Positions 1 through 64,000 of a stretch of 64,000 bases of DNA are shown here, in pieces (position 1 is the stretch's first letter; each line of letters starts with the position of its first letter). Both the position numbers and the translations under genes were made by a program. This DNA comes from Candidatus Methanomethylicia archaeon. GTDB taxonomy: Archaea; Thermoproteota; Methanomethylicia; Nezhaarchaeales; B40-G2. The stretch is from positions 11,316 to 75,315 of the forward strand of contig JAPDJI010000014.1 in NCBI GenBank assembly GCA_029259155.1, in the 5' to 3' direction. The notes below the pieces were generated by a model. The model was not told the DNA's origin and did no database searches. It was given only the letters and a program-made list of their open reading frames with translations.

Positions 1-213
1 AAGCCTTACTGAAGCCTCCTTCTCCCCTCTATTAACCACGTACTCCTCTCTTCCTCTAGAGTGTACCTTAAAGAGGGAGTAGCTTATGGCATCTAAGATG
101 CTGGTCTTGCCTGCCCCATTAGGGCCAACTATGGCTGTTACACCGAGGTCAAAACTGAGCGAAGTGTTCCTATGTGATATGAAGTTTCTAAGCTCCACCT
201 GATTTACGATCAA
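1..213 (-). CDS. rad50: Rad50 ATPase, 5' part (runs off the window start)
   Basis: Manual translation from TTG at 213 gives MIVNQVELRNFISHRNTSLSFDLGVTAIVGPNGAGKTSILDAI (SMC/Rad50 Walker A). Overlaps the end of mre11. Confidence 0.93.
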   Translation of the reverse strand, partial: MIVNQVELRNFISHRNTSLSFDLGVTAIVGPNGAGKTSILDAISYSLFKVHSRGREEYVVNRGEKEASVRL

Positions 214-1363
214 GCCACCCACCTTTCAGGTAGAACTCCTCCACTAGCTTCCTTGCCTCCTCCACTCCTTCACTACCGGTCTTCAAGAGCTTAAAGAGTT
301 CATAAGCGAAGTAAGCCAGCTCCTCATCTCCGTTGAAGGCCTCCTTAAATAAGCTGATCCAGTCAAGCCCCTCCTTAGCCTTTATTTTTTCAGGCTCGGC
401 CTTTTCTACCACTTCAGGCCTCCAAGTCAGGAGGTAAGGAGCTAGCTTAGACTGAACGGTTTCGAAAAGCCTACGCCTATCTATCCTTAAGCCTTCAACG
501 TAGAGGTGAAGTATCGGTTTTTTCGTTAAAGCCTTTACCTTCTCCTCTACTCTATTAAGCTCCTCCATAAGCTTGGAGACGTCTACTTTTACTTCAAGCT
601 GAGGTCTAATACGGGTTAGGCTCACGGGGTGCAAGTAGGGTTGATCGCCACTCAGATCCACAATGAAGAAACCTTTACCTGTCTTCTTCCACTCCTCCAC
701 TTCATCCCTCCTCGTAATCTCCAAGGAGCCAGCATAGGCTACCAGCGTGTTCCCTCTCCACGCTTTTTCGCGTCGATGTAAGTGCCCCAAGGCGATGTAA
801 CTAAAGGATGGAGGCAGCTCATCGAAAGACAGCTCGTACTCAAAAGGTAGAAATTTGTTGATGGATTGGTGAAGGGCTAAAACGCTTTTACCGTAGCCTT
901 CAGCTGACTTGGCTAGTCGACGTAGCTTCTCCTTTAAGCCTTCCTTATACCTCTTAGGTATGTGGTGAACCCCTCCTATGAAGACTTCTACACCTTCAGA
1001 CCTCACTACATCGTGATCCTTAGTTAGGCCTAAAGCCGTAAGGTACTCGGTAAAGAGGCTATGAGGGGGCATTCCCCTCCTCTTGGGAAGATCGTGGTCC
1101 CCTAGGACTGCATATACCTTTACTCCACGGTCACGAAGCTTGGAAAGCTGTTCTTTAGCCACGTATAACGCTTTTACTGGTGGTCGAGGGGCCTCGAAGA
1201 AATCTCCTGTATGTATTAAGACATCTACGTGTTCTCGAAGAATTTCCCCTACGGCCTCCTCAAAGACCTCATAAAAATCCTGCTCCCTCTCGTCCATGTT
1301 GTACTGACGATAACCTAGATGCGTATCAGATAGGTGAGCGAGTAACACTTTAGGTTTCACCAC
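188..1363 (-). CDS. mre11: Mre11 nuclease
   Basis: Phosphoesterase motifs SDTHLG, GDFF, GDHD, LHQ, GHLH; lies between herA and rad50. Confidence 0.95.
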   Translation of the reverse strand: MVKPKVLLAHLSDTHLGYRQYNMDEREQDFYEVFEEAVGEILREHVDVLIHTGDFFEAPRPPVKALYVAKEQLSKLRDRGVKVYAVLGDHDLPKRRGMPPHSLFTEYLTALGLTKDHDVVRSEGVEVFIGGVHHIPKRYKEGLKEKLRRLAKSAEGYGKSVLALHQSINKFLPFEYELSFDELPPSFSYIALGHLHRREKAWRGNTLVAYAGSLEITRRDEVEEWKKTGKGFFIVDLSGDQPYLHPVSLTRIRPQLEVKVDVSKLMEELNRVEEKVKALTKKPILHLYVEGLRIDRRRLFETVQSKLAPYLLTWRPEVVEKAEPEKIKAKEGLDWISLFKEAFNGDEELAYFAYELFKLLKTGSEGVEEARKLVEEFYLKGGWLDRKSGGA

Positions 1364-1364
1364 G

Positions 1365-2852
1365 TTAGGAAGGATACTCTATTAGACCCTTAAACTCCTC
1401 TAGGTCTTCTTCTAATTTCCTAGACCACTCCTCGACCACGTTGATGTCTCCGCCTACAGGCTTGGATGGATAGAGGTCTATCTTAACGAGGGCTGGAGCC
1501 TTAACCATCATTCCAAGCACCACGGCTTCCCCTACATTAAGGGATGGAAGCTGGGCTATGAGATCGTCGCTTAAAGCTTCGCTCGCTTGCTGTACGTGGC
1601 GTTGATCGGTGGGCTCTACGATTCTCAGCACTATCATATTATTGGCCTGGGACAGTGCATCAGGGTCTAAGGCTTTCGGTCTTTGACTAACAAGGCATAG
1701 CCCCACCCCAAACTTTCGTCCTTCCCTGGCTATGCGGCTTACCCAGTACTTCGATAAGGTCTCACGATATGCTGGGGCAAGTATATGTGCTTCCTCAAGC
1801 ACCATGAATAAGGGCTGTTTAAGCCTCCCTTTACCTTCCAGGACCTGTTTCTTACGTTCACTTAATACCCTCCTCAAGGTGTGGCTAACTATCACGTCTG
1901 CGGCTTCCTCGTCTACATGTCCAAGGTCAACTACGTTGGCTGCTCTAGGCTTAAGCCTAGAGATTACATCTTCTGCTGTTGAGTCGATGACGCCCTCGTA
2001 CCTATCCTTGAACGCCTCCATCTTATTTATGATGGAGGCGATAACGCTTCTTTCCCGTGAAGGTAGTTTGGCGTCTTCTAAGCTTTCTAGATATTTCTCC
2101 ATGTGTTCCACGAAACTGCCAGGCTCCATGGACGCTCTCTTTAAAGCTTCCTTGTAAGCTTTCCTAAAGTACCTTTCCTGGACGTGGTAGTGTGCTTCAA
2201 CCCTCATTAACTGCATGAGCTCCGAGGCTGTCATGAAGGATGGGTTGACTACAGCCTTTAATACGTTGATCGGCCCTCCCAGCCTAGACTTAACATATTC
2301 GGAATGCATATCAAAAATGACCACTGTACCCCCTAGCCTAACTACACGGTCAACTATCACTGCTACAGCGTTGGATTTCCCTGCCCCGGTCATGGCTAGT
2401 ATGGCGAGGTGCCTAGTAACCATGCAGTTTACGTCTACGTGAACGGGAACCTCAGGGTGGGAGATGAGATTGCCAATCTTGACGGAGCTAGCGCCTTCAT
2501 GGCTAAAAACCTTCACGAGGACTTCCGTGCTGGCTACCTTAACCTCAGCTCCCGGCTGAGGAGGAGACCTAGGCATGTTAAGATTTTCTATGTCGCCTAG
2601 CACCTTCACCTTACCCTTAACGTAGATGTCCCTCGCATCGCCTAGCTTCTTTACTCTCTCTACGACTCTAGGATCATGGATATCCATGCTTAATGATACA
2701 CTTCCGCTTATCAAAGCTTGTACCATTCCAAGCACGTCGCCTTCTTCATGCTCCACCAGTACGTACTGCCCTAGTTTAGGTGGCTTTATGGAGAGGAAGG
2801 TGGCTTCAAAGGGGGTGGCTTCACCTATGATGTAGCCTATGACCTCAGCCAT
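1365..2852 (-). CDS. herA: HerA bipolar DNA helicase
   Basis: HAS barrel, RHLAILAMTGAGKS Walker A, LEEAH Walker B, REGRKFG, SQRP. Start probably at MAEVIG. Confidence 0.95.
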   Translation of the reverse strand: MAEVIGYIIGEATPFEATFLSIKPPKLGQYVLVEHEEGDVLGMVQALISGSVSLSMDIHDPRVVERVKKLGDARDIYVKGKVKVLGDIENLNMPRSPPQPGAEVKVASTEVLVKVFSHEGASSVKIGNLISHPEVPVHVDVNCMVTRHLAILAMTGAGKSNAVAVIVDRVVRLGGTVVIFDMHSEYVKSRLGGPINVLKAVVNPSFMTASELMQLMRVEAHYHVQERYFRKAYKEALKRASMEPGSFVEHMEKYLESLEDAKLPSRERSVIASIINKMEAFKDRYEGVIDSTAEDVISRLKPRAANVVDLGHVDEEAADVIVSHTLRRVLSERKKQVLEGKGRLKQPLFMVLEEAHILAPAYRETLSKYWVSRIAREGRKFGVGLCLVSQRPKALDPDALSQANNMIVLRIVEPTDQRHVQQASEALSDDLIAQLPSLNVGEAVVLGMMVKAPALVKIDLYPSKPVGGDINVVEEWSRKLEEDLEEFKGLIEYPS

Positions 2853-3903
2853 AGGTCTCCACACCTTCTACTCTGTGAACCCCAAGCATCTTAACTACCT
2901 TCTCGATCTCGGCACCTTCCACCTCTACATCCACGTGCGCTTTCCCTAGTGGGTATGGATAGCCAGCTACGGAGTATATAGCTAGATGGTTTAAGAGGTT
3001 CTCCACCTCTTCCTCTCCAAGCTTTCTAGGTACCTCAAACCTCAATACAGGTCCTCCATCCTCTAACCTAGCGTAGAAGAGGGTCAAACGTAGGGATTTG
3101 AAGAAGGCTCCATCAACAGGGAGCCGCCTCTTAACCTTCTCCCCCACCATCACCTCTAAAGGCTTAGAATACCCTGAAGTCTTAGAGGCGTGTTCAAAAA
3201 TCGCTAAGTCTGGCTTAAACGAGCTGAAGTAATCTATGCCTCTACTTGTCTTCGATATGAAGATAAGCTTATCCCTATGTAAGCTCAGCAACCTCTTATA
3301 AAGGAGCAGCTTCTCCACCCCTTCAAGGTAACTTGAAGCCCTACCGGCCTCTCCTCCATAGGTCTCCTTCAGCTCTTCCCAAAGCCTCTTAGAAAGTATG
3401 TTGGCCTCCCATGGATTCATAGCCTCCAACCTCTTGACGAACTCGTCTATCCCTTGAAGCCCTCTTCTTCGTTCAGCATAGAGAGGTTTAATGAGGGAGC
3501 TTATGAGAGAGCCATCAAGCAAAGCTAGATTCACGTTCCGCCGCTCTAAGGCTTGAAGCGCCGCCTTAACCTCTAGGATCTCCCCGTAGGTCCTCACCCT
3601 CTCCTCTACGAACCGGTAAGGAGAAAGTATGTCTATCTCGCACAGCTTAACAGGCTCTTCAGCCTCAGCCCCTTTATAGATTACAGCCTCAGCATCCACC
3701 ACGTATACCACGAACCCTCTATACTCCTCGAAGTTTCTTCCTCCATCGACTCCGCATACCTTAAGCTCTATGGAGTCCTCCGCCTTAGCCCTATAGCTCC
3801 TCCACTTCTTTAGGACATCCTCCTTCCTCACCCACTCCTTAAAGGCCTTAGCTCGAAGCTCCTCTGCCCTTGATAAGGCTTCATCGTAGACCTCGTAGAG
3901 CAA
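2845..3903 (-). CDS. nurA: NurA 5'-3' nuclease
   Basis: GVDGG, LLDGSL, ISKTS and GYPYPLGKAH motifs; in operon with herA. Confidence 0.93.
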   Translation of the reverse strand: MLYEVYDEALSRAEELRAKAFKEWVRKEDVLKKWRSYRAKAEDSIELKVCGVDGGRNFEEYRGFVVYVVDAEAVIYKGAEAEEPVKLCEIDILSPYRFVEERVRTYGEILEVKAALQALERRNVNLALLDGSLISSLIKPLYAERRRGLQGIDEFVKRLEAMNPWEANILSKRLWEELKETYGGEAGRASSYLEGVEKLLLYKRLLSLHRDKLIFISKTSRGIDYFSSFKPDLAIFEHASKTSGYSKPLEVMVGEKVKRRLPVDGAFFKSLRLTLFYARLEDGGPVLRFEVPRKLGEEEVENLLNHLAIYSVAGYPYPLGKAHVDVEVEGAEIEKVVKMLGVHRVEGVETYG

Positions 3904-4063
3904 CCTACCTACACCTTAAAACCCTGCGTCTAATAATATAACCTCTCTTTTAAGCGCCATATATTTCCCTTAAGCCTGGACTTCAACCTTCACTATCTGC
4001 ATAAATAAGTTGACGTTTACTGCTATGTATTCCACGTAGCCTAGACGCCGAGGGATGAAGCTT

Positions 4064-4831
4064 TCATGTTAAGGTAAACGTGGAGTGGTCTAGCGCTATT
4101 TTCACCCAGCTTAGCTCCTCAACGGCTCTTTCCAGTTCTTTGAAGCGCCCAGCATAGTGAGCTATGTGAGTTAAGACAGCTATGGTAGGCTCTGTCTTAC
4201 GTACAAGCTCTAAGGCTAGGCTTAGGTTATTGTGGTTGACGTAGTCCTCTCTAAGACCATAGGTCGCGTCCACCAGCATTACTTGAACCTTAGCCTCTCT
4301 AAGCCTCTTTAAACTATCTTCAGGTAGGTTCACTGTGTCCAGTAGGTAAGCCACAGCGTTCTCTATAATGAAACCTAAAGTGGGTACGCTGTGGTTAAGC
4401 GGGATGGGAGTTATGGCTACAGGGACCTTAAAGGTTTTGAAGGCTTCCACCGTATTGAACTCCACTACGTCTCGATTCTTAGCTGCGAAAGGCCATACAT
4501 AGTATGAGTTAAGGACATGGTTGGAGCAGTATACATTCACCTTGGTGGACGACCATTTCAGTAGGTTTAATCCAGCTAGGTGATCGACGTGTTCATGGCT
4601 AAGTAGCAGGGTCTTCACCTCCTTCTCTCCAGCCTCTACTACTGCTTCAGGAGACCCTACGTCTATTAGCAGCCTGCTTCCATCGAGCTCTACGAGGACG
4701 CAGGCGCAGCGCCTCCTCAACCTATGCTCCCTCCTGGCTTCTTCGCAAGCTTCACAGTGACAGTTAAACGCAGGAGTCATCTCAGCAGCTCCACTACCAA
4801 GGATTTCTACGCGTCCCGGCATGTTCTCCAC
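4064..4831 (-). CDS. MBL-fold metallo-hydrolase, PhnP-like
   Basis: LGSG...CHCEAC Zn site, SHEHVDH, THIAH. Confidence 0.85.
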   Translation of the reverse strand: MENMPGRVEILGSGAAEMTPAFNCHCEACEEARREHRLRRRCACVLVELDGSRLLIDVGSPEAVVEAGEKEVKTLLLSHEHVDHLAGLNLLKWSSTKVNVYCSNHVLNSYYVWPFAAKNRDVVEFNTVEAFKTFKVPVAITPIPLNHSVPTLGFIIENAVAYLLDTVNLPEDSLKRLREAKVQVMLVDATYGLREDYVNHNNLSLALELVRKTEPTIAVLTHIAHYAGRFKELERAVEELSWVKIALDHSTFTLT

Positions 4832-4903
4832 CTTTTAAATCAGGTCCTAGGGTTTAAAGCGGAGTGCGCAACGCATATTACCGGTGGCTCGCTTAAAGCC
4901 TTA

Positions 4904-5251
4904 ATGATGCCCCTTCCCTCAGACCTTCTCGAGAAAGCTCGTACACTTAGGTCTCAAGGTCTAAACTATGCCGAGATCTCCAGAAGGCTCGAAGTTCCTA
5001 AGACCACTATTTACTATGCTCTTAACCCTGACCGTAGAAGGGCTCATGCAGCTAGGTGGAGAGCTAGGATTAGGGGAGTAGAGATAGGTGTGGAGGCTAG
5101 GAGGTATAGGAGGCTCACTGACGAAGATATAAGGTCTATACTTGAACTTAACTCTAAAGGAGAAAGCATATCATCCATCGCTAGGAAGGTGGGACGTTCA
5201 ACTTCGCTGGTGTACTATGTGTTGAGGAAGTTTAAAGTCCCCTCCTCTTAG
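4904..5251 (+). CDS. Tandem double helix-turn-helix protein, Cbp2 (CRISPR repeat-binding)-like
   Basis: Two HTH repeats (GLNYAEISRRLEVPKTTIYYAL; GESISSIARKVGRSTSLVYYVL) joined by an Arg-rich linker with RRLTDEDI. Start reassigned to ATG 4904 because the longer ORF overlaps the divergent gene. Confidence 0.75.
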   Translation: MMPLPSDLLEKARTLRSQGLNYAEISRRLEVPKTTIYYALNPDRRRAHAARWRARIRGVEIGVEARRYRRLTDEDIRSILELNSKGESISSIARKVGRSTSLVYYVLRKFKVPSS

Positions 5252-5267
5252 ATATTAGGGGCTTAGC

Positions 5268-6227
5268 TTGGCTAAGCTTCATGAAAATTTCAGCTTTACC
5301 TTTCTTTCTCCACAGCCGTTTAACTTTCACCTTACAGCATCTGCCTATAACTTCAACTGGTTTTACAATGGCCAAAGCCTCTACCTCCCCCTCTCCAGAA
5401 AACCTGATGTAGTAGCCAAGATAGAGCCGGTGGATAAAGAACTGGTGGTCAAGGTTTTCTCGAAGGTTTCTATGAGTAAAGATGAAGTTGAGGATAAGGT
5501 GGTCTTCGCTTTAGGCTTACAGGAAGAATTATCAAGCTTCTACGAGATTGCTTTCAATGACCCTCTTCTACGCTACGTCCCTCTTAAGCTTAAAGGGATG
5601 CATTTAAGATGTTGCTCTCCATGGCTTGCTCTCCTCATAGCGCTATGTCAGCAGAATGCTAGTTTTAGACAGGGATGGTCGATGGTATATCATGTATTGG
5701 AGCTGTTAGGTTTAAGAGTGGAAGTTGATGGGCGTATAGTCCCTTTACCCCCTACCCCTATGGAGGTGGTTGAGGCTGGACTTAAGCAACTTAAAGCAGC
5801 TAGGCTGGGGTATAGGGTTGAGACTTTGTTTATGGCGGCCAACTGGTTGATGGATTATCTTAGAGGAGAGGAACCTGATGAAGCCTCTATTCTTGCTTTA
5901 AAGGAACAAGTTAAGGGTATAGGTACCTATACATTGAGGGTTGCGTTGCTATTTGGAGCGAGGAGGTATGAGGAGCCACCTGTTGATAGATGGCTAGTTA
6001 AGGTGGTCTCGGAGGCTTATGGTCAAAGCCTTAAAGGTCTAAGCGAAGCGGAAGCCTTCATAAAGCAACGGTGGCATGAATGGGGTGGGCTTTTCGCTTT
6101 CTTTACTACAATAGTAACTGACGCGGAGCCAGGGCTTAAAGCGATTAAAAGAGTGAGAGAAGGTTTTCTTGAGCCTAAGTTTGACTTTAGCCAGCTTACC
6201 CCCATGACTATGTGGAGGCTCCTCTAA
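5268..6227 (+). CDS. HhH-GPD DNA glycosylase (AlkA/Ogg1 family)
   Basis: ALCQQN, HhH motif VKGIGTYT, PPVD catalytic Asp. Confidence 0.85.
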   Translation: MAKLHENFSFTFLSPQPFNFHLTASAYNFNWFYNGQSLYLPLSRKPDVVAKIEPVDKELVVKVFSKVSMSKDEVEDKVVFALGLQEELSSFYEIAFNDPLLRYVPLKLKGMHLRCCSPWLALLIALCQQNASFRQGWSMVYHVLELLGLRVEVDGRIVPLPPTPMEVVEAGLKQLKAARLGYRVETLFMAANWLMDYLRGEEPDEASILALKEQVKGIGTYTLRVALLFGARRYEEPPVDRWLVKVVSEAYGQSLKGLSEAEAFIKQRWHEWGGLFAFFTTIVTDAEPGLKAIKRVREGFLEPKFDFSQLTPMTMWRLL

Positions 6228-6832
6228 TGCGCCTTACCTACGAACCTCCCTTGATAAATCCTGGCGGCTATAGATAGTGCTAACGCCACTACCGCCATCA
6301 TGAAGTACTCGGTAATGTTAGCCTTTAAAGGCACTGATATCACAACTGCTCCGCCACCCTGCGGCATCCTCATCCGGATTAGGCCTTCTCCCACCAAAAA
6401 GGGAGCTTTATGTTCCAGTATCTGTAACCCTTCAGGTAGGCCTCCGGTGAAGGTATTAACTAAGGTGTTAAACATGGGTCCTAGCGCGACATAAAGCAGT
6501 ACTGCTACGACAACTAGGCCTATTAGCTCCCACGTTATCTTAGAGAGTCCGAAGGACACTAAGCTCTTAGACCATTTCTTATCGGTGAGAGAGCCTAGGA
6601 TCATAAGCCCAGCACCGACGATCACTGCCAGCCAAGCTCCTAGGGTCAGGTAGTCGATTATGGGTGGTAGTATATTGATGTTCGTGATGTTAAAGGTGAC
6701 TTTGAAGGGAGAGGCGTTGAGGATGGCTATGTCTCCTATGTTCACTGTCCACCAAGCAGCCTCCCTAAAGTATGCTAGGATGAATAGAGAGGCTGCAGCG
6801 GCTAAGCCTAAAGGATTAACTCGGACCGTCAT
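6224..6832 (-). CDS. Hypothetical integral membrane protein
   Basis: About 4 hydrophobic segments; overlaps the upstream gene. Confidence 0.7.
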   Translation of the reverse strand: MTVRVNPLGLAAAASLFILAYFREAAWWTVNIGDIAILNASPFKVTFNITNINILPPIIDYLTLGAWLAVIVGAGLMILGSLTDKKWSKSLVSFGLSKITWELIGLVVVAVLLYVALGPMFNTLVNTFTGGLPEGLQILEHKAPFLVGEGLIRMRMPQGGGAVVISVPLKANITEYFMMAVVALALSIAARIYQGRFVGKAH

Positions 6833-7416
6833 AGGCTAACCTCCTCCTCATAATAAATAGGTACCTCTCCCATCTCTCCTTCCAACTCCATCGAGATGTT
6901 GGCAGCTCTAATTCTTATGACGGCGTCCTCCATTCTGGCCGTGCAGCTAACTGTTACTAGGGCGGTGTTCGGTCCAGTAGGGGTTATCGTGAGATGATAG
7001 GCTTGGATGTGCGCCATGCCCTCCTGGCTAATGGAAAGATCTATATAAGCCTCTGCTGTGTCCCCTGGCTCTACGCTGACTGGTTGCCGTAGATGTCCCT
7101 CACCAAGAAGGTTTCCATGGCCTAGAGAGGCACATACGAGGTTAAAGCTTACGTCTTCAAGGGTTAAGGTGTATGGAAGAGGATTATGGATGGACAGAGT
7201 TATAACAGCTTGAAATACTCCTTCCTGTATATCGACGTCAACCACTTCGTAAGCTACGAAGCTGAGCTGAGGCATTTGAGGTATGAATACTTCTTCAAGG
7301 TTTCGGAGGGATGGTGTCACGTAGGCTTGCACATTATTTTGATACAAATACAAGCCATAGGCTAGGGGCCCGAGCGCTAATATTATTGATAGCAGTGCAA
7401 GACCTACTCTCATCAA
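6829..7416 (-). CDS. Membrane-anchored LEA2/WHy-like domain protein
   Basis: N-terminal TM helix, IHNPLPYTLTL and VSVEPGDT beta-sandwich pattern. Confidence 0.6.
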   Translation of the reverse strand: MMRVGLALLSIILALGPLAYGLYLYQNNVQAYVTPSLRNLEEVFIPQMPQLSFVAYEVVDVDIQEGVFQAVITLSIHNPLPYTLTLEDVSFNLVCASLGHGNLLGEGHLRQPVSVEPGDTAEAYIDLSISQEGMAHIQAYHLTITPTGPNTALVTVSCTARMEDAVIRIRAANISMELEGEMGEVPIYYEEEVSL

Positions 7417-7418
7417 GC

Positions 7419-8357
7419 TTAGCCACCTTTCAAGACCAGCTTCGTGCCCACGGAGCTTAATTTAAATACTTTAGGCATGGCTAAGGCTATCTTCAAGGTC
7501 GCCTGAAAACCTGTACAGTGCATGGGCATTATTAGCTCAGGGCTAAGTTTTCGCAGCTCCTCCAAGGTCTTGTCCAGTATGCTCGCCTCAGCTCCTGATA
7601 GATGGAAGCCTCCAACGACTGCGTAGAGTTTATTCTCACCTGTTATTTCCATAGCGTGGCGGATGGTGTTGATAATGCCTGCGTGTGCACAGCCAGCAAT
7701 AACTACGAGTCCTTTACCCTCTAAGTTAACTATTAAAGCTTGATCGTCAAGTATGGGGTCATCTTCATACAACCCATCTTTTACCCTCTTAGATACCTCC
7801 ATGGGCTTCTCGAAGTCCGTGACGCGCTTTACTTCTCCACTAGTGAAGAGTCCTGGTGCTAGTGGAATAGGGTTCTTGGAGGCTACGACTACTCCGCCAG
7901 CCTCCTCTATGTCTTTGGGTTTAAGCTGCCAGGGACCTATGGTGTCTCCATCAGGGAAGGTGAAAAGCCTCTCGTTGAAGGCGTCAGGATGTACGTAAAC
8001 GGGGATAGGCCTACCTATACTCTTCAATACGTTTATTAGTGCGGCGTAGTGATCTCGATGCCCATGACTTAAGAAGAGCATATCTATTGATTTTAAATTC
8101 ACGCCTAGAAGCTCCAAGTTGCGTAACACTCCCTCCTCCGTATAGCCGAAATCCATCAACACCTTGCGCTTAAGCTCTCCTTTACTCACCTCTACGAGCA
8201 GGGAAAGTCCATGTTCAGCTATCAGCTGTCTAGGCGACGATAAAGCCGATTTAACCCCCCACCTCTTAACGGGATCTTCATCCTTAAGGATGACGTCTAC
8301 ATAGTTGTCCATCACGACGGTCAGTTCCAAGTTATCAGCTTTTGAACGGTAAGCCAA
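7419..8357 (-). CDS. MBL-fold metallo-hydrolase (family often annotated as pterin-RFAP synthase-like)
   Basis: AEHGLS, SHGHRDH, GCAHAG, GGFHL, PMHCTG. Confidence 0.85.
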   Translation of the reverse strand: MAYRSKADNLELTVVMDNYVDVILKDEDPVKRWGVKSALSSPRQLIAEHGLSLLVEVSKGELKRKVLMDFGYTEEGVLRNLELLGVNLKSIDMLFLSHGHRDHYAALINVLKSIGRPIPVYVHPDAFNERLFTFPDGDTIGPWQLKPKDIEEAGGVVVASKNPIPLAPGLFTSGEVKRVTDFEKPMEVSKRVKDGLYEDDPILDDQALIVNLEGKGLVVIAGCAHAGIINTIRHAMEITGENKLYAVVGGFHLSGAEASILDKTLEELRKLSPELIMPMHCTGFQATLKIALAMPKVFKLSSVGTKLVLKGG

Positions 8358-8457
8358 TCCTGACCAACGCCTCCTTTCTTAACTGAATTAATAAAGTTTT
8401 TCCTAGGAAGTTAAGGTTTAAGCTAAGCTTATATGTAGAGGGAGAGGGTGATGCGTC

Positions 8458-9063
8458 ATGGTTAAGGCGGTGGACTTAGAACGCCTGTTGACGTCTTATA
8501 GCGATTCGGAGGAGTTAGATAAGGCTGAAGCCGTCTATCTCTTGCTTAGAAGGGTCAATAGAGGGGTCGTAGCTGAAGCTCTTTATTCGAGATATGGCAG
8601 CGTATCGGCGCTAGATGAGGCTTTAGGGGACCTGGCTTCTATAGGCCTTGAAGCCTCGCAGAGCCAACTTTACATTAGAACTGAGGATACAGGGGAGGAT
8701 CTCTATGCAGCAGTGGCTAGGCCTTTCCTAGCTTTGTTCGTACCTCTAATCGTTCAACGTTTAAGCGAGAGACCCAAACCGTCTTTTCCAACCTCTAAAC
8801 TCCTCTATCTTCTCGTGGAGAGGGGGTTGGCTAAGCCAAGCTTTTCACATGAGCTTTCAAGGCTCCGTGAGAATTACAAGCTACTATATGGAGAGGAGGT
8901 TGTGGAGGAGCCATTCAAGGACATGGTTAAGGAACTACAGGCTTACTGGGTTGTAGAGTTCACCGATGGTTACAGGGTCTTTTACCCCGTCTACCTCAAC
9001 CGTTTACTGCCGGAGCTTCGAGCCTTTACAGCCAAGGTTTCTCTCATGGTGGAACCCCCTTAG
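8458..9063 (+). CDS. Hypothetical protein, possible C-terminal winged helix
   Basis: 201-aa ORF with GGTGA RBS; C-terminal helix followed by a beta-hairpin pattern. Confidence 0.6.
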   Translation: MVKAVDLERLLTSYSDSEELDKAEAVYLLLRRVNRGVVAEALYSRYGSVSALDEALGDLASIGLEASQSQLYIRTEDTGEDLYAAVARPFLALFVPLIVQRLSERPKPSFPTSKLLYLLVERGLAKPSFSHELSRLRENYKLLYGEEVVEEPFKDMVKELQAYWVVEFTDGYRVFYPVYLNRLLPELRAFTAKVSLMVEPP

Positions 9064-9141
9064 GGAAAACCTTAATACCTCATGTGACCAAATAGAGGAC
9101 GTTATAAGGCTTAAGCCTAAACACATAGGGGGCTAAAAGCC

Positions 9142-10278
9142 TTGGATCTTAGCGAGACCATCTTTAAACGGTTTAGGGAGCGTATTCGTGCTGAAGTCAA
9201 ACATCTCTTCACGATCCCTATAATCTTCAGTTTGGGCTCAGGTGGTGGTAGGATATTATCGAATATCAATGTTAGTAAGATAGGAGCTATCAAGGTTGCT
9301 ATTAACTCCAGCATTCGTGACCTTAGACAGATAGAGGAACGTGTAGACCTTCCCGTTCCCTGCGGTAATGGTGGAGGTTCAGGGATGAGGCCTGAGAAGG
9401 GAAGAGAGGATTACTTAGAGGTGGCTGAAAGCATACCATACATGATAGAGAAAGCTTGTGAAGTCTATGGCTGCGAAGAACCTGATTTGATAGTGACCAT
9501 TGCCAGCGTTGGGCATGGTTTTGGCAGCGGGTCTTTGCCTGAACACGTAAAGGTGGTTAAGGAAAACTTTCCCAACGCGGTTCAGCTAGTGTTCACGGTG
9601 ACGCCTTTCTACTTTGAAGGGGATGCACCACTCGTTAGGGCTTACCGTAGCTTGAGAGAAGCTGTCAAACACACAACGGTATTTCCTCTCTCCAACCAAA
9701 TAGCTAGTCTTAAGATGAGTATTGATCCTCAGAAGATAAGGCTGACCGATGTATACCATGTTGTTAACTCTAGGATAGCTGAGATTCTTAACACCCTTTT
9801 TGAGGCCCTGACCGCATCTGAAGGAGTTAGGATGGGTATGGATAAGAGCGATTTGAGGAATATGATGCAAGGAGAAATAGGAGCTATAGGCATGGCCAGA
9901 TACTACTCCCTCGCTGGTATAACAGTTGATAAAGTGCTTCAGGATATGGCTTCATCTATCTATGCTAGGCTGACAGTTAGGACTGAAGGGGCTTATGGTA
10001 CATATATCATAGACTCTAATGAACAAGTCCCTCTAGCACTATTGAATGAACTTAGCCGCCAGCTAATATTAAAATGGGCTTTTAGAACCCAGTACCTTAA
10101 ACCCTTAGTGATTGAGCGGGAGAGGGAAGGTGTTTCCATTTTCACCATCATGACCAACATAGTATTGAGCAAGCAAGTAGAACGTGAGCTTCATAGTTTG
10201 ATTTTCGGTTTACAGGCAGGGGAATACTGGACGAAGTCCTTTGCTAGCAAGATTAAGAAGCTGTTCTTCAGGAAGTGA
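9142..10278 (+). CDS. Divergent FtsZ/tubulin-superfamily GTPase
   Basis: T1 LGSGGGRIL, AINS, T3 GGGSGMRPEKG, T4 variant GHGFGSG, T5 VTPFYFEG, LSN, T7-like MDKSDL. Confidence 0.85.
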   Translation: MDLSETIFKRFRERIRAEVKHLFTIPIIFSLGSGGGRILSNINVSKIGAIKVAINSSIRDLRQIEERVDLPVPCGNGGGSGMRPEKGREDYLEVAESIPYMIEKACEVYGCEEPDLIVTIASVGHGFGSGSLPEHVKVVKENFPNAVQLVFTVTPFYFEGDAPLVRAYRSLREAVKHTTVFPLSNQIASLKMSIDPQKIRLTDVYHVVNSRIAEILNTLFEALTASEGVRMGMDKSDLRNMMQGEIGAIGMARYYSLAGITVDKVLQDMASSIYARLTVRTEGAYGTYIIDSNEQVPLALLNELSRQLILKWAFRTQYLKPLVIEREREGVSIFTIMTNIVLSKQVERELHSLIFGLQAGEYWTKSFASKIKKLFFRK

Positions 10279-10383
10279 AGGAACTTCTTCTTTCCACTTT
10301 AATTCAACTACCTCGACCTCGTCGAGCACGCCTGCACTCTTCTACGTCGTCCATATATGACCCTCTTAGAGCCTTTGTACCCT

Positions 10384-10932
10384 CTACTCGTCGTAAGCTC
10401 CTAGATCTTGCTGACATCTATGGTGGCAACCTTGCTCAAGCTCCAACCTTCTAAAAAGCTCTTTAAAATCCTCCTCAAGCCTACTTAAAGCAGCCCTAAC
10501 GGGCTTAGAAAGGCTCGCCTTAAAGGTATACGTTAAGCGTTTAGGCTGAATACCTATAAGCAGAAACTCTGAGTTGATGGATTCTTTAATGTAGGTGGCC
10601 AATAGTCTGAGAGAAGGTTTATGGGTATCAAGCGTTAAACCTGCAAGCTCGTCCTCACTATAGAGCTCTATGCTTCCAGGGGGTTTTCCTGCCTCTACAG
10701 CATCTACCACAACTACATGGCTTGGCTTAAACCTCCTAATACTTCCTGTATAGTTCTCAGGGTTCGATCCACAATCTAGAACCAATACCCAGCTTGGCTT
10801 AAACTTCCTAACTCTCCTAGCGAAGAGAGGACCTACGGCGTCGTCCCCCCTTAAAGGATTGCCAACTCCAAGCAACACTACCTTGCGTGCCCCTCGTAAC
10901 CTTCCGACTAACCTATCTAAGAGTGAGGCCAC
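10384..10932 (-). CDS. hycI: Hydrogenase maturation endopeptidase (HycI-like)
   Basis: GVGNPLRGDDAVG, PEN, VVVDA, THK, IGIQP. Confidence 0.92.
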   Translation of the reverse strand: MASLLDRLVGRLRGARKVVLLGVGNPLRGDDAVGPLFARRVRKFKPSWVLVLDCGSNPENYTGSIRRFKPSHVVVVDAVEAGKPPGSIELYSEDELAGLTLDTHKPSLRLLATYIKESINSEFLLIGIQPKRLTYTFKASLSKPVRAALSRLEEDFKELFRRLELEQGCHHRCQQDLGAYDE

Positions 10933-11045
10933 AGTGGCCTAGAACAAGAAACAAGCTTTAAGGGTTAACGCTTCAACAGTAGCTGAAGACGGGAAGGTAA
11001 GCTTAAAAATAGCTACTGATAGACATCTACCTGCGGTGGCTCAGC

Positions 11046-11411
11046 TTGCGTTTTCGGTTTGTGAGAGGTACGGTAGAGGAGGTCGACCTAGTTAACAGAA
11101 CTCTCACCATAATGGAGGACCTAAGGTGGGTCATGGAGACCTACATCCTACCAGAGAACTTGATCCACCTAATAGCGGAGAAAGGTAGGGACTGGATCGT
11201 AGATAATTTCATAGGTAAGAAGGTGAGAGCGCTAGCTGAGGGCATTGATACCGAGGAGAACGTGGGAGGTGTTCCTGTAAAGCGGGTGAAGTGGACCATT
11301 GTTAAGATGTTAGACCCTCCCATCTCCACAACCATACCTGTACCTGTTGCGCCTGAAACTACCCCCGTGAAACGGCGTAAGTCACGTGAAGAAGAGAGCA
11401 GCGAAGGATAA
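11046..11411 (+). CDS. Hypothetical protein, OB-fold-like N-terminus and Pro/basic/acidic tail
   Basis: GGTGG RBS with TTG start; beta-rich GTVEEVD..TLTI pattern. Confidence 0.55.
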   Translation: MRFRFVRGTVEEVDLVNRTLTIMEDLRWVMETYILPENLIHLIAEKGRDWIVDNFIGKKVRALAEGIDTEENVGGVPVKRVKWTIVKMLDPPISTTIPVPVAPETTPVKRRKSREEESSEG

Positions 11412-11426
11412 CCTGTAAAAATTTCT

Positions 11427-11843
11427 TTATCGTAGTTTTTCAATAGCTTTTACCACGGCGCTTAATATTGCTTCAGGTTTAGGTGGGCAGCCAGCTACAT
11501 AGACGTCTACAGGTATTACTTTATCTACAGGGCCAGCCACGGCGTAGCTTCCATCAAACACGTCTCCTGACACTGCGCAGTTACCTACCGCTACCACTAT
11601 TTTAGGGTCAGGTACCTGCTCATAGACGCGACGTAACCTATCTTTAATCTGTAACGTCACTACCCCTGTCACGAGTAGTATATCAGCATGTCTAGGCGTA
11701 CCCTTAAGGAGTGCACCAAACCTCTCAGCGTCGTAGAGGGGCGTTAGCGCAGCTACAACCTCTATATCACAGCCGTTACATCCACCACAGGGGAAGTGCA
11801 TGATCCATGGAGACTTCTTCCTAGCCCATGTAGAAAGATTCAT
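11427..11843 (-). CDS. Group 4 [NiFe]-hydrogenase small subunit (NuoB/HycG/EchC-like)
   Basis: CGGCNGCDIE, PRHAD, GNCA, GCPP. Confidence 0.95.
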   Translation of the reverse strand: MNLSTWARKKSPWIMHFPCGGCNGCDIEVVAALTPLYDAERFGALLKGTPRHADILLVTGVVTLQIKDRLRRVYEQVPDPKIVVAVGNCAVSGDVFDGSYAVAGPVDKVIPVDVYVAGCPPKPEAILSAVVKAIEKLR

Positions 11844-11849
11844 TTACGC

Positions 11850-12404
11850 TCACCCCATTTTTAACATAAACTTAGAGGCTTCCTTCAACGCTTCAGGTCT
11901 GGATCGGCATGGAGGACAAAGGGAGATGAGCTTACGGTACTCTTCGAGCGAAGCCCCCCGCTTATTTATCGACTCTTCCACTAGCTCAACTATCTTAGAT
12001 AGTTGCCTTGACGTAGTAAAGTAGCTGCCACAGGAAGCACAGGCAGCTAATTCAAGCTCTAATTTATCTTCAGCCTCTTCCTTGTTATAGGTCACTATCA
12101 CATACTCTCTAGATAGCTTGATGGCCTCCCAAGGACAGGTGTCTTCGCATCTACCGCAGAAGGCACAGTGTCCATGCCACACCCTTAAGACCCGCGTGGA
12201 GCCTTGATCCACCACGGTTATGGCTTTAGCCGGGCAAACTTGGCTGCATGCACCGCAACCTATGCATTTATCGCGGTCGTAGAGAGGCTTTCCTCTATAA
12301 CCTTCAGCCGGGGGTATTTCCTTATACGGGTAAGGCACTGTCGATGGCTTGAGGAAGCCTTTAAGGCTCTCCAACATGGTTCTTAGGTTTACCAAATTAA
12401 CCAC
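11850..12404 (-). CDS. Fe-S subunit (NuoI/HycF-like)
   Basis: CIGCGACSQVCP and CAFCGRCEDTCP, plus additional CxxC pairs. Confidence 0.92.
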   Translation of the reverse strand: MVNLVNLRTMLESLKGFLKPSTVPYPYKEIPPAEGYRGKPLYDRDKCIGCGACSQVCPAKAITVVDQGSTRVLRVWHGHCAFCGRCEDTCPWEAIKLSREYVIVTYNKEEAEDKLELELAACASCGSYFTTSRQLSKIVELVEESINKRGASLEEYRKLISLCPPCRSRPEALKEASKFMLKMG

Positions 12405-13324
12405 CCCGTGGAGGCTCTAATTAAATCTATCAAGGCTAGGGCTAAGCCCCAGGCCAAGAGGAATTTAAATGCTTGATCAACTCTTAGCCTAGTGCTCTGT
12501 GAATCTACGTAGGAGACTATGAACACTATTACGACGCATAACGCTAAGAAGCAGGCTACGTCTACGAACGGTATCCCTGTGAAACGCCCTCCCGCGAAGA
12601 ATAGGTCTACGGCTATGGCTGGAAGAACTATCCACCTGAACACATTGCCGAGCTCAAAGAGCCCTAGTAGGCTTCCTGAGTAATCTGTCAACGGTCCCGC
12701 TACGATCTCTACTTCGGCATCGGGTATATCAAAGGGTTTACGCCCAAGCTTGAGGACAAGAGCTATGAAGAAAGCTACCGCAGCGAACGGATAGCTAAAC
12801 AGGAAAGGTGTGCCGCTCTGAGCTGCTATGATGCTGGCCATACTTAACCCCCCGGCTGCCTTAACTAAAGCTATGGCAGAGACTACGAAAGGTATCTCCG
12901 AGGCGACTAGTAGGGTGAGCTCTCTGCTAGAACCTATAGCTCCGTAGGGGTTGCCTGAACTGGAGCCTGCTATGATAATGGATACGCCAGGGATGGCGAG
13001 CGCGATGAGCACTACCAGCACGTCTCCTGTTACGCTTAGAGGGGCAGCTACTCCTAGGGGAGTTAGTGCAAGTGCGGTTAGATATCCTGCTAAAGCTAGT
13101 AGGGGTGCTATTGTAAACCATGGTCTACTAGCAGCACTAGGCATTATGGTTTTCTTTGAAAATAGCTTAACGATGTCGGCGAGAGGCTGAATGATAGGTG
13201 GCCCTATCCTACACTGGAAGCGTGCCCTCAGTTTTCTGAAGAGCCAGTAGAATATCCAGCCAAAGATGAAGGCCAGAGCGAACTGGCAGGCTACTAACCC
13301 TGCTTGAAGTAGATAGTTGCTCAT
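12389..13324 (-). CDS. Membrane subunit (NuoH/HycD/EchB-like)
   Basis: RKLRARFQCRIGPP, RKPFDIPDAEVEIVAG. Confidence 0.93.
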   Translation of the reverse strand: MSNYLLQAGLVACQFALAFIFGWIFYWLFRKLRARFQCRIGPPIIQPLADIVKLFSKKTIMPSAASRPWFTIAPLLALAGYLTALALTPLGVAAPLSVTGDVLVVLIALAIPGVSIIIAGSSSGNPYGAIGSSRELTLLVASEIPFVVSAIALVKAAGGLSMASIIAAQSGTPFLFSYPFAAVAFFIALVLKLGRKPFDIPDAEVEIVAGPLTDYSGSLLGLFELGNVFRWIVLPAIAVDLFFAGGRFTGIPFVDVACFLALCVVIVFIVSYVDSQSTRLRVDQAFKFLLAWGLALALIDLIRASTGWLIW

Positions 13325-14484
13325 AACATCACCCTCCTCCTGGCTAAGTCCTCTAAGGTTACATGTTTCACGGACCCATTCTTCACATTAACCACTTCTA
13401 CCCTGTCGGTGCAGGCTATGCATGGATCGATGCTGGCGAAGATTATGGGGGCGTCGGCTATATTATAGCCTATTAACATGACTGGCACGCTATGGTTATT
13501 CGCTACGGAGGGCGTCCTTATCCTCACTCTTTCAGGTATGTTTGTGCCGTTGCTACGCATATAGTAGAAGAGCTCTCCTCTAGGTGCTTCAACCCGGCCG
13601 AAAACTTCCTTGCCCTTAACAGGCTCTTTAATCTCCTCCGCCATGATAGGGCCTTCAGGTATATCCTTAAGTATCTGCTTGATCATCTTAATGGACTCGA
13701 AGATCTCCATAAGCCTCACCAAGGTCTTAGCTAGCACGTCTCCTTGATCAAACACGGGTACAGACCATTCTAGTTTATCGTAGTTAGCGTATGGGTCATC
13801 TTTGCGCACATCTATGTCTATACCTGAGCCCCTCGCCGTAGGCCCTACGACACATAGTTTCTTGGCATCCTCTCTGGTTAAGACGCCTACCTCTGCTACC
13901 CTAGCCCTTATCATGCGGTCATTGACCACGGTCTCCTTTAATCTCTCAGCTGCCCGCTCAATCTCGACTAGCTGGGCTTCTACAAACTTAGCTAGCTTGG
14001 GGGTTAAGTCTCGCCTAACCCCTCCGATAGTGGGGTAGGCGTAGTTGACACGTTTCCCTGTCACGGCTTCGAGCACCCTCATCACTACCTCGCGGTCTCT
14101 CCACGCATGCATGAAGGCAGTATCAAACCCTATCAGGTGGAGGGCTACGCCGAACCATAGAAAGTGGCTATGAAGCCTCTCCAACTCTGCCACTAGGGCT
14201 CTAAGATACTTGGCTCTCTCAGGGGGCTCCACGTCTAGTAGGTCCTCGATGGTCTGAGTGCAGGCGGTAGCATGGGCGTCGCTGCAGATTCCACATACAC
14301 GTTCACATAGGAAGATTACTTGGTGAAAAGTTCTCCTGGAAGCTAGCCACTCTATACCTCGATGGAAGTAGCCTGTCTTAAGGTCAGCGCCTACGACGCG
14401 TTCACCTTCGACCTCCAGCCTTATGAAGAGGCTCTCCTTTAAGGCTGGGTGGAAGGGTCCTATAGGTATGCTACACGTGCTCAT
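13321..14484 (-). CDS. Group 4 [NiFe]-hydrogenase large subunit
   Basis: All four Ni-Fe Cys present: ERVCGICS (L1) and DPCIACTDR (L2), followed by a cleavable C-terminal extension. Confidence 0.96.
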   Translation of the reverse strand: MSTCSIPIGPFHPALKESLFIRLEVEGERVVGADLKTGYFHRGIEWLASRRTFHQVIFLCERVCGICSDAHATACTQTIEDLLDVEPPERAKYLRALVAELERLHSHFLWFGVALHLIGFDTAFMHAWRDREVVMRVLEAVTGKRVNYAYPTIGGVRRDLTPKLAKFVEAQLVEIERAAERLKETVVNDRMIRARVAEVGVLTREDAKKLCVVGPTARGSGIDIDVRKDDPYANYDKLEWSVPVFDQGDVLAKTLVRLMEIFESIKMIKQILKDIPEGPIMAEEIKEPVKGKEVFGRVEAPRGELFYYMRSNGTNIPERVRIRTPSVANNHSVPVMLIGYNIADAPIIFASIDPCIACTDRVEVVNVKNGSVKHVTLEDLARRRVML

Positions 14485-14488
14485 CTAG

Positions 14489-15370
14489 TCATCCCACCCT
14501 CTCAACGAGCTTGGTTAAAGGTATTCGGTGAAGGTCTAAGCCCACCTCCTCTGGCTTGTAGCCGAAGGAGAGGGCTAGGAGCTCAGATAGGTAAGCTACG
14601 GGTATGTTAAACTCGAGACTTGTCTTAGATTTAAGGTCGGCCTGCCCCACCTCGAACTGTAGATAGCAGGTGGGACACACCACAGCTATTAAGTCAGCAC
14701 CAGCTTCACTCACAGATTCAAGCTTCATCCTTAACGTCTCAGTTAAGGATAGCTCTTCATCGAAGCTTCTCTGAGGGAAGCCGCAGCAAAGTCTTTCAAG
14801 CTTATAGTCCACGACTTCAGCACCTATAGCCTTAACCAGCTCTTTAAAGGCCTCAGCTTTGAAGTACCAGTCTTCAGTCTTCTTTGACCTATAGAGGTGG
14901 CATCCTGGATGGACAGCCACCTTGATGCCTGTCAGCGGCTTAACCACAGCCTGCTTAATGCGATCTAATCCTTGCTCGTAGAGAGCTTCGGTGAGGTGTT
15001 TGACTTCCACGGTACCCTGATACTTCTTGCCTATCTTCGATAACTCCTTATTTACCTTCTCCTTAGCCTCAGGGTTTTCCTTTAAAAACTCGTTTGCCTC
15101 GAAGAGGGTTTCATAGCAACCGTTACACAAGGTCAGCACGGGAAGACCTAGGGCTTCAGCTATGGTAATGTTTCTGGCCGCCATCGTCAACCATAGCTCA
15201 CGGTCCAGCAGCCCTGTGTAGAAAGGCTCAGGACAACATGAAGTGCCCTCCATGTCTCGGTAGGGCACTCCAAGCTTTTCCAATACCTTGCGCGTAGAGG
15301 CTTCTATGTTAGAGAATCGGGTTTGAATCCAGCAGCTCCAAAACATGGCGTAGCCGGTCAACACAACCAC
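14489..15370 (-). CDS. hdrB: Heterodisulfide reductase subunit B-like protein
   Basis: Two CCG domains: WSC, CCPEP, CNGC, HPGCH, CCGFP, CPTCYLQFE. Confidence 0.9.
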   Translation of the reverse strand: MVVLTGYAMFWSCWIQTRFSNIEASTRKVLEKLGVPYRDMEGTSCCPEPFYTGLLDRELWLTMAARNITIAEALGLPVLTLCNGCYETLFEANEFLKENPEAKEKVNKELSKIGKKYQGTVEVKHLTEALYEQGLDRIKQAVVKPLTGIKVAVHPGCHLYRSKKTEDWYFKAEAFKELVKAIGAEVVDYKLERLCCGFPQRSFDEELSLTETLRMKLESVSEAGADLIAVVCPTCYLQFEVGQADLKSKTSLEFNIPVAYLSELLALSFGYKPEEVGLDLHRIPLTKLVERVG

Positions 15371-15371
15371 C

Positions 15372-16037
15372 TCAATACCTCAACTTCTTACGTCCCCAGT
15401 CGAACTTCACCTTCTCGTCGAACTTGAAGTCCTTCATCAACTTCTGCACTTCAGTTAACGACGCAGGGTCGACAGCAGTACATTTAACAGCTTCAGGAAG
15501 ACCTAGCTTAACGCGCTGCCTCTTAGCCGCGAAGGTCAAGGGGAAGCGCAGCCCCGTCGTCAACACCCCCTCTATCCCTGGCTTCTGAGTATCCGTCACA
15601 GGACCTTTCATAGGTCCTCTAAGCGGCTTAAGCTCCTCAGGCGCCTCAAAGGGTAGGGATATGTGACGTGGATCTGGATGTCCCTCAAACCGGATCCCAA
15701 ACATGTCTTGTACTTCCCTCTCTATCATCCCCGCCCCGGGTATGATGGGGGTGATGGAGTCTACCGTTGGCTTCTCCTTGGGCACCTTGAACTTGAGGTT
15801 CACGTAACTCCTCCCTATGGTCATATGGTAAATGAGCTCGAAATCTACTCCTAGGTCTACAGCTGAGATTGTGCAAAGCCTAGCGTTCTTCTCGTTGAAA
15901 AGCCACTCTACCATTTCCCTTAAGCAGTAGGGCTCTATGTATACTACGTACCTAGTCTCCCTGGCTTCTTGCACTTCGTGGACAACATCCTTAAACTTGT
16001 TCTTCAGCTCCTCAACAACCTCCTTCATCACCATCAC
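15372..16037 (-). CDS. NuoC/EchD-like subunit with HdrC-like C-terminal extension
   Basis: EREVQDMFGIRFEGHP NuoC motif; the last 64 aa resemble the HdrC C-terminus as recalled. Confidence 0.85.
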   Translation of the reverse strand: MMVMKEVVEELKNKFKDVVHEVQEARETRYVVYIEPYCLREMVEWLFNEKNARLCTISAVDLGVDFELIYHMTIGRSYVNLKFKVPKEKPTVDSITPIIPGAGMIEREVQDMFGIRFEGHPDPRHISLPFEAPEELKPLRGPMKGPVTDTQKPGIEGVLTTGLRFPLTFAAKRQRVKLGLPEAVKCTAVDPASLTEVQKLMKDFKFDEKVKFDWGRKKLRY

Positions 16038-18580
16038 CCCGCTAATGAACTAGCCAACCTCCAAGCCCAGTTGAATAAGGGGTCAGGAATCATGCCCAAA
16101 ACCACGCAGAGAGCAACTAAGACCAGGGCTATAGCGGCCAGACCTGTGGCTTCACGTATCTTCTCGGCTTCAGGTATGGGCTCACCCAAGAATGCTCCGC
16201 TGAATCCCTTGACCATAGCGGCCAGCAAGGTTACCGTGGAGAAAGCTACGATCAAGACTAAGTCCCACCTACCTGCCTCTGCTAAGGCTACGTAAAGCTG
16301 GTATTCGCTCCACCAAGTGTTGAAGGGAGGTATGCAGGCGAGGGCTAGGCTGCTAGCTATGAAGGCTAACGCGATCATGGGCATACGTCCAGCTAGCCCT
16401 TTGAAGCTATCCAGCCTTGTGGTTCCAGCTTTACTGGCCACCGCGGCTATGCAGTGCAGCATAGCTCATGAAGCTGGGATGATGTTAACCAAGTGGATCA
16501 ACCCGCCAGCTAGGCAGTGTACATAGCCTTCTACTCCTTTAGCTAGGTCGGCTGCACCTAGCTCCATGACCACGTCGCCGAGCTGAACCACGACCGCGGC
16601 TACGAAGAGTCTCTTTAGATCTCGGTGGTGAGCTGCCACCAGCGCACCGATGAGCATCATAGCTGTGCCCACGTAGAGGATAGGGGTTAGGAGACCCGTG
16701 GCTAAGGCTCCAGTTAAGGAGAGGAAGGCTATGCCTGCTAGGACGATTGCCCTAGTCTCTATGAACCTAGCTAACCCGAAGTAAGCTAGGTCAAATCCAC
16801 CACGCTTCATAAAGTTGTGGAGAGGTGCTATGAGTGAGGCAAAGTTAAGGTAGAAGGGGCCAGGCCCTACCTTGGCTTTCTCTAAGCTTAGGTAGGGCTC
16901 CTCGACCTCGCCCCCTGTGAAGGGCATGGCGGCGTAGGTGGTGACTACCATGGGTTTAAGGGAGGCATGGTATATAGCGTAGCCTACGAGCATAGAGATT
17001 AAGATGATGAGGGTGAGGCCCAGGGCTTCATAGAACCCTATCGGGGTAGCGAAGCCTAAGAGGAAGTAGCTGGGGACCCCAGCTCCCACTATTAAGGCCA
17101 CAGCCGGGTTGATTAGGGTATCGAGCAACAATCTTGGCGCCACGCCGAGGACCACGCAGAGAGCAGCTAGGATGACGATGGGTATCTGCATGGTGAGAGG
17201 TACTTCTTTAATCCCCTCCAACCTACTAGGCCTAACCCCGAAGAAGGCTGAGTGAAGCATCTTTAGCACGGAAGCGAGGGTTATTGCGCTGCCGAGGAGG
17301 GCTATTGCACAGTATAGCGCATACATTGCGCCTACAAGGCCCCCTTCAGCTAAGGCCCTCTGGATAGCGCCCTCATAGATGAGTAGCTTGCTAGCAAAGC
17401 CGTTAAGCGGCGGGATTCCTGCCAAGGCTAGGCCGCCGATGATCATGCAGGCAGCGGTCACAGGCATGTTACGTGCTAAGCCACCCATCTCGCTCAGCTT
17501 CTTGGTGCCAGTTACGTAGATTAGGCAGCCAGCACCGAGGAAGAGGAGGCCTTTGAAGATGGCGTGGTTAAAGAAGTGGAAGAGGCCTCCAGCTATGCCC
17601 ACTGCGGTACCTATTCCTAAGCCGAGGAACATGTAGCCTATCTGAGCGGCGGTGTGGTAGGCTAGGAGCCTTTTGACGTCGTCTTGTAGCCAAGCCCCTG
17701 CAGAACATATGATTAAGGTGAAGGCCCCCACCGTGGCCATGGCAATATCCATGGGAGTCTTAAGCGGTGTTAAAGCAGCTAGCTGAGCAGATCTAGCCAT
17801 TAAGTAAACCCCGGCCTTAACCATGGCTGCTGCGTGGAGGAAGGCGGTCACGGCAGAGGGAGCTACCGTAGCGTCTGGGAGCCAGTTATGGACAGGGAAT
17901 TGCACCGACTTAGCCATGGAGGCGACGAGGAAGAGAGGCATCGCTGCGGCTAAAGCCAGTAGGGGGGCAGCTCCGTTTAAGCTGGGTAGGTCTAGGCTAG
18001 TCTTCCCCTGCGCCAGTAGGACTAAGATGCCCAAGATGATGCCTGCGCCGCAAGCATGCGTCATTATCAAGGCCTTCATGGAAGCCCTGGAGCTCTCAAC
18101 CTTACGTATGTAGAACCCTATGAGGCCATAGGAACATAGCCCCACAAGCTCCCAGAATACGAAGAGTAATAACAGGTTCCCCGCTGAGAAGAGACCTATC
18201 ATGGATCCTTGAAAGAGCAGCATCAGTGCAAAGTACCTGGTGTGCCCCTCAGCTTCATGAGCCATGTCGGCTACCGAGTATAGGATCGCCATGAAGCCGA
18301 AGAAGCCGGACATCACTACAAACAACATCGATAAGGCGTCGCCGTAGAGCAGAAGGCCTATGTTTATTCCCTGAGCTCTAAGAAAACCAGCTTCTATGGC
18401 TATTGGTCCTAGCTGTAAGACTGAGGCTGTGGCCCATAGCGAGGCTAGGAAGGTTAGAAGCGTGAAGAGGGTTGCAAGGTAGGCCTTAACTTTATAGGAA
18501 GCTTTATGGAGTATCGCAACTAAGAAGCTTCCCGCTAAAGGTAGGGTGACCGAGAGTATGAATGCCAGCTGAGCATTCAT
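16034..18580 (-). CDS. Antiporter-like subunit (NuoL/MrpA/HycC-like) interrupted by an in-frame TGA at 16466-16468
   Basis: FVFWE, AKSVQFP, WLPDA, AAMVKAG, PPLNGF. The 704-aa and 142-aa ORFs are in the same frame (TGA GCT ATG). Confidence 0.88.
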
Positions 18581-19041
18581 GGTCTTACCCCACTAATCTT
18601 AGATCTTAACTCTAAGGCTATCTCTCTTGGGTAAGCCCTTAAGGCTCCCGAGGAGCAGACCTTTACGCATTCAGGGTCGCCATCACATAGATCACACTTA
18701 ACCGACACTCTAAGCTCTTCATTGAAAGCGGGGACTGATAGTGGGCATGCATAGTTGCAGGTTTTACACCCTATACATTTCACTTGATTTATCCTAACTA
18801 TGCCTGCCTCATCCTTCCAAATAGCTTCACTTAGACAGGCAGCCATGCAGAGAGGTTCTTCGCAGTGTAGGCAGTAAATAGCTTGGAACGTGCCTGTAGC
18901 TGGGTCGAAGACGTGTTTTATGTATGACTTAGCATACCCTGCTTCCCCATAGTGCTTATAGCTACAGGCAACCTCGCAAGCCCTACATCCAGTGCATTTG
19001 GATGGGTCAAACACCAGCTTGAGCTCCACCACCTTCCTCAT
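18577..19041 (-). CDS. 4x[4Fe-4S] electron-transfer subunit (HycB/CooF/DmsB-like)
   Basis: CTGCRACEVAC, CLHCEEPLCMAAC, CIGCKTCNYACP, KCDLCDGDPECVKVC. Confidence 0.92.
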   Translation of the reverse strand: MRKVVELKLVFDPSKCTGCRACEVACSYKHYGEAGYAKSYIKHVFDPATGTFQAIYCLHCEEPLCMAACLSEAIWKDEAGIVRINQVKCIGCKTCNYACPLSVPAFNEELRVSVKCDLCDGDPECVKVCSSGALRAYPREIALELRSKISGVRP

Positions 19042-19066
19042 CCTCCCCGGGAGCTGCCTTATCGTT

Positions 19067-19091
19067 CGAAATTCGCTTTAAAGCAGTTTCG
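19067..19091 (-). promoter_or_regulatory. TATA-like box inside an imperfect palindrome upstream of the hydrogenase operon
   Basis: cgaaattcgcTTTAAAgcagtttcg, about 35-40 bp upstream of ATG 19041. Confidence 0.4.
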
Positions 19092-19159
19092 CTCCTGTCC
19101 ACATCGATTTTATCTAGAGCAATAGCTCTCAGGGTTACAGTTCTCATTAAACTTGAGAA

Positions 19160-19182
19160 TAAAAAACGGTGGAGCAAAAAAG
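19160..19182 (-). terminator. Oligo-U terminator after the flavoprotein gene
   Basis: Two A6 tracts on + (U6 on -) just downstream of the stop at 19192. Confidence 0.55.
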
Positions 19183-19191
19183 CGGAGTGGC

Positions 19192-20532
19192 TTAAGCTTT
19201 CTTTAAGGCAGCCTCCGCTGCTAGCGTTATGGCGCTCCAAGTATCGGCTAAAGGAGGCGTATAGCAGGTATCAGCTTTAGCTAGCTCATAAGCAGTCATA
19301 CCCTTCTGGATAGCTAACGACAGTGCGTCTACGCGAGGCGCTACACCTTCACCGCCTAGGATTTGAGCGCCGATGAGCTTCATGGAAGCCTTCTCGAAGA
19401 TCAGCTTCACCCTTATGTCCTTAGCTCCAGGATAGTACTCCGCCCTTGTCTTCCAAGGTATAGAGCCGACAACAACCTCCATGCCTGCTTGCCTGGCTTG
19501 CCACTCAGTCAGGCCTGTGAAGCCCACTTCAACGTCGAATAGCTTTGAAACCGCTGAACCTAATACCCCTGGGAAGGTAGCATAGCCGCCTGCAGCGTTT
19601 ATGCCTGCCACCTTACCCTGCTTCACTGCCGTGGTTCCTAGCTGACAAAGTACGGGCTGCATGGTGACTAAGTGTACGCTCTCCACGCAGTCACCTGCTG
19701 CATAGATGTCTTCTACCGTAGTCTTCATCCTGGCGTCTACCTTAATCCCTCCAGTTACACCTAGCTTACATCCAGCCTTGACCGCTAGGTCGGTGTTGGC
19801 TCTGACGCCTATCGCCATGACTACAAGGTCTGCGTCAACCTGTTCGCCTCCAGCAGCTACTGCCTTAACGTGGTCATCGCCGAGTATCTCATCTGCCTTC
19901 GTGTTTAACATCAACTTGACGCCGTGAGCAGATATCTTGGTTTGAAGCAGCTTAGCCATGTCCTCATCTAGGATAGGTCTAAGAACTTGGTGTAGAGCTT
20001 CAATGACAGTTACCTTTACTCCTCTCTTCACCAACCCTTCAGCGGCTTCCAGCCCTACTAAGCCGGCGCCTATGACCACGGCGCTTTTAGCCTTCAAGGC
20101 TTCTTCAAGAATAGCTGAGGCATCAGGTATTGTTCTAAGCGGGTACACACCTTTCTTATCGTAGCCCTTAATACGGGGGACCACTGCTCTGGCTCCTGTG
20201 GTTAAGATTAAGGAGTCGTACTCGAAGGTTTCCTCCTTTCCATCAGGCCCTACTGCTTTAACTACCTTAGCGCTATGGTCTATCTCTGTGACGGTGGTCT
20301 TGAGATGTAAGTCTATCTTCATCATTTTGTAGAACTCTGACTTATAGATGATGATATGGTCAAACCCTTCGATGTCGCCGCCTATCACGAAAGGTAGGGC
20401 ACAGCGTGAGTAGGCTGGTTTATCCTCAGCATCGATAACTTTTACCTCAACTTCTCTGCTGGTCCGTCTAGCATTGAGCGCAGCATCTAATCCAGCAGCT
20501 CCACCTCCGATCACAACTACTCGTTTAGCCAT
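19192..20532 (-). CDS. CoA-disulfide reductase/NADH oxidase-family flavoprotein
   Basis: GGGAAG, single redox Cys YSRCALP, GAGLVG, AAGDC, C-terminal CYTPP. Confidence 0.9.
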   Translation of the reverse strand: MAKRVVVIGGGAAGLDAALNARRTSREVEVKVIDAEDKPAYSRCALPFVIGGDIEGFDHIIIYKSEFYKMMKIDLHLKTTVTEIDHSAKVVKAVGPDGKEETFEYDSLILTTGARAVVPRIKGYDKKGVYPLRTIPDASAILEEALKAKSAVVIGAGLVGLEAAEGLVKRGVKVTVIEALHQVLRPILDEDMAKLLQTKISAHGVKLMLNTKADEILGDDHVKAVAAGGEQVDADLVVMAIGVRANTDLAVKAGCKLGVTGGIKVDARMKTTVEDIYAAGDCVESVHLVTMQPVLCQLGTTAVKQGKVAGINAAGGYATFPGVLGSAVSKLFDVEVGFTGLTEWQARQAGMEVVVGSIPWKTRAEYYPGAKDIRVKLIFEKASMKLIGAQILGGEGVAPRVDALSLAIQKGMTAYELAKADTCYTPPLADTWSAITLAAEAALKKA

Positions 20533-20556
20533 CTTCCTCAGCCTTTCTTAGAGAGA

Positions 20557-20964
20557 CTACATAATGGTCTTAAGCCACCCAGCCGCCTTATCGGCGGTCA
20601 TTAAATTCTTTAGCTCTTCATCGAGGTTGCTAGCCTCTATTACCACCAGCCAGCCCTTACCGTAGGGGTCCTCGTTAAGTACTGAAGGGTTGCTTTGAAC
20701 CTCAGCGTTAACCTCCTTAATGGTTCCGGATATCGGTGATATTAGGTCTACGGCTGCTTTTAACGACTCGGCGCTGCCGAAGGCGTCGCCAACGTTCACG
20801 GTAGAGCCGGGATCTAGCAGGCTTATGTTTATGACCTGTTTCAGGTTCTTCTGTGCATAGTCTGTTATGCCAACTCTAGCCTTGCCGTCCTCCACCTTAA
20901 CCCACACGTGGTTCTCTGAGTAATACAGTCCTTCGGGAACCTCGTATTCTCCCACCGTAACCAA
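20557..20964 (-). CDS. gcvH: Glycine cleavage H-protein / lipoyl carrier
   Basis: HVWV, GITDYAQ, lipoyl-Lys in ESLKAA, NEDPYGKGW. Confidence 0.95.
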   Translation of the reverse strand: MVTVGEYEVPEGLYYSENHVWVKVEDGKARVGITDYAQKNLKQVINISLLDPGSTVNVGDAFGSAESLKAAVDLISPISGTIKEVNAEVQSNPSVLNEDPYGKGWLVVIEASNLDEELKNLMTADKAAGWLKTIM

Positions 20965-21224
20965 ACTTTACGCACCCCTTTGAGCTTCGGTTGTAAGGTG
21001 TATTTAGAGTTTCTGCGCTGATTCCATGAACTAATGTAAACGTGAAGTCTTTTCGGGAAGAACTGGTAGGGCTGAGGCCTTAATTCAGCTACGAGAAATG
21101 ATGGATCGGGGATAAGGGTTAAGAGGGGGATCGCTAAATCACTTCAAGTGAGTTGCCTAAAAATACAAAGCCTGGGAGGATCTAAAGCTCTCAGGCTTCT
21201 GGATAGCTTTGCTATGAGGGGTCA

Positions 21225-22346
21225 TTGATGTCGGAGGAGCTAAGAAGAGAGCTATCCTCCTGTACAGATTGTAGGATGTGTGACAATGTCTGTCCCTTCT
21301 ACCTCGCTACGGGAGACGAGTCCATAGGTGCCTGGAACAAGGTTAAAGTTGCTCAAGCTGTGCTAGGGGGCGATAGGCAGGTCAGCGATGTATTGAGAGA
21401 ACTGTACCTATGTACCTGCTGCGGAACCTGTGAGCTTGCCTGCCCCTTTAATATCCCGATATCTGAGGCAGTTAGAGCTTTAAGGAGCTTAGCTGTCAAG
21501 GAGCGTTGCGCTCCGGAACCTGTCGTTAAGCTGTGTGAAGGGATAATCAACCAGGGATCGATGACTGGTGAGGGGAAGGAGTTCTGGAGGAGCTGGATCC
21601 CCACTGAGGTGAATTTCCCTAGTGAAGCTGAGTACCTCTACCTTGTAGGTTGCATGATCCCCTTTAGGCTCCGTGATGTAGGCAGGGCTACGGTGGATAT
21701 CTTGAAGGCAGCTGGCGTGGACTTCACAATTTTAGGTGAGGATGAGAGGTGTTGCGGCCTCCTCCTCGTGGATCACGGCTTCCTAGAAGAAGCTAAGACG
21801 GTCGCGGAGAGAAACCTATCGAGCGTAGAAGGGAGGAAGCCTAGCGTCGTTCTGATGGCGTGCGCCGCCTGCTACTATACGTACAAGCATGTTTACCAGA
21901 GGATCTATAGGAAACCTGAGTTTGAGGTGATACACGTAGCGGAGGCCTTAGCCGACCTCATCGATCATGGGAGGATAAGCTTCAAGAAGCGGATTGATGA
22001 GAAGGTGGCCTTCCTTGACCCCTGCCACTTCGTGAAGGTCTCTGGTAAATACGAGATTCCCAGGAAGGTGATCGAGAACATTCCCGGGCTGAAGTTAATT
22101 GAGTTCCCGAGAAGCAGGGCTGAAGCGCTTTGTTGCGGCGCACCCGGAGGTATTAGGCTGGTGTCTAGGGATGTAGCGTTCTCCGCGGCTGGAATGATAG
22201 TTAAGGAGGCCCTCAAGCTGGAGGTTTCAAGGATCGTAACCTCCTGTCCGCTCTGCATGTATCAGCTTTCATGGGCTGCTGAAAAGCTGGGGGCGGGGAG
22301 GTTAAAGGTAACTGACCTTCCCTTGTTAGTGAAGGAAGCTCTCTGA
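21225..22346 (+). CDS. Fe-S oxidoreductase, HdrD/GlpC-like
   Basis: Two ferredoxin motifs (CTDCRMCDNVCP, CTCCGTCELACP) plus two CCG domains. Confidence 0.88.
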   Translation: MMSEELRRELSSCTDCRMCDNVCPFYLATGDESIGAWNKVKVAQAVLGGDRQVSDVLRELYLCTCCGTCELACPFNIPISEAVRALRSLAVKERCAPEPVVKLCEGIINQGSMTGEGKEFWRSWIPTEVNFPSEAEYLYLVGCMIPFRLRDVGRATVDILKAAGVDFTILGEDERCCGLLLVDHGFLEEAKTVAERNLSSVEGRKPSVVLMACAACYYTYKHVYQRIYRKPEFEVIHVAEALADLIDHGRISFKKRIDEKVAFLDPCHFVKVSGKYEIPRKVIENIPGLKLIEFPRSRAEALCCGAPGGIRLVSRDVAFSAAGMIVKEALKLEVSRIVTSCPLCMYQLSWAAEKLGAGRLKVTDLPLLVKEAL

Positions 22347-22415
22347 ACTTTGATCTCCACGCCCCGTTCTCATGGCTTATCACGCATGTAAAGCTTTAAT
22401 GAAGAATTAATTAGG

Positions 22416-23450
22416 ATGGTAGACGTGAGACTGGTCGACGAGATGAGGCACTTGAAGCCTAGGTTAGTCAGGGTTTCCTACGGCTCAGCGGTAGTCTTAG
22501 GCTTAGCTAGGGGATGGCTTAAGACTAAACCGACCACCAGCTATCTCTTAACTTACTTAGAAGAGCGCTGCCTAGCTAACTGCGGTTTCTGTCCTCAAGC
22601 TAAAGATAGTAATGCTAGCCTAGACCTCCTATCCAGGGTGGAGTGGCCTCCTTACCCTGCTCAAGAAGTAGTGGAGAGGGCCGTGAACGCTTTAAGGCGA
22701 GGCTTATTGAAGAGAGCCTGCGTCCAAGTTGTTAACAGGCCTGAGGGCTTAAATCAGGCTTTATGGCTCGTGGAACATGTAAGCCTAGGAGGAGAATTAC
22801 CTGTATCAGTTTCTATACCTCCGTTAGGGCGTAGTGGGCTTGAAGCCTTTAAACGGACAGGGGCAGGCAGAGTCTCCATAGCGTTAGATGCTGCTAATCG
22901 CAGGGTCTTCGACGAGGTTAAAGGACTTAATGCTGGTGGGCCCTACACTTGGGATGGACACTGGAATGCGCTTAGAAAAGCCCTCGAGGTTTTTGGCCCT
23001 GGAAACGTGACGACCCACCTTATTGTGGGTCTTGGGGAAACTGAGAGAGACCTAGCACGCGTCATCGATAAGCTATTATCGATAAAGGTACTCCCAGCCC
23101 TCTTCGCCTTCACTCCTATACCTGGTACTAGGCTTGAAGCGTTACCTCAACCTGAAGTAGCAAGCTATCGCCGCATTCAGCTTGTGAGACACTTACTGGT
23201 AAAGGGTATAGTTTCTCTTAAGGACCTGGAGTTTAACCATGTAGGGAGGCTTGTTCGCATAAAAGCTTCCAGCGAGGAGGTAATGAGAGAGATCGAGAGC
23301 GGTGAACCTTTCGAGACTTCAGGGTGTCCTGGATGTAATAGACCTTTTTACAACGAGAAACCTGGAGGGCCTCTCTATAATTACCCAAGACCTTTAAGCA
23401 GAAAAGAGGTGGAGGAGGCCTTAAGCCTGCTGAGAGACGTGGTAGCCTGA
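22416..23450 (+). CDS. lipS2: Archaeal-type lipoyl synthase subunit LipS2 (radical SAM)
   Basis: CLANCGFC and TSGCPGCNRP, matching the TxGCPxC(N/D)RP motif of Thermococcus LipS2. Confidence 0.85.
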   Translation: MVDVRLVDEMRHLKPRLVRVSYGSAVVLGLARGWLKTKPTTSYLLTYLEERCLANCGFCPQAKDSNASLDLLSRVEWPPYPAQEVVERAVNALRRGLLKRACVQVVNRPEGLNQALWLVEHVSLGGELPVSVSIPPLGRSGLEAFKRTGAGRVSIALDAANRRVFDEVKGLNAGGPYTWDGHWNALRKALEVFGPGNVTTHLIVGLGETERDLARVIDKLLSIKVLPALFAFTPIPGTRLEALPQPEVASYRRIQLVRHLLVKGIVSLKDLEFNHVGRLVRIKASSEEVMREIESGEPFETSGCPGCNRPFYNEKPGGPLYNYPRPLSRKEVEEALSLLRDVVA

Positions 23451-23559
23451 GAAGGAAATATTAAGGAAGTTGAAGGCTTATCAGCGACCTATATTGGGCG
23501 CTAAGGTCGTAGAGGAGTAAAAGATTATCTAATAGAGCTCTTTCTTTTGGGGGGCTGAA

Positions 23560-24009
23560 ATGAGGGTAGACAAGATGCAACCTGAATTAACTTTCCATGT
23601 ACAGGTAGAGTGGGATGGCTCTACTGGAGGTGAGGCTAAACTCTCAGTACAGCCTCCCTTAAGGTTTGATACCCCAAGGGACTTCGGAGGCTCTGAAGCT
23701 GGCTATTGCCCAGAAGAGCTTTTCTTAGCGTCGTTGGCTGCTTGCTTAACCACAACCTTTGCTTATCTAAGGCCTAAGCTAGGCTTAGAGGCTTCCTCGC
23801 TGAGGATAAATGCCACTGACCGCGTCGAGTTTAGAGACGGAGGCTACATGGTGACCGAGGCCTGGATGAAGGTGAAGCTGGAAGTTAGGAAAGGTCAGGC
23901 TGAGTTAGCGAGACAATGCGTGGAACTTGCTGCTGAGTACTGCCATGTAACTAGGTCAATAAGGAGATGTATACCTGTTCACTTAGAAGTAGAGGTGGTA
24001 GAGGTTTAA
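23560..24009 (+). CDS. OsmC/Ohr family peroxiredoxin
   Basis: PEELFLASLAAC and a second Cys in YCHV. Confidence 0.88.
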   Translation: MRVDKMQPELTFHVQVEWDGSTGGEAKLSVQPPLRFDTPRDFGGSEAGYCPEELFLASLAACLTTTFAYLRPKLGLEASSLRINATDRVEFRDGGYMVTEAWMKVKLEVRKGQAELARQCVELAAEYCHVTRSIRRCIPVHLEVEVVEV

Positions 24010-24133
24010 TGAATAGGTCCATCCCCAACATTTACGAATTTTCTTTCAAGTCCTCTGCGGCGCATTGATTAATCTAAAAGGCTTAATTAGATCTATGAGA
24101 GGATGAAATAATCCACCTAAGAGGTGGTGAAGG

Positions 24134-24910
24134 CTGACTGAGGAGTGGAGGCTTCTGAAGACAGGTAGTGGTGATGCCTACTGGAACATGGCTGTAGACG
24201 AAGCTATCTTAACAGCGAGAACTGAAGGCAAAGTGCCGAATACCTTGCGCCTATACACTTGGAAGCCCTCTGCAGTATCAATAGGCTTTTTCCAGAGCTT
24301 ACACCACGAAGTGGACTTGGAGGAATGTCGTAATCTAGGAGTAGACGTAGTTAGACGCATAACTGGTGGAGGGGCAGTGTTTCATGACAGTGACGGTGAA
24401 GTGACCTATAGCGTAGTGGTGGCGGAGGCTGACTTGAAACGTATAACTCCTCACTCCACTATACAGGAATCCTATGAAGCTCTATGTAAAGGTTTGCTGG
24501 AAGGGTTGAAAGAGCTAGCTATAGCAGCTGAGTTTAAACCAATAAACGATATACTCGTTGCTGGACGTAAGATCTCAGGCAGTGCTCAGACTAGGCGTAG
24601 GGGCATTATTCTTCAGCATGGCACTTTACTGCTTAAAAGCGATATAAGAACCATGTTCAGGGTGTTGAAGGTCTCCAAGGAAAAAATAAGCGACAAGCTG
24701 ATCAAGGAGGTGGAGGAGAGAGTTACCAATATATATCGTGAAACTGGCCGTGAACTAGCTGTCGAGGAGGTTATAGGTGCTCTCGTCAAAGGTTTTCAAC
24801 GCGCATTAGGGGTCAAATTAAAGGAGGGCGAGCTGTCCCCATATGAGCTTAGCTTAGCTGAAGAGTTTAAGCATAGATATGCCTCAAAGGAGTGGCTTGA
24901 GCTTAGGTGA
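24134..24910 (+). CDS. lplA: Lipoate-protein ligase catalytic subunit (LplA-N)
   Basis: RRITGGGAVFHD, KISGSAQ, QHGT. The conserved WRLL...DAYWNMAVDEA N-terminus extends to an in-frame CTG at 24134. Confidence 0.9.
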   Translation: MTEEWRLLKTGSGDAYWNMAVDEAILTARTEGKVPNTLRLYTWKPSAVSIGFFQSLHHEVDLEECRNLGVDVVRRITGGGAVFHDSDGEVTYSVVVAEADLKRITPHSTIQESYEALCKGLLEGLKELAIAAEFKPINDILVAGRKISGSAQTRRRGIILQHGTLLLKSDIRTMFRVLKVSKEKISDKLIKEVEERVTNIYRETGRELAVEEVIGALVKGFQRALGVKLKEGELSPYELSLAEEFKHRYASKEWLELR

Positions 24911-25209
24911 ACGAGTTGAGGGTCGAGGCTGAACATAAGGTAGCTGGGGGTAAACTGGTTAGAGTAGAGCTTGAAGTAGAGGAAGGAGTGATTAAGAGGA
25001 TCAAGATAACCGGTGACTTCTTTCTTTACCCAGAGGAAGCCGTTTTTAAGCTCGAGGAGGCTCTAAAAGGAGTTCGTGCTAGCAGTGAACTTGAAAAGCT
25101 CATAGAGCATGAACTATCTAAGCAGGGAGCTGAGCTCTTAGGGGCGTCTCCGGCAGACATAGCTACGGCTATTAATAAGGCTTTAACCTCCATTAATCCT
25201 TGGCAATGA
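24907..25209 (+). CDS. lplB: Lipoate-protein ligase accessory subunit (LplA-C/LplB)
   Basis: KVAGGKLVRV, ITGDFFLYPEE; GTGA overlap with lplA. Confidence 0.88.
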   Translation: MNELRVEAEHKVAGGKLVRVELEVEEGVIKRIKITGDFFLYPEEAVFKLEEALKGVRASSELEKLIEHELSKQGAELLGASPADIATAINKALTSINPWQ

Positions 25210-25320
25210 CAGGCCGTCTGCTAGTTGTAGAGAGCGAGGATGCAGTAGAAGGTCTTAAATAATTTTTTAAGCAAATCAGGATTAGTGGACTAAGCTTTAT
25301 GATGCTTAAGGTGCTCTACA

Positions 25321-26535
25321 GTGAGGAGAGACCTCCTAGCTCTTATCGGTAACAGTATCTGTGTATGGTTTCCAGGAGCCGTAACCTTCGGCCTCATAGG
25401 TCTCCTCACCCCTACTTGGGCAGAGATGTTTGGTGTAGGTCGTGGCCCTCTAGGTTTAGTCATGACGTTTCTTCTAGCATCGCTAGGGTTATTCATGTTT
25501 CTTGGAGGAAGATGGTCCGATAGGTATGGAGCCAGACTGATAGCTACTATAGGTTCAATAATCGCAGCGGTATCCTTGGCACTCTTCACTTTCTCTGAAA
25601 GCTTAGACATGTTATACCTACTAGCCTTTAGCTGGGGCGCTGGGATATGCCTAGTATACGTACCTACGGTCAGTAGCGCGCAGCGATGGTTTCCTCGAAG
25701 GAGGGGGATGGCGTCAGGAATAGTTAGCATGCTTTTCGGTATATCAGCGGCCTTCATGATCCCCGTCTTTCGTTACTGGATGGATAACCTAGGCTACTCT
25801 GCGACGCTTCTCATTACAGCTATACTTACTGTGGTGGTTGGAGTGCTTTCAGCCCAACTCATAGAGTTCCCGGAGAGATTAAGCCCTGTTTTGTTAGTTA
25901 TATCTAAAAGGCTTGAAGAAAGTAAGGCTGAGAGAAAACAAGAGACTCTCTATACTTTGCGTGAAGCGCTGAAGACTAAGGCCTTTTGGCTTACATGGCT
26001 TACATGGGCTCTATGTGGAGGGGCAGGTATAGGCATGGTTGTATTTTCCACGTCGATCAGCTTAGAACTGGGGCTCACCACTGCGATGGCGGCTACTGCC
26101 TTGGCTGCCTTTAACCTAACCAATGGGCTTGGGAGGATGATGAGCGGAATACTTTCTGACAGGATTGGGAGGGTCACGGTTATGTCTTCGCTTTACATAG
26201 CGGGTGCAGGAGGCTTCTTCCTTTTACTGGCTGGTAAAGGCCTTCCACACATTGTATTGCTATCCAACCTCCTTGCTGGACTAGCTTTCGGGACGTTGTT
26301 CGCGGTGTCAGCCCCCTTCATCATGGATTGCTTCGGCACTAAACACTATGGTGCCATCTTTGGCTTCACCTTCACTGCCTATGGTTTTGTTGGAAGCTGG
26401 ATAGGACCCTTCATAGGAGGCCTTCTAAGAGATCTGACAGGTAGTTACCAAGTAACTTGCTTAGTGTTTGGCTTATACTGTTTAGCCTCAGCAGCCTCGA
26501 TTTTTCTAGCTAAACCCCCTCACTCTAAACCCTAG
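25321..26535 (+). CDS. MFS transporter, OFA (oxalate/formate antiporter)-like
   Basis: 12 TM; GRWSDRYG, RWFPRRRGMASG, GILSDRIGR. Confidence 0.88.
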   Translation: MRRDLLALIGNSICVWFPGAVTFGLIGLLTPTWAEMFGVGRGPLGLVMTFLLASLGLFMFLGGRWSDRYGARLIATIGSIIAAVSLALFTFSESLDMLYLLAFSWGAGICLVYVPTVSSAQRWFPRRRGMASGIVSMLFGISAAFMIPVFRYWMDNLGYSATLLITAILTVVVGVLSAQLIEFPERLSPVLLVISKRLEESKAERKQETLYTLREALKTKAFWLTWLTWALCGGAGIGMVVFSTSISLELGLTTAMAATALAAFNLTNGLGRMMSGILSDRIGRVTVMSSLYIAGAGGFFLLLAGKGLPHIVLLSNLLAGLAFGTLFAVSAPFIMDCFGTKHYGAIFGFTFTAYGFVGSWIGPFIGGLLRDLTGSYQVTCLVFGLYCLASAASIFLAKPPHSKP

Positions 26536-26574
26536 AATCGAGTACGCTTCAGTTAATCTTAGATTTGTTTCTAC

Positions 26575-27606
26575 TCAACATACTCTAGGTATCGGTTCCC
26601 CTATAGGAGTCTCCACGATCCTTTTACCGCCTACCTCAGTCTCTAGGATAACGAAGCCAGACCTCTCAGCTGTAGCCTCACCGATAATGGCTGCCCCTCT
26701 ACCATGCTTTGTAGTCTTAATGGCGCTGAGGACTTCCTCGGCCTTATCACGCTTAACCCCTAGCACTGCTCTACCTTCACAGGTAACCTCTAAAGGATCT
26801 AGGCCAAGCATCTCAGAGGCGGCCCTAACCTCAGGCTTAACGGGTATAGAGGCCTCCCAAAGACTTATGCCCACTCCTGACTTGCTAGCCATTTCATTTA
26901 ACGCAGCTGCTAGTCCTCCGCGCGTCGGGTCTTTAGCAGCTGTCACTCCCCCTACTTTGAGAGCAGCCTCTATCACGTCCCATATCGGTGCTACGTCAGA
27001 TACGAGCTTTGTTTCAAAGCTTAAACCTTCCCTGACGGAGGCTAAGGCTATTCCATGGTCGCCAACCGTACCCGTCACTATTATTAAGTCTCCTGGCTTA
27101 AGCCCTGAGTCTCTAAGCGCGTTTCCCTGCTTTATGAACCCTACACCGCATGTAGTGATCACCATATTGTCTAGGCGGCCTTTAGGCATCACCTTGAAGT
27201 CCCCGCTTATAATGGCGACCCCTGCTTCCTTGGCTGCCTCGTCCATTGACTTAGCTATACGTCGAAGGTCCTCCACGGGGAGGCCTTCCTCCACCACTAT
27301 GGCGTCGACTATAGCTACTGGCTTAGCACCCATAACAGCTAAGTCGTTGACTGTTCCTGCCACGGCAAGCCTACCTATATCACCTCCCGGGAAGAAGATA
27401 GGATCCACGGTGTGGGAGTCTATTGTGACCACCACCTCAATGTCTCCTACAGGTATGGTAGCTCCATCGTCCAGCTCGTCGAGACCTATCCCCTCACCAA
27501 CCTTCCTTAACGTAAAGTTAGGCATTAACACCTTAGCTAGCAGCTCTGACATCGCTGCGCCTCCACCGCCATGTATTAGTTGGATGACATCCTTTGACAA
27601 CTTCAA
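26575..27606 (-). CDS. hypE: Hydrogenase maturation protein HypE
   Basis: HGGGG, DSHTVDPIFFPGG, DPTRGG, C-terminal PRVC. Confidence 0.97.
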   Translation of the reverse strand: MKLSKDVIQLIHGGGGAAMSELLAKVLMPNFTLRKVGEGIGLDELDDGATIPVGDIEVVVTIDSHTVDPIFFPGGDIGRLAVAGTVNDLAVMGAKPVAIVDAIVVEEGLPVEDLRRIAKSMDEAAKEAGVAIISGDFKVMPKGRLDNMVITTCGVGFIKQGNALRDSGLKPGDLIIVTGTVGDHGIALASVREGLSFETKLVSDVAPIWDVIEAALKVGGVTAAKDPTRGGLAAALNEMASKSGVGISLWEASIPVKPEVRAASEMLGLDPLEVTCEGRAVLGVKRDKAEEVLSAIKTTKHGRGAAIIGEATAERSGFVILETEVGGKRIVETPIGEPIPRVC

Positions 27607-27650
27607 CGCCTCACCTCGACTACTCTCAACCCTCTTAAAAGTGCATTTAT

Positions 27651-29975
27651 CTAGCTAGCAAGCCTTGCTGCTGCTATTGCTACTTGGCCTAAGGATATCC
27701 CTCCGTCGCCGCTTGGAGCTTTAATATGTCTATAGAACCTTAACCCTCTAGCTTCAACCATCTCCCTTATCTTCCTAGTTATGCGGTCGTTATAGGCGAC
27801 GCCGCCGCTGAAACCGATAGCCTTAATCCCTTCTTTTTCAGCAGCCTCAATGGCCATTAGCGCCAATCCTTTAGCTAATGCTTCCTGTACCGCAGCCGCT
27901 ACATCAGCTCTTCCAGCCCCCCTCCTATAAGCATCTAGAGCCTCGACCAGGATAAGCGGGGTGTCTAACCACATGCAGTTATCTCCACCACTTTTAACCC
28001 TCACCGGCAGGTCAAGGTAGCTTGGATCACCGCTGGAGGCTAGTGCTTCAAGCTTTATGGCAGGCTCACCTTCATAAGTCCTCTCCAGACAGGCCTTAAG
28101 CATAACCGAGGCTGCATCCAAAACCCTACCGGTGCTAGTCGTGTAGGGGTGGCTTTGCTTCTCGAGCTGTTTAGCTACGACCTCGACTTCAGCCTCACCG
28201 TGTCTAAAGCCTTCCAGGTACTCTGACATGACCACTTGGATGGCTTCGCCAATACCGAGTACCTGGCTCAACGCCGACATGAGCATCCTGGCCGGGTAAC
28301 GAGCGCAAAGATCTCCTCCAGGCATTGGTAGCCTAGCTAGCCTTCCAACCCTCTTGAAGCCAAGGTAGCTGGCGACGAGTACTTCTCCTCCCCAAGCCTC
28401 TCCGTCAAGGCCATAGCCTATCCCGTCAGCCGCTATACATATGAAGGTTTCATCCAGCCCTAGGCCGTGTTCAGCCATGAGGCTGGCGGCGTGAGCATGG
28501 TGGTGCTGCACTTCCAACAGCTCGGCATCAAAGCGCTCTGCCAGCTCCTTAGCTAACCTCCTCGTCAAGAAGCGTGGGTGAAGGTCGCAGGCTACCACTT
28601 CGACCTTATCGATGCTCAGCAGCCTCTTTAAGGACTCTAGGCTTGAAGCTAGGTAATCGTAGGTTTCAAGCCTATCTACATCGCCTATATACTGAGTTGG
28701 ATAGCAGTGGTCTCTCTTTAGTATCGCTCCGGTGACGTTTTCTTCAGCTCCTACAGCTATTGCTGAGCCTTTAGACGTAAAGCTTAGCTTAAAGGGCTCC
28801 ATTACGTAGCCCCTGGACCTCCTAATGGGGTTAGGTTTACCGTCGACCAGCTTTACCACGGAGTCGTCGCAGCGGTTTACGATGCGGCGGTTATGTAGTA
28901 AGAGGTAGTCAACTATGCCTTGTAGCTGTTTAAAGGCAGCCTCGTTATCTATGGCCATGGGCTCACCAGGCTCGTTGCCGCTCGTCATGATGACTGCAGG
29001 CTCGTTGAGGTGGCTTAGTAAGACATGATGTATGCCTGAGTAAGCTAACATCGCACCTACGCTATCAAGCCCTGGAGCTATCAGCTCAGAGAGCCTAAAT
29101 GGCTCAAGCTTCTTCAATAGTAGGATAGGCCTCCTAAATGAGGTTAGGAGTTCCTCCTCAAGCTTCGATACGTTAGCGTACGTCTTGACCTGCTCCAGCG
29201 TCCTAGACATGACAGCTAAGGGTCGCTGAGGTCTACGTTTACGTCTACGCAACTTAGCTACTACCTCATCGTCCGTAGCTAGAGCAGCGACATGTACTCC
29301 ACCTATTCCTTTAACGCCTACCACGTAGCCTTCCTTTATGAGGCGCGCAGCTTCCCTTAATGGATCGTCGACCGCAATTTCCTCCTTATCAATGGAGTAG
29401 AGCTTCATCTGTGGGCCGCAGCGCCAGCAACATACAGGCTCAGCGTGATGTCTCCTATCTAGAGGATCATGGTACTCTCGAGCGCAGTCTTCACACATAG
29501 GAAAATCTACCATGGAGGTCCTGACGCGGTCGTATGGCAGGTCTAGTATAATGGTGAACCTCGGCCCGCAGTAACTGCAAACTATGAAGGGGTAGAGGTA
29601 TCTTCTACCTCCAGGCGTGAAAAGTTCTTTCAAACATTCTTCACAAGTAGCTATGTCAGGCGGAGGGTTAGAGAAGCCTCCTGCAGCGGCTTCCTTATCG
29701 CTCTCCTCTATTTTAAACTCGGTTAGGCCTTTAGTTTCTTCCCACTTTACGTCTAGTCTCTCATATAGGGCTAAAGGAGGCTTCTCTTCCACGAGCTTCT
29801 TCAAGAAGTTCTCCAGCCTTCCCTCCTCGCCTTCTACTACTATCTCTACGCCTGCATCGCCAAGGTTCTTAACATAGCCTTTTAACCCATTTCTAACAGC
29901 TATGCGGTAGACGAATGGCCTAAATCCTACCCCCTGTACTACACCGCTGCAACGTATCACAGCTCTCCTCAACAA
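27651..29975 (-). CDS. hypF: Carbamoyltransferase HypF
   Basis: GVVQGVGFRPF, Zn fingers, QHHHAH, DGGISLGQ. Confidence 0.97.
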   Translation of the reverse strand: MLRRAVIRCSGVVQGVGFRPFVYRIAVRNGLKGYVKNLGDAGVEIVVEGEEGRLENFLKKLVEEKPPLALYERLDVKWEETKGLTEFKIEESDKEAAAGGFSNPPPDIATCEECLKELFTPGGRRYLYPFIVCSYCGPRFTIILDLPYDRVRTSMVDFPMCEDCAREYHDPLDRRHHAEPVCCWRCGPQMKLYSIDKEEIAVDDPLREAARLIKEGYVVGVKGIGGVHVAALATDDEVVAKLRRRKRRPQRPLAVMSRTLEQVKTYANVSKLEEELLTSFRRPILLLKKLEPFRLSELIAPGLDSVGAMLAYSGIHHVLLSHLNEPAVIMTSGNEPGEPMAIDNEAAFKQLQGIVDYLLLHNRRIVNRCDDSVVKLVDGKPNPIRRSRGYVMEPFKLSFTSKGSAIAVGAEENVTGAILKRDHCYPTQYIGDVDRLETYDYLASSLESLKRLLSIDKVEVVACDLHPRFLTRRLAKELAERFDAELLEVQHHHAHAASLMAEHGLGLDETFICIAADGIGYGLDGEAWGGEVLVASYLGFKRVGRLARLPMPGGDLCARYPARMLMSALSQVLGIGEAIQVVMSEYLEGFRHGEAEVEVVAKQLEKQSHPYTTSTGRVLDAASVMLKACLERTYEGEPAIKLEALASSGDPSYLDLPVRVKSGGDNCMWLDTPLILVEALDAYRRGAGRADVAAAVQEALAKGLALMAIEAAEKEGIKAIGFSGGVAYNDRITRKIREMVEARGLRFYRHIKAPSGDGGISLGQVAIAAARLAS

Positions 29976-30088
29976 GTTTTACCATGCTCCTAATGTTTTA
30001 AGCCGGTTTAACATCAATCCTCCTGCATTATAGCTTTGCGTTGCTTTTCAAGGATCTTTGCCGTTGAAGCCTTTATTAAGCAGTAATC

Positions 30089-30760
30089 GTGCTTGCACCT
30101 AAAAACCTGGCGGATGAAAAAATGAGCCTAGGGTTTCTCTTAAAGATCTCATTGATCAGTTGCTCGGGAGCTTTAGCTCCAGGACCCTTGACAGCAGCGA
30201 CGGCGGCGCTAGGCGTTAAGAGAGGCTGGAGAGGTGGTTTTTGGGTTGGCATGGGTCACATGTTAGTGGAAGCTCCACTGGTATTGTTGGTTGGGCTAGG
30301 TTTAGTAGTAGCTCTTACATCAAGGATGGCAGTGGTTGGGCTTAGTCTAGCTGGCGGGTTTTTCATGTTGGGATTTGCGGCTTTAACCTTTAGGGATGCC
30401 TTCAAGTTCAAGGGGCTGGAGGGTGGAGGTGAAGGTGGACGGTTTTCCTCGCCTATACTGGTGGGAGTAGGCTTGACAGCTTTGAACCCCTTCTTCATTA
30501 TCTGGTGGGGCACCGTGGGGGCGCCCTTAATCCTCGAAGGACTTGGTTATTGGGGTCTGCCTGGTTTAATACCGCTTTACGCGGCTCACGTATGGTTGGA
30601 CTATGCTTGGCTTAGCTTAGTGGCCCACTTAACCTCGCTGGGTGGCAGTAGGGCTAAGATATATAGGGCTATGCTGATTGGCTTCTCCATCTTCTTGGTA
30701 GTGTTCGGCGTCGACTTCGTATACTACGCTTTGACGGAGACCTACCTTCTTCCGCTTTAA
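30089..30760 (+). CDS. LysE-family translocator
   Basis: SGALAPGP, GH..E, LNPFFIIWW. Confidence 0.85.
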   Translation: MLAPKNLADEKMSLGFLLKISLISCSGALAPGPLTAATAALGVKRGWRGGFWVGMGHMLVEAPLVLLVGLGLVVALTSRMAVVGLSLAGGFFMLGFAALTFRDAFKFKGLEGGGEGGRFSSPILVGVGLTALNPFFIIWWGTVGAPLILEGLGYWGLPGLIPLYAAHVWLDYAWLSLVAHLTSLGGSRAKIYRAMLIGFSIFLVVFGVDFVYYALTETYLLPL

Positions 30761-30817
30761 AGCACGGTTGCAACGTTGTAGAGAATAAGTTTAAGGCAAG
30801 CCTCCAAGTCGAGGTTA

Positions 30818-31927
30818 TTGAAGGAAACGGTGTTTGATGTGAAGTTCAGTAAAGCCATCGAGATTGGAGAGATCAAGGTCTGGCTGGTCTGGTTTGATAG
30901 CTTAGGTGCGAAGTCAAGCTGCATTTTAGTTGAGACCCCTGACGTGAAAGTTCTCGTGGACCCTGGCGTAGCTGAGATGCAGCCTAGTTACCCATTAAGC
31001 TGGGACGAGAAGCTACGTCTACGCGACGAAGCGTTCAACGCTATCTTAGAGGCTTCAAAGCAGGCAGACGTGATTACAGTGAGCCACTACCACTACGATC
31101 ACCATACGTTGCCGTCGGAGGCGCCCGCGCTTTATGCTGGCAAGAAACTATTAATCAAGGACCCTAACACCTGGATTAACGGGTCACAGTGGGATAGAGC
31201 CAGGCTTTTCCTAGATGAACTACACCGCGTACTGGGTGGAGGAGGACTTGAGGAACTGCTCATAGAGCCCAGCAGCTTAGAAGTAAAGGATCCACTCAGC
31301 GAGCTACCGTTGGCTTCATCCAAGGATTATGGAGATTATGGTACTAGGAAACGGGAGCTTCTGCTGAAGGGTAAGAAGTGGTTTGAAGGTTTAGTGGAGG
31401 ATTGGCGTAGTAAACCTTGGGTCAGGGAGTTTAAGCTGAGCGGTGTGGAGGTTTACTTCGCTGATGGTAAAAGCTTTCATTATGGCTCTACAGAGCTTAA
31501 GTTCTCAAAACCGTTGTTCCACGGATTGGAGTATGATAAGCTTGGCTGGGTGCTTATGTTAACTGTGAAGCACCAAGGCGTTAAAGTGGTGCATTCTTCT
31601 GATCTTCAAGGCCCAGTAATAGAGGACTACGCCGAGATGATCATAGCTGAACGCCCGGACCTCGTGGTGCTTGATGGTCCACCTACCTACCTCTTTGGTT
31701 ACACTTTAAACCGCATTAATTTGAAGAGGGCGGAGGAAAACGCTAAACGTATAGCTGAGGAGTCGGGGGCCAAGCTGATAATTTATGATCACCACCTCCT
31801 CCGGGACCGCCTTTATAAGCATAGGCTTGAAGGTCTTTACAGCTCGGTTTCGAGCAGTAAATTAATGACCGCAGCTGAGTGGCTAGGGGAGCGGCCTCTA
31901 ATATTGAAGGTGGCAGGCGAAGTCTAA
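30818..31927 (+). CDS. MBL-fold hydrolase (UPF0282-like)
   Basis: DSLGAKS, SHYHYDH, SDLQGP, DHHLLRD. Confidence 0.85.
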   Translation: MKETVFDVKFSKAIEIGEIKVWLVWFDSLGAKSSCILVETPDVKVLVDPGVAEMQPSYPLSWDEKLRLRDEAFNAILEASKQADVITVSHYHYDHHTLPSEAPALYAGKKLLIKDPNTWINGSQWDRARLFLDELHRVLGGGGLEELLIEPSSLEVKDPLSELPLASSKDYGDYGTRKRELLLKGKKWFEGLVEDWRSKPWVREFKLSGVEVYFADGKSFHYGSTELKFSKPLFHGLEYDKLGWVLMLTVKHQGVKVVHSSDLQGPVIEDYAEMIIAERPDLVVLDGPPTYLFGYTLNRINLKRAEENAKRIAEESGAKLIIYDHHLLRDRLYKHRLEGLYSSVSSSKLMTAAEWLGERPLILKVAGEV

Positions 31928-31988
31928 AACCTAATCTCTCTACACCAAGTTTTATTTAAGAGCGTGGAGCGTTAGGCTTGGTGGGACG

Positions 31989-34070
31989 ATACCTGTCGTA
32001 GAAAAGGTCAGGAAAAGAGATGGTAGATTAGAGGGCTTTAATATAGATAAGATAGCCTCTGCCATAGCTAAGGCGTTCGCAGCTGTAGGTGAACCCGATG
32101 GAGAACGTGCGCGTCAATTAGCGCTGAAAGTAGTGAGCGTGGTAGAGGAGAGGTTTAAGGAGGCGGTGCCTAGCGTCGAGGACATCCAGGACATAGTTGA
32201 GGAGGAGCTAATTAAGGCTGGTTACGCGAAGGTGGCAAAGGCCTACATCCTTTATAGGCAGAAAAGAGCTGAGGTAAGAGGACTTAAGAGCATCTACGGC
32301 GTCAAGGATGACCTTAAGCTCTCCGTAAACGCGATAAGGGTGTTAGAACGCCGCTACCTCCTTAAGGACCGTGAAGGCAGAGTGATAGAGACCACGAGCC
32401 AGCTATTTTGGAGGGTGGCTAGGGCAATAGCAGCGGTCGATGAGTTTTACGGGGCTTCACGAGACGAAGCGGCTAGGTCGGAGGTAGAGTTTTATCGAAT
32501 GATGGCTGGACTAGAGTTTCTACCTAACTCTCCCACCTTAATGAACGCAGGGACAGATATAGGTCAACTCTCAGCTTGTTTTGTATTGCCTGTAGATGAC
32601 TCGATTGAAGGTATCTTCGACGCCTTAAAGCTCATGGCTATAATCCATAAAAGTGGTGGTGGAACTGGCTTCAGTTTCTCTAGGCTTAGGCCTAGGGGCG
32701 ACGCAGTAGCCTCCACTATGGGTGTAGCCTCCGGCCCACTCTCTTTCATGAAGATTTTCGATGTAGCTACAGAAGTAATCAAGCAGGGAGGTAAACGTAG
32801 AGGAGCCAATATGGGTGTGCTCCGCGTAGACCACCCTGACATACTTGAGTTCGTAGATGCAAAATCTACGCCGGAAGCCTTCAGCAACTTCAACCTCTCC
32901 GTGGCGGTTACCGACGAGTTTATGGAGGCAGTTAAGGAGAACAGGGACTATGCACTCGTCAACCCTAGGACGAGGGAGACCGTTAAGAGGCTTCCTGCTC
33001 GCGATGTCTTCGACTTAATCGTAGCTAATGCTTGGCGGACAGGCGACCCAGGCCTACTTTTCATAGATGAGATCAATAGGCATAATCCTACCCCTAAACT
33101 AGGGACGATCGAGGCCACTAATCCCTGTGGAGAGGTACCTTTGCTGCCTTATGAATCCTGTAATTTAGGGTCTATCAACCTCTCCAAGATGGTTAAGAGA
33201 GGCGAGGTAGATTGGGAAAAGCTTGAAAGGACCGTGGAGAAGGCGGTCCACTTCCTGGATAACGTAATAGACGCTAATCGTTACCCTGTCCCTGAGATCG
33301 AGCATATGACAAAGCTGAACCGTAAGATAGGCTTGGGTATAATGGGCTTCGCAGAGATGTTAATCCAGATGGAGATACCTTATGACTCCGAGGAGGCTTT
33401 GAAGATAGCAGAGAAGGTGATGAGTTTTATCTCGGAAAGAGCAAGGGAAGAATCAGTGGAATTAGGGAGGCTTAGAGGCTCTTTCCCTAGCTTTGAAGAA
33501 AGTATCTGGTCTTCTAAATTTGATGCGCTGCGCAACGCCACAGTAACCTCCATAGCTCCAACCGGCACGATAAGCATCATCGCGAATACCACGAGCAGCA
33601 TCGAGCCCATCTTCGCTCTAGCTTACGTTAGACAGGTTCTAGAGGGGGTTAGGCTCCTTGAAGTAAACCCGCTATTTGAAAAAGTGGCTAAAGAGAGGGG
33701 TTTCTATAGCCAAGAATTAATGTTGAAGGTGGCGAAGGCCGGGTCTGTCAGGGAGCTTTCCGAAGTACCCAGTGACGTTAGGGAACTCTTCGTGACGGCT
33801 TTAGAGGTAGAACCGGAGTGGCACGTCAAGGTACAAGCAACTTTTCAGAGGTACGTGGATAACGCGGTGGCTAAGACCATAAACCTTCGGCCTGAAGCCT
33901 CCATGGAGGAGGTTAGGAAAGCCTTCATGTTAGCTTATGAGCTCAAGTGTAAGGGTATAACCATATATAGATATGGTAGTAAACCCACTCAGGTCCTATA
34001 CATCGGGCTAGGCCTAGAAGCTGAGGCGGAACCAACTTCAGGTTGTCCTTCCAGTGTATGTGCGCCGTGA
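31989..34070 (+). CDS. nrdJ: Class II (B12-dependent) ribonucleotide reductase with ATP cone
   Basis: PNSPTL, SACF, TNPCGE, CNLGS, IAPTG, C-terminal Cys pair. The ATP-cone motif VRKRDG lies in frame upstream of the listed GTG (probable ATA start at 31989). Confidence 0.93.
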   Translation: MPVVEKVRKRDGRLEGFNIDKIASAIAKAFAAVGEPDGERARQLALKVVSVVEERFKEAVPSVEDIQDIVEEELIKAGYAKVAKAYILYRQKRAEVRGLKSIYGVKDDLKLSVNAIRVLERRYLLKDREGRVIETTSQLFWRVARAIAAVDEFYGASRDEAARSEVEFYRMMAGLEFLPNSPTLMNAGTDIGQLSACFVLPVDDSIEGIFDALKLMAIIHKSGGGTGFSFSRLRPRGDAVASTMGVASGPLSFMKIFDVATEVIKQGGKRRGANMGVLRVDHPDILEFVDAKSTPEAFSNFNLSVAVTDEFMEAVKENRDYALVNPRTRETVKRLPARDVFDLIVANAWRTGDPGLLFIDEINRHNPTPKLGTIEATNPCGEVPLLPYESCNLGSINLSKMVKRGEVDWEKLERTVEKAVHFLDNVIDANRYPVPEIEHMTKLNRKIGLGIMGFAEMLIQMEIPYDSEEALKIAEKVMSFISERAREESVELGRLRGSFPSFEESIWSSKFDALRNATVTSIAPTGTISIIANTTSSIEPIFALAYVRQVLEGVRLLEVNPLFEKVAKERGFYSQELMLKVAKAGSVRELSEVPSDVRELFVTALEVEPEWHVKVQATFQRYVDNAVAKTINLRPEASMEEVRKAFMLAYELKCKGITIYRYGSKPTQVLYIGLGLEAEAEPTSGCPSSVCAP

Positions 34071-34264
34071 ATCGCCTTTAAACCATGTTCATGTATATTT
34101 GCCCTATATGGGTGGTCGTTGGCTGGTGCCTATCTTAGCTCGAGAAGGTGATGTGGAGTGGAAAATATAAATAACACATTTCTAAAAAAACTCACACTGA
34201 GGTGCCTGTGGATGCAGACCGCTAACCCCCTCCTTTCACCTCCTTTTCTGGGTTAAGTTTCGTT

Positions 34265-34675
34265 ATGGAGGAATGGAGCTTGAGACGTTTGTCGTTGGAT
34301 GAGGCGGCTGTCTTTCATGGCCACCTAGGGCCATTCTTAGCGTTAGGGTATCGAGCAGGAGAGATTGTTGTTGAGATCCTGAAGCCTAGCTCCTTCAACG
34401 AATTGAAGGCGGTGGTACGTTGTCCCCTCAAGACGCCTTATTCCTGCTTCATCGACGGCGTCCAATGCTCCACCTGTTGTACTGTGGGAAAGAGGACTCT
34501 GGAGATTGTTGAAGGAGATGGTATAACCTTAGAAGTAGAGGGACCTAGAGGAGGTAGGTTGAGGTTGAAGGTACGGGAAGAGGCCTTCTCCAAGATAAGG
34601 TCTACCAATAAGCTTGAAGAAGCTGCGAGATGGGTCTTAGACGCACCGTTAGAGGCTCTCTTCGAAATATTGTGA
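34265..34675 (+). CDS. FmdE/FwdE-family protein
   Basis: FHGHLGP, SCFIDGVQ..T.CTVGK. Confidence 0.85.
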   Translation: MEEWSLRRLSLDEAAVFHGHLGPFLALGYRAGEIVVEILKPSSFNELKAVVRCPLKTPYSCFIDGVQCSTCCTVGKRTLEIVEGDGITLEVEGPRGGRLRLKVREEAFSKIRSTNKLEEAARWVLDAPLEALFEIL

Positions 34676-34932
34676 GGGGGATACGCCAACTTTATTGACA
34701 CGTACGGTAAGGTGAGGCCATATATTGGGCCAACCTTGGTTAAGATGCATTAAAACCACCTTAGTTAAGGATCAGACCACGCATGGTTGAACCGTAATGT
34801 TGAAGCAAGTTGCTGGGATAAGAAGTAATAAGAGGGAGGTATACGAGATTAAAGGTAGGGGAGCATAACAATCGGTCAATTTTGGCCATGTTTTCTCATG
34901 AAAATAGAGCTCATGTCGAGCATCTTCCCTAG

Positions 34933-35535
34933 GTGGTTAAGTTGACGCTGAAGGATGAAGTGGAAGATAGGTTTAGGAAGCTTTCAGCTATAGCCTTAGG
35001 GTTAGACCTCCGTGAACTTGAAGAGGCCTCTGCCATGTTTATTGGAGGGAAAAGGAGGCTGCCCGTGAAGCCGAACCTTGTAGTGGACTACCTTGACCTT
35101 TTTGAAGCTTCGCTTATAGCTTCTTCACTGAAGAAGAAGGGGTTAAAGCTGGATGAAGCCTTTACACTTATCCCTGAAGGGGAAGGAAGTAGGTTCATCT
35201 TGGTGGCGAAGGCTTGTAGGGAGGTGGAGGAGGCGGTAAGTAAGTTAGATAAGGTAAGGGAGCTTGGCTATGCAAAGCCTATTGCCTTGAGGATCTTGAA
35301 GGAGTGGAGGGCACGATCAGGTAGACGTGAAGGGGATGTGGATGAGGCGCTACACTTAGCCATGGAGGTAATGAAGGCTAAGGAGGAAGCGTTGTCAAAG
35401 AGGTGTCCTAGGTGTGGCGGTGCTGTAGCAAGGGTAGTGGAGAGAGCGAGAGGTGAGGTGTTCGTGGTTACTATTGAGAGGACTTGCTGTGGTTATGTAG
35501 AGCGCCTTAAGGTACCCATTAAGCAGCCGCGGTAG
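34933..35535 (+). CDS. Hypothetical protein with C-terminal Zn ribbon
   Basis: CPRCGG...TCCG. Confidence 0.65.
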   Translation: MVKLTLKDEVEDRFRKLSAIALGLDLRELEEASAMFIGGKRRLPVKPNLVVDYLDLFEASLIASSLKKKGLKLDEAFTLIPEGEGSRFILVAKACREVEEAVSKLDKVRELGYAKPIALRILKEWRARSGRREGDVDEALHLAMEVMKAKEEALSKRCPRCGGAVARVVERARGEVFVVTIERTCCGYVERLKVPIKQPR

Positions 35536-35600
35536 TCAGGATTAAGGCGAGGTAGATTTATTTAAGAGGCTACGCTTCACCTCGTCACGAAGGTGGCTCT

Positions 35601-36368
35601 ATGACCCGCATGGTGATCTCAGTATCGGGTAAAGGTGGAGCAGGTAAGAGTACGGTGGCAGCGCTCTTATTGAAGCTTCTCGACGAGAAAGGTGGTAGGA
35701 CTGTGTTGGCGGTGGATGCGGATCCAGCTTCTAACTTGGCTGACATGCTGGGCTTTCAGGTGGAGAAGACTGTAGCTAAAGTGGCTGAGGAGTTACGTAG
35801 AGACATAGAAAGAGGAGCTATTCCTCCTGGAGTTAGCAAAAAGGATATATTGGAGTTTAAGGTGTACTCTGCCCTCAAAGAGGCGAAGAACTTCGACTTA
35901 CTGGTCATGGGTAGAGGCGAGGGTGAAGGCTGTTACTGTTACGTTAACTCGGTGCTCACAGGGATCTTGGATACCCTTACCAAAAATTACGACGTTACCT
36001 TGATGGATATGGAGGCTGGGCTAGAACATGTCAGCAGGAGGACGGATAGAGATGTGGATTACATGTTAATAGTAGTAGACCCGAGCAAGATGAGCTTTGA
36101 GACGGCGAAGAGGATTAAGGAGGTAGCCGAGGAAGTTCATGTAGAGTTTAAACATATGGGGCTCGTAGGTAACAGGTTCAGCTTGGAGGATGAAGATTAC
36201 CTCAGGAAAAGAGCTGAGAGCCTAGGGATGGAGTATGGAGGGCTAATACCTGAGGACATAAATGTTCATAGATTTAACCTCGAGGGAAGGCCTCTGCTAG
36301 AACTACCTGACGATAGCCCAGCGGTTATAGCGGCCAAGAAGCTCTTGGAGTACATGGGTCTTCTATGA
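35601..36368 (+). CDS. cooC: CooC/AcsF-like nickel-insertion ATPase
   Basis: GKGGAGKS, DADP, GCYC, DMEAGLEH. Confidence 0.9.
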   Translation: MTRMVISVSGKGGAGKSTVAALLLKLLDEKGGRTVLAVDADPASNLADMLGFQVEKTVAKVAEELRRDIERGAIPPGVSKKDILEFKVYSALKEAKNFDLLVMGRGEGEGCYCYVNSVLTGILDTLTKNYDVTLMDMEAGLEHVSRRTDRDVDYMLIVVDPSKMSFETAKRIKEVAEEVHVEFKHMGLVGNRFSLEDEDYLRKRAESLGMEYGGLIPEDINVHRFNLEGRPLLELPDDSPAVIAAKKLLEYMGLL

Positions 36369-36377
36369 GCCCCTCCT

Positions 36378-36731
36378 TCACTCTTCAACCTCTTCGAGAA
36401 GCTTAAGTACCGCTTCGTAAGCCTCTCTTGCCCTCTTAAGCTCTTGCTCTGCAGCTTCTGCGTTGACTTCGCCTTCAAAGAAGGCTTCTTTAGCCTGCCT
36501 CCTAATCCAGTCCTCGAGAAGCTTAGCTCTCTCAGCTAGACCAAGGCTGAACCAAGAAGTGCCTATGAGTTTGGAAGAAGCTTTAAAGCATAGTTCAAGG
36601 CAGGCCTCAGAGGAGTTAATGGACAAAGCATATAGCCCCTTACGGTGGGCCTCTTCAGCCTCCTTAAGTATAGCCTCAGCCTGTTTAAGCTCTTTTTTGA
36701 CGGCCTCCACTATGTCCATGGAAAAAGACAC
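36378..36731 (-). CDS. HEPN-like helical protein
   Basis: Helical pattern with EACLELCFKA resembling the HEPN ExxLKA motif; no RxxxxH. Confidence 0.55.
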   Translation of the reverse strand: MSFSMDIVEAVKKELKQAEAILKEAEEAHRKGLYALSINSSEACLELCFKASSKLIGTSWFSLGLAERAKLLEDWIRRQAKEAFFEGEVNAEAAEQELKRAREAYEAVLKLLEEVEE

Positions 36732-36765
36732 CTAAAACTTAAACGGAGTTGCCTGCACCTATAAA

Positions 36766-38232
36766 TTGACTAGTGAATTGAGGGTCCTTTTGTTTAACCC
36801 TCCTCCTCCCAAGGGAGGTTACTCCGAAGAGCTTCAAGCTCCTCACGTGGGTTTAGCTTACCTAGCTGCGGTATTGGAGGAGCACGGACACAAGGTATGG
36901 GTGGTAGATAGCCACCCGCTAGGCTTAGAAGGCTTGAACATACTTCCGTTGCTAGTCAGGAAGCTTAAGCCTAACTTGGTGGGAATTACTTCTACGACGC
37001 TGACCATAAATCAAGCCTTAAAGGCTGCTAGCTTGGTCAAGGGAGTGGATCCTGATATATTAGTGGTTATGGGCGGGCCTCACGTTACCTTCCTTGACCT
37101 TGAAACCTTAGCATCCTCCAATGCAGTGGACGCAGTAGTTAGAGGAGAAGGGGAAGAGACGTTAATCGACCTCGTGGAGAAGGTGGAGGCTGAAGGGAAT
37201 TTTGAGGGGGTTGAAGGTCTCACCTACAGAGACGAAGAGGGTAAAATCAAGAGGGAGGGTGATAGGCCACTTATTGAAGACCTCGACAGCTTACCTTTTC
37301 CCTCATATAGACATTTACCGCTTAGTGCTTACAGGTCCTTTGGGCTTAAGCCGCCTTCCCTGCCCATAGTCACCAGCCGAGGCTGTCCTTTCAGGTGCAG
37401 TTTCTGTGTTTCTTGGAAGATATATAGAGGTAGGTGGAGGCAGCGGAGTGCTAAAAACGTGGTTGATGAGCTAGAGCACCACGTTGAGGAGTATAGGGTA
37501 ACCGATTTCTCCTTTGTCGATGACATATTTACCTTGAACCGTAAGAGGGTGAAGGAGATCTGTAAGGAGATCCGTGAGCGAGGATTAGAGATCACATGGG
37601 GGTGTAGTGCAAGAGTGGACACTGTGGATGAAGAGCTGTTAAAGACCATGAAGAGGGCAGGCTGCCACACTGTCTACTTCGGCGTGGAGGCCAGATCTCA
37701 ACGCACCTTAAATGCCATGAGGAAGGGCTTTGTTCCTGAAAAGGTTGAAGAAGTGTTTAAGTTATGTAGGAAGTTGGGGATAAACACCGTAGCCTCGGCC
37801 ATCCTTTTCTGGCCTACAGAAACTAGAAAGGAGGTGAAAGAAACCATTAGGTTCGTTAAGAGCCTAGAAGCTGACATAGCTCAGTTCTGCATAGCTACAC
37901 CTTTCCCAGGAACGGACCTATACCAAGAGATGGAACAGGTTGGTTTAATAAAAGAGAAGGACTGGTCTAAGTATGATATCGTAACACCCGTCTTTGAAAC
38001 TTCTCAGTTTAATAGTAAATACATGGTTAGGCTTTGGAAAAAGGCTTACTTGACTTTTTATCTTAGACCTAGCTATGTGGCTAAGCAACTAGCAAAGCGT
38101 AGCTTACCTTTATTTAAAGCCATGCTTCACATGGTTAAAAGAGCCTTATATTATAGGCTTAAGCTACCTTGTCCTGAAGCTAGTTTAAGGATGATGGTAG
38201 CTGAACTCTCTCTCAAGGAAGTATTGCCATAG
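36766..38232 (+). CDS. B12-binding-domain radical SAM protein
   Basis: GLAYLAA, GGPH, SRGCPFRCSFC, PFPGT. Confidence 0.92.
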   Translation: MTSELRVLLFNPPPPKGGYSEELQAPHVGLAYLAAVLEEHGHKVWVVDSHPLGLEGLNILPLLVRKLKPNLVGITSTTLTINQALKAASLVKGVDPDILVVMGGPHVTFLDLETLASSNAVDAVVRGEGEETLIDLVEKVEAEGNFEGVEGLTYRDEEGKIKREGDRPLIEDLDSLPFPSYRHLPLSAYRSFGLKPPSLPIVTSRGCPFRCSFCVSWKIYRGRWRQRSAKNVVDELEHHVEEYRVTDFSFVDDIFTLNRKRVKEICKEIRERGLEITWGCSARVDTVDEELLKTMKRAGCHTVYFGVEARSQRTLNAMRKGFVPEKVEEVFKLCRKLGINTVASAILFWPTETRKEVKETIRFVKSLEADIAQFCIATPFPGTDLYQEMEQVGLIKEKDWSKYDIVTPVFETSQFNSKYMVRLWKKAYLTFYLRPSYVAKQLAKRSLPLFKAMLHMVKRALYYRLKLPCPEASLRMMVAELSLKEVLP

Positions 38233-38274
38233 CCTCAACCACTCGAGAGTTTTACCCATGACTGAAGGAGCTTC
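38130..38274 (+). repeat. 145-bp direct repeat, copy 1
   Basis: catggttaaaagagcc...ctgaaggagcttc, identical by eye to 45299-45443. Confidence 0.95.
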
Positions 38275-38416
38275 TTGGTCACGGATGGGAGGATGTTATT
38301 ACGAACTTAAAAAAGGTAACACTTAAATAGTCCAACACAAACGCGTACTATGCCATGGGATGTTTCGTAACAGCGGGTAGGCAGCATTGCTGTTGGGCTT
38401 ATGGAAGTGACAGTTA

Positions 38417-40789
38417 ATGAAGCCTAGAGTGGCCTTCATAATAGGCTATGGAGCATCCCCCCTCCCCACGCTAAGGAAGGTCCTTGAAGAGGAAGCTAAG
38501 GCCTTGAGCTTCGAAGGAATAGCAGTAAGCAATGCTACCTGCGAGGCTGAGCTTGACTTTATAAGGAGCGCTGACGTCGTCTTCGTTTATTCCCATGAAT
38601 TGCCCCCGAGCGTTGTCGAAGCATTGGAGAACCATGGGGGGAAGATCGTAGCCTTATCCGGGCCATATGCCCATCTATCATCCATCCCTGGCGAGGTGCT
38701 TGCGAAGGCTAGCGCTTTCTACACGACCGGAGGGGAAGGTAATCTAAGAAAACTAGTCAGGCTTATGGTAAAGCTGGCTGGCGTAGATATCGAGGTGGGA
38801 GAAGTCGAAGACGTCCCCTGGCACGGGATATACCATCCACAGCTCGGAGTTTTCACCAAGTTGCAAGATTACCTAAACCTTTATCCTTACGCTAACCGTC
38901 CGCTCGTCGGGATTCTATTCCCCAAGAGCTACTGGCTTTACGGGCAGACTGAGCCCGTTTCAAAACTCATTGAGGTTCTCGAGCAGGAAGGTCTTGGAAC
39001 CATCCCAGTATTCACATATGGATATAGGTCTTCCTTCAACTGCTTGGGCTACACAAAGGAGGATTCGATACATGAGTTCTTCTTCATGGATGACAAACCA
39101 GTTATTGAGGCGCTCGTCAATCTCTACTTTTTCTTCCTACTCGACCATGGGCCTAACTCTGAGCAGCAGTTTAAGGAGGCGAGGGGTATTGAGCTACTGA
39201 AGCGCCTCGGCGTACCCATAATCCAAGTTGTTACTTCGTTTTACCGCTCAGTTGAGGAGTGGCTAAGGGATAAGCAAGGAGTCGACTACCTTACGCAGGT
39301 TTACTGTGTAATAATGCCTGAGGTCGACGGCCTCATCGAGCCGATCTATGCCGTGGGGTCTGTTGTGAACTCGCTCGGCGTCAAGGAACATCATTCCTAT
39401 AAAGAACACCTTCAATACATAGCGCGTCGCGTAAAGCATTGGGTGAAGCTTAAGCTCAAGAAGCCGGAGGAGCGTAAGATAGCAATAGTGCTAATAAACC
39501 CACCGTGCAAGGGCCTTGAGGCGAACGTAGCGGTTGGCCTTGGCCTTGACGTGCCGGAGAGCGTTGTCAAGCTTCTATGGGAGCTAAAGAGGCAAGGTTA
39601 CGACGTCGGCGACGAGCTACCAAAGTCCGGCGAGGAGCTGGTGAGGATGATCATGGAGAGAAAGGCTATCAGTGAGTTCAGGTGGACGAGCGTCGATGAA
39701 ATCGTGAAACTCGGTGGCGCAGTTGCTTTCGTCGATGCTGAGACCTACAGCGATTGGTTCAAGGAGTTATCACCGAAGGTTAAAGAAGAGATGGTCAAGG
39801 AGTGGGGGGATCCGCACGACGTACTTGCAGGCAGGGTTTCGAAGGAGCTTGTAGGGATGGTGTACGATGGCAAATTTGTCGTCCCAGGCCTCTTGTTCGG
39901 CAATGTGTTCATTACAACCCAGCCGAAGTTCGGCTGTGCAGGCCCAGTGTGCGACGGCAGGGTCTGTAGGATACTGCACAACCCCACGATACCTCCTCCG
40001 CACCAGTGGCTCGCCGTCTACCGGTGGATTACGAGGGTGTTCAGGGCTGACGTCGTGCTACACTTCGGGACTCACGGCTACTTAGAATTTAGACCTGGCA
40101 AAGGAGTGGGCCTATCACCTGAGTGTTGGCCTGAAATAACGATCGATGAAGTCCCACACCTGTATGTCTACGTCGTCTCTAACCCTATGGAAGGCGTAAT
40201 AGCGAAGCGCAGGAGCTACGCAGCGCTCGTAGACCACCTCTACCCGCCGATGACGATGGCCAACGTCCTAGACGAGCTCGACGATCTGCTCAACCAGTAC
40301 GCTAGGGCTAAGCAGCTAGGTGAGCATGCGCGGGCCAAGGTTCTCTACGAGAAGCTCCTCGAGGCCGCGAGGAAGCATAACATTTCAGTGGAGCGTCCTG
40401 AGGATGCTGAGAAGACCATTGAGGGGATACATAGATACGTCGACTTAATTAAGGGGAGCCAAGTTAACCTGGGCCTACACGTGTTTGGCAATCCTCCTAG
40501 GGATCCCCGTAGGCTCAGCGAGTATGTAGTGACGGCAATGAGCTACGACTCGCATTACTCTCCGTCAATCAAGCGTGTTCTTGCTGAGTACCTTGGCCTC
40601 GATTATGATGAGCTCAGGAAGGAGCCGATGAAGATCAATAGAAGATATGGTGCACCAAACCGTGAGGTGCTGGATAAGCTCCACTCCGTTGCAGTTAACG
40701 TTCTCGAGAAGCTCATTTCACTTGGCTCAAGCGAGCCTGATCTAGTAGTTAAGCTTGTTGAGGAGGAGGTGACGAAAACCCTTGGCTAA
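38417..40789 (+). CDS. cobN: CobN/BchH chelatase large subunit, N-terminal part
   Basis: PEVDG, LDVPES, HFGTHGYLEFRPGK, EGVIAKRR. Confidence 0.88.
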   Translation: MKPRVAFIIGYGASPLPTLRKVLEEEAKALSFEGIAVSNATCEAELDFIRSADVVFVYSHELPPSVVEALENHGGKIVALSGPYAHLSSIPGEVLAKASAFYTTGGEGNLRKLVRLMVKLAGVDIEVGEVEDVPWHGIYHPQLGVFTKLQDYLNLYPYANRPLVGILFPKSYWLYGQTEPVSKLIEVLEQEGLGTIPVFTYGYRSSFNCLGYTKEDSIHEFFFMDDKPVIEALVNLYFFFLLDHGPNSEQQFKEARGIELLKRLGVPIIQVVTSFYRSVEEWLRDKQGVDYLTQVYCVIMPEVDGLIEPIYAVGSVVNSLGVKEHHSYKEHLQYIARRVKHWVKLKLKKPEERKIAIVLINPPCKGLEANVAVGLGLDVPESVVKLLWELKRQGYDVGDELPKSGEELVRMIMERKAISEFRWTSVDEIVKLGGAVAFVDAETYSDWFKELSPKVKEEMVKEWGDPHDVLAGRVSKELVGMVYDGKFVVPGLLFGNVFITTQPKFGCAGPVCDGRVCRILHNPTIPPPHQWLAVYRWITRVFRADVVLHFGTHGYLEFRPGKGVGLSPECWPEITIDEVPHLYVYVVSNPMEGVIAKRRSYAALVDHLYPPMTMANVLDELDDLLNQYARAKQLGEHARAKVLYEKLLEAARKHNISVERPEDAEKTIEGIHRYVDLIKGSQVNLGLHVFGNPPRDPRRLSEYVVTAMSYDSHYSPSIKRVLAEYLGLDYDELRKEPMKINRRYGAPNREVLDKLHSVAVNVLEKLISLGSSEPDLVVKLVEEEVTKTLG

Positions 40790-42302
40790 GCTGGAGTTAA
40801 AGAGACGTGAAGTGGATGGGCTTGTCGCCGTCTTCGCTAAAGCCCTTGACGTAGCTCAGAGGATTGCGAGGTGCGAAGAGATACCAGCTCTCCTCGAAGG
40901 CTTCTCTGCCTCTTTCATAGAGCCTGGCGCCTCTGGCGCAATTACCCGAGGTAAGTTTGAGATCCTTCCGACTGGGAGGAACTTTTACGCCGTAGACCCG
41001 CGTATGCTTCCAACGCGGGCAGCATGGGAGGTCGGTGTTAAGACCGCCCATAAAATGCTTAATTACTATTTGGAAAAACATGGCAGGTACCCCGAGAGCG
41101 TGGGCCACGTCCTATGGAGCATTGACGCTTACAAGGCTGATGGAGAGCAGCTTGCCCAGATACTTTACCTCTTGGGCGTGAGGCCGGTGTGGGGACCTGA
41201 TGGGGCTGTGCAGGGCTTAGAGGTCATTCCTCTCGACGAGCTTAAGCGCCCTAGGATAGACTGCGTGACGCGTATCAGCGGCATAGTTCGCGATACGCTC
41301 CCAAACTATCCCTACCTGATAGATGACGCAGTTGAGAAGGTCGTTGTGCTTGACGAGCCGCTGGATCTGAACTTCGTCAGGAAGCACTACATCGAGTACG
41401 TGAGGGAGCTGCTCCGGCTGGGAAGAAGCGTCGAGGACGCTAGGGTAGCAGCTAGATACCGTGTCTTCTGCTCGCCTCCAGGGAGCTACGGCGCTGGTGT
41501 GAACTACGCAGTTGAGGCGTCAGCTTGGGAGGAAGATGAGGACTTAGCGAAGACTTGGGTTCAGTGGGCTGGCTACGCTTATGGCAAGTCCTCTCACGGC
41601 GCCAAGGCTCACGACGTACTCGTACTCACGCTCAAAGATGTTGACGCTGTGTCAAGGAGCCACCCGAGCGATGAACACGACCTCTTAGCCTGCTGCTGCT
41701 ACTTCGCCTACCATGGCGGCTTCTTCAACTCGGCCAAGGCGATTTCGGGGAAGGACATCGATGCCATACACGTTGATACCCGCGACCTCTCGAACTTAGA
41801 CGTTAGAGACGTGAAGGTTGAGATCGAGAGGGTGGTGCGCGCCAAACTCCTCAATCCCGCGTGGATCGAGGAAATGAAGAAGCACGGCTATAGAGGTGCC
41901 AACGAGTTCTCGAAGAAGATACTACACTTATACGGCTGGTCAGCGACCACTAAGCTAGTTGAGGATTGGGTCTTTGACGAAATAGCGAAAACCTATGCCC
42001 TTAATGAGGAGATGCGGAAGTGGTTCGAGGAACACAATGTCTGGTCTCTCGAGGAAATAGTTAGACGCTTGGTGGAGGCTGCGGAGCGCAATCTCTGGAG
42101 GCCACCCAACGAGCTACTTGAACAGCTGAGGGAGGTTTACGCTGAGCTAGAAGGAATACTCGAGGAGACTGCAGTCGGCGAAGGAGATAGGCAAGGAGGG
42201 TCAATCAACATCATCACGGCTGAAGCGGTCGACCACTGGAAGAATTCCATCTTGGAGGTGGAAGCTATATGGAGGAGAGTGAAGCAAGAAGCAGGAAGCT
42301 GA
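40782..42302 (+). CDS. cobN: CobN/BchH chelatase large subunit, C-terminal part
   Basis: LPTGRNFY, RPRID, RISGIVRD, YGAG, LLNPAWI..MKKHGYRGA; has its own GGAGGTGA RBS. Confidence 0.88.
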   Translation: MAKLELKRREVDGLVAVFAKALDVAQRIARCEEIPALLEGFSASFIEPGASGAITRGKFEILPTGRNFYAVDPRMLPTRAAWEVGVKTAHKMLNYYLEKHGRYPESVGHVLWSIDAYKADGEQLAQILYLLGVRPVWGPDGAVQGLEVIPLDELKRPRIDCVTRISGIVRDTLPNYPYLIDDAVEKVVVLDEPLDLNFVRKHYIEYVRELLRLGRSVEDARVAARYRVFCSPPGSYGAGVNYAVEASAWEEDEDLAKTWVQWAGYAYGKSSHGAKAHDVLVLTLKDVDAVSRSHPSDEHDLLACCCYFAYHGGFFNSAKAISGKDIDAIHVDTRDLSNLDVRDVKVEIERVVRAKLLNPAWIEEMKKHGYRGANEFSKKILHLYGWSATTKLVEDWVFDEIAKTYALNEEMRKWFEEHNVWSLEEIVRRLVEAAERNLWRPPNELLEQLREVYAELEGILEETAVGEGDRQGGSINIITAEAVDHWKNSILEVEAIWRRVKQEAGS

Positions 42303-44209
42303 TCTTTCCTTTCACAGCAATCATAGGCTTGGATAAAGCCAAGCTGGCTCTCCTATGCGCAGCCGTCAACCCCCTGATCGGTGGAGTACTGCTAAGGGGG
42401 GACAAGGGCACGGGTAAGTCGACGCTCGTTAGGGCTTTAGCCAACGTCCTCCCTGACATAGAGATTGTCGTGGGTTGCCCCTTCAACTGCAATCCACACG
42501 ACCCGCTGGAGATGTGCGATGTATGTCATGAAAAGTGGACCCACGGCGAAGAGCTCCCTATAGTTAGGCGACGCATGCGTGTCGTTGACCTCCCACTCAG
42601 CATAACGGTTGATAGGCTCGTCGGCACACTGAATATTGAGAGAGCCCTAAAGGAGGGTATAAGAGCTCTCCACCCAGGCCTCCTAGCTGAGGCTAATCAA
42701 AACATTCTATACATTGACGAGGTGAACCTCCTCGACGACTACGTTGCTGATGTGCTGCTTGACTGCGCAGCGATGGGCTGGAATATAGTGGAGCGTGAGG
42801 GGGTCTCCGTTAAACATCCATCGCGCTTCATCCTCGTCGGTAGCATGAACCCAGAGGAGGGAGAGCTGAGGCCTCAGATCCTTGACCGCTTCGGCCTCTC
42901 CGTCACTATAGAGGCTCCGATGGAGCCTGAGGCACGCTGCGAAATAGTAAGGCGCGTCGAAGAATTCCACGCAGACCCGCTAGAGTTTTACAGAAAGTTC
43001 GAGCAAGCGGAGGCAGAGCTACGTGAGAAGGTGGTAAAGGCTAGGAAACTGCTAAAGAAGGTCTCGATTAGCGATGACCTACTCAGCCTCTTGGCCAAGA
43101 CCATCGTCGAGCTCGGCATCAGGACGAGTCGAGCAGAGATCATTACGGTGAAGGCGGCGAAGGCGATAGCTGCGCTCGAGGGGCGGACGAGGGTAACTTT
43201 AGAGGACCTCGAGCGGGCCATGGGCTTGGCTCTTCCACATAGACTGAGGGCGAAGCCCTTCGAGACCCAGCCCCCTGAACTGCCACGGCTGGCACAGCAA
43301 AACAGCAGGGCTGAGGAGCAGAATTGTGAGCAGCACGGTGACCCTCATGACGTCCACAGCCAGTCTCTCAAATCACACAACTCTCCTCCCAATGACCGCA
43401 AGGTCGGTGAACAGGAACGGACCTACGAACCAGACCGCGAGGTTAAGGCTAAGAGCCTACCATGTGACCGTAAGTCTGAAGCTGGTCGACCCAAGCCAAG
43501 AGGAGCAAGAGATGTACGCCTGACAGTGATTGGCTATCCTCACGGCTATCCCGTCTCCTACGCCCCGCCGCGAGGCGAACCAACCGACGTGGACATAGTG
43601 GCAACTCTTGTCCTCGCGTCGCTGAGGGGTCTAAACATGCCCCTCGCTATAAAATCTGATGACTTGCGTGTGAAGGTTAGAAAGGTAAGAGCACCAACTC
43701 TCACAGTGTTCTTGTTAGACTCGAGCGGAAGCATGGCTGCTCTAAGGAGGATAAGCCTGGCGAAGGGGATAGCTTCCAGCCTCGTGGAGGAGGCTTACAT
43801 TAAGAGGAGCCCTGTATCCCTTGTCGTATTCCGAAACAAGGCGGCGGACGTCGTTGTGCCGCCGACGAGAAATTATCTCGAGCTGACTTCGGCGTTGGAG
43901 AACGTACCGACCGGAGGTCGTACACCTCTTTCGTCGGCTCTTCAAGCATTGCTCGACCTCTCTAGGCACGCGAGGGCTAAGTGTAAGAACCTTAAGGTCA
44001 AGGCAGTCCTGATCTCCGATGGAAAGGCCAATGTTTCGCTAGGCGGAGGCAGCGTGAAAGAGGAGCTGGTAAAGCTTGCGGCAGAGGTCAAGCGGAGTGG
44101 CATCGAATTAACCGTGTATGACACAAGGCCTTCAGGTGTAATCGATCCAGCCCCTTCATACATCGACTTACTGAAGGAAGCGGCTGGCGCCCATGTATTC
44201 GGAGTCTGA
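42269..44209 (+). CDS. ChlI/ChlD-type AAA+ ATPase fused to a vWA domain
   Basis: FPFTAI, GDKGTGKS, DEVNLL, NPEEGELR, LDRFG, vWA DSSGSM. Confidence 0.92.
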   Translation: MEESEARSRKLIFPFTAIIGLDKAKLALLCAAVNPLIGGVLLRGDKGTGKSTLVRALANVLPDIEIVVGCPFNCNPHDPLEMCDVCHEKWTHGEELPIVRRRMRVVDLPLSITVDRLVGTLNIERALKEGIRALHPGLLAEANQNILYIDEVNLLDDYVADVLLDCAAMGWNIVEREGVSVKHPSRFILVGSMNPEEGELRPQILDRFGLSVTIEAPMEPEARCEIVRRVEEFHADPLEFYRKFEQAEAELREKVVKARKLLKKVSISDDLLSLLAKTIVELGIRTSRAEIITVKAAKAIAALEGRTRVTLEDLERAMGLALPHRLRAKPFETQPPELPRLAQQNSRAEEQNCEQHGDPHDVHSQSLKSHNSPPNDRKVGEQERTYEPDREVKAKSLPCDRKSEAGRPKPRGARDVRLTVIGYPHGYPVSYAPPRGEPTDVDIVATLVLASLRGLNMPLAIKSDDLRVKVRKVRAPTLTVFLLDSSGSMAALRRISLAKGIASSLVEEAYIKRSPVSLVVFRNKAADVVVPPTRNYLELTSALENVPTGGRTPLSSALQALLDLSRHARAKCKNLKVKAVLISDGKANVSLGGGSVKEELVKLAAEVKRSGIELTVYDTRPSGVIDPAPSYIDLLKEAAGAHVFGV

Positions 44210-45170
44210 GCTACTCCTGCAGCTTGTCCTGTTCGCTGTTAGGTTGATCCCGCTGGTTTTCGTCGGTGCAGTATTTGCGAATCTCTGCGTAGAGCTGGGT
44301 GTAGCTGACCGTATTGCGCGATTTATTAACCCTCTACTTAGGGCAGCCGCCCTCCCTAAGGGGCTATCCATCCCTCTCATCATGGTGCCGCTGGAGCCGA
44401 GGGTAGGACACGCTATGATTTCATCTATGTTGGAGCGAGGCGAGATTGGGGAACGCGAAGTTATAGCTTCAAGTTTCTTGGTAACTCCTCTGGTCATTGC
44501 GATCTTTCTTGTGCCCAGGTATTACCTTCCAGTGGCTTTCCCAGCTCTCGGCGTGACAGTTGCGACCATCTATATCCTCTGCACCCTCCTCTGCTCTCTC
44601 GCCAAGATGGGAATAGCCATAGTCTATGGCCAACTAACTGCTCACGGTGGCAAAACACCTACAGCCATCGAGAAGCTGCACAGCAGCTCAGCCGAGGCAT
44701 CTAAGAGGAGCTCTCGACGTGACGTTTTTATCGTAGCCCTCAAGGAGGCAGCAGTGTTAACAAAAAAGGTGGCAGTGAGAACTCTTGCTGTAGTATTGTT
44801 CCTTGCCGTTGCAGGCTACGTAGGCCTGTTCCTGTGGCTTGAGAATGGCCTTAGTAGCGCCATTGGTTTTATCGGACTACCTGCCCACACGATAACTATT
44901 GCAGCGACTTACGCAGTCTCTCCTCTCGCTGGGATAGCCCTCGCCGGAGCGGTGCTTTCTCAAACTGAAGTTTCGTGTAGGGGGGCATTAGCGGGCCTCC
45001 TGCTTTGGAGCGCTCTCTTCAGACTTTCCTCCGAGTATCCACGACATTCCTTCCCGTTCTATGCGTCGGTTTACCCTGTGAAGGTAGCCTTCAAGTTAGT
45101 CGCGCTTTCGATTGCTATCGACCTACCGGTTCTATTGGCACTGACTGCTGCGGTTCTAATTTTCATGTAA
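44193..45170 (+). CDS. Membrane protein (Gate/nucleoside-recognition-like), possible metal or corrinoid transporter
   Basis: Two repeats of hydrophobic helices with P-L..(A/G)LP patterns; coupled to the chelatase genes. Confidence 0.6.
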   Translation: MYSESELLLQLVLFAVRLIPLVFVGAVFANLCVELGVADRIARFINPLLRAAALPKGLSIPLIMVPLEPRVGHAMISSMLERGEIGEREVIASSFLVTPLVIAIFLVPRYYLPVAFPALGVTVATIYILCTLLCSLAKMGIAIVYGQLTAHGGKTPTAIEKLHSSSAEASKRSSRRDVFIVALKEAAVLTKKVAVRTLAVVLFLAVAGYVGLFLWLENGLSSAIGFIGLPAHTITIAATYAVSPLAGIALAGAVLSQTEVSCRGALAGLLLWSALFRLSSEYPRHSFPFYASVYPVKVAFKLVALSIAIDLPVLLALTAAVLIFM

Positions 45171-45298
45171 TGCAAGTTTTTTCGTACTGCTGCCTCATTC
45201 AAGACTTGTTGCTTTATCATGTCACATCGGCACCGCCGATATGTTAGTTGCCGGCATCGCTATGAAGGCTTTCAGTGACTTGAGTTTCCTGCTAATCG

Positions 45299-45443
45299 CA
45301 TGGTTAAAAGAGCCTTATATTATAGGCTTAAGCTACCTTGTCCTGAAGCTAGTTTAAGGATGATGGTAGCTGAACTCTCTCTCAAGGAAGTATTGCCATA
45401 GCCTCAACCACTCGAGAGTTTTACCCATGACTGAAGGAGCTTC
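45299..45443 (+). repeat. 145-bp direct repeat, copy 2
   Basis: Identical to 38130-38274 (offset 7169). Confidence 0.95.
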
Positions 45444-46427
45444 CACGAAATCATCCTTAAACCTTAAGATAAGGCCTTCACGCAGTTTATCGATTACCTC
45501 GAAGAGCTTCTCTTCAAGCTGAGCTTCTACGTAGCGTTTCACTTCCTCTACATTTTTCCCTTGAACCTTCTCGATATGGTTTAGCAGCCTCTCAACCCTC
45601 CACCAAGCTGAAGGTCCTCGTGGACAAAGCCCATGCTTATTCATAAGCTTCCTTAAAATCTCGTCTCTTGCTGCTTGGAGCCTAAGCCTTCGTTCTACCC
45701 GGTCGTTTAACCCCAAGGTTGAAGCTACTTTTTGCTCTGCCCAGAGCGCTGGTGTCTCCATTAATATGTCTACTTCAAGGCTCATGGATCTAAGCGCTTC
45801 TATGTCATTGTCGTCTAGGAAGGGAAGCTGCATGGCCAACCTTAGGTCAAGGCATGCCCTCCTAACAAACTCTAAGTCAAGCTTTCCTGAGAGGAGGAAA
45901 GCCACATGTGCAAACTCATGTATTAAAGCCGGAAGCATCACCGGCGAAGTCCATTTTGAAGCCATGCCTTCAAAGTAGTATACGTACGGATTCACTGCTA
46001 CAACTGGTCTATGGAACTCGGCTATGTATTGGCCGCTGTAGTACCTGAGAAACATGGGAAGGGAGGAGAAGGCTCCGCCAGCGATGAAGTTCTGGTGTAC
46101 CATAAATAGGGGACCTTTAACCACCTTAAATACAGGTGGGCTATGCTTAACCTTAAAGAGTGTTGATATTAATCTCCAAGCCTTAGCCCTAACGGCCACT
46201 GTGTTCTCGACCTCCTCCATCATAGGTCCCTCGTACATTTCCTCTAAACGTTGACAAGGCAGCAGCAGCTGGATCTTCTCGCCGTCTACTTCAAGGCTTA
46301 AGCTTGGTAGAGGCATAGCTGAGAGCCATAGTATACAGAGAGCCTTAAGTCTCTTCTCTATGAGCCTCATTGGTAGCCTGCCGACCCGCCGCGTATTGCT
46401 TGATGAAGTTCCATGGGAAAAGTCCAT
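45354..46427 (-). CDS. Hypothetical protein with HExxH zincin motif
   Basis: LIHEFAH; true start uncertain. Confidence 0.6.
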   Translation of the reverse strand: MDFSHGTSSSNTRRVGRLPMRLIEKRLKALCILWLSAMPLPSLSLEVDGEKIQLLLPCQRLEEMYEGPMMEEVENTVAVRAKAWRLISTLFKVKHSPPVFKVVKGPLFMVHQNFIAGGAFSSLPMFLRYYSGQYIAEFHRPVVAVNPYVYYFEGMASKWTSPVMLPALIHEFAHVAFLLSGKLDLEFVRRACLDLRLAMQLPFLDDNDIEALRSMSLEVDILMETPALWAEQKVASTLGLNDRVERRLRLQAARDEILRKLMNKHGLCPRGPSAWWRVERLLNHIEKVQGKNVEEVKRYVEAQLEEKLFEVIDKLREGLILRFKDDFVEAPSVMGKTLEWLRLWQYFLEREFSYHHP

Positions 46428-46466
46428 GAGCGAGAATATTATATTCTGCCTCGCTTAGTTTACCGA

Positions 46467-46528
46467 GGGAGCGATGAGGAAGGCAGGTATTGATGAGGGG
46501 TGATGAGTGACACCAGAGCCGAGCTCCC
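46467..46528 (+). ncRNA. Box C/D guide sRNA
   Basis: Stem GGGAGC/GCTCCC; C ATGAGGA, 12-nt guide, D' ATGA, C' GTGATGA, 12-nt guide, D CCGA. Confidence 0.8.
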
Positions 46529-46537
46529 ACTTTTAAG

Positions 46538-47278
46538 ATGAAGGTGAGTTTTGTGGAGGAAGCAGTGAGCGTGGAGAGGTTGGTGAAGGCGTATGGAAGG
46601 GTCGTAGCTGTAGACAAGCTGACCTTTAAGGTAAATAGAGGCGAGGTCTTCGGCCTTATAGGCCCTAATGGCGCGGGGAAAACTACGACGCTTCGAGTCC
46701 TTGCGACCCTGATAAAACCTACGGCTGGCCAGGTAGAGATCTACGGTTTAGACGTGGTCCAAGAAGCGGGGAAGGTTAGGAAGCTTATAAGTTACTTGCC
46801 TGAAGAGGCAGGAGCCTACAATAATCTAACGGGGTTGGAGTTCCTTAGGTACATGGCTTCACTAAGCTTAATAGGAGACGTAGAAGAGGCGGTGTCTAGG
46901 GCAGCCGAGCTCTCAGGGCTGGAAAATAGGCTTAAAGATAAGATTAAGACGTACAGCAAGGGGATGAAGCGTAGGCTCCTTGTTGCCAGGGCGTTAATGG
47001 TTAGGCCTAAGCTGGCTATCCTTGACGAACCGACTAGCGGCTTAGATGTGGTGAGTGCGTCGCAGGTTAGGGATATGATCAAGCGCTACGTAGCGGAGAC
47101 GAAGACGGCAGCGGTGATATCCAGCCACAATATGTTGGAGGTGGAATACCTCTGCGACCGCGTCCTTATCATCAATGAAGGCAGATCTCTAGTGGAAGGT
47201 CCTCCTCAAGAACTTAAGGAGAGGTTCCAGGCTTCAAACCTTGAAGAAGTGTTCATGGCAGCGGTGAGAAAAGCTTGA
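46538..47278 (+). CDS. ABC transporter ATP-binding subunit (NatA-like)
   Basis: GPNGAGKTT, YSKGM, LDEPT. Confidence 0.93.
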   Translation: MKVSFVEEAVSVERLVKAYGRVVAVDKLTFKVNRGEVFGLIGPNGAGKTTTLRVLATLIKPTAGQVEIYGLDVVQEAGKVRKLISYLPEEAGAYNNLTGLEFLRYMASLSLIGDVEEAVSRAAELSGLENRLKDKIKTYSKGMKRRLLVARALMVRPKLAILDEPTSGLDVVSASQVRDMIKRYVAETKTAAVISSHNMLEVEYLCDRVLIINEGRSLVEGPPQELKERFQASNLEEVFMAAVRKA

Positions 47279-48588
47279 CGAGAATGTTTCTACAGATGGT
47301 CAAGAAAGAAATCATGGAAATTGTGAGGGATCCTAGGCTGCTTTTAGGCATGATCCTTGTGCCCATCATCCTGCTACCGGTGATGGGCTTAGCTATTAGA
47401 GGTGCCATCGAATCTACGGCAGAGCAGCGACAGACGATGGTAGCCTTGTTAAACCTCGATCAAGGACACCTCGCTGAAGAAGTGTTAGGCACCGAGGTTT
47501 TCAGTACTAAGCTGGCTGAGGCAGGGGTTACTTTAAGGGAAGTTGAGGCTTCTAACCTAGAGGAAGCATTAACAGTAGTGCTAAGCAACAGCAGCTATAG
47601 CTCTCTCCTCATCATACCTGAGGACTTTACCCAAAGTTTACTTAACCATAACAAGGCAGAGGTTAAAGCATACGTTACCATCAGGTCCATGAGCCCGACG
47701 AAGATAGCTCAAAGCTTAGCTGTCGAGATCGTTATGGAAGCCTTTGAGCAGAGCTTAACCGAACTACTACTTCATGAAGCAGGTGAGGTTGAGCCTGAAT
47801 TTTTAATGAACCCCTTAACCTCCAATCTATCCACGGTGTATAGGGGGAAGATACTGGAAGGCGTTAGACCTAGCGTCTTTATAGGAATGGTCACCTCTCA
47901 GCTATTTGCCCTAGTTTTTGCCATGGTGATCCTCCTAGTGTTGGCTTCTCAGCTAGTCGCCACTTCGGTAGCCTCGGAGAAGGAGCAGAAGACCTTAGAG
48001 ACGCTGCTTACACTACCTGTGTCCAGAACCACTATTATTGTGGGAAAGCTGGCTGGCGCTCTCCTAGTCTCCATTGTGGGCGCGATCGGATTTATGGTAG
48101 GCTTAAGCTTTTACATGTCCTCCGTCATGTATATGAGCTCGCCTCGAGGACTTGAAGCAGCCTACATAGCAGCTGCGTTAAGCATACCCATGGAAGGGTA
48201 CTTGCTCCTAGGAGGCTCATTAAGCTTATCGCTTATTGCATCCCTCTCCGTTGTAGTGGTGTTAGCAGCCTTCGCTGAGGATGTCAGGTCGGCTCAAAGC
48301 TTGTTAAGCTTCGTGTTTATACCTGTATTCATAGTCGCCTTCATAGCCTCCTTCGCGGCGATGGAGAGTGGAGCAAACCTCTTAACCTGGGGCATGCTTG
48401 CCATACCGTTTACTAATCCCGTGATCTCTATCATCTTCATCCTCAACGGGGAGTACCTACCAGTGACCATTAGCCTAGCTGTGCTATTGGTTGAGACCCT
48501 CGCGCTCATCTACTTGGCTACAAAGTTTTATTCCTCGGAGAAAGTGTTACTGGTCAGGTTAAGGTTAAAGCGGAGGAAGGAAGGTTGA
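47275..48588 (+). CDS. ABC-2 permease (NatB-like)
   Basis: EKEQKTLETLLTLP, GK; multiple TM helices. Confidence 0.9.
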   Translation: MTRMFLQMVKKEIMEIVRDPRLLLGMILVPIILLPVMGLAIRGAIESTAEQRQTMVALLNLDQGHLAEEVLGTEVFSTKLAEAGVTLREVEASNLEEALTVVLSNSSYSSLLIIPEDFTQSLLNHNKAEVKAYVTIRSMSPTKIAQSLAVEIVMEAFEQSLTELLLHEAGEVEPEFLMNPLTSNLSTVYRGKILEGVRPSVFIGMVTSQLFALVFAMVILLVLASQLVATSVASEKEQKTLETLLTLPVSRTTIIVGKLAGALLVSIVGAIGFMVGLSFYMSSVMYMSSPRGLEAAYIAAALSIPMEGYLLLGGSLSLSLIASLSVVVVLAAFAEDVRSAQSLLSFVFIPVFIVAFIASFAAMESGANLLTWGMLAIPFTNPVISIIFILNGEYLPVTISLAVLLVETLALIYLATKFYSSEKVLLVRLRLKRRKEG

Positions 48589-48782
48589 AGGAGGAGATTC
48601 TAGAGGAAGGGGAGGTTAAGTTAGCTATGGAGAAGTGTGGGCCTATAGTGTCGAAGGAGATGTTAGATTACTTTAAGGAGAAGTATGGAGATGATGTGGA
48701 GCTTCGAGTTGAATTTATTAGGGCTGAAGGAGGACCTAAGTTAAGGTTTAGGGTCGTAAAATTAGCTGAGAGAACGAGTTGA
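48585..48782 (+). CDS. Small hypothetical protein
   Basis: 65 aa, TTGA overlap with the permease, RBS present. Confidence 0.55.
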   Translation: MKEEILEEGEVKLAMEKCGPIVSKEMLDYFKEKYGDDVELRVEFIRAEGGPKLRFRVVKLAERTS

Positions 48783-48788
48783 GGCTGG

Positions 48789-49784
48789 ATGGAGCTTGAA
48801 GGAATTAAAGCCCTCATTACAGGTGGGGCAGGCTTCGTGGGGAGCCACCTAGCTGATGAGCTGCTCAAGACAGCGTCTCTCGTCATAGTTTATGACAACT
48901 TCGACCCTTTCTATGGAGGTAAAGAAGAGAACGTTGCTCACAACCTGAGCAACCCTAAGTATAAGCTGGTTAGAGCTGACATCTTAGACTTCAGCTTATT
49001 GCTAAGCTTAGCTAAAAAGGTGGACGTGATCTTCCACCTAGCTGCCCAACCAGGAGTAAGGTTTTCGGTGGAGAATCCCCAAAGGACTGTGAAGGTCAAC
49101 GTGGATGGAACCCTCAACGTATTAATGGCAGCTAAGCAGGCAGGTGTAAGGAAAGTTGTATTCGCCTCTTCATCTTCAGTATACGGGAACCCTTCCTACG
49201 TACCCATGGATGAAGAGCACCCCAGACGACCTACCTCGCCTTATGGAGCTAGTAAGGTTGCTGCTGAAGAGTACTGTAGGGTCTTTAATCAAGTCTACGG
49301 GGTAAACGTGGTTTCCCTAAGGTACTTCTCGGTTTACGGTCCGAGGCAAAGGCCTGACCAGGTGATACGAGTCTTTGCTGAAAGAGTGGCTAGAGGGGAG
49401 AGCCCTGTTATCTATGGTAGTGGTGAACAGACTAGGGACTTCACCTACGTTATGGACGTGGTGGACGCTACCATTAGGGCTGCTCAAAGTGACGATGTCG
49501 AGGGCGAGGTATTCAATATCGGTTTCGGCGCGGAAGTGAAGATAGTTGACTTAGCTGAGAAGATCATTGAATTAATGGGAGCGAAGGGAAAGGTTCAGAT
49601 GATCTTTAAGCCAGCCTATAAAGGAGATTTCCCTAGGACCTTAGCCGATAACCGTAAGGCTGGTGAAATGCTAGGATGGCGCCCTAAGGTAAGCTTAGAT
49701 CAAGGGTTGAAGCTCTTCTTGGCTTGGTTTAACGCTAGGAAAAGCGAGAAAGGAGGAAGTCGAAGTGTTTCTTCTGCTCTTTGA
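48789..49784 (+). CDS. NAD-dependent nucleotide-sugar epimerase/dehydratase
   Basis: TGGAGFVG, SSSSVYG, YGASK. Confidence 0.93.
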   Translation: MELEGIKALITGGAGFVGSHLADELLKTASLVIVYDNFDPFYGGKEENVAHNLSNPKYKLVRADILDFSLLLSLAKKVDVIFHLAAQPGVRFSVENPQRTVKVNVDGTLNVLMAAKQAGVRKVVFASSSSVYGNPSYVPMDEEHPRRPTSPYGASKVAAEEYCRVFNQVYGVNVVSLRYFSVYGPRQRPDQVIRVFAERVARGESPVIYGSGEQTRDFTYVMDVVDATIRAAQSDDVEGEVFNIGFGAEVKIVDLAEKIIELMGAKGKVQMIFKPAYKGDFPRTLADNRKAGEMLGWRPKVSLDQGLKLFLAWFNARKSEKGGSRSVSSAL

Positions 49785-51048
49785 AGATGAGTGCTACGTA
49801 AACTTCCTGCCGCTAACCTACACTAAACCTGTATATGAACTTAAGTGTGGGGCTTACACGCTTTGCGATCGGTTATGGAGAGCTCTCCCTGAGGCTAAGG
49901 TCGCTTTAGCTTGTAGAAGTTACTTAGCTAAGGTGATAAGTAAGCTAAGGCCTCAAGCCTACGTTAACCGCCCTGACGAGCTTAGCGAGGAGATCCTGTT
50001 AGTTAATGGGAGGGCTTTACCTCTTCAGTCAGGTCTAGCCGAGTTGGCTGTGAAGGGGACAGTGTGGGTGAAGGATAACGAACTGGTAGCTTGCCTACTT
50101 AGCGGTGAGGAGGTTAGGGAGTTATGGGAGCTAATAGAACAAGGTAGGAGCAACGAGTTATTGACAAAGTTGAAGGAGGAGCGCGAGGTCAGGGAAGCTA
50201 CAGGGTTGAGGTTAATCGACCACCTATGGGAACTGGTGGAGCTAAACCCTCAACTTTTAGGCCTCGACCTTTCACGAAACCCTGGAAGAATTGATGGTGT
50301 GGTCGAGGACTTAGCTGTAATTAAAGGTGATAGGTCTAGGCTAACCGTTGAGGAAGGAGCTGAGGTTGAAGCTTTATCACTCATAGACTTGAGGGAAGGC
50401 CCTGTCTTTATAGGTAAAGGTAGCAGGATAGAAGCGGGATCTAGAGTAGTGGGCCCAGTATATATTGGGAGAAACGTAGTTGTCCAGGGAGCTTTCATTA
50501 GGAAAGGTTGTCATATAGGTGATGGCTGCAGGCTCGGTGGAGGAGGGGAGGTGGAGGAAACAGTTCTTCACGGTTACACCAATAAATACCACTTCGGCTT
50601 CCTAGGCCACTCCTACATAGGGGAATGGGTTAACTTAGCGGCAGGGACCACTAACTCTGACCTTAAGAATACCTACGGGACGGTGAAGGTGAAAGAGGGA
50701 GGAAGGCCTGTAGATACAGGGCTGCTCAAGCTAGGCTGCTTCATAGCTGACCATGTAAAGACTAGTATAGGCACTTATATCTACACGGGGGTCAAAGTAG
50801 GGGTGGGCTCCCATATACATGGCTTCATAACTCAAGATGTCCCCAGCTTCACCATCTGGGCTCTGAGCTTAGGTAAACGTCCAGTAGAGCTTAGGTTGCA
50901 AAGCGCGGTGGAGACTGCTAGACGAATGTGTTCCCGTAGAGGAGTAGTGTTCGGTGAAGAGGAGGCAAAGGTACTGGAAGAGGTCTTTAAAGCTACGGAG
51001 AGGGAAAGGGAGGAGGTTGGAGTAGTTAAAGGAGAGTTTAAGCCCTAA
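49765..51048 (+). CDS. GlmU-related sugar nucleotidyltransferase with hexapeptide repeats
   Basis: FLPLTYTKP, left-handed beta-helix repeats, GHSYIGEWVN.AGT. Confidence 0.8.
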   Translation: MFLLLFEDECYVNFLPLTYTKPVYELKCGAYTLCDRLWRALPEAKVALACRSYLAKVISKLRPQAYVNRPDELSEEILLVNGRALPLQSGLAELAVKGTVWVKDNELVACLLSGEEVRELWELIEQGRSNELLTKLKEEREVREATGLRLIDHLWELVELNPQLLGLDLSRNPGRIDGVVEDLAVIKGDRSRLTVEEGAEVEALSLIDLREGPVFIGKGSRIEAGSRVVGPVYIGRNVVVQGAFIRKGCHIGDGCRLGGGGEVEETVLHGYTNKYHFGFLGHSYIGEWVNLAAGTTNSDLKNTYGTVKVKEGGRPVDTGLLKLGCFIADHVKTSIGTYIYTGVKVGVGSHIHGFITQDVPSFTIWALSLGKRPVELRLQSAVETARRMCSRRGVVFGEEEAKVLEEVFKATEREREEVGVVKGEFKP

Positions 51049-51059
51049 ATGCTTCATGG

Positions 51060-51482
51060 TTAGAGGTAGCCATGTTTTGTTAATAGTTCTCTTAGAGTAC
51101 TCGTTATAGGCATGGTTTGTAGATCGCTTAGCTTAACCCAAGCTGCGTCTAGCACTTCAGGGGAAGGTTTTACCTGAAGGTTTAAAGGTTCTCCCAGAAA
51201 GTCGACGATGACGAAATGATACTTAACTCTCCCATCTTCATCTAGGACTATCTTGTTGACCACGTCTAGAAGCCTCTTTAGCTTAACCTTAATCCCTGTC
51301 TCCTCCTCCACTTCCCTTACAGCGGCGTCTTCAACTTTTTCACCCAGCTCTACTAGGCCTCCTGGAATGGTCCAGAGCCCCACGTCGGGCTCTCCTCTCC
51401 TCCTAATCATCAAGATCCTATCTCCATCTAAAACTAAAACACCTACTCCTACGAGAGGAGCGGTAGGGTAAACCCTTTTCAT
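51060..51482 (-). CDS. Nudix hydrolase
   Basis: GGLVELGEKVEDAAVREVEEETG. Confidence 0.93.
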   Translation of the reverse strand: MKRVYPTAPLVGVGVLVLDGDRILMIRRRGEPDVGLWTIPGGLVELGEKVEDAAVREVEEETGIKVKLKRLLDVVNKIVLDEDGRVKYHFVIVDFLGEPLNLQVKPSPEVLDAAWVKLSDLQTMPITSTLRELLTKHGYL

Positions 51483-51588
51483 ATCTGTGCCCCTGCGTTA
51501 GCCAGATGAGAACTTTATTTAAGGTTACTTTCATAGATACCAAAAAACAGTAAATATTATAATTCAGGTTATTAAGAATAGAACTTTA

Positions 51589-51918
51589 ATGGCCAAAGAG
51601 AAAGAGGATCTTCGCGAAGCCGTGCTTAAGGCCATAGACTATGCCCTACAGCTCTTCGGGGAGAGCGTGTATCGGGTAGTGTATTATTATTGTGAGGCGA
51701 AGTTTAACGTTAAGCGTGATGAATTAACTGACCCGGAGAAAATTGTGTGTTTAGCTGATTGTATTACTGAGATTTTTAAGGGGGCCTCAAGTTTCTTGGA
51801 GGAGCAGATTATATCTTCTATTTGTAGAAGTCTGAATGTTGACCGCAAAACCTTGCCCAAGGGGTTTAAGGAAGCCTTAAAGAAGCTCACCGCCTACGCG
51901 AGTGGAGCTAAGCCTTGA
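51589..51918 (+). CDS. Small helical hypothetical protein (DUF3227-like)
   Basis: AIDYAL..FGESV...YY pattern recalled from TACK proteins. Confidence 0.55.
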   Translation: MAKEKEDLREAVLKAIDYALQLFGESVYRVVYYYCEAKFNVKRDELTDPEKIVCLADCITEIFKGASSFLEEQIISSICRSLNVDRKTLPKGFKEALKKLTAYASGAKP

Positions 51919-52669
51919 AGTACCATCCTCCACTAACGCATATGGTCTCTCCTGTTATGTAGTTAGCATCGTCACTAGCTAAGAAGGCTATAACGCTAGC
52001 TACTTCCTCAGGTCTTCCACCTCTTCCTAAGGGGATCTGCGATTCAAGTTCTCTAAGCACTTCCTCCGGGTATACTTTAACCATGTATGGATGTGGTATT
52101 AAGCCAGGAGCCACTGCGTTTACCGTTACTCCTGTGCCGGCTACCTCGAGAGCTAAGCAGCGAGTAAAGGCGAGTATGCCTGCCTTAGTGGCTGCGTAGC
52201 AAGCATCGCCGTGCCTAGTAGGCATCCATGCATACACCGAGGATACGTTTATGATCCTGCCATAGCGCTGCTTAAGCATGAAGGGTAACACGGCTTTACA
52301 GCAAAGGAATACGCCTTTCAGGTTCACGTTAACTATATAATCCCAAGACTCTTCGTCCATCTCCAAGACGGGCTTAGGCTTATTCACCCCGGCGTTATTA
52401 ACTAGGATATCTACCCTACCATATTCCTTCACTGTGCCCTTTACCAACTCCTCAACTTGGTCGCGGCGTGATACGTCACAGGGTATGGCTATTGCCCTAT
52501 ACCCCTTAGACTTTAAGTCCTCAGCCACCTTCATGGCCCTACCTTCATGGATGTCGGACACTACCAAGTATGCTCCTTCACTAGCCAGCCTTCTAACGGT
52601 AGCTTGACCTATACCTGCACCTGCTGAGGCTGTAACTATTGCCACCTTACCTTCAAGCCTTCCGGCCAA
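51908..52669 (-). CDS. Short-chain dehydrogenase/reductase (FabG-like)
   Basis: TASAGAGIG, NNAG, YAATK. Confidence 0.92.
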   Translation of the reverse strand: MAGRLEGKVAIVTASAGAGIGQATVRRLASEGAYLVVSDIHEGRAMKVAEDLKSKGYRAIAIPCDVSRRDQVEELVKGTVKEYGRVDILVNNAGVNKPKPVLEMDEESWDYIVNVNLKGVFLCCKAVLPFMLKQRYGRIINVSSVYAWMPTRHGDACYAATKAGILAFTRCLALEVAGTGVTVNAVAPGLIPHPYMVKVYPEEVLRELESQIPLGRGGRPEEVASVIAFLASDDANYITGETICVSGGWYFKA

Positions 52670-52710
52670 GGCAGTTCACCAGTGATGATTTAGGGGGCGA
52701 AGGCTTAAAC

Positions 52711-53580
52711 CTATATGTGGTTTATAGAGGTCCCAAGTGAAGCTTTTCTTAAAAACTCAGCCATTCTCACCGCGTCCAGCGTGGCTGCTACATCATGTGT
52801 CCTGACTAGATCTGCTCCGTTATACACGGCTATGGCTGTGGAGGAGAGGGATCCGTAAAGCCTCTCCTCAGGTTTTTCTCTACCTAGCAATGCACCTATG
52901 AAGGACTTTCTCGACACTCCGATACATATAGGTCTCTTTAACTCCTCTCTAATTCTTTTAAGCCCGACGATAATTTCGCAGTCCCATAGATACCAAGGAT
53001 GCTCCGTGTGTCTAAAGAAACCTATAGCTGGATCTACGACTATTGCTTCCTCCTCTACGCCTGCCAACGAAGCCATTTGTAGGCTTTCCTTGAGAGCTGC
53101 GATCACTCTTGTCACCGGCATGCCTCTTGTCGGTATTGCTTCTCTAGCTGAGATTATCAATGCAGCGTGGTGATCAGCCACTACCCTAGCCATTCGAGGA
53201 TCTCCTTTAAGCCCTGAGACATCATTGATTATCTCCGCCCCAACGCTCAGCGCTCTTTCAGCCACTATACTGCTCGTGGTATCTGCCGATACGGGTTTAT
53301 CGACGACATCCTTCACTGCTTTCACAGCTTCTACCATTCTTCTAGCCTCTTCTTCGAGCGGTATGCCTGTGTCTAGGTAAGGAGCGGTTGACTTAGCGCC
53401 AATATCTATGATATTAGCGCCCTCCTCCGCCAGTTGAAGTGCTGCCCTTGCTACCTCGTCACGGCCTGTTTTAACCGAACCTTTATAGAAAGACTCGGGG
53501 CTCACGTTGATGACCCCCACTATCTTGACTGAGCATCCGTCGCCTACCTCTACACCAGCTAGCTTAGCGTAGATCCTCAC
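52711..53580 (-). CDS. folP: Dihydropteroate synthase-like
   Basis: INVSPESF, DIGA, INDVSG, DPAIGF, SRKSF, RTHDV. Confidence 0.92.
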   Translation of the reverse strand: MRIYAKLAGVEVGDGCSVKIVGVINVSPESFYKGSVKTGRDEVARAALQLAEEGANIIDIGAKSTAPYLDTGIPLEEEARRMVEAVKAVKDVVDKPVSADTTSSIVAERALSVGAEIINDVSGLKGDPRMARVVADHHAALIISAREAIPTRGMPVTRVIAALKESLQMASLAGVEEEAIVVDPAIGFFRHTEHPWYLWDCEIIVGLKRIREELKRPICIGVSRKSFIGALLGREKPEERLYGSLSSTAIAVYNGADLVRTHDVAATLDAVRMAEFLRKASLGTSINHI

Positions 53581-54503
53581 CCTACCACCTCTACCCTAGC
53601 TCCAACGTTATCGGGGTGAGCTAGAAAGACTTCAGCCTTACTAAGCGCTCTTTCAGCCTCATCGAGTAACTCCTCCGCTTTCTTGGTTTCAACTAAGCCG
53701 TAGACCGATGGCCCCCAGGAGCTTTGCCCAACGCCTTTAATGCCCAGCGACATCAAAGCTTCTATCGCTTCCTGCGAAGGTTTTCCGTAGACTCCTCCTT
53801 GAGCAGGGGAGAACATGCTTCCCACGATTTGCTGCAACTCTGTTAACCATTTGCTGAAGCTTTCGAAGTCGTGTTCCAGTAAGGCTGGTATAAGTTTCAG
53901 GAGGATGACGTAGCTAGCTCTATAGATCAGTTCCTTGGGAGGTTTAAGAGACCTAAAGGCCTCAGCTTCTCCACCTCCATGGAGCCCTAGACCCTTAGGG
54001 ATAGCTACTATGAAGGACCATTCCTCTGGGAAGGGGTGGTTAAAGATTAAGGGTGGGAAGGAAGTGTTGGCTCCTCTACCTCCATCAACTATGAAGCCTC
54101 CATGCTTGAAAGCATAGGTACCTACCCCAGACCTAGTACCTCTACCCATGACGATAGAAGCTTCAAGAGGATCGAGGTCTAATTTATGAGCCTTTGCTGT
54201 GGCCATTGCTATGGACAGCGCTAGCTGAGTAGAAGAACCTAAACCTACATGGACAGGCGCTATCGATAAAACCTTTAGCTTAACCCCGCGCAAACCTAGG
54301 GTTGAAGTTATTTTCCTAGCGAAGTTTTCAGCATCCTCGGTTCTTAGGCCCTCTGCCTTAACCTCCCCGTAAGGCTCAGCTTCCACAACTGTGCGAGGCC
54401 TATCTATCGCTAACCCTACTGAGCCGTAACCTCTACCCTCAAGCTCTGAGGGGTTTAAGATACCGAAGTGGAGTCTAGCCGGCGAAGATACTTTGACCTT
54501 CAA
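53577..54503 (-). CDS. mptG: Beta-ribofuranosylaminobenzene 5'-phosphate synthase
   Basis: PARLHFG, HVGLGSSTQ, GGFIVDGG, GQSSWGP. Confidence 0.88.
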   Translation of the reverse strand: MKVKVSSPARLHFGILNPSELEGRGYGSVGLAIDRPRTVVEAEPYGEVKAEGLRTEDAENFARKITSTLGLRGVKLKVLSIAPVHVGLGSSTQLALSIAMATAKAHKLDLDPLEASIVMGRGTRSGVGTYAFKHGGFIVDGGRGANTSFPPLIFNHPFPEEWSFIVAIPKGLGLHGGGEAEAFRSLKPPKELIYRASYVILLKLIPALLEHDFESFSKWLTELQQIVGSMFSPAQGGVYGKPSQEAIEALMSLGIKGVGQSSWGPSVYGLVETKKAEELLDEAERALSKAEVFLAHPDNVGARVEVVG

Positions 54504-54585
54504 CTCAGAAGGGCTAGCTAAACCCTAGCGTTTAAAGCTTCCTAGGCATATGTTAAGCCGCTTAGTAAACTAGCTGGCGAGGGGG

Positions 54586-55689
54586 ATGGAGGTCAGCAAA
54601 GCTTATCGAGATAGGAGGCTCGTTGAAAAGGTAGCTGAAGCTATCAGGAAGGAGGCTCCTCCTCAAAGGCTTAAGATCATGCATGTATGCGGTACTCATG
54701 AACAAGTAATCTCTCATTACGGGCTGAGATCCCTCCTACCCGACAACGTAGAAGTGATAGCTGGCCCAGGCTGCCCTGTATGTGTCGTGCCAGCTCGAGA
54801 AATCGATGAAGCCGTGACGCTGGTGCTTCAGAGAAGCGAGGTGATGCTAACTACCTTTGGAGACATGTATAGGGTTCCTGGCACCCATCTATCTTTAGCT
54901 GAGGCTAGGGCGCAGGGGGGCGATGTGAGGATAGTTTACAGTGTTAGCGATGCTGTTAAGCTGGCGGAGGAGCATCCTTCAAGACAGGTAGTGTTCTTCG
55001 CTATAGGCTTTGAAACCACTGCTCCTACCACTGCCAGTGAGGTGTTTAATGGTCCTCCGAGGAACTTTAGCGTGCTTACCTCCCATCGCTTAATCCCTCC
55101 AGTCATGGAGTTATTGATGGGGGTGGCTGAGACCTACTTCGACGGCTTTATCTGTCCAGGGCACGTGGCCACTATCATAGGCACTAAGCCCTTCAAGCTT
55201 TTCCCAGAAGCCTACCATATGCCCACAGTCATAGCTGGCTTTGAACCTCTAGACATTATGGTGGCGGTGAAGCACATTGTCGACCAGGTGGCTAGGAATG
55301 AAGCATACCTCGTCAATGAATATAAAAGGATGGTTAAGGAGCAGGGTAATCCACGCGCGCTCAGGTTGCTTGAGGAAGTCTTTGAAGTTGTAGATGGGTA
55401 CTGGAGGGGTATAGGTAGGGTGCCGCTCTCTGCTCTGCGGTTGAAGGAGAGCTACGTTGAGTACGATGCTAGGGCTAAGTTTAACGTGGAGGTTAAGGCT
55501 TCTAGAGACCTTAAGCCAGGCTGCTCATGTCACTTAATCTTGACAGGCAAGTTAACGCCTAATGAATGTCCTCTCTTCGATAAAGCCTGTACGCCCAGGA
55601 CCCCTCAAGGACCTTGCATGGTATCCAGTGAAGGAACCTGCAATATATGGTATAGGTATAGAGGTTACCCTCAGAAATACTTAAGGTAA
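54586..55689 (+). CDS. hypD: Hydrogenase maturation protein HypD
   Basis: CGTHE, GPGCPVC, GFETT, PGHV, CMVSSEG. Confidence 0.97.
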   Translation: MEVSKAYRDRRLVEKVAEAIRKEAPPQRLKIMHVCGTHEQVISHYGLRSLLPDNVEVIAGPGCPVCVVPAREIDEAVTLVLQRSEVMLTTFGDMYRVPGTHLSLAEARAQGGDVRIVYSVSDAVKLAEEHPSRQVVFFAIGFETTAPTTASEVFNGPPRNFSVLTSHRLIPPVMELLMGVAETYFDGFICPGHVATIIGTKPFKLFPEAYHMPTVIAGFEPLDIMVAVKHIVDQVARNEAYLVNEYKRMVKEQGNPRALRLLEEVFEVVDGYWRGIGRVPLSALRLKESYVEYDARAKFNVEVKASRDLKPGCSCHLILTGKLTPNECPLFDKACTPRTPQGPCMVSSEGTCNIWYRYRGYPQKYLR

Positions 55690-55767
55690 ACTCTCGCAGA
55701 AATGAAGAGTAGCCTTACATCATGATACAGTCTTAAAAGTTAAGGTAGACCGGTAGTTAATCCCACT

Positions 55768-55986
55768 TTAAGCTATCCCTACTTCTTTTAAGAGGCTCCA
55801 GACCTCTTCAGCTTCTTGTTTGTCCACTATTTCAATAGCGTAACCTGTATGTACAAGCACATAGTCACCAGGCTTAACCTCTCGAGGTAGAAGAGTTAAG
55901 GCAACTTCTCTACGCACTCCTCCAAAGTCAACTAGGGCTTTAAGCCCCTTCACCTCTACTACGAGGCCTGGGATCGCCAGACACAT
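55768..55986 (-). CDS. hypC: Hydrogenase chaperone HypC
   Basis: MCLAIP, VLVHTG. Confidence 0.96.
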   Translation of the reverse strand: MCLAIPGLVVEVKGLKALVDFGGVRREVALTLLPREVKPGDYVLVHTGYAIEIVDKQEAEEVWSLLKEVGIA

Positions 55987-56068
55987 CGAAGTGCGCCGAA
56001 CCTACCTTAAAACGGCTAGGATTTAATTTTGGCGCTTATCCTATACTTGAGCTGTTGAGGGGTGGATG

Positions 56069-57142
56069 TTACGGAATTATCTCCGTAGTGTTATTGTAAG
56101 GCGGGTAGAGAAGTTCACTAAGCGACACCATACCCTTCCGTACAAGGTTTGTTACCTCCTGCTTAATCTTGGTTAAAGGCTTAATTAAACCCAAAGTGAG
56201 CCTACACACGGCTCTAAATCCTCCCATCCCCCATAACCGTTCTATATGGCTGTAGAGGCATCGTCCTCCGCAGAGATGAAAATAACGACATGAGGAACAG
56301 GGCTCCCCTATAGTTACCTTACCTCTGACACTCCTCCAAGTAGTCTCCTCAAGTTTTCCTAGGTAGGCCCAATCCTCCTCCACGGCTATAGGGCAAGCTA
56401 GGACCCTACCGTCAGTTGAGATAGCTACTGCCGTCGACCCTGCACCGCAGGGGGGAACCTCTATTGGTTTTCCTGTAAGTAAGGTTTTCAAGACGCCTAG
56501 GAAGGGCACTATGCCCAAGACTTTACCTTTCCTTAAAGCATCGAGCCAGCAGTCCATAAGCATCCTTAAACCTTCAATGTACTGCTTAGCCCAAGCATTG
56601 AAGTGAAGCCACCTAGGACTCCATATGACGTCTAGCTGCCAGTGAACATGGTCAAAGATCTCTAAGGATAAGAGGTGAATCACGTCAAGGTATACGTCGC
56701 TTTTTTCAGACAACGTCATCCTTGCTATGAGATCTCCTCTAAACCCTTGTTCTCTCAGCTTCTTGGCTCCTTGGACTACAGCCTCATATACTCCATGACC
56801 ACGGTAGCCATCAGTAACCTCTCGCCTACCATCAATAGAGACGAGTACAGTATCCATCTTGCGCCAGTACTTAGCTGGAAGGGCATCGATGAGCGTAGCG
56901 TTGGTTTGTATCACAAACTTAGCGTCGGGTTTTTCATCCATCACCTTTTGAATGAAGGAGGGGTTTATCAGGGGCTCTCCACCATAAAAGGCGATGATGG
57001 GCTCCTCGTCGCCCTTCATGAAGCGCTTCAAGCTCTCTAGACTATATCTAGGTCTATTGGGCACCTTAAACTCGGGGAAACTACCGCCACAGTACTTACA
57101 GTTAAGGTTGCAGCGGCCAGTGGTGAACACTATGTACAGCAT
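56069..57142 (-). CDS. Radical SAM/SPASM protein (TIGR04084-like)
   Basis: CNLNCKYC, YGGEP, SPASM cysteines, C-terminal EIIP. Confidence 0.85.
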   Translation of the reverse strand: MLYIVFTTGRCNLNCKYCGGSFPEFKVPNRPRYSLESLKRFMKGDEEPIIAFYGGEPLINPSFIQKVMDEKPDAKFVIQTNATLIDALPAKYWRKMDTVLVSIDGRREVTDGYRGHGVYEAVVQGAKKLREQGFRGDLIARMTLSEKSDVYLDVIHLLSLEIFDHVHWQLDVIWSPRWLHFNAWAKQYIEGLRMLMDCWLDALRKGKVLGIVPFLGVLKTLLTGKPIEVPPCGAGSTAVAISTDGRVLACPIAVEEDWAYLGKLEETTWRSVRGKVTIGEPCSSCRYFHLCGGRCLYSHIERLWGMGGFRAVCRLTLGLIKPLTKIKQEVTNLVRKGMVSLSELLYPPYNNTTEIIP

Positions 57143-57202
57143 CCTAAGTTAACAGCCATACAGGCAGGTTTTAAGATTAGTCTCCAACCCTCTGTCGTGA
57201 TA

Positions 57203-57439
57203 TTACTCTACGGCTTTCGGAGCGGAGGTTAGGTCCAAGCGCTTTATCTCGATGTAGATGAACTTTTCATTGTCCTTTAATCGATCAAGGTAAGCATTCA
57301 GGCAGCTACGACAAACAGCGAAGCGCATAGTACCAGTAGAGGACCTTGAAGGGTGCTGGGTCACGTACAGCTCCTCCACGGTAAACTGAGCTTTATGTGT
57401 ACGGCATAGGCTGCAGAGCATGGTCATAGCTAGCCCCAT
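57203..57439 (-). CDS. Small zinc-finger-like protein
   Basis: CSLC...CRSC. Confidence 0.55.
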   Translation of the reverse strand: MGLAMTMLCSLCRTHKAQFTVEELYVTQHPSRSSTGTMRFAVCRSCLNAYLDRLKDNEKFIYIEIKRLDLTSAPKAVE

Positions 57440-57496
57440 CGACGTCGGAGGGTGGTCAGGTATATCTTGTACAGCTTCCTTTTTAAGGGGTGAAGG

Positions 57497-57962
57497 TTAA
57501 ACGACCAGTTCAGGAGTTAACATCCAAAGTAACGCCCATTTGCCCTTAACGTCTCTTTCAAGGCATAGGACCCCAGCCATCCTGAACTTGATGGGCTCTA
57601 TATCTGGGCTTCCGGTGAGTAGGAGGCCGGCTAGCTTGCTTAAGTGAGGTAGGTGGCCAACCAGCATTAAGTCTTCCTTAATGTTCAAATAGCCTATCAG
57701 CCCAGGTTTTAGGGTCAGCGAGAGGCTCAAGCGCGTCGGCTTGTTCGAAGCCTCTAGATGGCTTTAGGTGCTGAGCAAAGATTTCAGCTGTCTGCGCAGC
57801 TCTAAGCTTACCGCTATGTAGGATCTTATCCATATGAATGCCTAGCTTAGCTATGTGTTGGGCAACGCGCTCGGCTTCTCTTCGTCCTTTATCAGTTAAG
57901 GGCCTTGAAGGATCTTGGCTTTCAGGTACAGCCTCACCATGTTGAACGAGGTAAAGCTTCAA
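57497..57962 (-). pseudogene. sixA: Phosphohistidine phosphatase SixA, frameshifted
   Basis: QHG and RAAQTA in one frame, VGHLP in another; one extra base near 57687-57689. Confidence 0.82.
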
Positions 57963-58049
57963 GGCTCCTCCCCATAACTAGTTAGTGGCTACCTATGTTA
58001 AGCTTGACGGCGCGCTAGGCTTAAACTATGCTTCGACTCAGCTTTTAGA

Positions 58050-58109
58050 GGGGCAGTGAGTATGCATGCCGCGTCTGAAGCGTGATGAGAATAGTCCTTC
58101 ACGAGCCCC
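58050..58109 (+). ncRNA. Probable box C/D guide sRNA
   Basis: Stem GGGGC/GCCCC; degenerate C GTGAGTA, 12-nt guide, D' CTGA, C' GTGATGA, 12-nt guide, D-like ACGA. Confidence 0.65.
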
Positions 58110-58110
58110 C

Positions 58111-59004
58111 TTAGTCCAACTCCTCGACTTGTGGTTTAGGCTTCTTAAACCTTGAAGTTTTCCTAGGCTTAATTAAGGTCTTGACGGCGGTGGTAAACAC
58201 ATATTCAGCTACGTCTACCCTTGATCCTCCGCCGGTAACAATGACGTATCTACCCCTACATAGCTCGTCAGCACAGGCCTTTACAGCAGCCACCAGCCTC
58301 GGGTAGAAGTCGGGGGTTAAGCCTCGATCTCCATAGTCCCCTTGACAAGTATCGTGGCCTAAGAAATGGAAGATGAAGTCCGGCTCGAAGGCGTAGGCTC
58401 GTTTAATAAACTCCAGCTCGACTTTACGTAAGTACTCGTCGTCAGTAGTCCGCCAACCTACATTTACATCTACCTTTAACCCCCCCTCCTCTACACGATC
58501 GTAGCTACAAAAGCATACATGTAGTATAGAGGAGTTGCCTGAGAAGACTTCTCGATCACCGTCTCCATGGTGGCTGTCGGTATCGAGAACGGCTATTTTA
58601 CTGGCTCCAAGCTTCAGTAGATGCTCCACGGCAGGCCCAAAACATGAAAGGTATGTCCCTCCCCAAGCATATGAGCGCCCTGCATGATGACCTGCAGCCA
58701 CGCTGAAAACTAGGGCACTGGTCAGTTCCCCTTTCCATACCTTCTCCGCGGCCTCTATGCATCCTCCTACGCTTAGCAAGGCACCTTGATAATACCACCT
58801 AGACTTAACATCCCTTAAGTATTCCTTTGTGTGTACTTTGAGAAGTAGTTTTTCAGGAGCAGGCTTAGGCTCTATTAGAACAGCTTTCCCCTCCTTGAAT
58901 AGCGGGTTTAAGGCTTCAGGGAAAGCTCTAAATTTATCTCCTATGATGGGCCAAGGTTTACCCTTAAAGGATCTATGAAAGAAAACGCCTACAGTAGCCA
59001 TCAA
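58111..59004 (-). CDS. Histone deacetylase/AcuC-family amidohydrolase
   Basis: VHT..Y, GHHA, DTDSHHGDG, GHD. Confidence 0.85.
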   Translation of the reverse strand: MMATVGVFFHRSFKGKPWPIIGDKFRAFPEALNPLFKEGKAVLIEPKPAPEKLLLKVHTKEYLRDVKSRWYYQGALLSVGGCIEAAEKVWKGELTSALVFSVAAGHHAGRSYAWGGTYLSCFGPAVEHLLKLGASKIAVLDTDSHHGDGDREVFSGNSSILHVCFCSYDRVEEGGLKVDVNVGWRTTDDEYLRKVELEFIKRAYAFEPDFIFHFLGHDTCQGDYGDRGLTPDFYPRLVAAVKACADELCRGRYVIVTGGGSRVDVAEYVFTTAVKTLIKPRKTSRFKKPKPQVEELD

Positions 59005-59112
59005 CTAAATAAATTCATCCCTTTAGAGTTAAACCTTGCGTTAAATCTACGTCGCGTTGAACCAGAGAATTAATAATCATCGTATCCCTATGCCGAGAAG
59101 CGGGGGAGGAAA

Positions 59113-59922
59113 CTGAGGTTCCTAGTAGCTTTCATGGCTCTCATGGCTCTCGCCGTCATTTCAACCAACAGCCTAAATACTGGAGTGACCGTGGACTTGA
59201 AGAGTGACGGTTCAGCGATAGTCACCCATAAAGTAACGGTCCACGAGATGACGGAGTTCATAGAGATTAAGCTGCTAGGCGAGCCTGAGGAGATAGTGGC
59301 CTATAGTGAAAGCGAAGCATACTCCACCGAAGTATACAATAACGTGTCAGGCTGGTTTGCCAAGGTCCTTTACCCCGATGCCTCCTTCACTTTAACCTAT
59401 GCGACAGTCTCCATAGCCAACTACAGTGAAGGGTTTTGGACGGTGACCTTTTCCTCTGAAGAGGAGGTTGAGGTTAAGCTTCCGCCAAATGTTGTACCTG
59501 TTAGCGTGCCTGAAGAGGTTCTCGATATAGATCTGGAGGATGATAGGTATGTCTTATGGCTCCCTCCAGGTACCTATACGGTTGAGTATGTGGTGCTCGT
59601 GGAACTACCCAGTGTTGAGGAGGAAGGAGGTACCACCAACCTGTTATGTTCAGCTATGTACCTGGCCATTGGCGCGGTGGCTGGCTTATCTATCTACGTG
59701 GTAATTAAACTGTTGAGACGTAGGAGGCTTCTACCTGAGCTTGATGATACTGACAAGGCTATCTTAGATCTGATTAGGCGTAGAGGACCGCTTAGTATAG
59801 GCGAGATAGCTGACCAGTTAAGTCTCCCCCGAAGCACAGCTCATAGAAAAGTGTCCAAGCTTGCCAGGTATGGTTTAATAAAGCTTGAGAGGGTGGGATC
59901 AAGACTTGTGGCTAAGGAATAG
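59113..59922 (+). CDS. Membrane-anchored winged-helix regulator (signal peptide, external beta domain, TM, wHTH)
   Basis: Hydrophobic N-terminus, TM followed by RRRR, LSIGEIADQLSLPRSTAHRKV. Probable CTG start at 59113 (alternative ATG 59134). Confidence 0.8.
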   Translation: MRFLVAFMALMALAVISTNSLNTGVTVDLKSDGSAIVTHKVTVHEMTEFIEIKLLGEPEEIVAYSESEAYSTEVYNNVSGWFAKVLYPDASFTLTYATVSIANYSEGFWTVTFSSEEEVEVKLPPNVVPVSVPEEVLDIDLEDDRYVLWLPPGTYTVEYVVLVELPSVEEEGGTTNLLCSAMYLAIGAVAGLSIYVVIKLLRRRRLLPELDDTDKAILDLIRRRGPLSIGEIADQLSLPRSTAHRKVSKLARYGLIKLERVGSRLVAKE

Positions 59923-59977
59923 TTTCTCGAGCTTTTCTCGAATTTTTCTCGAATGCTTCTTGATGGTTTCTCTTATC
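59923..59977 (+). repeat. Five phased 11-bp repeats (consensus TTTCTCGAATN), putative operator
   Basis: tttctcgagct tttctcgaatt tttctcgaatg cttcttgatgg tttctcttatc. Confidence 0.75.
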
Positions 59978-59999
59978 ACTCCCAACCCTGCAGGGTTAG

Positions 60000-61028
60000 G
60001 TGGTGGCCGCGTTGAAGGCTAAAGTATTTGCCCTTATCTTCACAGCGTTGATGTTAACATCCATAGCTATACCAGCGGTGACGGTTAAGGCTGAAGAGAG
60101 CGGTGCCCCCCGGAAACTGAGAGCTCTTAGACAGGCTATATCCTGCATCCTATATAGGGCAGAGGTTCTAGCAGAGGAGCTTAACGTTGAGGAAGTAGAA
60201 CAGGCCATAGATGAGTTAAAGCAGGAGCTAAGTACTCTGGACTCGCTTATAGCGGAAGGAAACTATGAGGAGGCTTGGACCTTAGCTATAGAACTGCTAA
60301 GAGAGACTAGGCAACTTTTAAGGCAACTCTATGGCTGTGAGTGCGTGCAAGAAGTATTAGATGAACTAAGCGAAGAAATGATTCAGCAAGGCGTTAAAGC
60401 ACGTGGACTTGCTATGGCCTCCATATTGATAACCGTCGCTGAGGCCAGCAACGCTACAGAGATTACGCAAATCCTCGCGCAGGCTCAAGAACTTTTTGAG
60501 GAAGGCAATGTAACGAGCGCTAAAAGCCTAATGGCTCAATGCATGCTTCAACTTAAAAGGAAAGCTATGGTCCACACCGCGTTAAGAGCTCTAAACTTCA
60601 CAGGATGTGAACTAAAAGCAGCCGCTAACGCAACCAATGGATTAGAGGTAGCGGCCGTAAAGATCGAAACAGCCATAGACAGGTTAGAGTCGGTGGTTGA
60701 ACACTTACAGTCCGTGAATGCTAGCGAGACCGCAATAACCTCGGTGGAGGAGGCAATCGAGCATTTAGAGAATGTAAAGGAGAGATTAGAGGAGAGGCTT
60801 GAGGAAGGGGTTGGCCCTCACGGCTCTCATGGCCCTCAAGGCGCTGGGGACCTTCTGAACGAAGCGCAGTGTGCTATAGAAGAGGCTCAGCATCGCTTCG
60901 GTCATGGACAAGGCTCCAACCAAGGCTCTGGTCATGGACAAAGCTCTGGTCAGTGCCAGGGTCCTGGACATGTACATCATCCACACGGGCAACCTGAGAT
61001 AAACAAACCATGCGGCGCTCATCATTAA
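60000..61028 (+). CDS. Secreted helical/coiled-coil protein with His/Gly/Gln-rich tail
   Basis: Signal peptide ending VKA; acidic helices; tail GHGQGSNQGSGHGQ...HVHHPH...HH. Confidence 0.75.
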   Translation: MVAALKAKVFALIFTALMLTSIAIPAVTVKAEESGAPRKLRALRQAISCILYRAEVLAEELNVEEVEQAIDELKQELSTLDSLIAEGNYEEAWTLAIELLRETRQLLRQLYGCECVQEVLDELSEEMIQQGVKARGLAMASILITVAEASNATEITQILAQAQELFEEGNVTSAKSLMAQCMLQLKRKAMVHTALRALNFTGCELKAAANATNGLEVAAVKIETAIDRLESVVEHLQSVNASETAITSVEEAIEHLENVKERLEERLEEGVGPHGSHGPQGAGDLLNEAQCAIEEAQHRFGHGQGSNQGSGHGQSSGQCQGPGHVHHPHGQPEINKPCGAHH

Positions 61029-61116
61029 CCAGCGCTCTCGCTTCAACCACTCGCCTTTTTTCATTACAGAGCTGATAGGCTTAAGTTTTCTTAAATAGGC
61101 TGAGTTAAAGGAGAGC

Positions 61117-62286
61117 TTGATGTACGACGTGGTGGTAGTGGGGGCGGGTCCAGCGGGTTCATCGACCGCTCTCTCAGCCTCTAAGAGAGGTCTGAAGGTT
61201 CTTCTATTAGAAGAACACCGTGAAGTAGGCCTTCCATTACATTGTGCTGGCATCATTCACCCTCCGAGCTTTGAACGTTCAGGGCTTAAAGTACCTGAAG
61301 AAGTGGTGGAAAGCCGAATTAGAAGAGTATGTGTCTTCACCGGTTACGGGCAGCCCTTAACGGAGCCTTTTAGACTGGGCTTGCTTGTGGTGAATAGGGC
61401 TAGGTTTGATAAGTGGCTGGTTAGATTAGCGGTAGAGGCAGGGGCAGAGCTTAAGCTGCAAAATCGGTTGATGTCAGCAGAGCGAGCAGAGGATGGGTGG
61501 AGGCTAAGTATTAAGGCTCCTCAAGGTTACGTAAATGAGGAATGTAAATTATTGGTAGCGGCCGACGGTGTAGGGAGCACTACGATTAGGCTGGTTGGCT
61601 TTCCGGCTAGAAAGGAATTGGCTTCTTGCTTACAATACGAACTTGAAGGTGTAGAGCTCGAGGACCCTGAACGCATAGATCTTTACTTCACCAGCTCTAT
61701 TGCCCCTGGTGGCTATGCCTGGGTTATCCCATTGGAAGGTGGTAAAAGGCTTAGAGTGGGGCTAGGGGTTAGGAAGGCTGAGAAGCCAGCTAAATATTAC
61801 TTGGATCTCTTCGTACGCCGCCTCTTCAGTGAAGGTAGGGTGGTCAAGGTTTATGGAGGCTGCGTTCCGGTGGGTGGGCCGGTTAAACCTAGCTATGCGG
61901 ATGGTTTCTTAGTGGTAGGTGACGCTGCAGGACATGTAAATCCATTGACAGGGGCTGGCATCGTTGGGGCGGTCAGGTGCGGGTTAATAGCGGGTGAGGT
62001 GGCTGCATCTAAGCTTTCTAGACCTAAAGCTGAGGAGCTTAAGGTTTATGAGGATAAATGCGACGAAGCGGTCGGTAAAGGATATAGAAGAGTGTTAAGA
62101 GCTAGGGCCGACCTAGAGAAGCTGTCTAGCGCTGAGATCAAGGCTTTTATAGATAGGGAAGGGTTGATAGAGGATCTTAGGAGAAGGAGGTACTTCAGGG
62201 CTTTCCTTAAAGTACTTCTCAAGAAACCTAGCTTAGCCTTCACTGCGGTGAGAATTTTTAGAATAAGAGATGCTATATTGACTTAG
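61117..62286 (+). CDS. Geranylgeranyl reductase-family flavoprotein
   Basis: GAGPAG, ADG, GGYAWVIP, VGDAAG...P.TGAGI. Confidence 0.9.
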   Translation: MMYDVVVVGAGPAGSSTALSASKRGLKVLLLEEHREVGLPLHCAGIIHPPSFERSGLKVPEEVVESRIRRVCVFTGYGQPLTEPFRLGLLVVNRARFDKWLVRLAVEAGAELKLQNRLMSAERAEDGWRLSIKAPQGYVNEECKLLVAADGVGSTTIRLVGFPARKELASCLQYELEGVELEDPERIDLYFTSSIAPGGYAWVIPLEGGKRLRVGLGVRKAEKPAKYYLDLFVRRLFSEGRVVKVYGGCVPVGGPVKPSYADGFLVVGDAAGHVNPLTGAGIVGAVRCGLIAGEVAASKLSRPKAEELKVYEDKCDEAVGKGYRRVLRARADLEKLSSAEIKAFIDREGLIEDLRRRRYFRAFLKVLLKKPSLAFTAVRIFRIRDAILT

Positions 62287-62298
62287 CTGGGGTTAGTC

Positions 62299-62946
62299 TT
62301 GGCTAAGCCCAAGGTGCTGCGCGTCCTAGACTCTAAGGACATAGAGGAAGCAGTGGAAGAAGCTGCACGAACGGTTAAACATAGAGGATTGATAGTGTAT
62401 CCCACTGATACGCTTTATGGTTTAGGGGCCGACCCCTTCAGCGAGGCTGCGGTTAATAGAGTGTACGAGGCTAAACATAGGGAAGCTAAACCTATGCCTC
62501 TTTTAGTGTCAAGTAGGGATTACGTTGGGCGTATCGCTTACGTTACAGATGAAGCTAGGAAGCTAATCCAACTGTTCTGGCCAGGTCCATTAACCCTAGT
62601 CCTATCAAAGAAGGCTGTACTTCCAGACCTAGTTACCGCTAACCTACCTAAGGTTGGAGTTAGGATGCCTAACCATGAAGTCGCCTTAAGGATTATTGAA
62701 GCATGTGGAGGCTTTCTGATCGGTACTAGCGCCAACATTTCTGGGCAGTCTCCGCCTAGGACCATTGAAGAGGTGTTAAGGCAGCTCAATGGCAGCGTAG
62801 ACCTAGTGGTGGATGCAGAACCGTTGCCGATAGGCGTGCCCTCTACGGTGATAGATCTTACCAGTGATAAACCCCTATTGATTAGGGAGGGAGCGGTGAG
62901 GTTGGAGGAGCTTGAGAAGGCCTTAGGCAAGATTATTGAGCGTTAA
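62299..62946 (+). CDS. sua5: L-threonylcarbamoyladenylate synthase (Sua5/TsaC)
   Basis: PTDTLYGL, K.R, WPGPLT, TSANISG. Confidence 0.92.
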   Translation: MAKPKVLRVLDSKDIEEAVEEAARTVKHRGLIVYPTDTLYGLGADPFSEAAVNRVYEAKHREAKPMPLLVSSRDYVGRIAYVTDEARKLIQLFWPGPLTLVLSKKAVLPDLVTANLPKVGVRMPNHEVALRIIEACGGFLIGTSANISGQSPPRTIEEVLRQLNGSVDLVVDAEPLPIGVPSTVIDLTSDKPLLIREGAVRLEELEKALGKIIER

Positions 62947-62989
62947 GGCGTCAAGAATATGTAAGGGGCGTTGCTGGCTACTAAAGAGG

Positions 62990-63042
62990 GGATGAAGAGG
63001 AAGGGAAGAGGAGATCAGTGACCGGAATCCGCGGGTCTGACC
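62990..63042 (+). ncRNA. Possible box C/D guide sRNA
   Basis: C-like ATGAAGA at 62992 and D CTGA at 63037 with two internal guide-length segments; D'/C' boxes degenerate. Confidence 0.55.
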
Positions 63043-63168
63043 AAGGCAATATGCAATTTAATCTTTTCCTCCGCGATAAAGATGAAGTCGATAAATTTAT
63101 GCTGTTCTCCCCCATTTTGGCAGCGTTTAGCGTTCTAGGGGTAATTCGTAGTTAGTAGAGGTGCTGTA

Positions 63169-64000
63169 ATGGTACATCTACACTCGAATGTTAAGATCTT
63201 GATATCGACTTCAGCCTTACTCAGCGCCTTCATGGGCATAGCTTACCCATACTTCTCGGAGTACGTCTATGCATTGACGGGGAGCGCCTTTGTAGCGGGT
63301 AGCGTAGCTTTCATCCGCAACGTGATGTGCGTCTGTATCTTCATCCTCGGTGGCTATTTAGCTGACGTTGTTGGTCGTAAACGACTTATCTGGGTTGGAA
63401 CCATGTTGCTGGGCATCGCCCAGCTGCTATATGCTGCTGCTTCCTCGACCTATGAACTGATCTGCGCTGCTCTCTTTGAAGGTGTTTCCTTCTTCTACTT
63501 CCCCGCCTTCAATGCCATGATTATGGACTCCACCCCGGATGAGGAGTTACTGAACGTTTTCACCTTAGGGCTCATTGCCTCTCACTTACCCTACATGGCT
63601 TCCCCTTTGGTGGGCGGTATCCTTAGAGACACTTATGGTGTTTTTGGCCTGAGACTAGGTTTTGCCTTATTTGGTCTTGTCACGTTGACTATTTCGGCTA
63701 TCAGGTTGAAAATGTTGTTTGAGACCCTTGATCGGGTCGAGAAGGTCAAAAGAGGGATGTTCATTAAGGCATACATGGAGGTTGTTGAGTACTTTAGGCG
63801 GCTGCGTAACCCCATTAAGAAGCTTCTGGCTCTTCGCTCCTTTCTGCTTTTATCCGCTATCTTTATGCTTGAGCTTTTCGCTGTGCTCTACGTTACCAGA
63901 TATGCAAACCTTTTGTCGTTCACCGAGTGGGGGCTGGTGCAAGCCTTAGCTTCACTAGCGTTTTTAGCTGCTTTACCTCTAAGTAAACTCATTAGTGGGT
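63169..64000 (+). CDS. MFS transporter, 5' part (runs off the window end)
   Basis: Manual translation from ATG 63169 after a GAGGTG RBS gives MVHLHSNVKIL...GGYLADVVGRKR (MFS motif A). Confidence 0.85.
   Translation, partial: MVHLHSNVKILISTSALLSAFMGIAYPYFSEYVYALTGSAFVAGSVAFIRNVMCVCIFILGGYLADVVGRKRLIWVGTMLLGIAQLLYAAASSTYELICAALFEGVSFFYFPAFNAMIMDSTPDEELLNVFTLGLIASHLPYMASPLVGGILRDTYGVFGLRLGFALFGLVTLTISAIRLKMLFETLDRVEKVKRGMFIKAYMEVVEYFRRLRNPIKKLLALRSFLLLSAIFMLELFAVLYVTRYANLLSFTEWGLVQALASLAFLAALPLSKLISG

What the first reader, a model, noticed from the sequence alone, without database searches (positions are those of the whole stretch)
10384..25209. Membrane hydrogenase-HdrB complex next to a lipoyl-carrier redox module: candidate H2/lipoyl-disulfide redox system
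Seen: an 8-gene group-4 [NiFe]-hydrogenase operon with an intact Ni-Fe site and an HdrB disulfide reductase. It lies directly downstream of gcvH plus a CoADR-like flavoprotein. Transcribed divergently from these are an HdrD/GlpC-like CCG protein, lipS2, osmC and lplA/lplB. No gcvP, gcvT or 2-oxoacid dehydrogenase gene lies in this window. Known: hydrogenase-HdrBC clusters were proposed as 'Ehd' in Verstraetearchaeota, and GcvH-like lipoate-binding proteins work with Hdr-like enzymes in the sHdr sulfur-oxidation system. Inference: the HdrB and HdrD-like enzymes here may act on lipoyl-GcvH (or a persulfide) instead of, or besides, CoM-S-S-CoB. That would link H2 and ion translocation to a protein-bound dithiol pool. 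A U-tract terminator near 19160-19182 suggests separate transcripts, so the link rests on neighbourhood only.
Basis: partly seen in the sequence, partly recalled or inferred. Interest (0 to 1): 0.85.

Follow-up and report, generated by a model that had tools for sequence, protein, structure and literature searches.

The report
HdrB hydrogenase beside orphan lipoyl-GcvH module
A heat-loving archaeon that has lost methane metabolism and glycine cleavage keeps a membrane hydrogenase with a built-in disulfide reductase next to a lipoic-acid carrier protein and its own reductase, which suggests, but does not prove, that the protein-bound lipoate serves as its redox shuttle.

Summary
Window 10384-19041 (minus strand) encodes a complete group-4 [NiFe] hydrogenase with HdrB inserted between the NuoC- and NuoD-like genes. 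Upstream lie gcvH and a CoADR-like flavoprotein, and divergently an HdrD-like protein, LipS2, OsmC and LplA/LplB. The 94%-complete genome has three GcvH genes and LipS1, but I found no GcvP, GcvT, E2, true Lpd, McrA, ComA, TusA or DsrE.

The proposed H2/lipoyl-GcvH link is only partly supported. Collinearity within the family runs far beyond the block, oligo-T tracts and a TATA-like box separate the two modules, and one relative has an extra gene between them. The gcvH-CoADR pair is a widespread self-contained unit (16 of 17 other-family genomes) without this hydrogenase. The closest hydrogenase relatives, in Bathyarchaeia, mostly lack an adjacent gcvH.

For the link, HdrB hydrogenases carry gcvH in the same gene string in two other lineages: nine Ehe-type genomes and one Bathyarchaeia locus that also holds GlcD and HdrD. 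A second locus in this genome joins two GcvH genes, LipS1 and a GlcD-CCG enzyme.

The idea that GcvH carries the disulfide for HdrB was published in 2022 for Culexarchaeia. I rate this a new variant of a known kind, with the link at about 0.4.

The parts
10384..10932 (-). HycI-type hydrogenase maturation endopeptidase
   Evidence: PF01750 at 58 bits. TIGR00072 at 104 bits, above its cut-off of 47.
11427..11843 (-). NuoB-like [NiFe] hydrogenase small subunit
   Evidence: PF01058 at 114.9 bits. 84-88% identical in family relatives.
11850..12404 (-). 2x[4Fe-4S] subunit, NuoI/HycF-like
   Evidence: Fer4 families. NF009053, the formate hydrogenlyase Fe-S subunit, at 139 bits, below its cut-off of 204.
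12389..13324 (-). NuoH-like membrane subunit
   Evidence: PF00146 at 229.7 bits.
13321..14484 (-). Group-4 [NiFe] hydrogenase large subunit with intact Ni-Fe ligands and a C-terminal extension for HycI cleavage
   Evidence: PF00346 and PF00374. RVCGICSDAH and DPCIACTDR are present. The four cysteines are invariant in 7 of 7.
14489..15370 (-). HdrB-type disulfide reductase subunit with two CCG domains, inserted between the NuoC- and NuoD-like genes
   Evidence: PF02754 twice. TIGR03288 at 292 bits, below 345. Full-length match to the solved HdrB chains 5odc_B and 9sfi_C at 250-257 bits. Ten cysteines invariant in 13 of 13.
15372..16037 (-). NuoC-like subunit
   Evidence: PF00329 at 89.3 bits.
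16034..16462 (-). Small antiporter-like membrane ORF that matches only the end of the Proton_antipo_M profile
   Evidence: PF00361 at 27 bits, profile positions 218-292. Kept as a separate ORF in family relatives.
16466..18580 (-). NuoL-like antiporter subunit, the presumed ion-translocating module
   Evidence: PF00361 at 202.6 bits and PF00662.
18577..19041 (-). Fer4_11 poly-[4Fe-4S] protein, first gene of the hydrogenase string. Its homologue sits next to hdrB in the Ehe-type clusters
   Evidence: PF13247. Homologues lie between gcvH and hdrB in Ehe-type loci.
19042..19191 (-). Intergenic region with two T6 runs (a likely archaeal terminator) followed by a TATA-like box and a Shine-Dalgarno-like site
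   Evidence: Read directly from the sequence. The bacterial-type scan found no terminator here.
19192..20532 (-). Single-cysteine CoADR/NADH-oxidase-family flavoprotein, 24 bp downstream of gcvH
   Evidence: Pyr_redox_2 and Pyr_redox_dim. TIGR03385 at 390 bits, below 579. Best solved relatives are NoxA-3 (6pfz) and the CoADRs 4fx9 and 3kd9. It is the only Lpd-like hit in the genome. The gene is paired with gcvH in 16 of 17 other-family genomes.
20557..20964 (-). GcvH-type lipoyl carrier protein, non-canonical and CoADR-linked
   Evidence: PF01597 at 126.9 bits. NF002270 at 140 bits, above 117. Lipoyl lysine conserved. Tree placement.
21225..22346 (+). HdrD/TfrB-like protein (Fer4_8 plus two CCG domains). 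At this position only in this genome
   Evidence: The 63%-identical ortholog in G001 lies about 54 kb from gcvH, and G002 and G003 have none above 33%.
22416..23450 (+). LipS2 lipoyl synthase
   Evidence: NF053743 at 327.7 bits, above 270.
23560..24009 (+). OsmC-family putative peroxiredoxin
   Evidence: PF02566 at 56.1 bits. Present at this position in 3 of 4 family genomes, and absent from G002 altogether.
24188..25209 (+). Split lipoate-protein ligase: LplA 24188-24910 and LplB 24907-25209
   Evidence: PF21948 at 186 bits. NF053749 (LplB) at 95.8 bits, above 65. NF053750 (LplA_large) at 259 bits, below 480.
26575..29975 (-). HypE-like (26575-27606) and HypF (27651-29975) hydrogenase maturation genes
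   Evidence: AIRS and AIRS_C domains, and the HypF domain set.

Best explanation
Two modules lie side by side and probably share one redox carrier.

Module A (10384-19041) is an 'Ehd-like' ion-translocating group-4 [NiFe] hydrogenase. Its peripheral arm carries an HdrB subunit with two non-cubane-cluster CCG sites, so H2/H+ chemistry is coupled to the reduction or oxidation of a disulfide/dithiol.

Module B (19192-25209, plus LipS1 and two more GcvH genes on contig C21) makes and uses a protein-bound lipoamide. LplAB, LipS1 and LipS2 build lipoyl-GcvH. The single-cysteine CoADR-like flavoprotein, encoded 24 bp after gcvH, equilibrates it with NAD(P)H, taking the role of the missing dihydrolipoyl dehydrogenase. 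OsmC can draw on dihydrolipoyl-GcvH to reduce peroxides.

The organism has no glycine cleavage system, no 2-oxoacid dehydrogenase, no MCR and no CoM synthesis gene (ComA). I therefore propose that lipoyl-GcvH is its stand-in for the methanogens' heterodisulfide. CCG enzymes would exchange electrons with it: HdrB of the hydrogenase, the HdrD-like protein, and the GlcD-CCG dehydrogenase on C21.

Shown: gene content, intact motifs, absence of the classical lipoate enzymes, and the recurring gene contexts. Inferred: every electron-transfer step, and above all HdrB to lipoyl-GcvH. The direction is open. It could be H2 oxidation pumping ions, or gradient-driven H2 release from dihydrolipoamide.
For: 1. 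GcvH is an orphan. GDC-P, GCV_T and 2-oxoacid_dh gave no hit in the genome. The only Lpd-like hit is the CoADR-like gene itself, at 139 bits against a cut-off of 409. The only other lipoyl-domain hit is a GcvH. There are three GcvH genes, LipS1 passes its cut-off, and LipS2 and LplB pass theirs. GcvP was found in 0 of 4 family genomes, which are 92-98% complete.

2. The heterodisulfide is unlikely. McrA was found in 0 of 4 family genomes. ComA was not found in this genome (relatives not searched).

3. HdrB looks catalytically complete.

4. GcvH sits in HdrB-hydrogenase gene strings elsewhere.
- gcvH-fer4_11-hdrB-nuoB... occurs in 9 Ehe-type genomes of families f4, f7 and f8. In one of them (G021) hdrB is on another contig.
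- G031 continues directly with lplB-lipS2-lplA-lipS1.
- G023, which lacks that HdrB, has only the canonical GcvH.
- One Bathyarchaeia locus (L232) has fer4_11-hdrB-nuoL-nuoCD-nuoH-nuoI-nuoB-gcvH-glcD-hdrD on one strand, confirmed by Pfam.

5. There is a second locus in this genome: ech-gcvH-lipS1, then gcvH, then ccg-glcD. It is conserved in 4 of 4 family genomes (split over two contigs in G002), and f2 has hdrD-gcvH-glcD-ccg on one strand. G014 has hdrB-gcvH adjacent.

6. The gcvH-CoADR pair is tight in 16 of 17 other-family genomes picked by score alone. Of those 17, 10 lack GcvP.

7. Context labels cluster strongly on the GcvH tree: 6 changes against a shuffled mean of 33, with 0 of 200 shuffles as low. 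The Ehe-linked clade has support 100/100 and the GlcD/HdrD-linked clade 100/98.
Against: - Adjacency of modules A and B within the family is uninformative, because flanking genes from window 1365 to 29975 are collinear too.
- Two T6 runs and a TATA-like box separate them. G001 has an extra 190-aa ORF between them.
- The window's GcvH groups with CoADR-linked GcvH genes, not with hydrogenase-linked ones. Its nearest rows outside the family are G017 and G128.
- Families f20 and f25 carry the gcvH-CoADR pair but not this hydrogenase: 0 of 26 and 0 of 8 at E<=1e-120.
- Of the 9 closest Bathyarchaeia hydrogenase loci, 8 have no gcvH in the locus fetched (four of them are under 9 kb). The one gcvH found is 3.5 kb away and falls among the canonical GcvH genes.
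- G285 has the hydrogenase but none of its GcvH genes examined fell in the specialised clades.
- The super-clade joining all non-canonical GcvH genes is unstable: 98/97 with 50 rows, but 47/79 with 75 rows.
- HdrB is about as similar to methanogen HdrB as to any other HdrB, so its sequence does not point to a new substrate.
- These genomes hold many CCG paralogs (7 HdrD-like and 4 HdrB-like here), which raises the chance of accidental adjacency.
- The lactate/pyruvate couple is more positive than lipoamide (textbook potentials, recalled). A hydroxyacid-to-lipoyl step would need help.
Confidence: 0.42

Rival explanations
1. The two modules are unrelated neighbours. gcvH, the CoADR-like gene and, in this family, OsmC form a self-contained NAD(P)H-driven lipoyl redox or peroxide-detoxification system. 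This would resemble the 'incomplete glycine decarboxylase complex plus OsmC' of Trichomonas hydrogenosomes, with the CoADR-like enzyme in the place of the L protein. The hydrogenase's HdrB would act on a different, still unknown acceptor, such as CoA disulfide or persulfide, polysulfide, a small-protein disulfide, or no disulfide at all.
For: - The gcvH-CoADR pair stands alone, beside housekeeping genes (PGK, GAPDH and others), in 16 of 17 other-family genomes.
- Those families lack this hydrogenase in the sample searched.
- OsmC is adjacent in 3 of 4 family genomes.
- Lipoyl-dependent Ohr/OsmC peroxidases and the Trichomonas H+L+OsmC system are cited in the Dahl-laboratory papers. I saw only those citing passages and reference lists. 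The same preprint assigns a GcvH-like protein next to OsmC as its probable electron donor.
- A terminator and promoter lie between the modules, and G001 has an extra ORF there.
- Synteny within the family is general.
- Bathyarchaeia relatives of the hydrogenase mostly lack a neighbouring gcvH.
Against: - OsmC is not a regular partner. It was found in 11 of the 17 other gcvH-CoADR genomes and never on the same contig (0 of 11). It is missing from family member G002.
- This reading leaves the hydrogenase's HdrB without any identified substrate in a genome lacking McrA and ComA.
- It does not explain gcvH inside HdrB-hydrogenase strings in two other lineages.
- It does not explain three GcvH genes, two of them beside a GlcD-CCG enzyme.
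Confidence: 0.38
2. The complex is a classical Ehd-type H2:CoM-S-S-CoB oxidoreductase, as proposed for Methanomethylicia. GcvH plays no part.
For: - HdrB aligns over its full length with solved methanogen HdrB chains at 250-257 bits, and all cluster cysteines are kept.
- Methanogenic relatives (family f5) have hdrB next to hydrogenase genes.
- Published proposal for Ehd (PMC9723716).
Against: - McrA was found in 0 of 4 family genomes and ComA was not found in this genome.
- PMC12700198 reports that the non-methanogenic sister families lack mcr and most methanogenesis markers (passages read).
- CoB synthesis was not tested.
Confidence: 0.04
3. GcvH and the flavoprotein are the H and L proteins of an ordinary glycine cleavage system. 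Its P and T genes would lie in the unassembled 6% of the genome.
For: - GcvH passes both curated GcvH cut-offs.
- In 5 of the 7 GcvP-positive genomes carrying the gcvH-CoADR pair, no Lpd-like hit of 330 bits or more exists. The CoADR-like enzyme may act as L protein there.
Against: - GcvP was found in 0 of 4 family genomes at 92-98% completeness, and in 0 of 6 in sister family f3. GcvT gave no hit in this genome.
- 10 of 17 other genomes with the pair also lack GcvP.
- Three GcvH copies is unusual for a glycine cleavage system.
Confidence: 0.03
4. It is an sHdr-LbpA-type sulfur-oxidation system, with GcvH acting as LbpA.
For: It shares parts with that system: a GcvH-like lipoyl carrier, LplAB plus LipS1/LipS2 assembly, and Hdr-like CCG proteins (system described in PMC6067878 [search listing and abstract only] and PMC10332631 [passages read]).
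Against: - TusA and DsrE gave no hit in the genome.
- HdrB here is a hydrogenase subunit, not part of an sHdrAB1B2C1C2 set.
- An sHdrA-type subunit was not searched for.
Confidence: 0.02

Closest known systems
Ehe complex of Culexarchaeia, with the related Ehd, Ehd-like, Drh and Ehg complexes (Kohtz et al. 2022, PMC9723716; passages read)
   Same: [quoted passage not shown] For Ehe, a co-located GcvH was already suggested as carrier of an unknown disulfide in a lineage without CoM and CoB.
   Different: - Gene order here is fer4_11-nuoL-nuoC-hdrB-nuoD-nuoH-nuoI-nuoB, as in the Bathyarchaeia loci. Ehe has gcvH-fer4_11-hdrB-nuoB-....
- HdrB groups with the Bathyarchaeia type at 90/92 support.
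- No SdhA, CdhA or HdrA2B2C2 homologue was seen among the genes annotated around the cluster (window 45354-64000 was not annotated).
- GcvH is of the CoADR-linked kind and sits behind a terminator.
- Lipoate-assembly genes and OsmC are adjacent. The genome has no glycine cleavage system at all.
- I did not place the large subunit in the published tree, so 'Ehd-like' is my inference.
HdrABC-MvhAGD heterodisulfide reductase of methanogens (solved HdrB chains 5odc_B and 9sfi_C)
   Same: HdrB of the same length, with both CCG motifs.
   Different: HdrB here is a subunit of a membrane hydrogenase. No HdrA lies in the cluster, and no MCR or ComA was found in the genome. Substrate-pocket residues were not compared.
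sHdr-LbpA sulfur-oxidation system with sLpl(AB)-LipS1/LipS2 assembly (PMC6067878: search listing and abstract only; PMC10332631: passages read)
   Same: A GcvH-like lipoyl protein that works with Hdr-like CCG enzymes instead of P, T or E2, and the same lipoate-assembly pathway.
   Different: No TusA or DsrE was found. The partners here are a hydrogenase and a GlcD-type dehydrogenase. The organism is an anaerobic hydrothermal archaeon.
OsmC with an incomplete glycine decarboxylase complex (H and L proteins only) in Trichomonas hydrogenosomes, and lipoyl-dependent Ohr/OsmC peroxidases (known to me from reference lists and citing passages only)
   Same: An H protein without P or T, an NAD(P)H-linked flavoprotein reductase, and OsmC encoded beside them.
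   Different: The reductase is a single-cysteine CoADR/Nox-family enzyme, not a two-cysteine Lpd. OsmC is missing in 1 of 4 family genomes and is never adjacent outside the family.
GlcD-HdrD (lactate dehydrogenase-like) pairs noted in Bathyarchaeota and sulfate reducers (recalled, not read here)
   Same: An FAD-linked 2-hydroxyacid dehydrogenase next to an Fe-S/CCG protein (C21 locus; L232-L234).
   Different: Here and in three Bathyarchaeia genomes a GcvH gene lies directly beside the pair. No paper in the library holds HdrD, GlcD and GcvH together.

Membership tests
Group-4 membrane-bound [NiFe] hydrogenase | Large subunit with the N-terminal RxCGxCxxxH and C-terminal DPCxxC Ni-Fe ligand motifs | tested here: met
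   Both motifs are present. The four cysteines are invariant in 7 of 7 aligned sequences.
Group-4 membrane-bound [NiFe] hydrogenase | NuoB-like small subunit, NuoC-, NuoI- and NuoH-like subunits, and an antiporter-like membrane subunit | tested here: met
   Pfam families PF01058, PF00329, Fer4, PF00146 and PF00361.
Group-4 membrane-bound [NiFe] hydrogenase | Maturation machinery: an endopeptidase and Hyp proteins | tested here: met
   HycI. HypE-like and HypF at 26575-29975. Other hyp genes were not searched for.
HdrB-associated hydrogenases (Ehd, Ehe and Ehd-like, as defined by Kohtz et al. 2022) | Core of [NiFe] hydrogenase genes, HdrB(C) and an ion-antiporter subunit in one cluster | tested here: met
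   The definition comes from PMC9723716.
HdrB-associated hydrogenases (Ehd, Ehe and Ehd-like, as defined by Kohtz et al. 2022) | Placement of the catalytic subunit in the published Ehd/Ehe/Drh or Ehd-like clade | tested here: inconclusive
   The nearest large subunits are Bathyarchaeia (56-62% identical) with the same gene order. HdrB groups with them at 90/92. No published reference sequences were in my trees.
Ehe complex specifically | Co-located SdhA, CdhA, HdrA2B2C2 and GcvH | tested here: not met
   Only GcvH is nearby. The genes annotated around the cluster include no SdhA, CdhA or HdrA homologue. Gene order differs from the Ehe-type loci.
CoB-CoM heterodisulfide reductase subunit B | Two CCG motifs, each with five cysteines, for the non-cubane [4Fe-4S] clusters | tested here: met
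   C13, C45, C46, C82, C85, C157, C195, C196, C232 and C235 are invariant in 13 of 13.
CoB-CoM heterodisulfide reductase subunit B | Curated equivalog score, and a cell that makes CoM-S-S-CoB (MCR and CoM/CoB synthesis) | tested here: not met
   TIGR03288 at 292 bits, below 345. McrA and ComA gave no hit. CoB synthesis was not tested.
Glycine cleavage system | P, T and L proteins alongside H | tested here: not met
   PF02347 and PF01571 gave no hit. TIGR01350 hit only the CoADR-like gene, at 139 bits against 409. GcvP was found in 0 of 4 family genomes. The assembly is 94% complete.
GcvH / lipoyl carrier protein | GCV_H fold and the conserved lipoyl-lysine | tested here: met
   PF01597 at 126.9 bits. 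NF002270 and TIGR00527 both above cut-off. The lysine is invariant in 10 of 10 and present in 49 of 50 rows. Actual lipoylation cannot be tested here.
LplAB-LipS1/LipS2 lipoate assembly pathway | A split ligase plus both radical-SAM sulfur-insertion enzymes | tested here: met
   LipS2 at 328 bits (above 270) and LplB at 96 bits (above 65). LipS1 at 243 bits (above 230) on C21. LplA matches Pfam PF21948 at 186 bits, but NF053750 at 259 bits is below 480.
sHdr-LbpA sulfur oxidation | Sulfur-transfer proteins TusA and DsrE3 together with an sHdr gene set | tested here: not met
   PF01206 and PF02635 gave no hit in the genome. sHdrA was not searched for.
CoA-disulfide reductase | Single active-site cysteine in the N-terminal SxxC-type motif, an FAD/NAD(P)H fold, and the curated equivalog score | tested here: inconclusive
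   The cysteine in YSRCALP aligns with the active-site region of NoxA-3 (6pfz), and the fold families match. TIGR03385 at 390 bits is below 579 and NF007123 at 362 bits is below 458. The substrate is unknown.
OsmC/Ohr thiol peroxidase | OsmC fold with the two catalytic cysteines | tested here: inconclusive
   PF02566 at 56 bits. All NCBIfam subfamily models score below cut-off. Cysteines are seen in AACLTT and EYCHVT, but I equate them with the catalytic pair from memory only.

The most novel reading that the evidence does not exclude
Non-canonical GcvH proteins may form a family of protein-bound lipoamide electron carriers. In non-methanogenic Thermoproteota (Nezhaarchaeales relatives, Culexarchaeia-like lineages, Bathyarchaeia) they would replace CoM-S-S-CoB as the working disulfide of Hdr-type CCG enzymes.

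Distinct GcvH subclades are wired to three kinds of disulfide oxidoreductase:
- a CoADR-like NAD(P)H reductase
- a GlcD-HdrD 2-hydroxyacid dehydrogenase
- HdrB of ion-translocating [NiFe] hydrogenases

Together these would form a new lipoyl-based respiratory or fermentative chain. It could run as H2:lipoyl respiration, or as hydroxyacid-to-H2 electron flow driven by the ion gradient. The window's organism, which keeps all three partners but none of the classical lipoate enzymes, would be the clearest case.
Probability: 0.3. Interest if true: 0.85.

Novelty: new variant of a known kind. Interest (0 to 1): 0.6.

Why it matters
What HdrB-type enzymes reduce in archaea that have lost methanogenesis is an open question. 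It was raised for Culexarchaeia, Bathyarchaeia and the non-methanogenic Nezhaarchaeia relatives (PMC9723716, PMC12700198).

This genome is a clean test case. The classical reasons to make lipoate are gone, yet it keeps three GcvH genes, the full LipS1/LipS2-LplAB pathway, a dedicated flavoprotein reductase and about ten CCG proteins, one of them built into a proton- or sodium-pumping hydrogenase.

If lipoyl-GcvH is the carrier, this would be a new mode of energy conservation built on a protein-bound cofactor. It would also be a concrete example of how Hdr machinery was re-used after the loss of MCR.

Two by-products are useful on their own, and neither association was found in print. For HdrD+GlcD+GcvH the search returned no paper. 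For the GcvH-CoADR pair, one search listed no paper holding the term 'CoA disulfide reductase'.
- The tight gcvH-CoADR-like gene pair is spread across many Thermoproteota families, often without GcvP.
- The gcvH-GlcD-HdrD association is shared with Bathyarchaeia.

All partners are small soluble proteins that can be expressed and assayed, so the proposal is directly testable.

Tried and rejected
- **Complex prediction of HdrB with GcvH** (alignments A2 and A3). The result was 'no answer', score 0.01. I do not use it for or against binding.
- **Expression evidence**. No RNA holder was listed, only DNA contig runs, so co-transcription across 19042-19191 could not be tested.
- **Family synteny as evidence for linkage.** Rejected, because collinearity extends over the flanks.
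- **A single robust 'non-canonical GcvH' super-clade.** It was supported in the 50-row tree (98/97) and the quick 80-row tree (SH-aLRT 94). It was not supported in the careful 75-row tree (47/79), from which I had left out 5 long-branch rows (three from G285, one from G407, one from G410). I therefore claim only the subclades.
- **HdrB tree against canonical methanogen HdrB**. One row under 250 aa (L023) was dropped.
- **OsmC as an obligatory partner of gcvH-CoADR.** Rejected.
- **A conserved third gene next to gcvH-CoADR in other families.** Only housekeeping genes were found.
- **Other checks.** The bacterial-type promoter and terminator scan is uninformative for an archaeon. Rfam found nothing in the window. 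Supplementary tables of the papers were closed. Those of PMC9723716 and PMC12700198 may already list gcvH or lipoate genes beside these complexes.
- **Limit of the context calls.** Most are tblastn matches to this window's proteins at E<=1e-5 to 1e-8, so divergent neighbours can be missed.

Full report
**What is there**

The window is G000:C4:11316-75315 of a 1.55-Mb assembly with 47 contigs, 94.0% complete and 2.6% contaminated.

On the minus strand, ORFs 11427-19041 encode nine tightly packed genes:
- a Fer4_11 poly-ferredoxin
- a NuoL-like antiporter subunit
- a small antiporter-like ORF
- a NuoC-like subunit
- HdrB
- the [NiFe] large subunit
- NuoH-like, NuoI/HycF-like and NuoB-like subunits

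HycI follows at 10384-10932. HypE-like and HypF genes lie at 26575-29975.

The large subunit carries RVCGICSDAH and DPCIACTDR plus a C-terminal extension. These cysteines are invariant in 7 of 7 relatives.

HdrB is 293 aa and matches solved methanogen HdrB chains end to end (5odc_B at 250 bits, 9sfi_C at 257 bits). It keeps all ten CCG cysteines, as do 13 of 13 aligned sequences. It stays below the curated equivalog cut-off (292 against 345 bits).

Upstream on the same strand are gcvH (20557-20964) and, 24 bp later, a single-cysteine CoADR/Nox-family flavoprotein (19192-20532).

Divergently transcribed are an HdrD/TfrB-like CCG protein, LipS2, OsmC, LplA and LplB.

**Transcript structure**

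Two T6 runs follow the CoADR stop codon, at 19181-19176 and 19166-19161 on the minus strand. Then come TTTAAAG at 19082-19076 and a GGAGG before the ATG at 19041. No RNA data were available to test it.

**The organism and its inventory**

The nearest named locus (L046, large subunit 81% identical) is titled 'Candidatus Nezhaarchaeales archaeon'.

The genome has no McrA, and none was found in its 3 family relatives. [quoted passage not shown] That text mentions neither GcvH nor lipoate in its main body. I did not verify the family assignment.

Whole-genome searches found no GcvP, GcvT, E2 core, ComA, TusA or DsrE. The only hit to the Lpd model is the CoADR-like gene itself, at 139 bits against a cut-off of 409. 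The only other lipoyl-domain hit is a GcvH.

Yet there are three GcvH genes. LipS1 lies on contig C21 (243 bits, above 230). With LipS2 and LplAB in the window, the lipoate-assembly pathway is complete.

GcvP is missing from 4 of 4 family genomes (92-98% complete) and from 6 of 6 in sister family f3. It is present in 29 of 46 genomes of the class. GcvH is present in 46 of 46.

**A second lipoyl locus**

C21 (L004) carries ech-gcvH-lipS1 on one strand and a third gcvH opposite. Converging on that gene are a two-CCG protein and a GlcD-like FAD dehydrogenase fused to an HdrC-like Fe-S domain.

This arrangement is kept in 4 of 4 family genomes, split over two contigs in G002. In family f2 the genes hdrD-gcvH-glcD-ccg lie on one strand.

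**Is the hydrogenase linked to GcvH?**

Within the family the order hycI...fer4_11-CoADR-gcvH, then lipS2-(osmC)-lplA-lplB, is found in 4 of 4 genomes. G001 is split over two contigs.

This carries little weight, for three reasons:
- Genes from window 1365 to 29975 are collinear as well.
- G001 has an extra 190-aa ORF between the CoADR-like gene and fer4_11.
- The HdrD-like gene is at this position only here. Its 63%-identical ortholog in G001 is about 54 kb away.

Outside the family, the 80 loci closest by large subunit gave the following:
- hdrB lies in the hydrogenase string in 13 of 80: L046, nine Bathyarchaeia loci, one Asgard locus and two Hermodarchaeota loci.
- gcvH lies within the locus in only 3 of 80: L046, one Bathyarchaeia locus at 3.5 kb distance, and one locus without hdrB.

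In a 401-genome sample of the phylum, a large subunit at least 55% identical occurs only in the family and in G285.

**The gcvH-CoADR pair is a module of its own**

I searched the phylum with a GcvH profile. The top 13 hits were the family's genes and the Ehe-type genes. Of the next 17, from six other families, 16 have a CoADR-like gene (45-57% identical) directly beside gcvH.

Among those 17 genomes:
- GcvP was found in 7, so 10 lack it.
- An Lpd-like hit of at least 330 bits was found in 7, and G221 has a truncated one of 258 bits. In the other 9, the best Lpd-like hit is a CoADR-like gene; in 8 of these it is the one beside gcvH.
- OsmC was found in 11, and never on the same contig as the pair.
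- The other neighbours are housekeeping genes.

So the pair is a conserved two-gene unit. It is often independent of glycine cleavage, and it is not generally tied to OsmC or to this hydrogenase.

**GcvH does sit in HdrB-hydrogenase operons elsewhere**

In families f4, f7 and f8, which lack mcr, the genes gcvH-fer4_11-(small ORF)-hdrB-nuoB-nuoL-nuoC-nuoD-nuoH-nuoI lie on one strand in 9 genomes. G021 is split at a contig end. This matches the published Ehe layout.

In G031 the string runs on into lplB-lipS2-lplA-lipS1. In G025 and G015, lplB and lipS2 follow within 3 kb. In G018 they were not detected.

These genomes also have a canonical GcvH and GcvP. G023, which lacks that HdrB, has only the canonical GcvH.

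In a Bathyarchaeia genome (G408, locus L232), Pfam confirms fer4_11-hdrB-antiporter-NuoCD(NiFe)-NuoH-NuoI-NuoB-GcvH-GlcD-HdrD on one strand, with gaps of 38-85 bp around gcvH. That one string unites the content of this genome's two loci.

Two further genomes that carry the Ehd-like hydrogenase have gcvH beside glcD and hdrD (G406, G409). G014 has hdrB-gcvH adjacent.

**Trees**

GcvH trees:
- With 50 rows, the 20 GcvH genes lying next to CCG or Hdr genes separate from 30 others with support 98/97.
- With 75 rows, that split drops to 47/79. The Ehe-linked clade (100/100) and the GlcD/HdrD-linked clade (100/98, including the Bathyarchaeia genes) are solid.
- Context labels need 6 changes on the tree, against a shuffled mean of 33.
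- The window's GcvH lies among the CoADR-linked genes, not the hydrogenase-linked ones.

HdrB of the window groups with the Bathyarchaeia hydrogenase-embedded HdrB genes (90/92). The Ehe, Hermodarchaeota and methanogen-Ehd HdrB genes form the neighbouring clade.

**Reading**

High confidence:
- Module A is a functional HdrB-bearing, ion-translocating hydrogenase of the Ehd-like kind.
- Module B is a lipoyl-GcvH system with its own NAD(P)H-linked reductase and assembly genes, in a cell that has no classical use for lipoate.

Inferred, at about 0.4: HdrB of module A uses lipoyl-GcvH. The main rival, at about 0.4, is that the two are merely neighbours and that module B serves redox buffering or peroxide removal with OsmC. 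That would follow the Trichomonas H+L+OsmC precedent, which I know only from citing passages.

**Novelty**

Kohtz et al. 2022 already proposed GcvH as disulfide carrier for HdrB of Ehe.

Four points are added here:
- a lineage where GcvH is fully orphaned
- the CoADR-like partner and its wide distribution
- lipoate-assembly genes attached to Ehe-type clusters
- the GcvH-GlcD-HdrD association shared with Bathyarchaeia, for which no paper in the library holds the three terms together

Supplements of the cited papers could not be read and may bear on these points.

Noticed in passing
G000 contig C21 = L004:5756-11136: A second lipoyl cluster. It holds enoyl-CoA hydratase, GcvH (145 aa), LipS1, a divergent GcvH (154 aa), a two-CCG protein (242 aa) and a GlcD-like FAD dehydrogenase fused to an HdrC-like Fe-S domain (615 aa). 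It is conserved in 4 of 4 family genomes (split over two contigs in G002).
   Followed up: yes
L202-L217 (16 of the 17 loci L201-L217): A tight gcvH-CoADR-like gene pair, with gaps of about 13-50 bp except about 280 bp in L216 where the two genes converge, occurs in six other Thermoproteota families. 10 of the 17 genomes lack GcvP. In 5 of the 7 that have GcvP, no Lpd-like gene was found, so the flavoprotein may replace the L protein there.
   Followed up: partly
L162 (G008, family f3), GcvH gene at about 9738-10130: In the alignment, this GcvH has Arg where all 49 other rows have the lipoyl-lysine (ESVRA instead of ESVKA). It may not be lipoylatable.
   Followed up: no
G290:C1:1162-2878 (not fetched as a locus): Here an OsmC gene lies directly beside a true Lpd (441 bits, over the cut-off). 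This fits a lipoyl-dependent OsmC system that is separate from the gcvH-CoADR pair of the same genome.
   Followed up: no
window 10933-11426: A 494-bp gap between hycI and the NuoB-like gene holds only a 121-aa ORF on the opposite strand with no family match. In G003 the same gap is 57 bp.
   Followed up: no
L157:8835-9407 (G001): An extra 190-aa ORF lies between the CoADR-like gene and fer4_11. It is absent from this position in the window and in G002 and G003.
   Followed up: partly
L036:18342-19359 (G003): The HypE-like gene matches in two overlapping pieces (18342-18665 and 18661-19359). This suggests a frameshift or an assembly error.
   Followed up: no
window 36766-44209: This stretch holds a B12-binding radical-SAM protein, CobN/Mg-chelatase split into two overlapping ORFs (38417-40789 and 40782-42302), and a ChlD-like AAA+/VWA subunit. 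It is a large chelatase set in a non-methanogen. GC content rises to 0.54-0.55 here.
   Followed up: no
window 188-3903 and 9142-10278: A Mre11-like phosphoesterase, HerA and NurA form a DNA-end-resection cluster. A weak Tubulin/FtsZ-family match (35.8 bits) lies just upstream of hycI.
   Followed up: no
G000, whole genome: CCG proteins are very numerous for a 1.55-Mb genome. Seven HdrD-like hits at E<=1e-20 and four HdrB-like hits were found. One HdrB paralog on C9 lies divergent to a Fer4_11 gene.
   Followed up: partly
L060 and L061 (Hermodarchaeota loci): fer4_11-hdrB-nuoC-nuoD...nuoB hydrogenase strings end next to a convergent CoADR-like gene (40-43% identical). No gcvH was detected in these loci.
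   Followed up: no

Follow-up and report, generated by a model that had tools for sequence, protein, structure and literature searches.

An HdrC-derived arm on a NuoC-like subunit of an archaeal group 4 [NiFe] hydrogenase, a probable tether for HdrB

The NuoC scaffold subunit of an Ehd-like group 4 [NiFe] hydrogenase carries an HdrC-derived arm that probably tethers the disulfide reductase subunit HdrB, as sequence comparison and structure prediction together suggest. The protein is encoded in a 64,000 nucleotide stretch of DNA from Candidatus Methanomethylicia archaeon (contig JAPDJI010000014.1), referred to here as the window. An earlier note on this DNA had proposed that a domain fusion attaches HdrB directly to the hydrogenase. 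That reading is supported by homology of the tail to HdrC, by strict co-occurrence of the tail and hdrB, and by a complex prediction that stands clear of its controls.

HdrB-linked membrane hydrogenases (Ehd, Ehe, Drh and Ehg) are present in archaea that are methanogenic and in others that are not, and on metagenomic grounds they have been proposed to couple H2 directly to disulfide reduction and ion pumping. To our knowledge none has been purified so far. The name Ehd is said to originate with Borrel et al. in 2019, and Lyu and Lu in 2015 are reportedly the source cited for Drh, the disulfide-reducing hydrogenase of Methanocellales. According to Kohtz et al. 2022 (PMC9723716), HdrB-linked group 4 [NiFe] hydrogenases, including Ehd, Ehe, Drh and an "Ehd-like" type, are already published. 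No description of the NuoC-arm fusion was found in the literature searched; the small HdrC may be among the genes tabulated in supplements, e.g. in Supplementary File 3 of PMC9723716.

Results

The hydrogenase cluster

The nuoC-arm gene sits amid the NuoB, NuoD, NuoH and NuoI core subunits of a group 4 hydrogenase cluster, and hdrB is inserted between it and nuoD, the large subunit gene (Table 1). Both [NiFe]-binding CxxC motifs are present in the translated large subunit, CGIC near the N-terminus and CIAC near the C-terminus. The stop codon of nuoC-arm occupies 15372-15374. A GTG at 15370 is the earliest codon at which hdrB could start, which leaves the 1-nt gap that had been noted before. 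The NuoL-like gene is split by an in-frame TGA at 16466-16468, while its relatives in loci L010, L011, L012 and L030 are uninterrupted and 866-868 aa long. The cluster is flanked by genes for GcvH and lipoylation. McrA was not found in the genome, which is 94% complete, making a disulfide other than CoM-S-S-CoB the likely substrate. The earlier claim that there is no separate hdrC holds for the minus-strand operon, with the qualification that a divergent HdrD-like neighbor has an HdrC-type Fer4_8 domain.

Table 1. Features of the nuoC-arm gene and the surrounding hydrogenase cluster, in window coordinates.
Feature	Position	Strand	Description	Basis
HycI-type hydrogenase maturation protease	10384..10932	-		Pfam HycI
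NuoB-like hydrogenase small subunit	11427..11843	-		Pfam Oxidored_q6
NuoI/HycF-like subunit	11850..12404	-	2x[4Fe-4S], two extra CxxC pairs	Pfam, translation
NuoH-like membrane subunit	12389..13324	-		Pfam NADHdh, 229.7 bits
[NiFe] hydrogenase large subunit (NuoD-like)	13321..14484	-		Pfam Complex1_49kDa and NiFeSe_Hases
hdrB	14489..15370	-	293 aa, two CCG domains, predicted catalytic disulfide reductase subunit	Pfam CCG x2
nuoC-arm fusion gene	15372..16037	-	221 aa, NuoC-like scaffold with HdrC-derived C-terminal arm	
HdrC-type arm, residues 144-221	15375..15608	-	no Fe-S ligands, ends in RY	homology, conservation, models
Pro/Gly-rich linker with PLR motif, residues about 133-150	15588..15641	-		alignment, pLDDT
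NuoC (Complex1_30kDa) domain, residues 1-141	15615..16037	-		Pfam, AlphaFold2, Foldseek
NuoL/Mrp antiporter-like subunit	16034..18580	-	two ORFs (704 and 142 aa)	Pfam, relatives
HycB-like ferredoxin subunit	18577..19041	-	poly-[4Fe-4S], candidate electron wire	Pfam Fer4_11 and others
CoA-disulfide reductase/NADH oxidase-like flavoprotein	19192..20532	-		Pfam Pyr_redox_2; TIGR03385, 389.7 bits, below 578.8
GcvH lipoyl carrier protein	20557..20964	-	cluster head	Pfam GCV_H; TIGR00527, 124.9 bits, above 115.85
HdrD-like protein	21225..22346	+	HdrC-type Fer4_8 and two CCG domains, divergent neighbor	domain matches

The NuoC half and the linker

Residues 32-141 of the fusion protein match PF00329 (Complex1_30kDa) with a score of 89.3 bits, where the gathering cut-off is 22.5. 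The NuoC fold was confirmed by AlphaFold2 (pLDDT 82-95 over residues 1-120), and the model was matched by Foldseek to the HycE N-domain (7z0s_E, 2e-10), 9g83_C (1e-9), 6u8y_K (4.1e-8), MbhK (6cfw_K, 7.9e-8) and NuoC/NDUFS3 of complex I. The best 50 Foldseek matches of the whole-chain model are all of the NuoC type, and the search is uninformative on the arm. The protein has only three cysteines (C38, C55 and C186), no CX2CX2CX3C motif and no Fer4 Pfam match, in agreement with the earlier observation that the ferredoxin motifs of HdrC are missing.

The linker is modeled with pLDDT <50 at residues 125-144 and contains a PLR motif whose proline, P138, is invariant among 17 aligned homologues. The pattern xP[LY][RL]x is found at or near the C-terminus in 19/19 NuoC proteins that have no arm. 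The PLR motif appears to mark the natural C-terminal end of arm-less NuoC, and the fused proteins retain it right before the arm.

The arm and the C-terminus of HdrC

In crystal structures of Wagner et al. from 2017, the C-terminal part of HdrC is reportedly the part that binds HdrB. The tail of the nuoC-arm protein was compared with this family by several methods. As a single sequence searched against PDB chains, it matched 8rvu_c with E 4.8e-4 (tail residues 18-78 on 122-182 of 185) and 5odc_C with E 5.2e-3, the best non-HdrC match having E 1.1. The NCBIfam model for HdrC, TIGR03290, matched at model positions 82-143 of 144 with E 5.6e-6, although the scores of 23.8 bits for the whole protein and 26.4 bits for the tail do not reach its equivalog cut-off of 160. 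A profile built from the 17 full-length homologues matched 8rvu_c at 5.6e-10. With a profile of 31 tails the match rose to 9.2e-14 for 8rvu_c, 9e-13 for 5odc_C and 8e-12 for 9sfi_E; four methanogen HdrC sequences fell between 9.2e-14 and 8e-12, a fifth, 7bkb_C, gave only 0.014, and the next non-HdrC match had E 0.4. Over chain residues 107-184 the alignment is gapless and colinear, and it extends into the final residues of HdrC.

The expectation of the earlier note that a profile search would lead from the tail to HdrC was therefore borne out, and Pfam, single-sequence, NCBIfam and profile matches all agree with its description of a NuoC-like subunit bearing an HdrC-like tail. The pattern that it had given, TG...P..R..GL.E..T..P..L.EVQK..K..FD...W, is present in the alignment of the tail with HdrC. 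Its 64-aa tail (15372-15566, stop included) is identical in residues to the string given there and is HdrC-like. As the full extent of the likeness it is too short, since homology reaches from about residue 144 to 218 (15384-15608) and the HdrC matches cover residues 142-219 of the protein.

Among 31 sequences of the 82-aa tail R36, E57, R81 and Y82 are invariant, and mean column identity is 57%. The last two form the invariant RY that ends the arm, with LRY as the consensus. Four short helices were predicted by AlphaFold2 at residues 152-161, 169-177, 191-203 and 206-209; modeled alone, the arm is only moderately confident (pLDDT 55-77).

The genome also encodes a canonical HdrC (L002). A recent derivation of the arm from this resident protein is unsupported (hhalign probability 2%, E 0.023). 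Since the canonical HdrC is not detectably similar, the arm appears to be a methanogen-type feature that is not universal to HdrC-like proteins. The HdrC residues T79, Y81, Y84, E94 and K98 are located by PMC13518236 close to the active site and to the proton path. This stretch is missing from the arm, as is the ferredoxin domain, so the entry of electrons and a portion of the substrate pocket have to be built differently.

HdrB and its predicted contact with the arm

The HdrB protein matches PDB HdrB chains over its full length with E values of 1e-75 to 1e-67 overall (9sfi_C, 1.3e-75; 5odc_B, 3.2e-73). It matches TIGR03288 at 292 bits, under the cut-off of 345.15, over model positions 2-289 of 290. 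All 10 CCG cysteines (C13, C45, C46, C82, C85, C157, C195, C196, C232 and C235) are invariant among 31 HdrB homologues. The invariant H158 and E91, with a conservation of 90% or more, fall opposite H154 and E87 of 9sfi_C in the alignment; residues with these numbers are assigned to the proton path of M. maripaludis HdrB in PMC13518236. Judged from these sequences, HdrB looks catalytically intact.

The complex of HdrB with the arm was predicted with ipSAE values of 0.85, 0.84 and 0.85, against 0.00 for the best of three controls, an outcome that shows likeness rather than binding because HdrBC complexes have been solved and the likeness to them may explain the pass. The partner pLDDT was at least 85 (86 in each run), and at least 98% of the contacts were common between runs. 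The mark of the prediction is reached by 58/80 solved complexes and 2/110 mismatched pairs, rates that are rough here as the alignments were self-made. An interface of the tail with HdrB, which the earlier note had suggested modeling, is thus predicted. Three arm residues in it stand out by their conservation: R36 and E57 are invariant and L41 is nearly so. The contacts on HdrB fall within residues 11-66, the stretch to which the cluster ligands C13 and C45 belong; the invariant RY of the arm lies outside them.

Co-occurrence of the arm with hdrB

Eighty related loci were collected from genome contigs, of which 61 encode a NuoC with the arm and 19 a NuoC without it. The arm-bearing nuoC is directly followed by hdrB and then nuoD in 60/61 loci, the contig of the remaining one (L061) ending 36 nt past the gene. 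After arm-less nuoC no hdrB was found (0/19), and nuoD comes directly instead. Being related, the 80 loci are not independent trials. The fused frame is intact in 60/61 arm-bearing loci; L057 has a frameshift inside the arm. Most arm-bearing loci come from Bathyarchaeia, and others from Nezhaarchaeales, Baldrarchaeum and an Asgard MAG, with identity down to about 23-30%. In 40/61 nuoB and nuoI are fused and there is no NuoH or NuoL homologue in the flanks examined, apparently a soluble version of the enzyme.

The same architecture of 218-228 aa was found in independent assemblies, in the 17 full-length homologues as well as the 61 loci, and PF00329 is present in all 120 proteins listed with NuoC plus arm. 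It was found again among the 50%-identity representatives of 1.84 billion proteins. Much longer proteins, of 1402-3059 aa and matched in 7-13 stretches, also came up there and were rejected as spurious; the two that were scanned have scattered non-significant Pfam matches and are low-complexity-like. Two other features of the cluster were considered as specific to HdrB-linked loci and rejected. The HycB-like ferredoxin occurs in 60/61 arm-bearing but also in 13/19 arm-less loci, and the extra CxxC...CxxC extension of NuoI, considered as a candidate replacement wire, is found in arm-less clusters too. The earlier proposal that HycF/HycB-type clusters take the place of the HdrC electron wire is a conjecture.

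A free form of the arm

Arm-only proteins exist in Ca. Methanomethylicota and Ca. Culexmicrobium. They are 83-100 aa long (~92), contain no Pfam domain and no Fe-S domain, and bear the IMG name HdrC. The gene directly downstream is hdrB in 24/25 loci, the remaining one lying at a contig edge, and a HycB-like gene is directly upstream in 27/30. Since hdrB follows free arms as well, the arm goes with HdrB regardless of its attachment to NuoC.

The free arms begin with the pattern [YFH]P[LW][RKE][RK] in 11/11 cases. In 13/13 extended free-arm loci NuoC is fused to NuoD; the pattern is found at the NuoC-NuoD junction in 0/13 of these fusions, two of which have LPLRMP there. Whether described Ehd clusters share the NuoC-arm fusion had been raised earlier, and they do not: the Ehd/Ehe-type has a separate ~92-aa arm upstream of hdrB and a fused NuoC-NuoD. 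Two points appear to be new. The "HdrC" of Ehd/Ehe-type clusters is, as its sequence reads, an arm-only protein that starts with the NuoC-end motif YPLRK, and the clade of the window has, by the same comparison, the arm fused to NuoC, unlike those clusters.

Discussion

We propose the following arrangement. Past the PLR end of NuoC the chain runs through a flexible Pro/Gly linker into a helical arm of ~75 residues, which corresponds to the C-terminal segment, free of clusters, of a methanogen-type HdrC. This arm would wrap the N-terminal CCG domain of HdrB, a binding that we infer, and the disulfide-reducing HdrB would be tethered in this way to the peripheral arm of the hydrogenase. Their families suggest that the NuoH- and NuoL-like subunits may link this reaction with ion translocation. 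In Ehd/Ehe-type clusters the same role may fall to a free adaptor of ~92 aa, which begins with the YPLRK NuoC-end motif and has the HdrB arm as its opposite end. Both the electron path to HdrB and the HdrB substrate are matters that we infer.

Tethering might not be the main task of the arm. It could serve chiefly as a catalytic accessory that completes the substrate crevice of HdrB or shields the proximal non-cubane cluster, with HdrB held by another partner such as the HycB-like or NuoI-like subunit. The predicted contacts, on the stretch of HdrB that holds two cluster ligands, fit such a role, as do the free arms, which have no covalent tie to the hydrogenase, and published papers have the heterodisulfide pocket formed jointly by HdrB and HdrC. 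However, the HdrC residues named for the pocket and proton path (79-98) lie upstream of the retained part, which aligns from about 105-110, and YPLRK on the free arms points to a second contact on the hydrogenase side. An accessory role at the expense of tethering is unlikely in our judgment, and the two functions are compatible and may both hold. It is very unlikely that the likeness to HdrC is convergent and the tail a complex I-style extension of NuoC that binds NuoD or NuoI. Other NuoC proteins do bear unrelated C-terminal extensions, e.g. the Dehalococcoidia forms, and the invariant RY is not among the predicted HdrB contacts. Yet at 1e-12 to 1e-13 the profile matches HdrC chains exclusively, in a colinear alignment of 75 residues without gaps, and the tail is never seen without hdrB.

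Two further explanations deny the arm a function or an existence. The unfused form in relatives indicates that fusion or fission did occur, and the tail could be a functionless remnant of the chance loss of a stop codon that had separated nuoC from a small hdrC-like gene. We consider this highly improbable, because the fused frame is kept in 60/61 loci and the arm sequence in 61/61 across distant archaeal groups, with four invariant residues, the column identity given above and hdrB constantly next. The TGA within the neighboring nuoL-like gene shows that local errors are possible in this metagenome-derived genome, but the chance that the fusion is an artefact of assembly or gene calling is negligible; independent assemblies with the same architecture (17 homologues, 120 listed proteins and 61 loci) and its presence among the 50%-identity representatives exclude it. 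An HdrB-tethering arm is the reading that we retain.

A broader reading is put forward tentatively and is, on balance, doubtful. The HdrC arm may be an autonomous, portable HdrB-docking module that is plugged into group 4 hydrogenases interchangeably, either as an extension of NuoC or as a separate adaptor with two ends, YPLRK and the arm. In the non-methanogen of the window the enzyme might then be an ion-translocating H2:lipoyl-protein oxidoreductase. It would connect H2 with the disulfide on a lipoylated carrier protein of the GcvH type, encoded along with its own lipoylation genes beside the cluster, rather than with CoM-S-S-CoB, and would feed or drain the CoA-disulfide-reductase-like flavoprotein.

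The covalent fusion provides gene-fusion evidence that HdrB sits on the hydrogenase and would name the subunit from which it hangs. It also offers a concrete construct for testing, as the arm can be deleted or tagged. The "HdrC" of HdrB-linked hydrogenase complexes would have no iron-sulfur clusters, so that published cartoons of electron flow with an HdrBC unit need another wire. Since the arm-bearing form is widespread (61 loci, mostly Bathyarchaeia), it bears on the hydrogen and thiol/disulfide metabolism of abundant sediment archaea.

Comparison with known systems

Residues 1-141 share their fold and family with NuoC/Nqo5/NDUFS3 of complex I, MbhK of MBH and the HycE N-domain of formate hydrogenlyase, which are likewise cofactor-free scaffolds beside a NuoD-like subunit. 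Unlike the window's protein, none of the solved homologues matched has an HdrC-type arm, and in arm-less relatives the chain stops at a PLR-type motif or a short way past it. With HdrC of HdrABC (5ODC, 8RVU, 9SFI and 7BKB) the homology is confined to the last ~75 residues, which are colinear to the very C-terminus. Those proteins have an N-terminal ferredoxin domain with two [4Fe-4S] clusters where nuoC-arm has the NuoC domain. The window's cluster lacks HdrA and hence any flavin-based bifurcation module.

HdrD/TfrB/GlpC-type proteins, one of which adjoins the cluster (Table 1), also join HdrC- and HdrB-derived parts covalently. They retain the ferredoxin domain, fused to CCG domains, whereas nuoC-arm keeps the arm only and carries it on a hydrogenase subunit. 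Drh of Methanocellales, as described in PMC6046458 and PMC9723716, is a group 4-type cluster with hdrB and without an antiporter subunit, and resembles 40/61 of the arm-bearing loci. Closest in content are Ehd of Methanomethylicia and Ehe of Culexarchaeia, which share the arm family, the set of hydrogenase subunits, an often adjacent GcvH and an arm without Fe-S ligands. They differ from the window, where NuoC is free-standing and bears the arm, with nuoD following hdrB as a gene of its own.

The C-terminal end of the NuoC protein is homologous to HdrC

The 221-aa protein matched the Complex1_30kDa domain at residues 32-141 (89.3 bits, Pfam). A PDB chain search with the whole protein aligned residues 142-219 to residues 105-182 of four HdrC chains. 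The 82-aa tail alone matched 8rvu_c (E = 4.8e-4) and 5odc_C (E = 5.2e-3), with the best non-HdrC match at E = 1.1, and covered positions 82-143 of the 144 in the NCBIfam model TIGR03290 (E = 5.6e-6). A profile from 17 full-length homologues improved the HdrC match to E = 5.6e-10. A profile of 31 tails then recovered four HdrC sequences (E = 9.2e-14, 1.1e-13, 9e-13 and 8.1e-12), in alignments without gaps that extend to the final residues of HdrC, and a fifth, 7bkb_C, at E = 0.014; nothing else fell below 0.4.

An earlier note had described an HdrC-like tail of 64 aa without the HdrC ferredoxin motifs. That string is exactly the last 64 residues of the protein, and its likeness to HdrC is borne out by single-sequence, NCBIfam and profile searches, with a homologous part that is somewhat longer (about residues 144-218). 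The protein has three cysteines and a Pfam scan of it found no Fer4 domain, so the HdrC ferredoxin domain is absent, as the note had said. Since it lacks this domain and its tail scores 26.4 bits against the TIGR03290 cut-off of 160, the protein is not an HdrC. Judged by its sequence, it is a NuoC protein with the cluster-free end of HdrC, here called the arm.

In all 31 aligned fused arms the last two residues are Arg-Tyr (consensus KKLRY; window 15375-15380 (-)). This invariant pair lies beyond the HdrC-aligned part and outside the predicted HdrB contacts, and may be in contact with another subunit. Many Bathyarchaeia arms (L020-L064) have a single conserved Cys (consensus ...GCV.P...) where the window protein reads TTGLRFP (residues about 160-163).

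Gene cluster

ORF calling with Pfam and NCBIfam scans identified 12 ORFs, representing 11 genes, on the minus strand at 10384-20964. A divergent gene set at 21225-25209 (+) flanks them.

Genes of the hydrogenase cluster, in transcription order, and of the divergent set
Gene or product	Position	Strand	Remark
gcvH	20557-20964	-	
CoA-disulfide-reductase-like flavoprotein		-	
HycB-like polyferredoxin		-	
NuoL/Mrp-like antiporter subunit	16034-18580	-	appears as 704 + 142 aa
NuoC-arm protein	15372-16037	-	221 aa
hdrB		-	
[NiFe] large subunit, NuoD-like		-	both CxxC pairs
nuoH-like		-	
nuoI/hycF-like		-	
nuoB-like		-	
HycI protease		-	
HdrD-like protein	21225-22346	+	Fer4_8 + two CCG domains
LipS2-family lipoyl synthase	22416-23450	+	327.7 bits; NCBIfam cut-off 270
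OsmC-like protein	23560-24009	+	
Lipoate-protein ligase large subunit	24188-24910	+	
100-aa ORF	24907-25209	+	

An in-frame TGA at 16466-16468 (-) splits the NuoL/Mrp-like gene, with an ATG two codons on. The ORF is unbroken (866-868 aa) in four relatives (L010, L011, L012 and L030), which have Leu or Gly at that column. The TGA may be a sequencing error or a real nonsense mutation or split; a recoded codon is less likely.

The arm is linked to hdrB

Proteins of the window were mapped onto the ORFs of 80 related loci from species-representative genomes. The NuoC gene carried the tail in 61/80, among them L057, where a frameshift interrupts it. In 60/61 tail-bearing loci hdrB followed within a few bases, then nuoD, and in the remaining one (L061) the contig ends 36 nt past the gene, a linkage without exception that is not a statistical test, the 80 loci being kin. 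In the tail-less loci nuoD directly followed the NuoC gene (19/19), and an HdrB homologue was found anywhere in the flanks in 1/19.

Tail carriers are mostly Bathyarchaeia, with Nezhaarchaeales, Ca. Baldrarchaeum and an Asgard MAG also represented; one tail-bearing contig was binned as a bacterium. Arm-bearing NuoC proteins and one free arm (L060, P0015, P0017 and P0297) are deposited under bacterial names, a Krumholzibacteriaceae MAG and '[Eubacterium] cellulosolvens', with sequences close to Bathyarchaeia. These could reflect mis-binning, contamination or transfer. In public records the tail-bearing proteins are named no more specifically than "NADH-quinone oxidoreductase subunit C" or "Ni,Fe-hydrogenase III component G".

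In most versions from Bathyarchaeia the genes run hycB, nuoC-arm, hdrB, nuoD, nuoB-nuoI fusion. The fusion gene occurs in 40/61 arm-bearing loci (L019-L065 and others), and mapping of flanks of up to 8 kb in those 40 revealed neither a NuoH nor a NuoL homologue. They would encode an apparently soluble five-protein H2:disulfide module of group 4 hydrogenase parts.

HdrB and its predicted complex with the arm

HdrB gave full-length matches to PDB HdrB chains (E = 1e-75 to 1e-67), and its ten CCG cysteines are invariant in an alignment of 31. In an alignment with the solved chain 9sfi_C, H158 corresponds to H154 and E91 to E87, and H154 and E87 are the residue numbers given for the proton path of M. 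maripaludis HdrB in a legend of PMC13518236. At the sequence level the HdrB of this cluster is intact.

A complex of HdrB and tail was predicted from alignments of 31 sequences each. The pair gave ipSAE values of 0.85, 0.84 and 0.85 (best of three controls, 0.00) and a partner pLDDT no lower than 85 (86 in each run), and 98% or more of the contacts recurred between runs. The mark used was reached by 58/80 solved complexes and 2/110 mismatched pairs, counts that apply only approximately to custom alignments. Predicted contacts lie on HdrB residues 11-66 (first CCG domain, including C13 and C45), 109-115, 201-205 and 275-280, and include the invariant R36 and E57 of the tail. Because the HdrBC structure is already solved, this result shows likeness to the HdrBC interface, not binding. 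In a single-chain model the NuoC domain was confident, whereas pLDDT stayed under 50 in the linker and reached 55-77 in the four short helices after it; this pattern fits a partner-dependent arm and is by itself no evidence for one.

Fused and free arms

The tail profile gave 107 matches among 1.84 billion representatives. A Pfam scan of 28/107 separated three real kinds: the arm behind a NuoC domain (about 220 aa), the arm behind Fer4_8, as in ordinary HdrC, and short proteins (83-100 aa) in which Pfam recognised no domain. The short proteins, from Ca. Methanomethylicota and Ca. Culexmicrobium thermophilum, carry the IMG name "heterodisulfide reductase subunit C", so the "HdrC" of Ehd/Ehe-type clusters is arm-only and lacks Fe-S ligands. 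An arm match was present in 62 of 401 sampled genomes of the window's phylum. Among the best 30 loci 25 arms were free and 5 fused, hdrB was next in 29 (one ends at a contig edge) and a HycB-like gene preceded the arm gene in 27.

All tail-less NuoC proteins (19/19) have the motif xP[LY][RL]x, usually in the form YPLRK, at the C-terminus or close to it. Fused proteins keep PLR directly before the arm, with P138 invariant, and 11/11 aligned free arms have [YFH]P[LW][RKE][RK] near the start, after 6-17 residues. NuoC is fused to NuoD in 13/13 extended loci with a free arm, and the motif pattern was found at 0/13 junctions. LPLRMP occurs at the junction in two of these fusions (L119 and L130), so the lack is not absolute. 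The five-residue motif suggests that fused and free arms are two equivalent designs. A NuoC with an unoccupied C-terminus would have the arm attached there; where NuoD takes up that end, the arm would be a separate adaptor with its own copy of the motif.

Substrate and electron path

McrA was not found in the window's own genome (94% complete), which encodes four full-length HdrB paralogues. The three besides the cluster hdrB lie at C10:45846-47153, C5:58041-59304 and C9:56139-56999, and two of them adjoin HdrC-like ferredoxin genes. The genome has an ordinary HdrC-HdrB pair elsewhere, in which HdrC shows no similarity to the arm. With McrA missing at this completeness, and with the other HdrBs and the ordinary pair, CoM-S-S-CoB is an unlikely substrate.

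The gcvH gene and the divergent genes form a lipoylation and disulfide set, reminiscent of the genes around LbpA in sulfur-oxidising Hdr-like systems. GcvH homologues occur in 11/61 arm-bearing vs 0/19 arm-less loci, and in 10/30 of the best arm loci of the phylum sample. For Ehe, GcvH was suggested as a possible disulfide carrier (Kohtz et al., text consulted in part, PMC9723716), an idea to which the lipoylation genes of the window would add.

The earlier note's main interpretation, that the arm attaches HdrB to the hydrogenase, is supported. The homology, the gene linkage and an intact HdrB are demonstrated. The arm would hold HdrB on the peripheral arm of the hydrogenase, electrons would reach HdrB via NuoI-like and/or HycB-like clusters in place of the HdrC ferredoxin domain, and NuoH and NuoL would link the reaction to the movement of ions. 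It speaks against such a wire that the HycB-like gene and the NuoI extension are both not confined to HdrB-linked clusters. In the part of PMC13518236 consulted, HdrC residues 79-98 are said to line the substrate pocket; the arm lacks this stretch, so the substrate site must differ from that of HdrBC.

Comparison with known HdrB-linked hydrogenases

The accessible text of Kohtz et al. 2022 (PMC9723716) describes HdrB-interacting group 4 hydrogenases, worded as "HdrBC": Ehd in Methanomethylicia (a name from Borrel et al. 2019), Ehe in Culexarchaeia, with GcvH, Drh in Methanocellales, Ehg in Nezhaarchaeia and an "Ehd-like" group in Bathyarchaeia. The portion consulted of a 2025 paper (PMC12700198) mentions that relatives of Methanonezhaarchaeia which are not methanogens have an Ehd-like complex. 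From these two sources the HdrB-linked type is already known. The searchable literature, which excludes supplements and Borrel et al. 2019, held no description of a cluster-free HdrC or of an arm-NuoC fusion. As far as that literature goes, the enzyme type is published, and what is new is the cluster-free nature of its HdrC and the fusion of the arm to NuoC.
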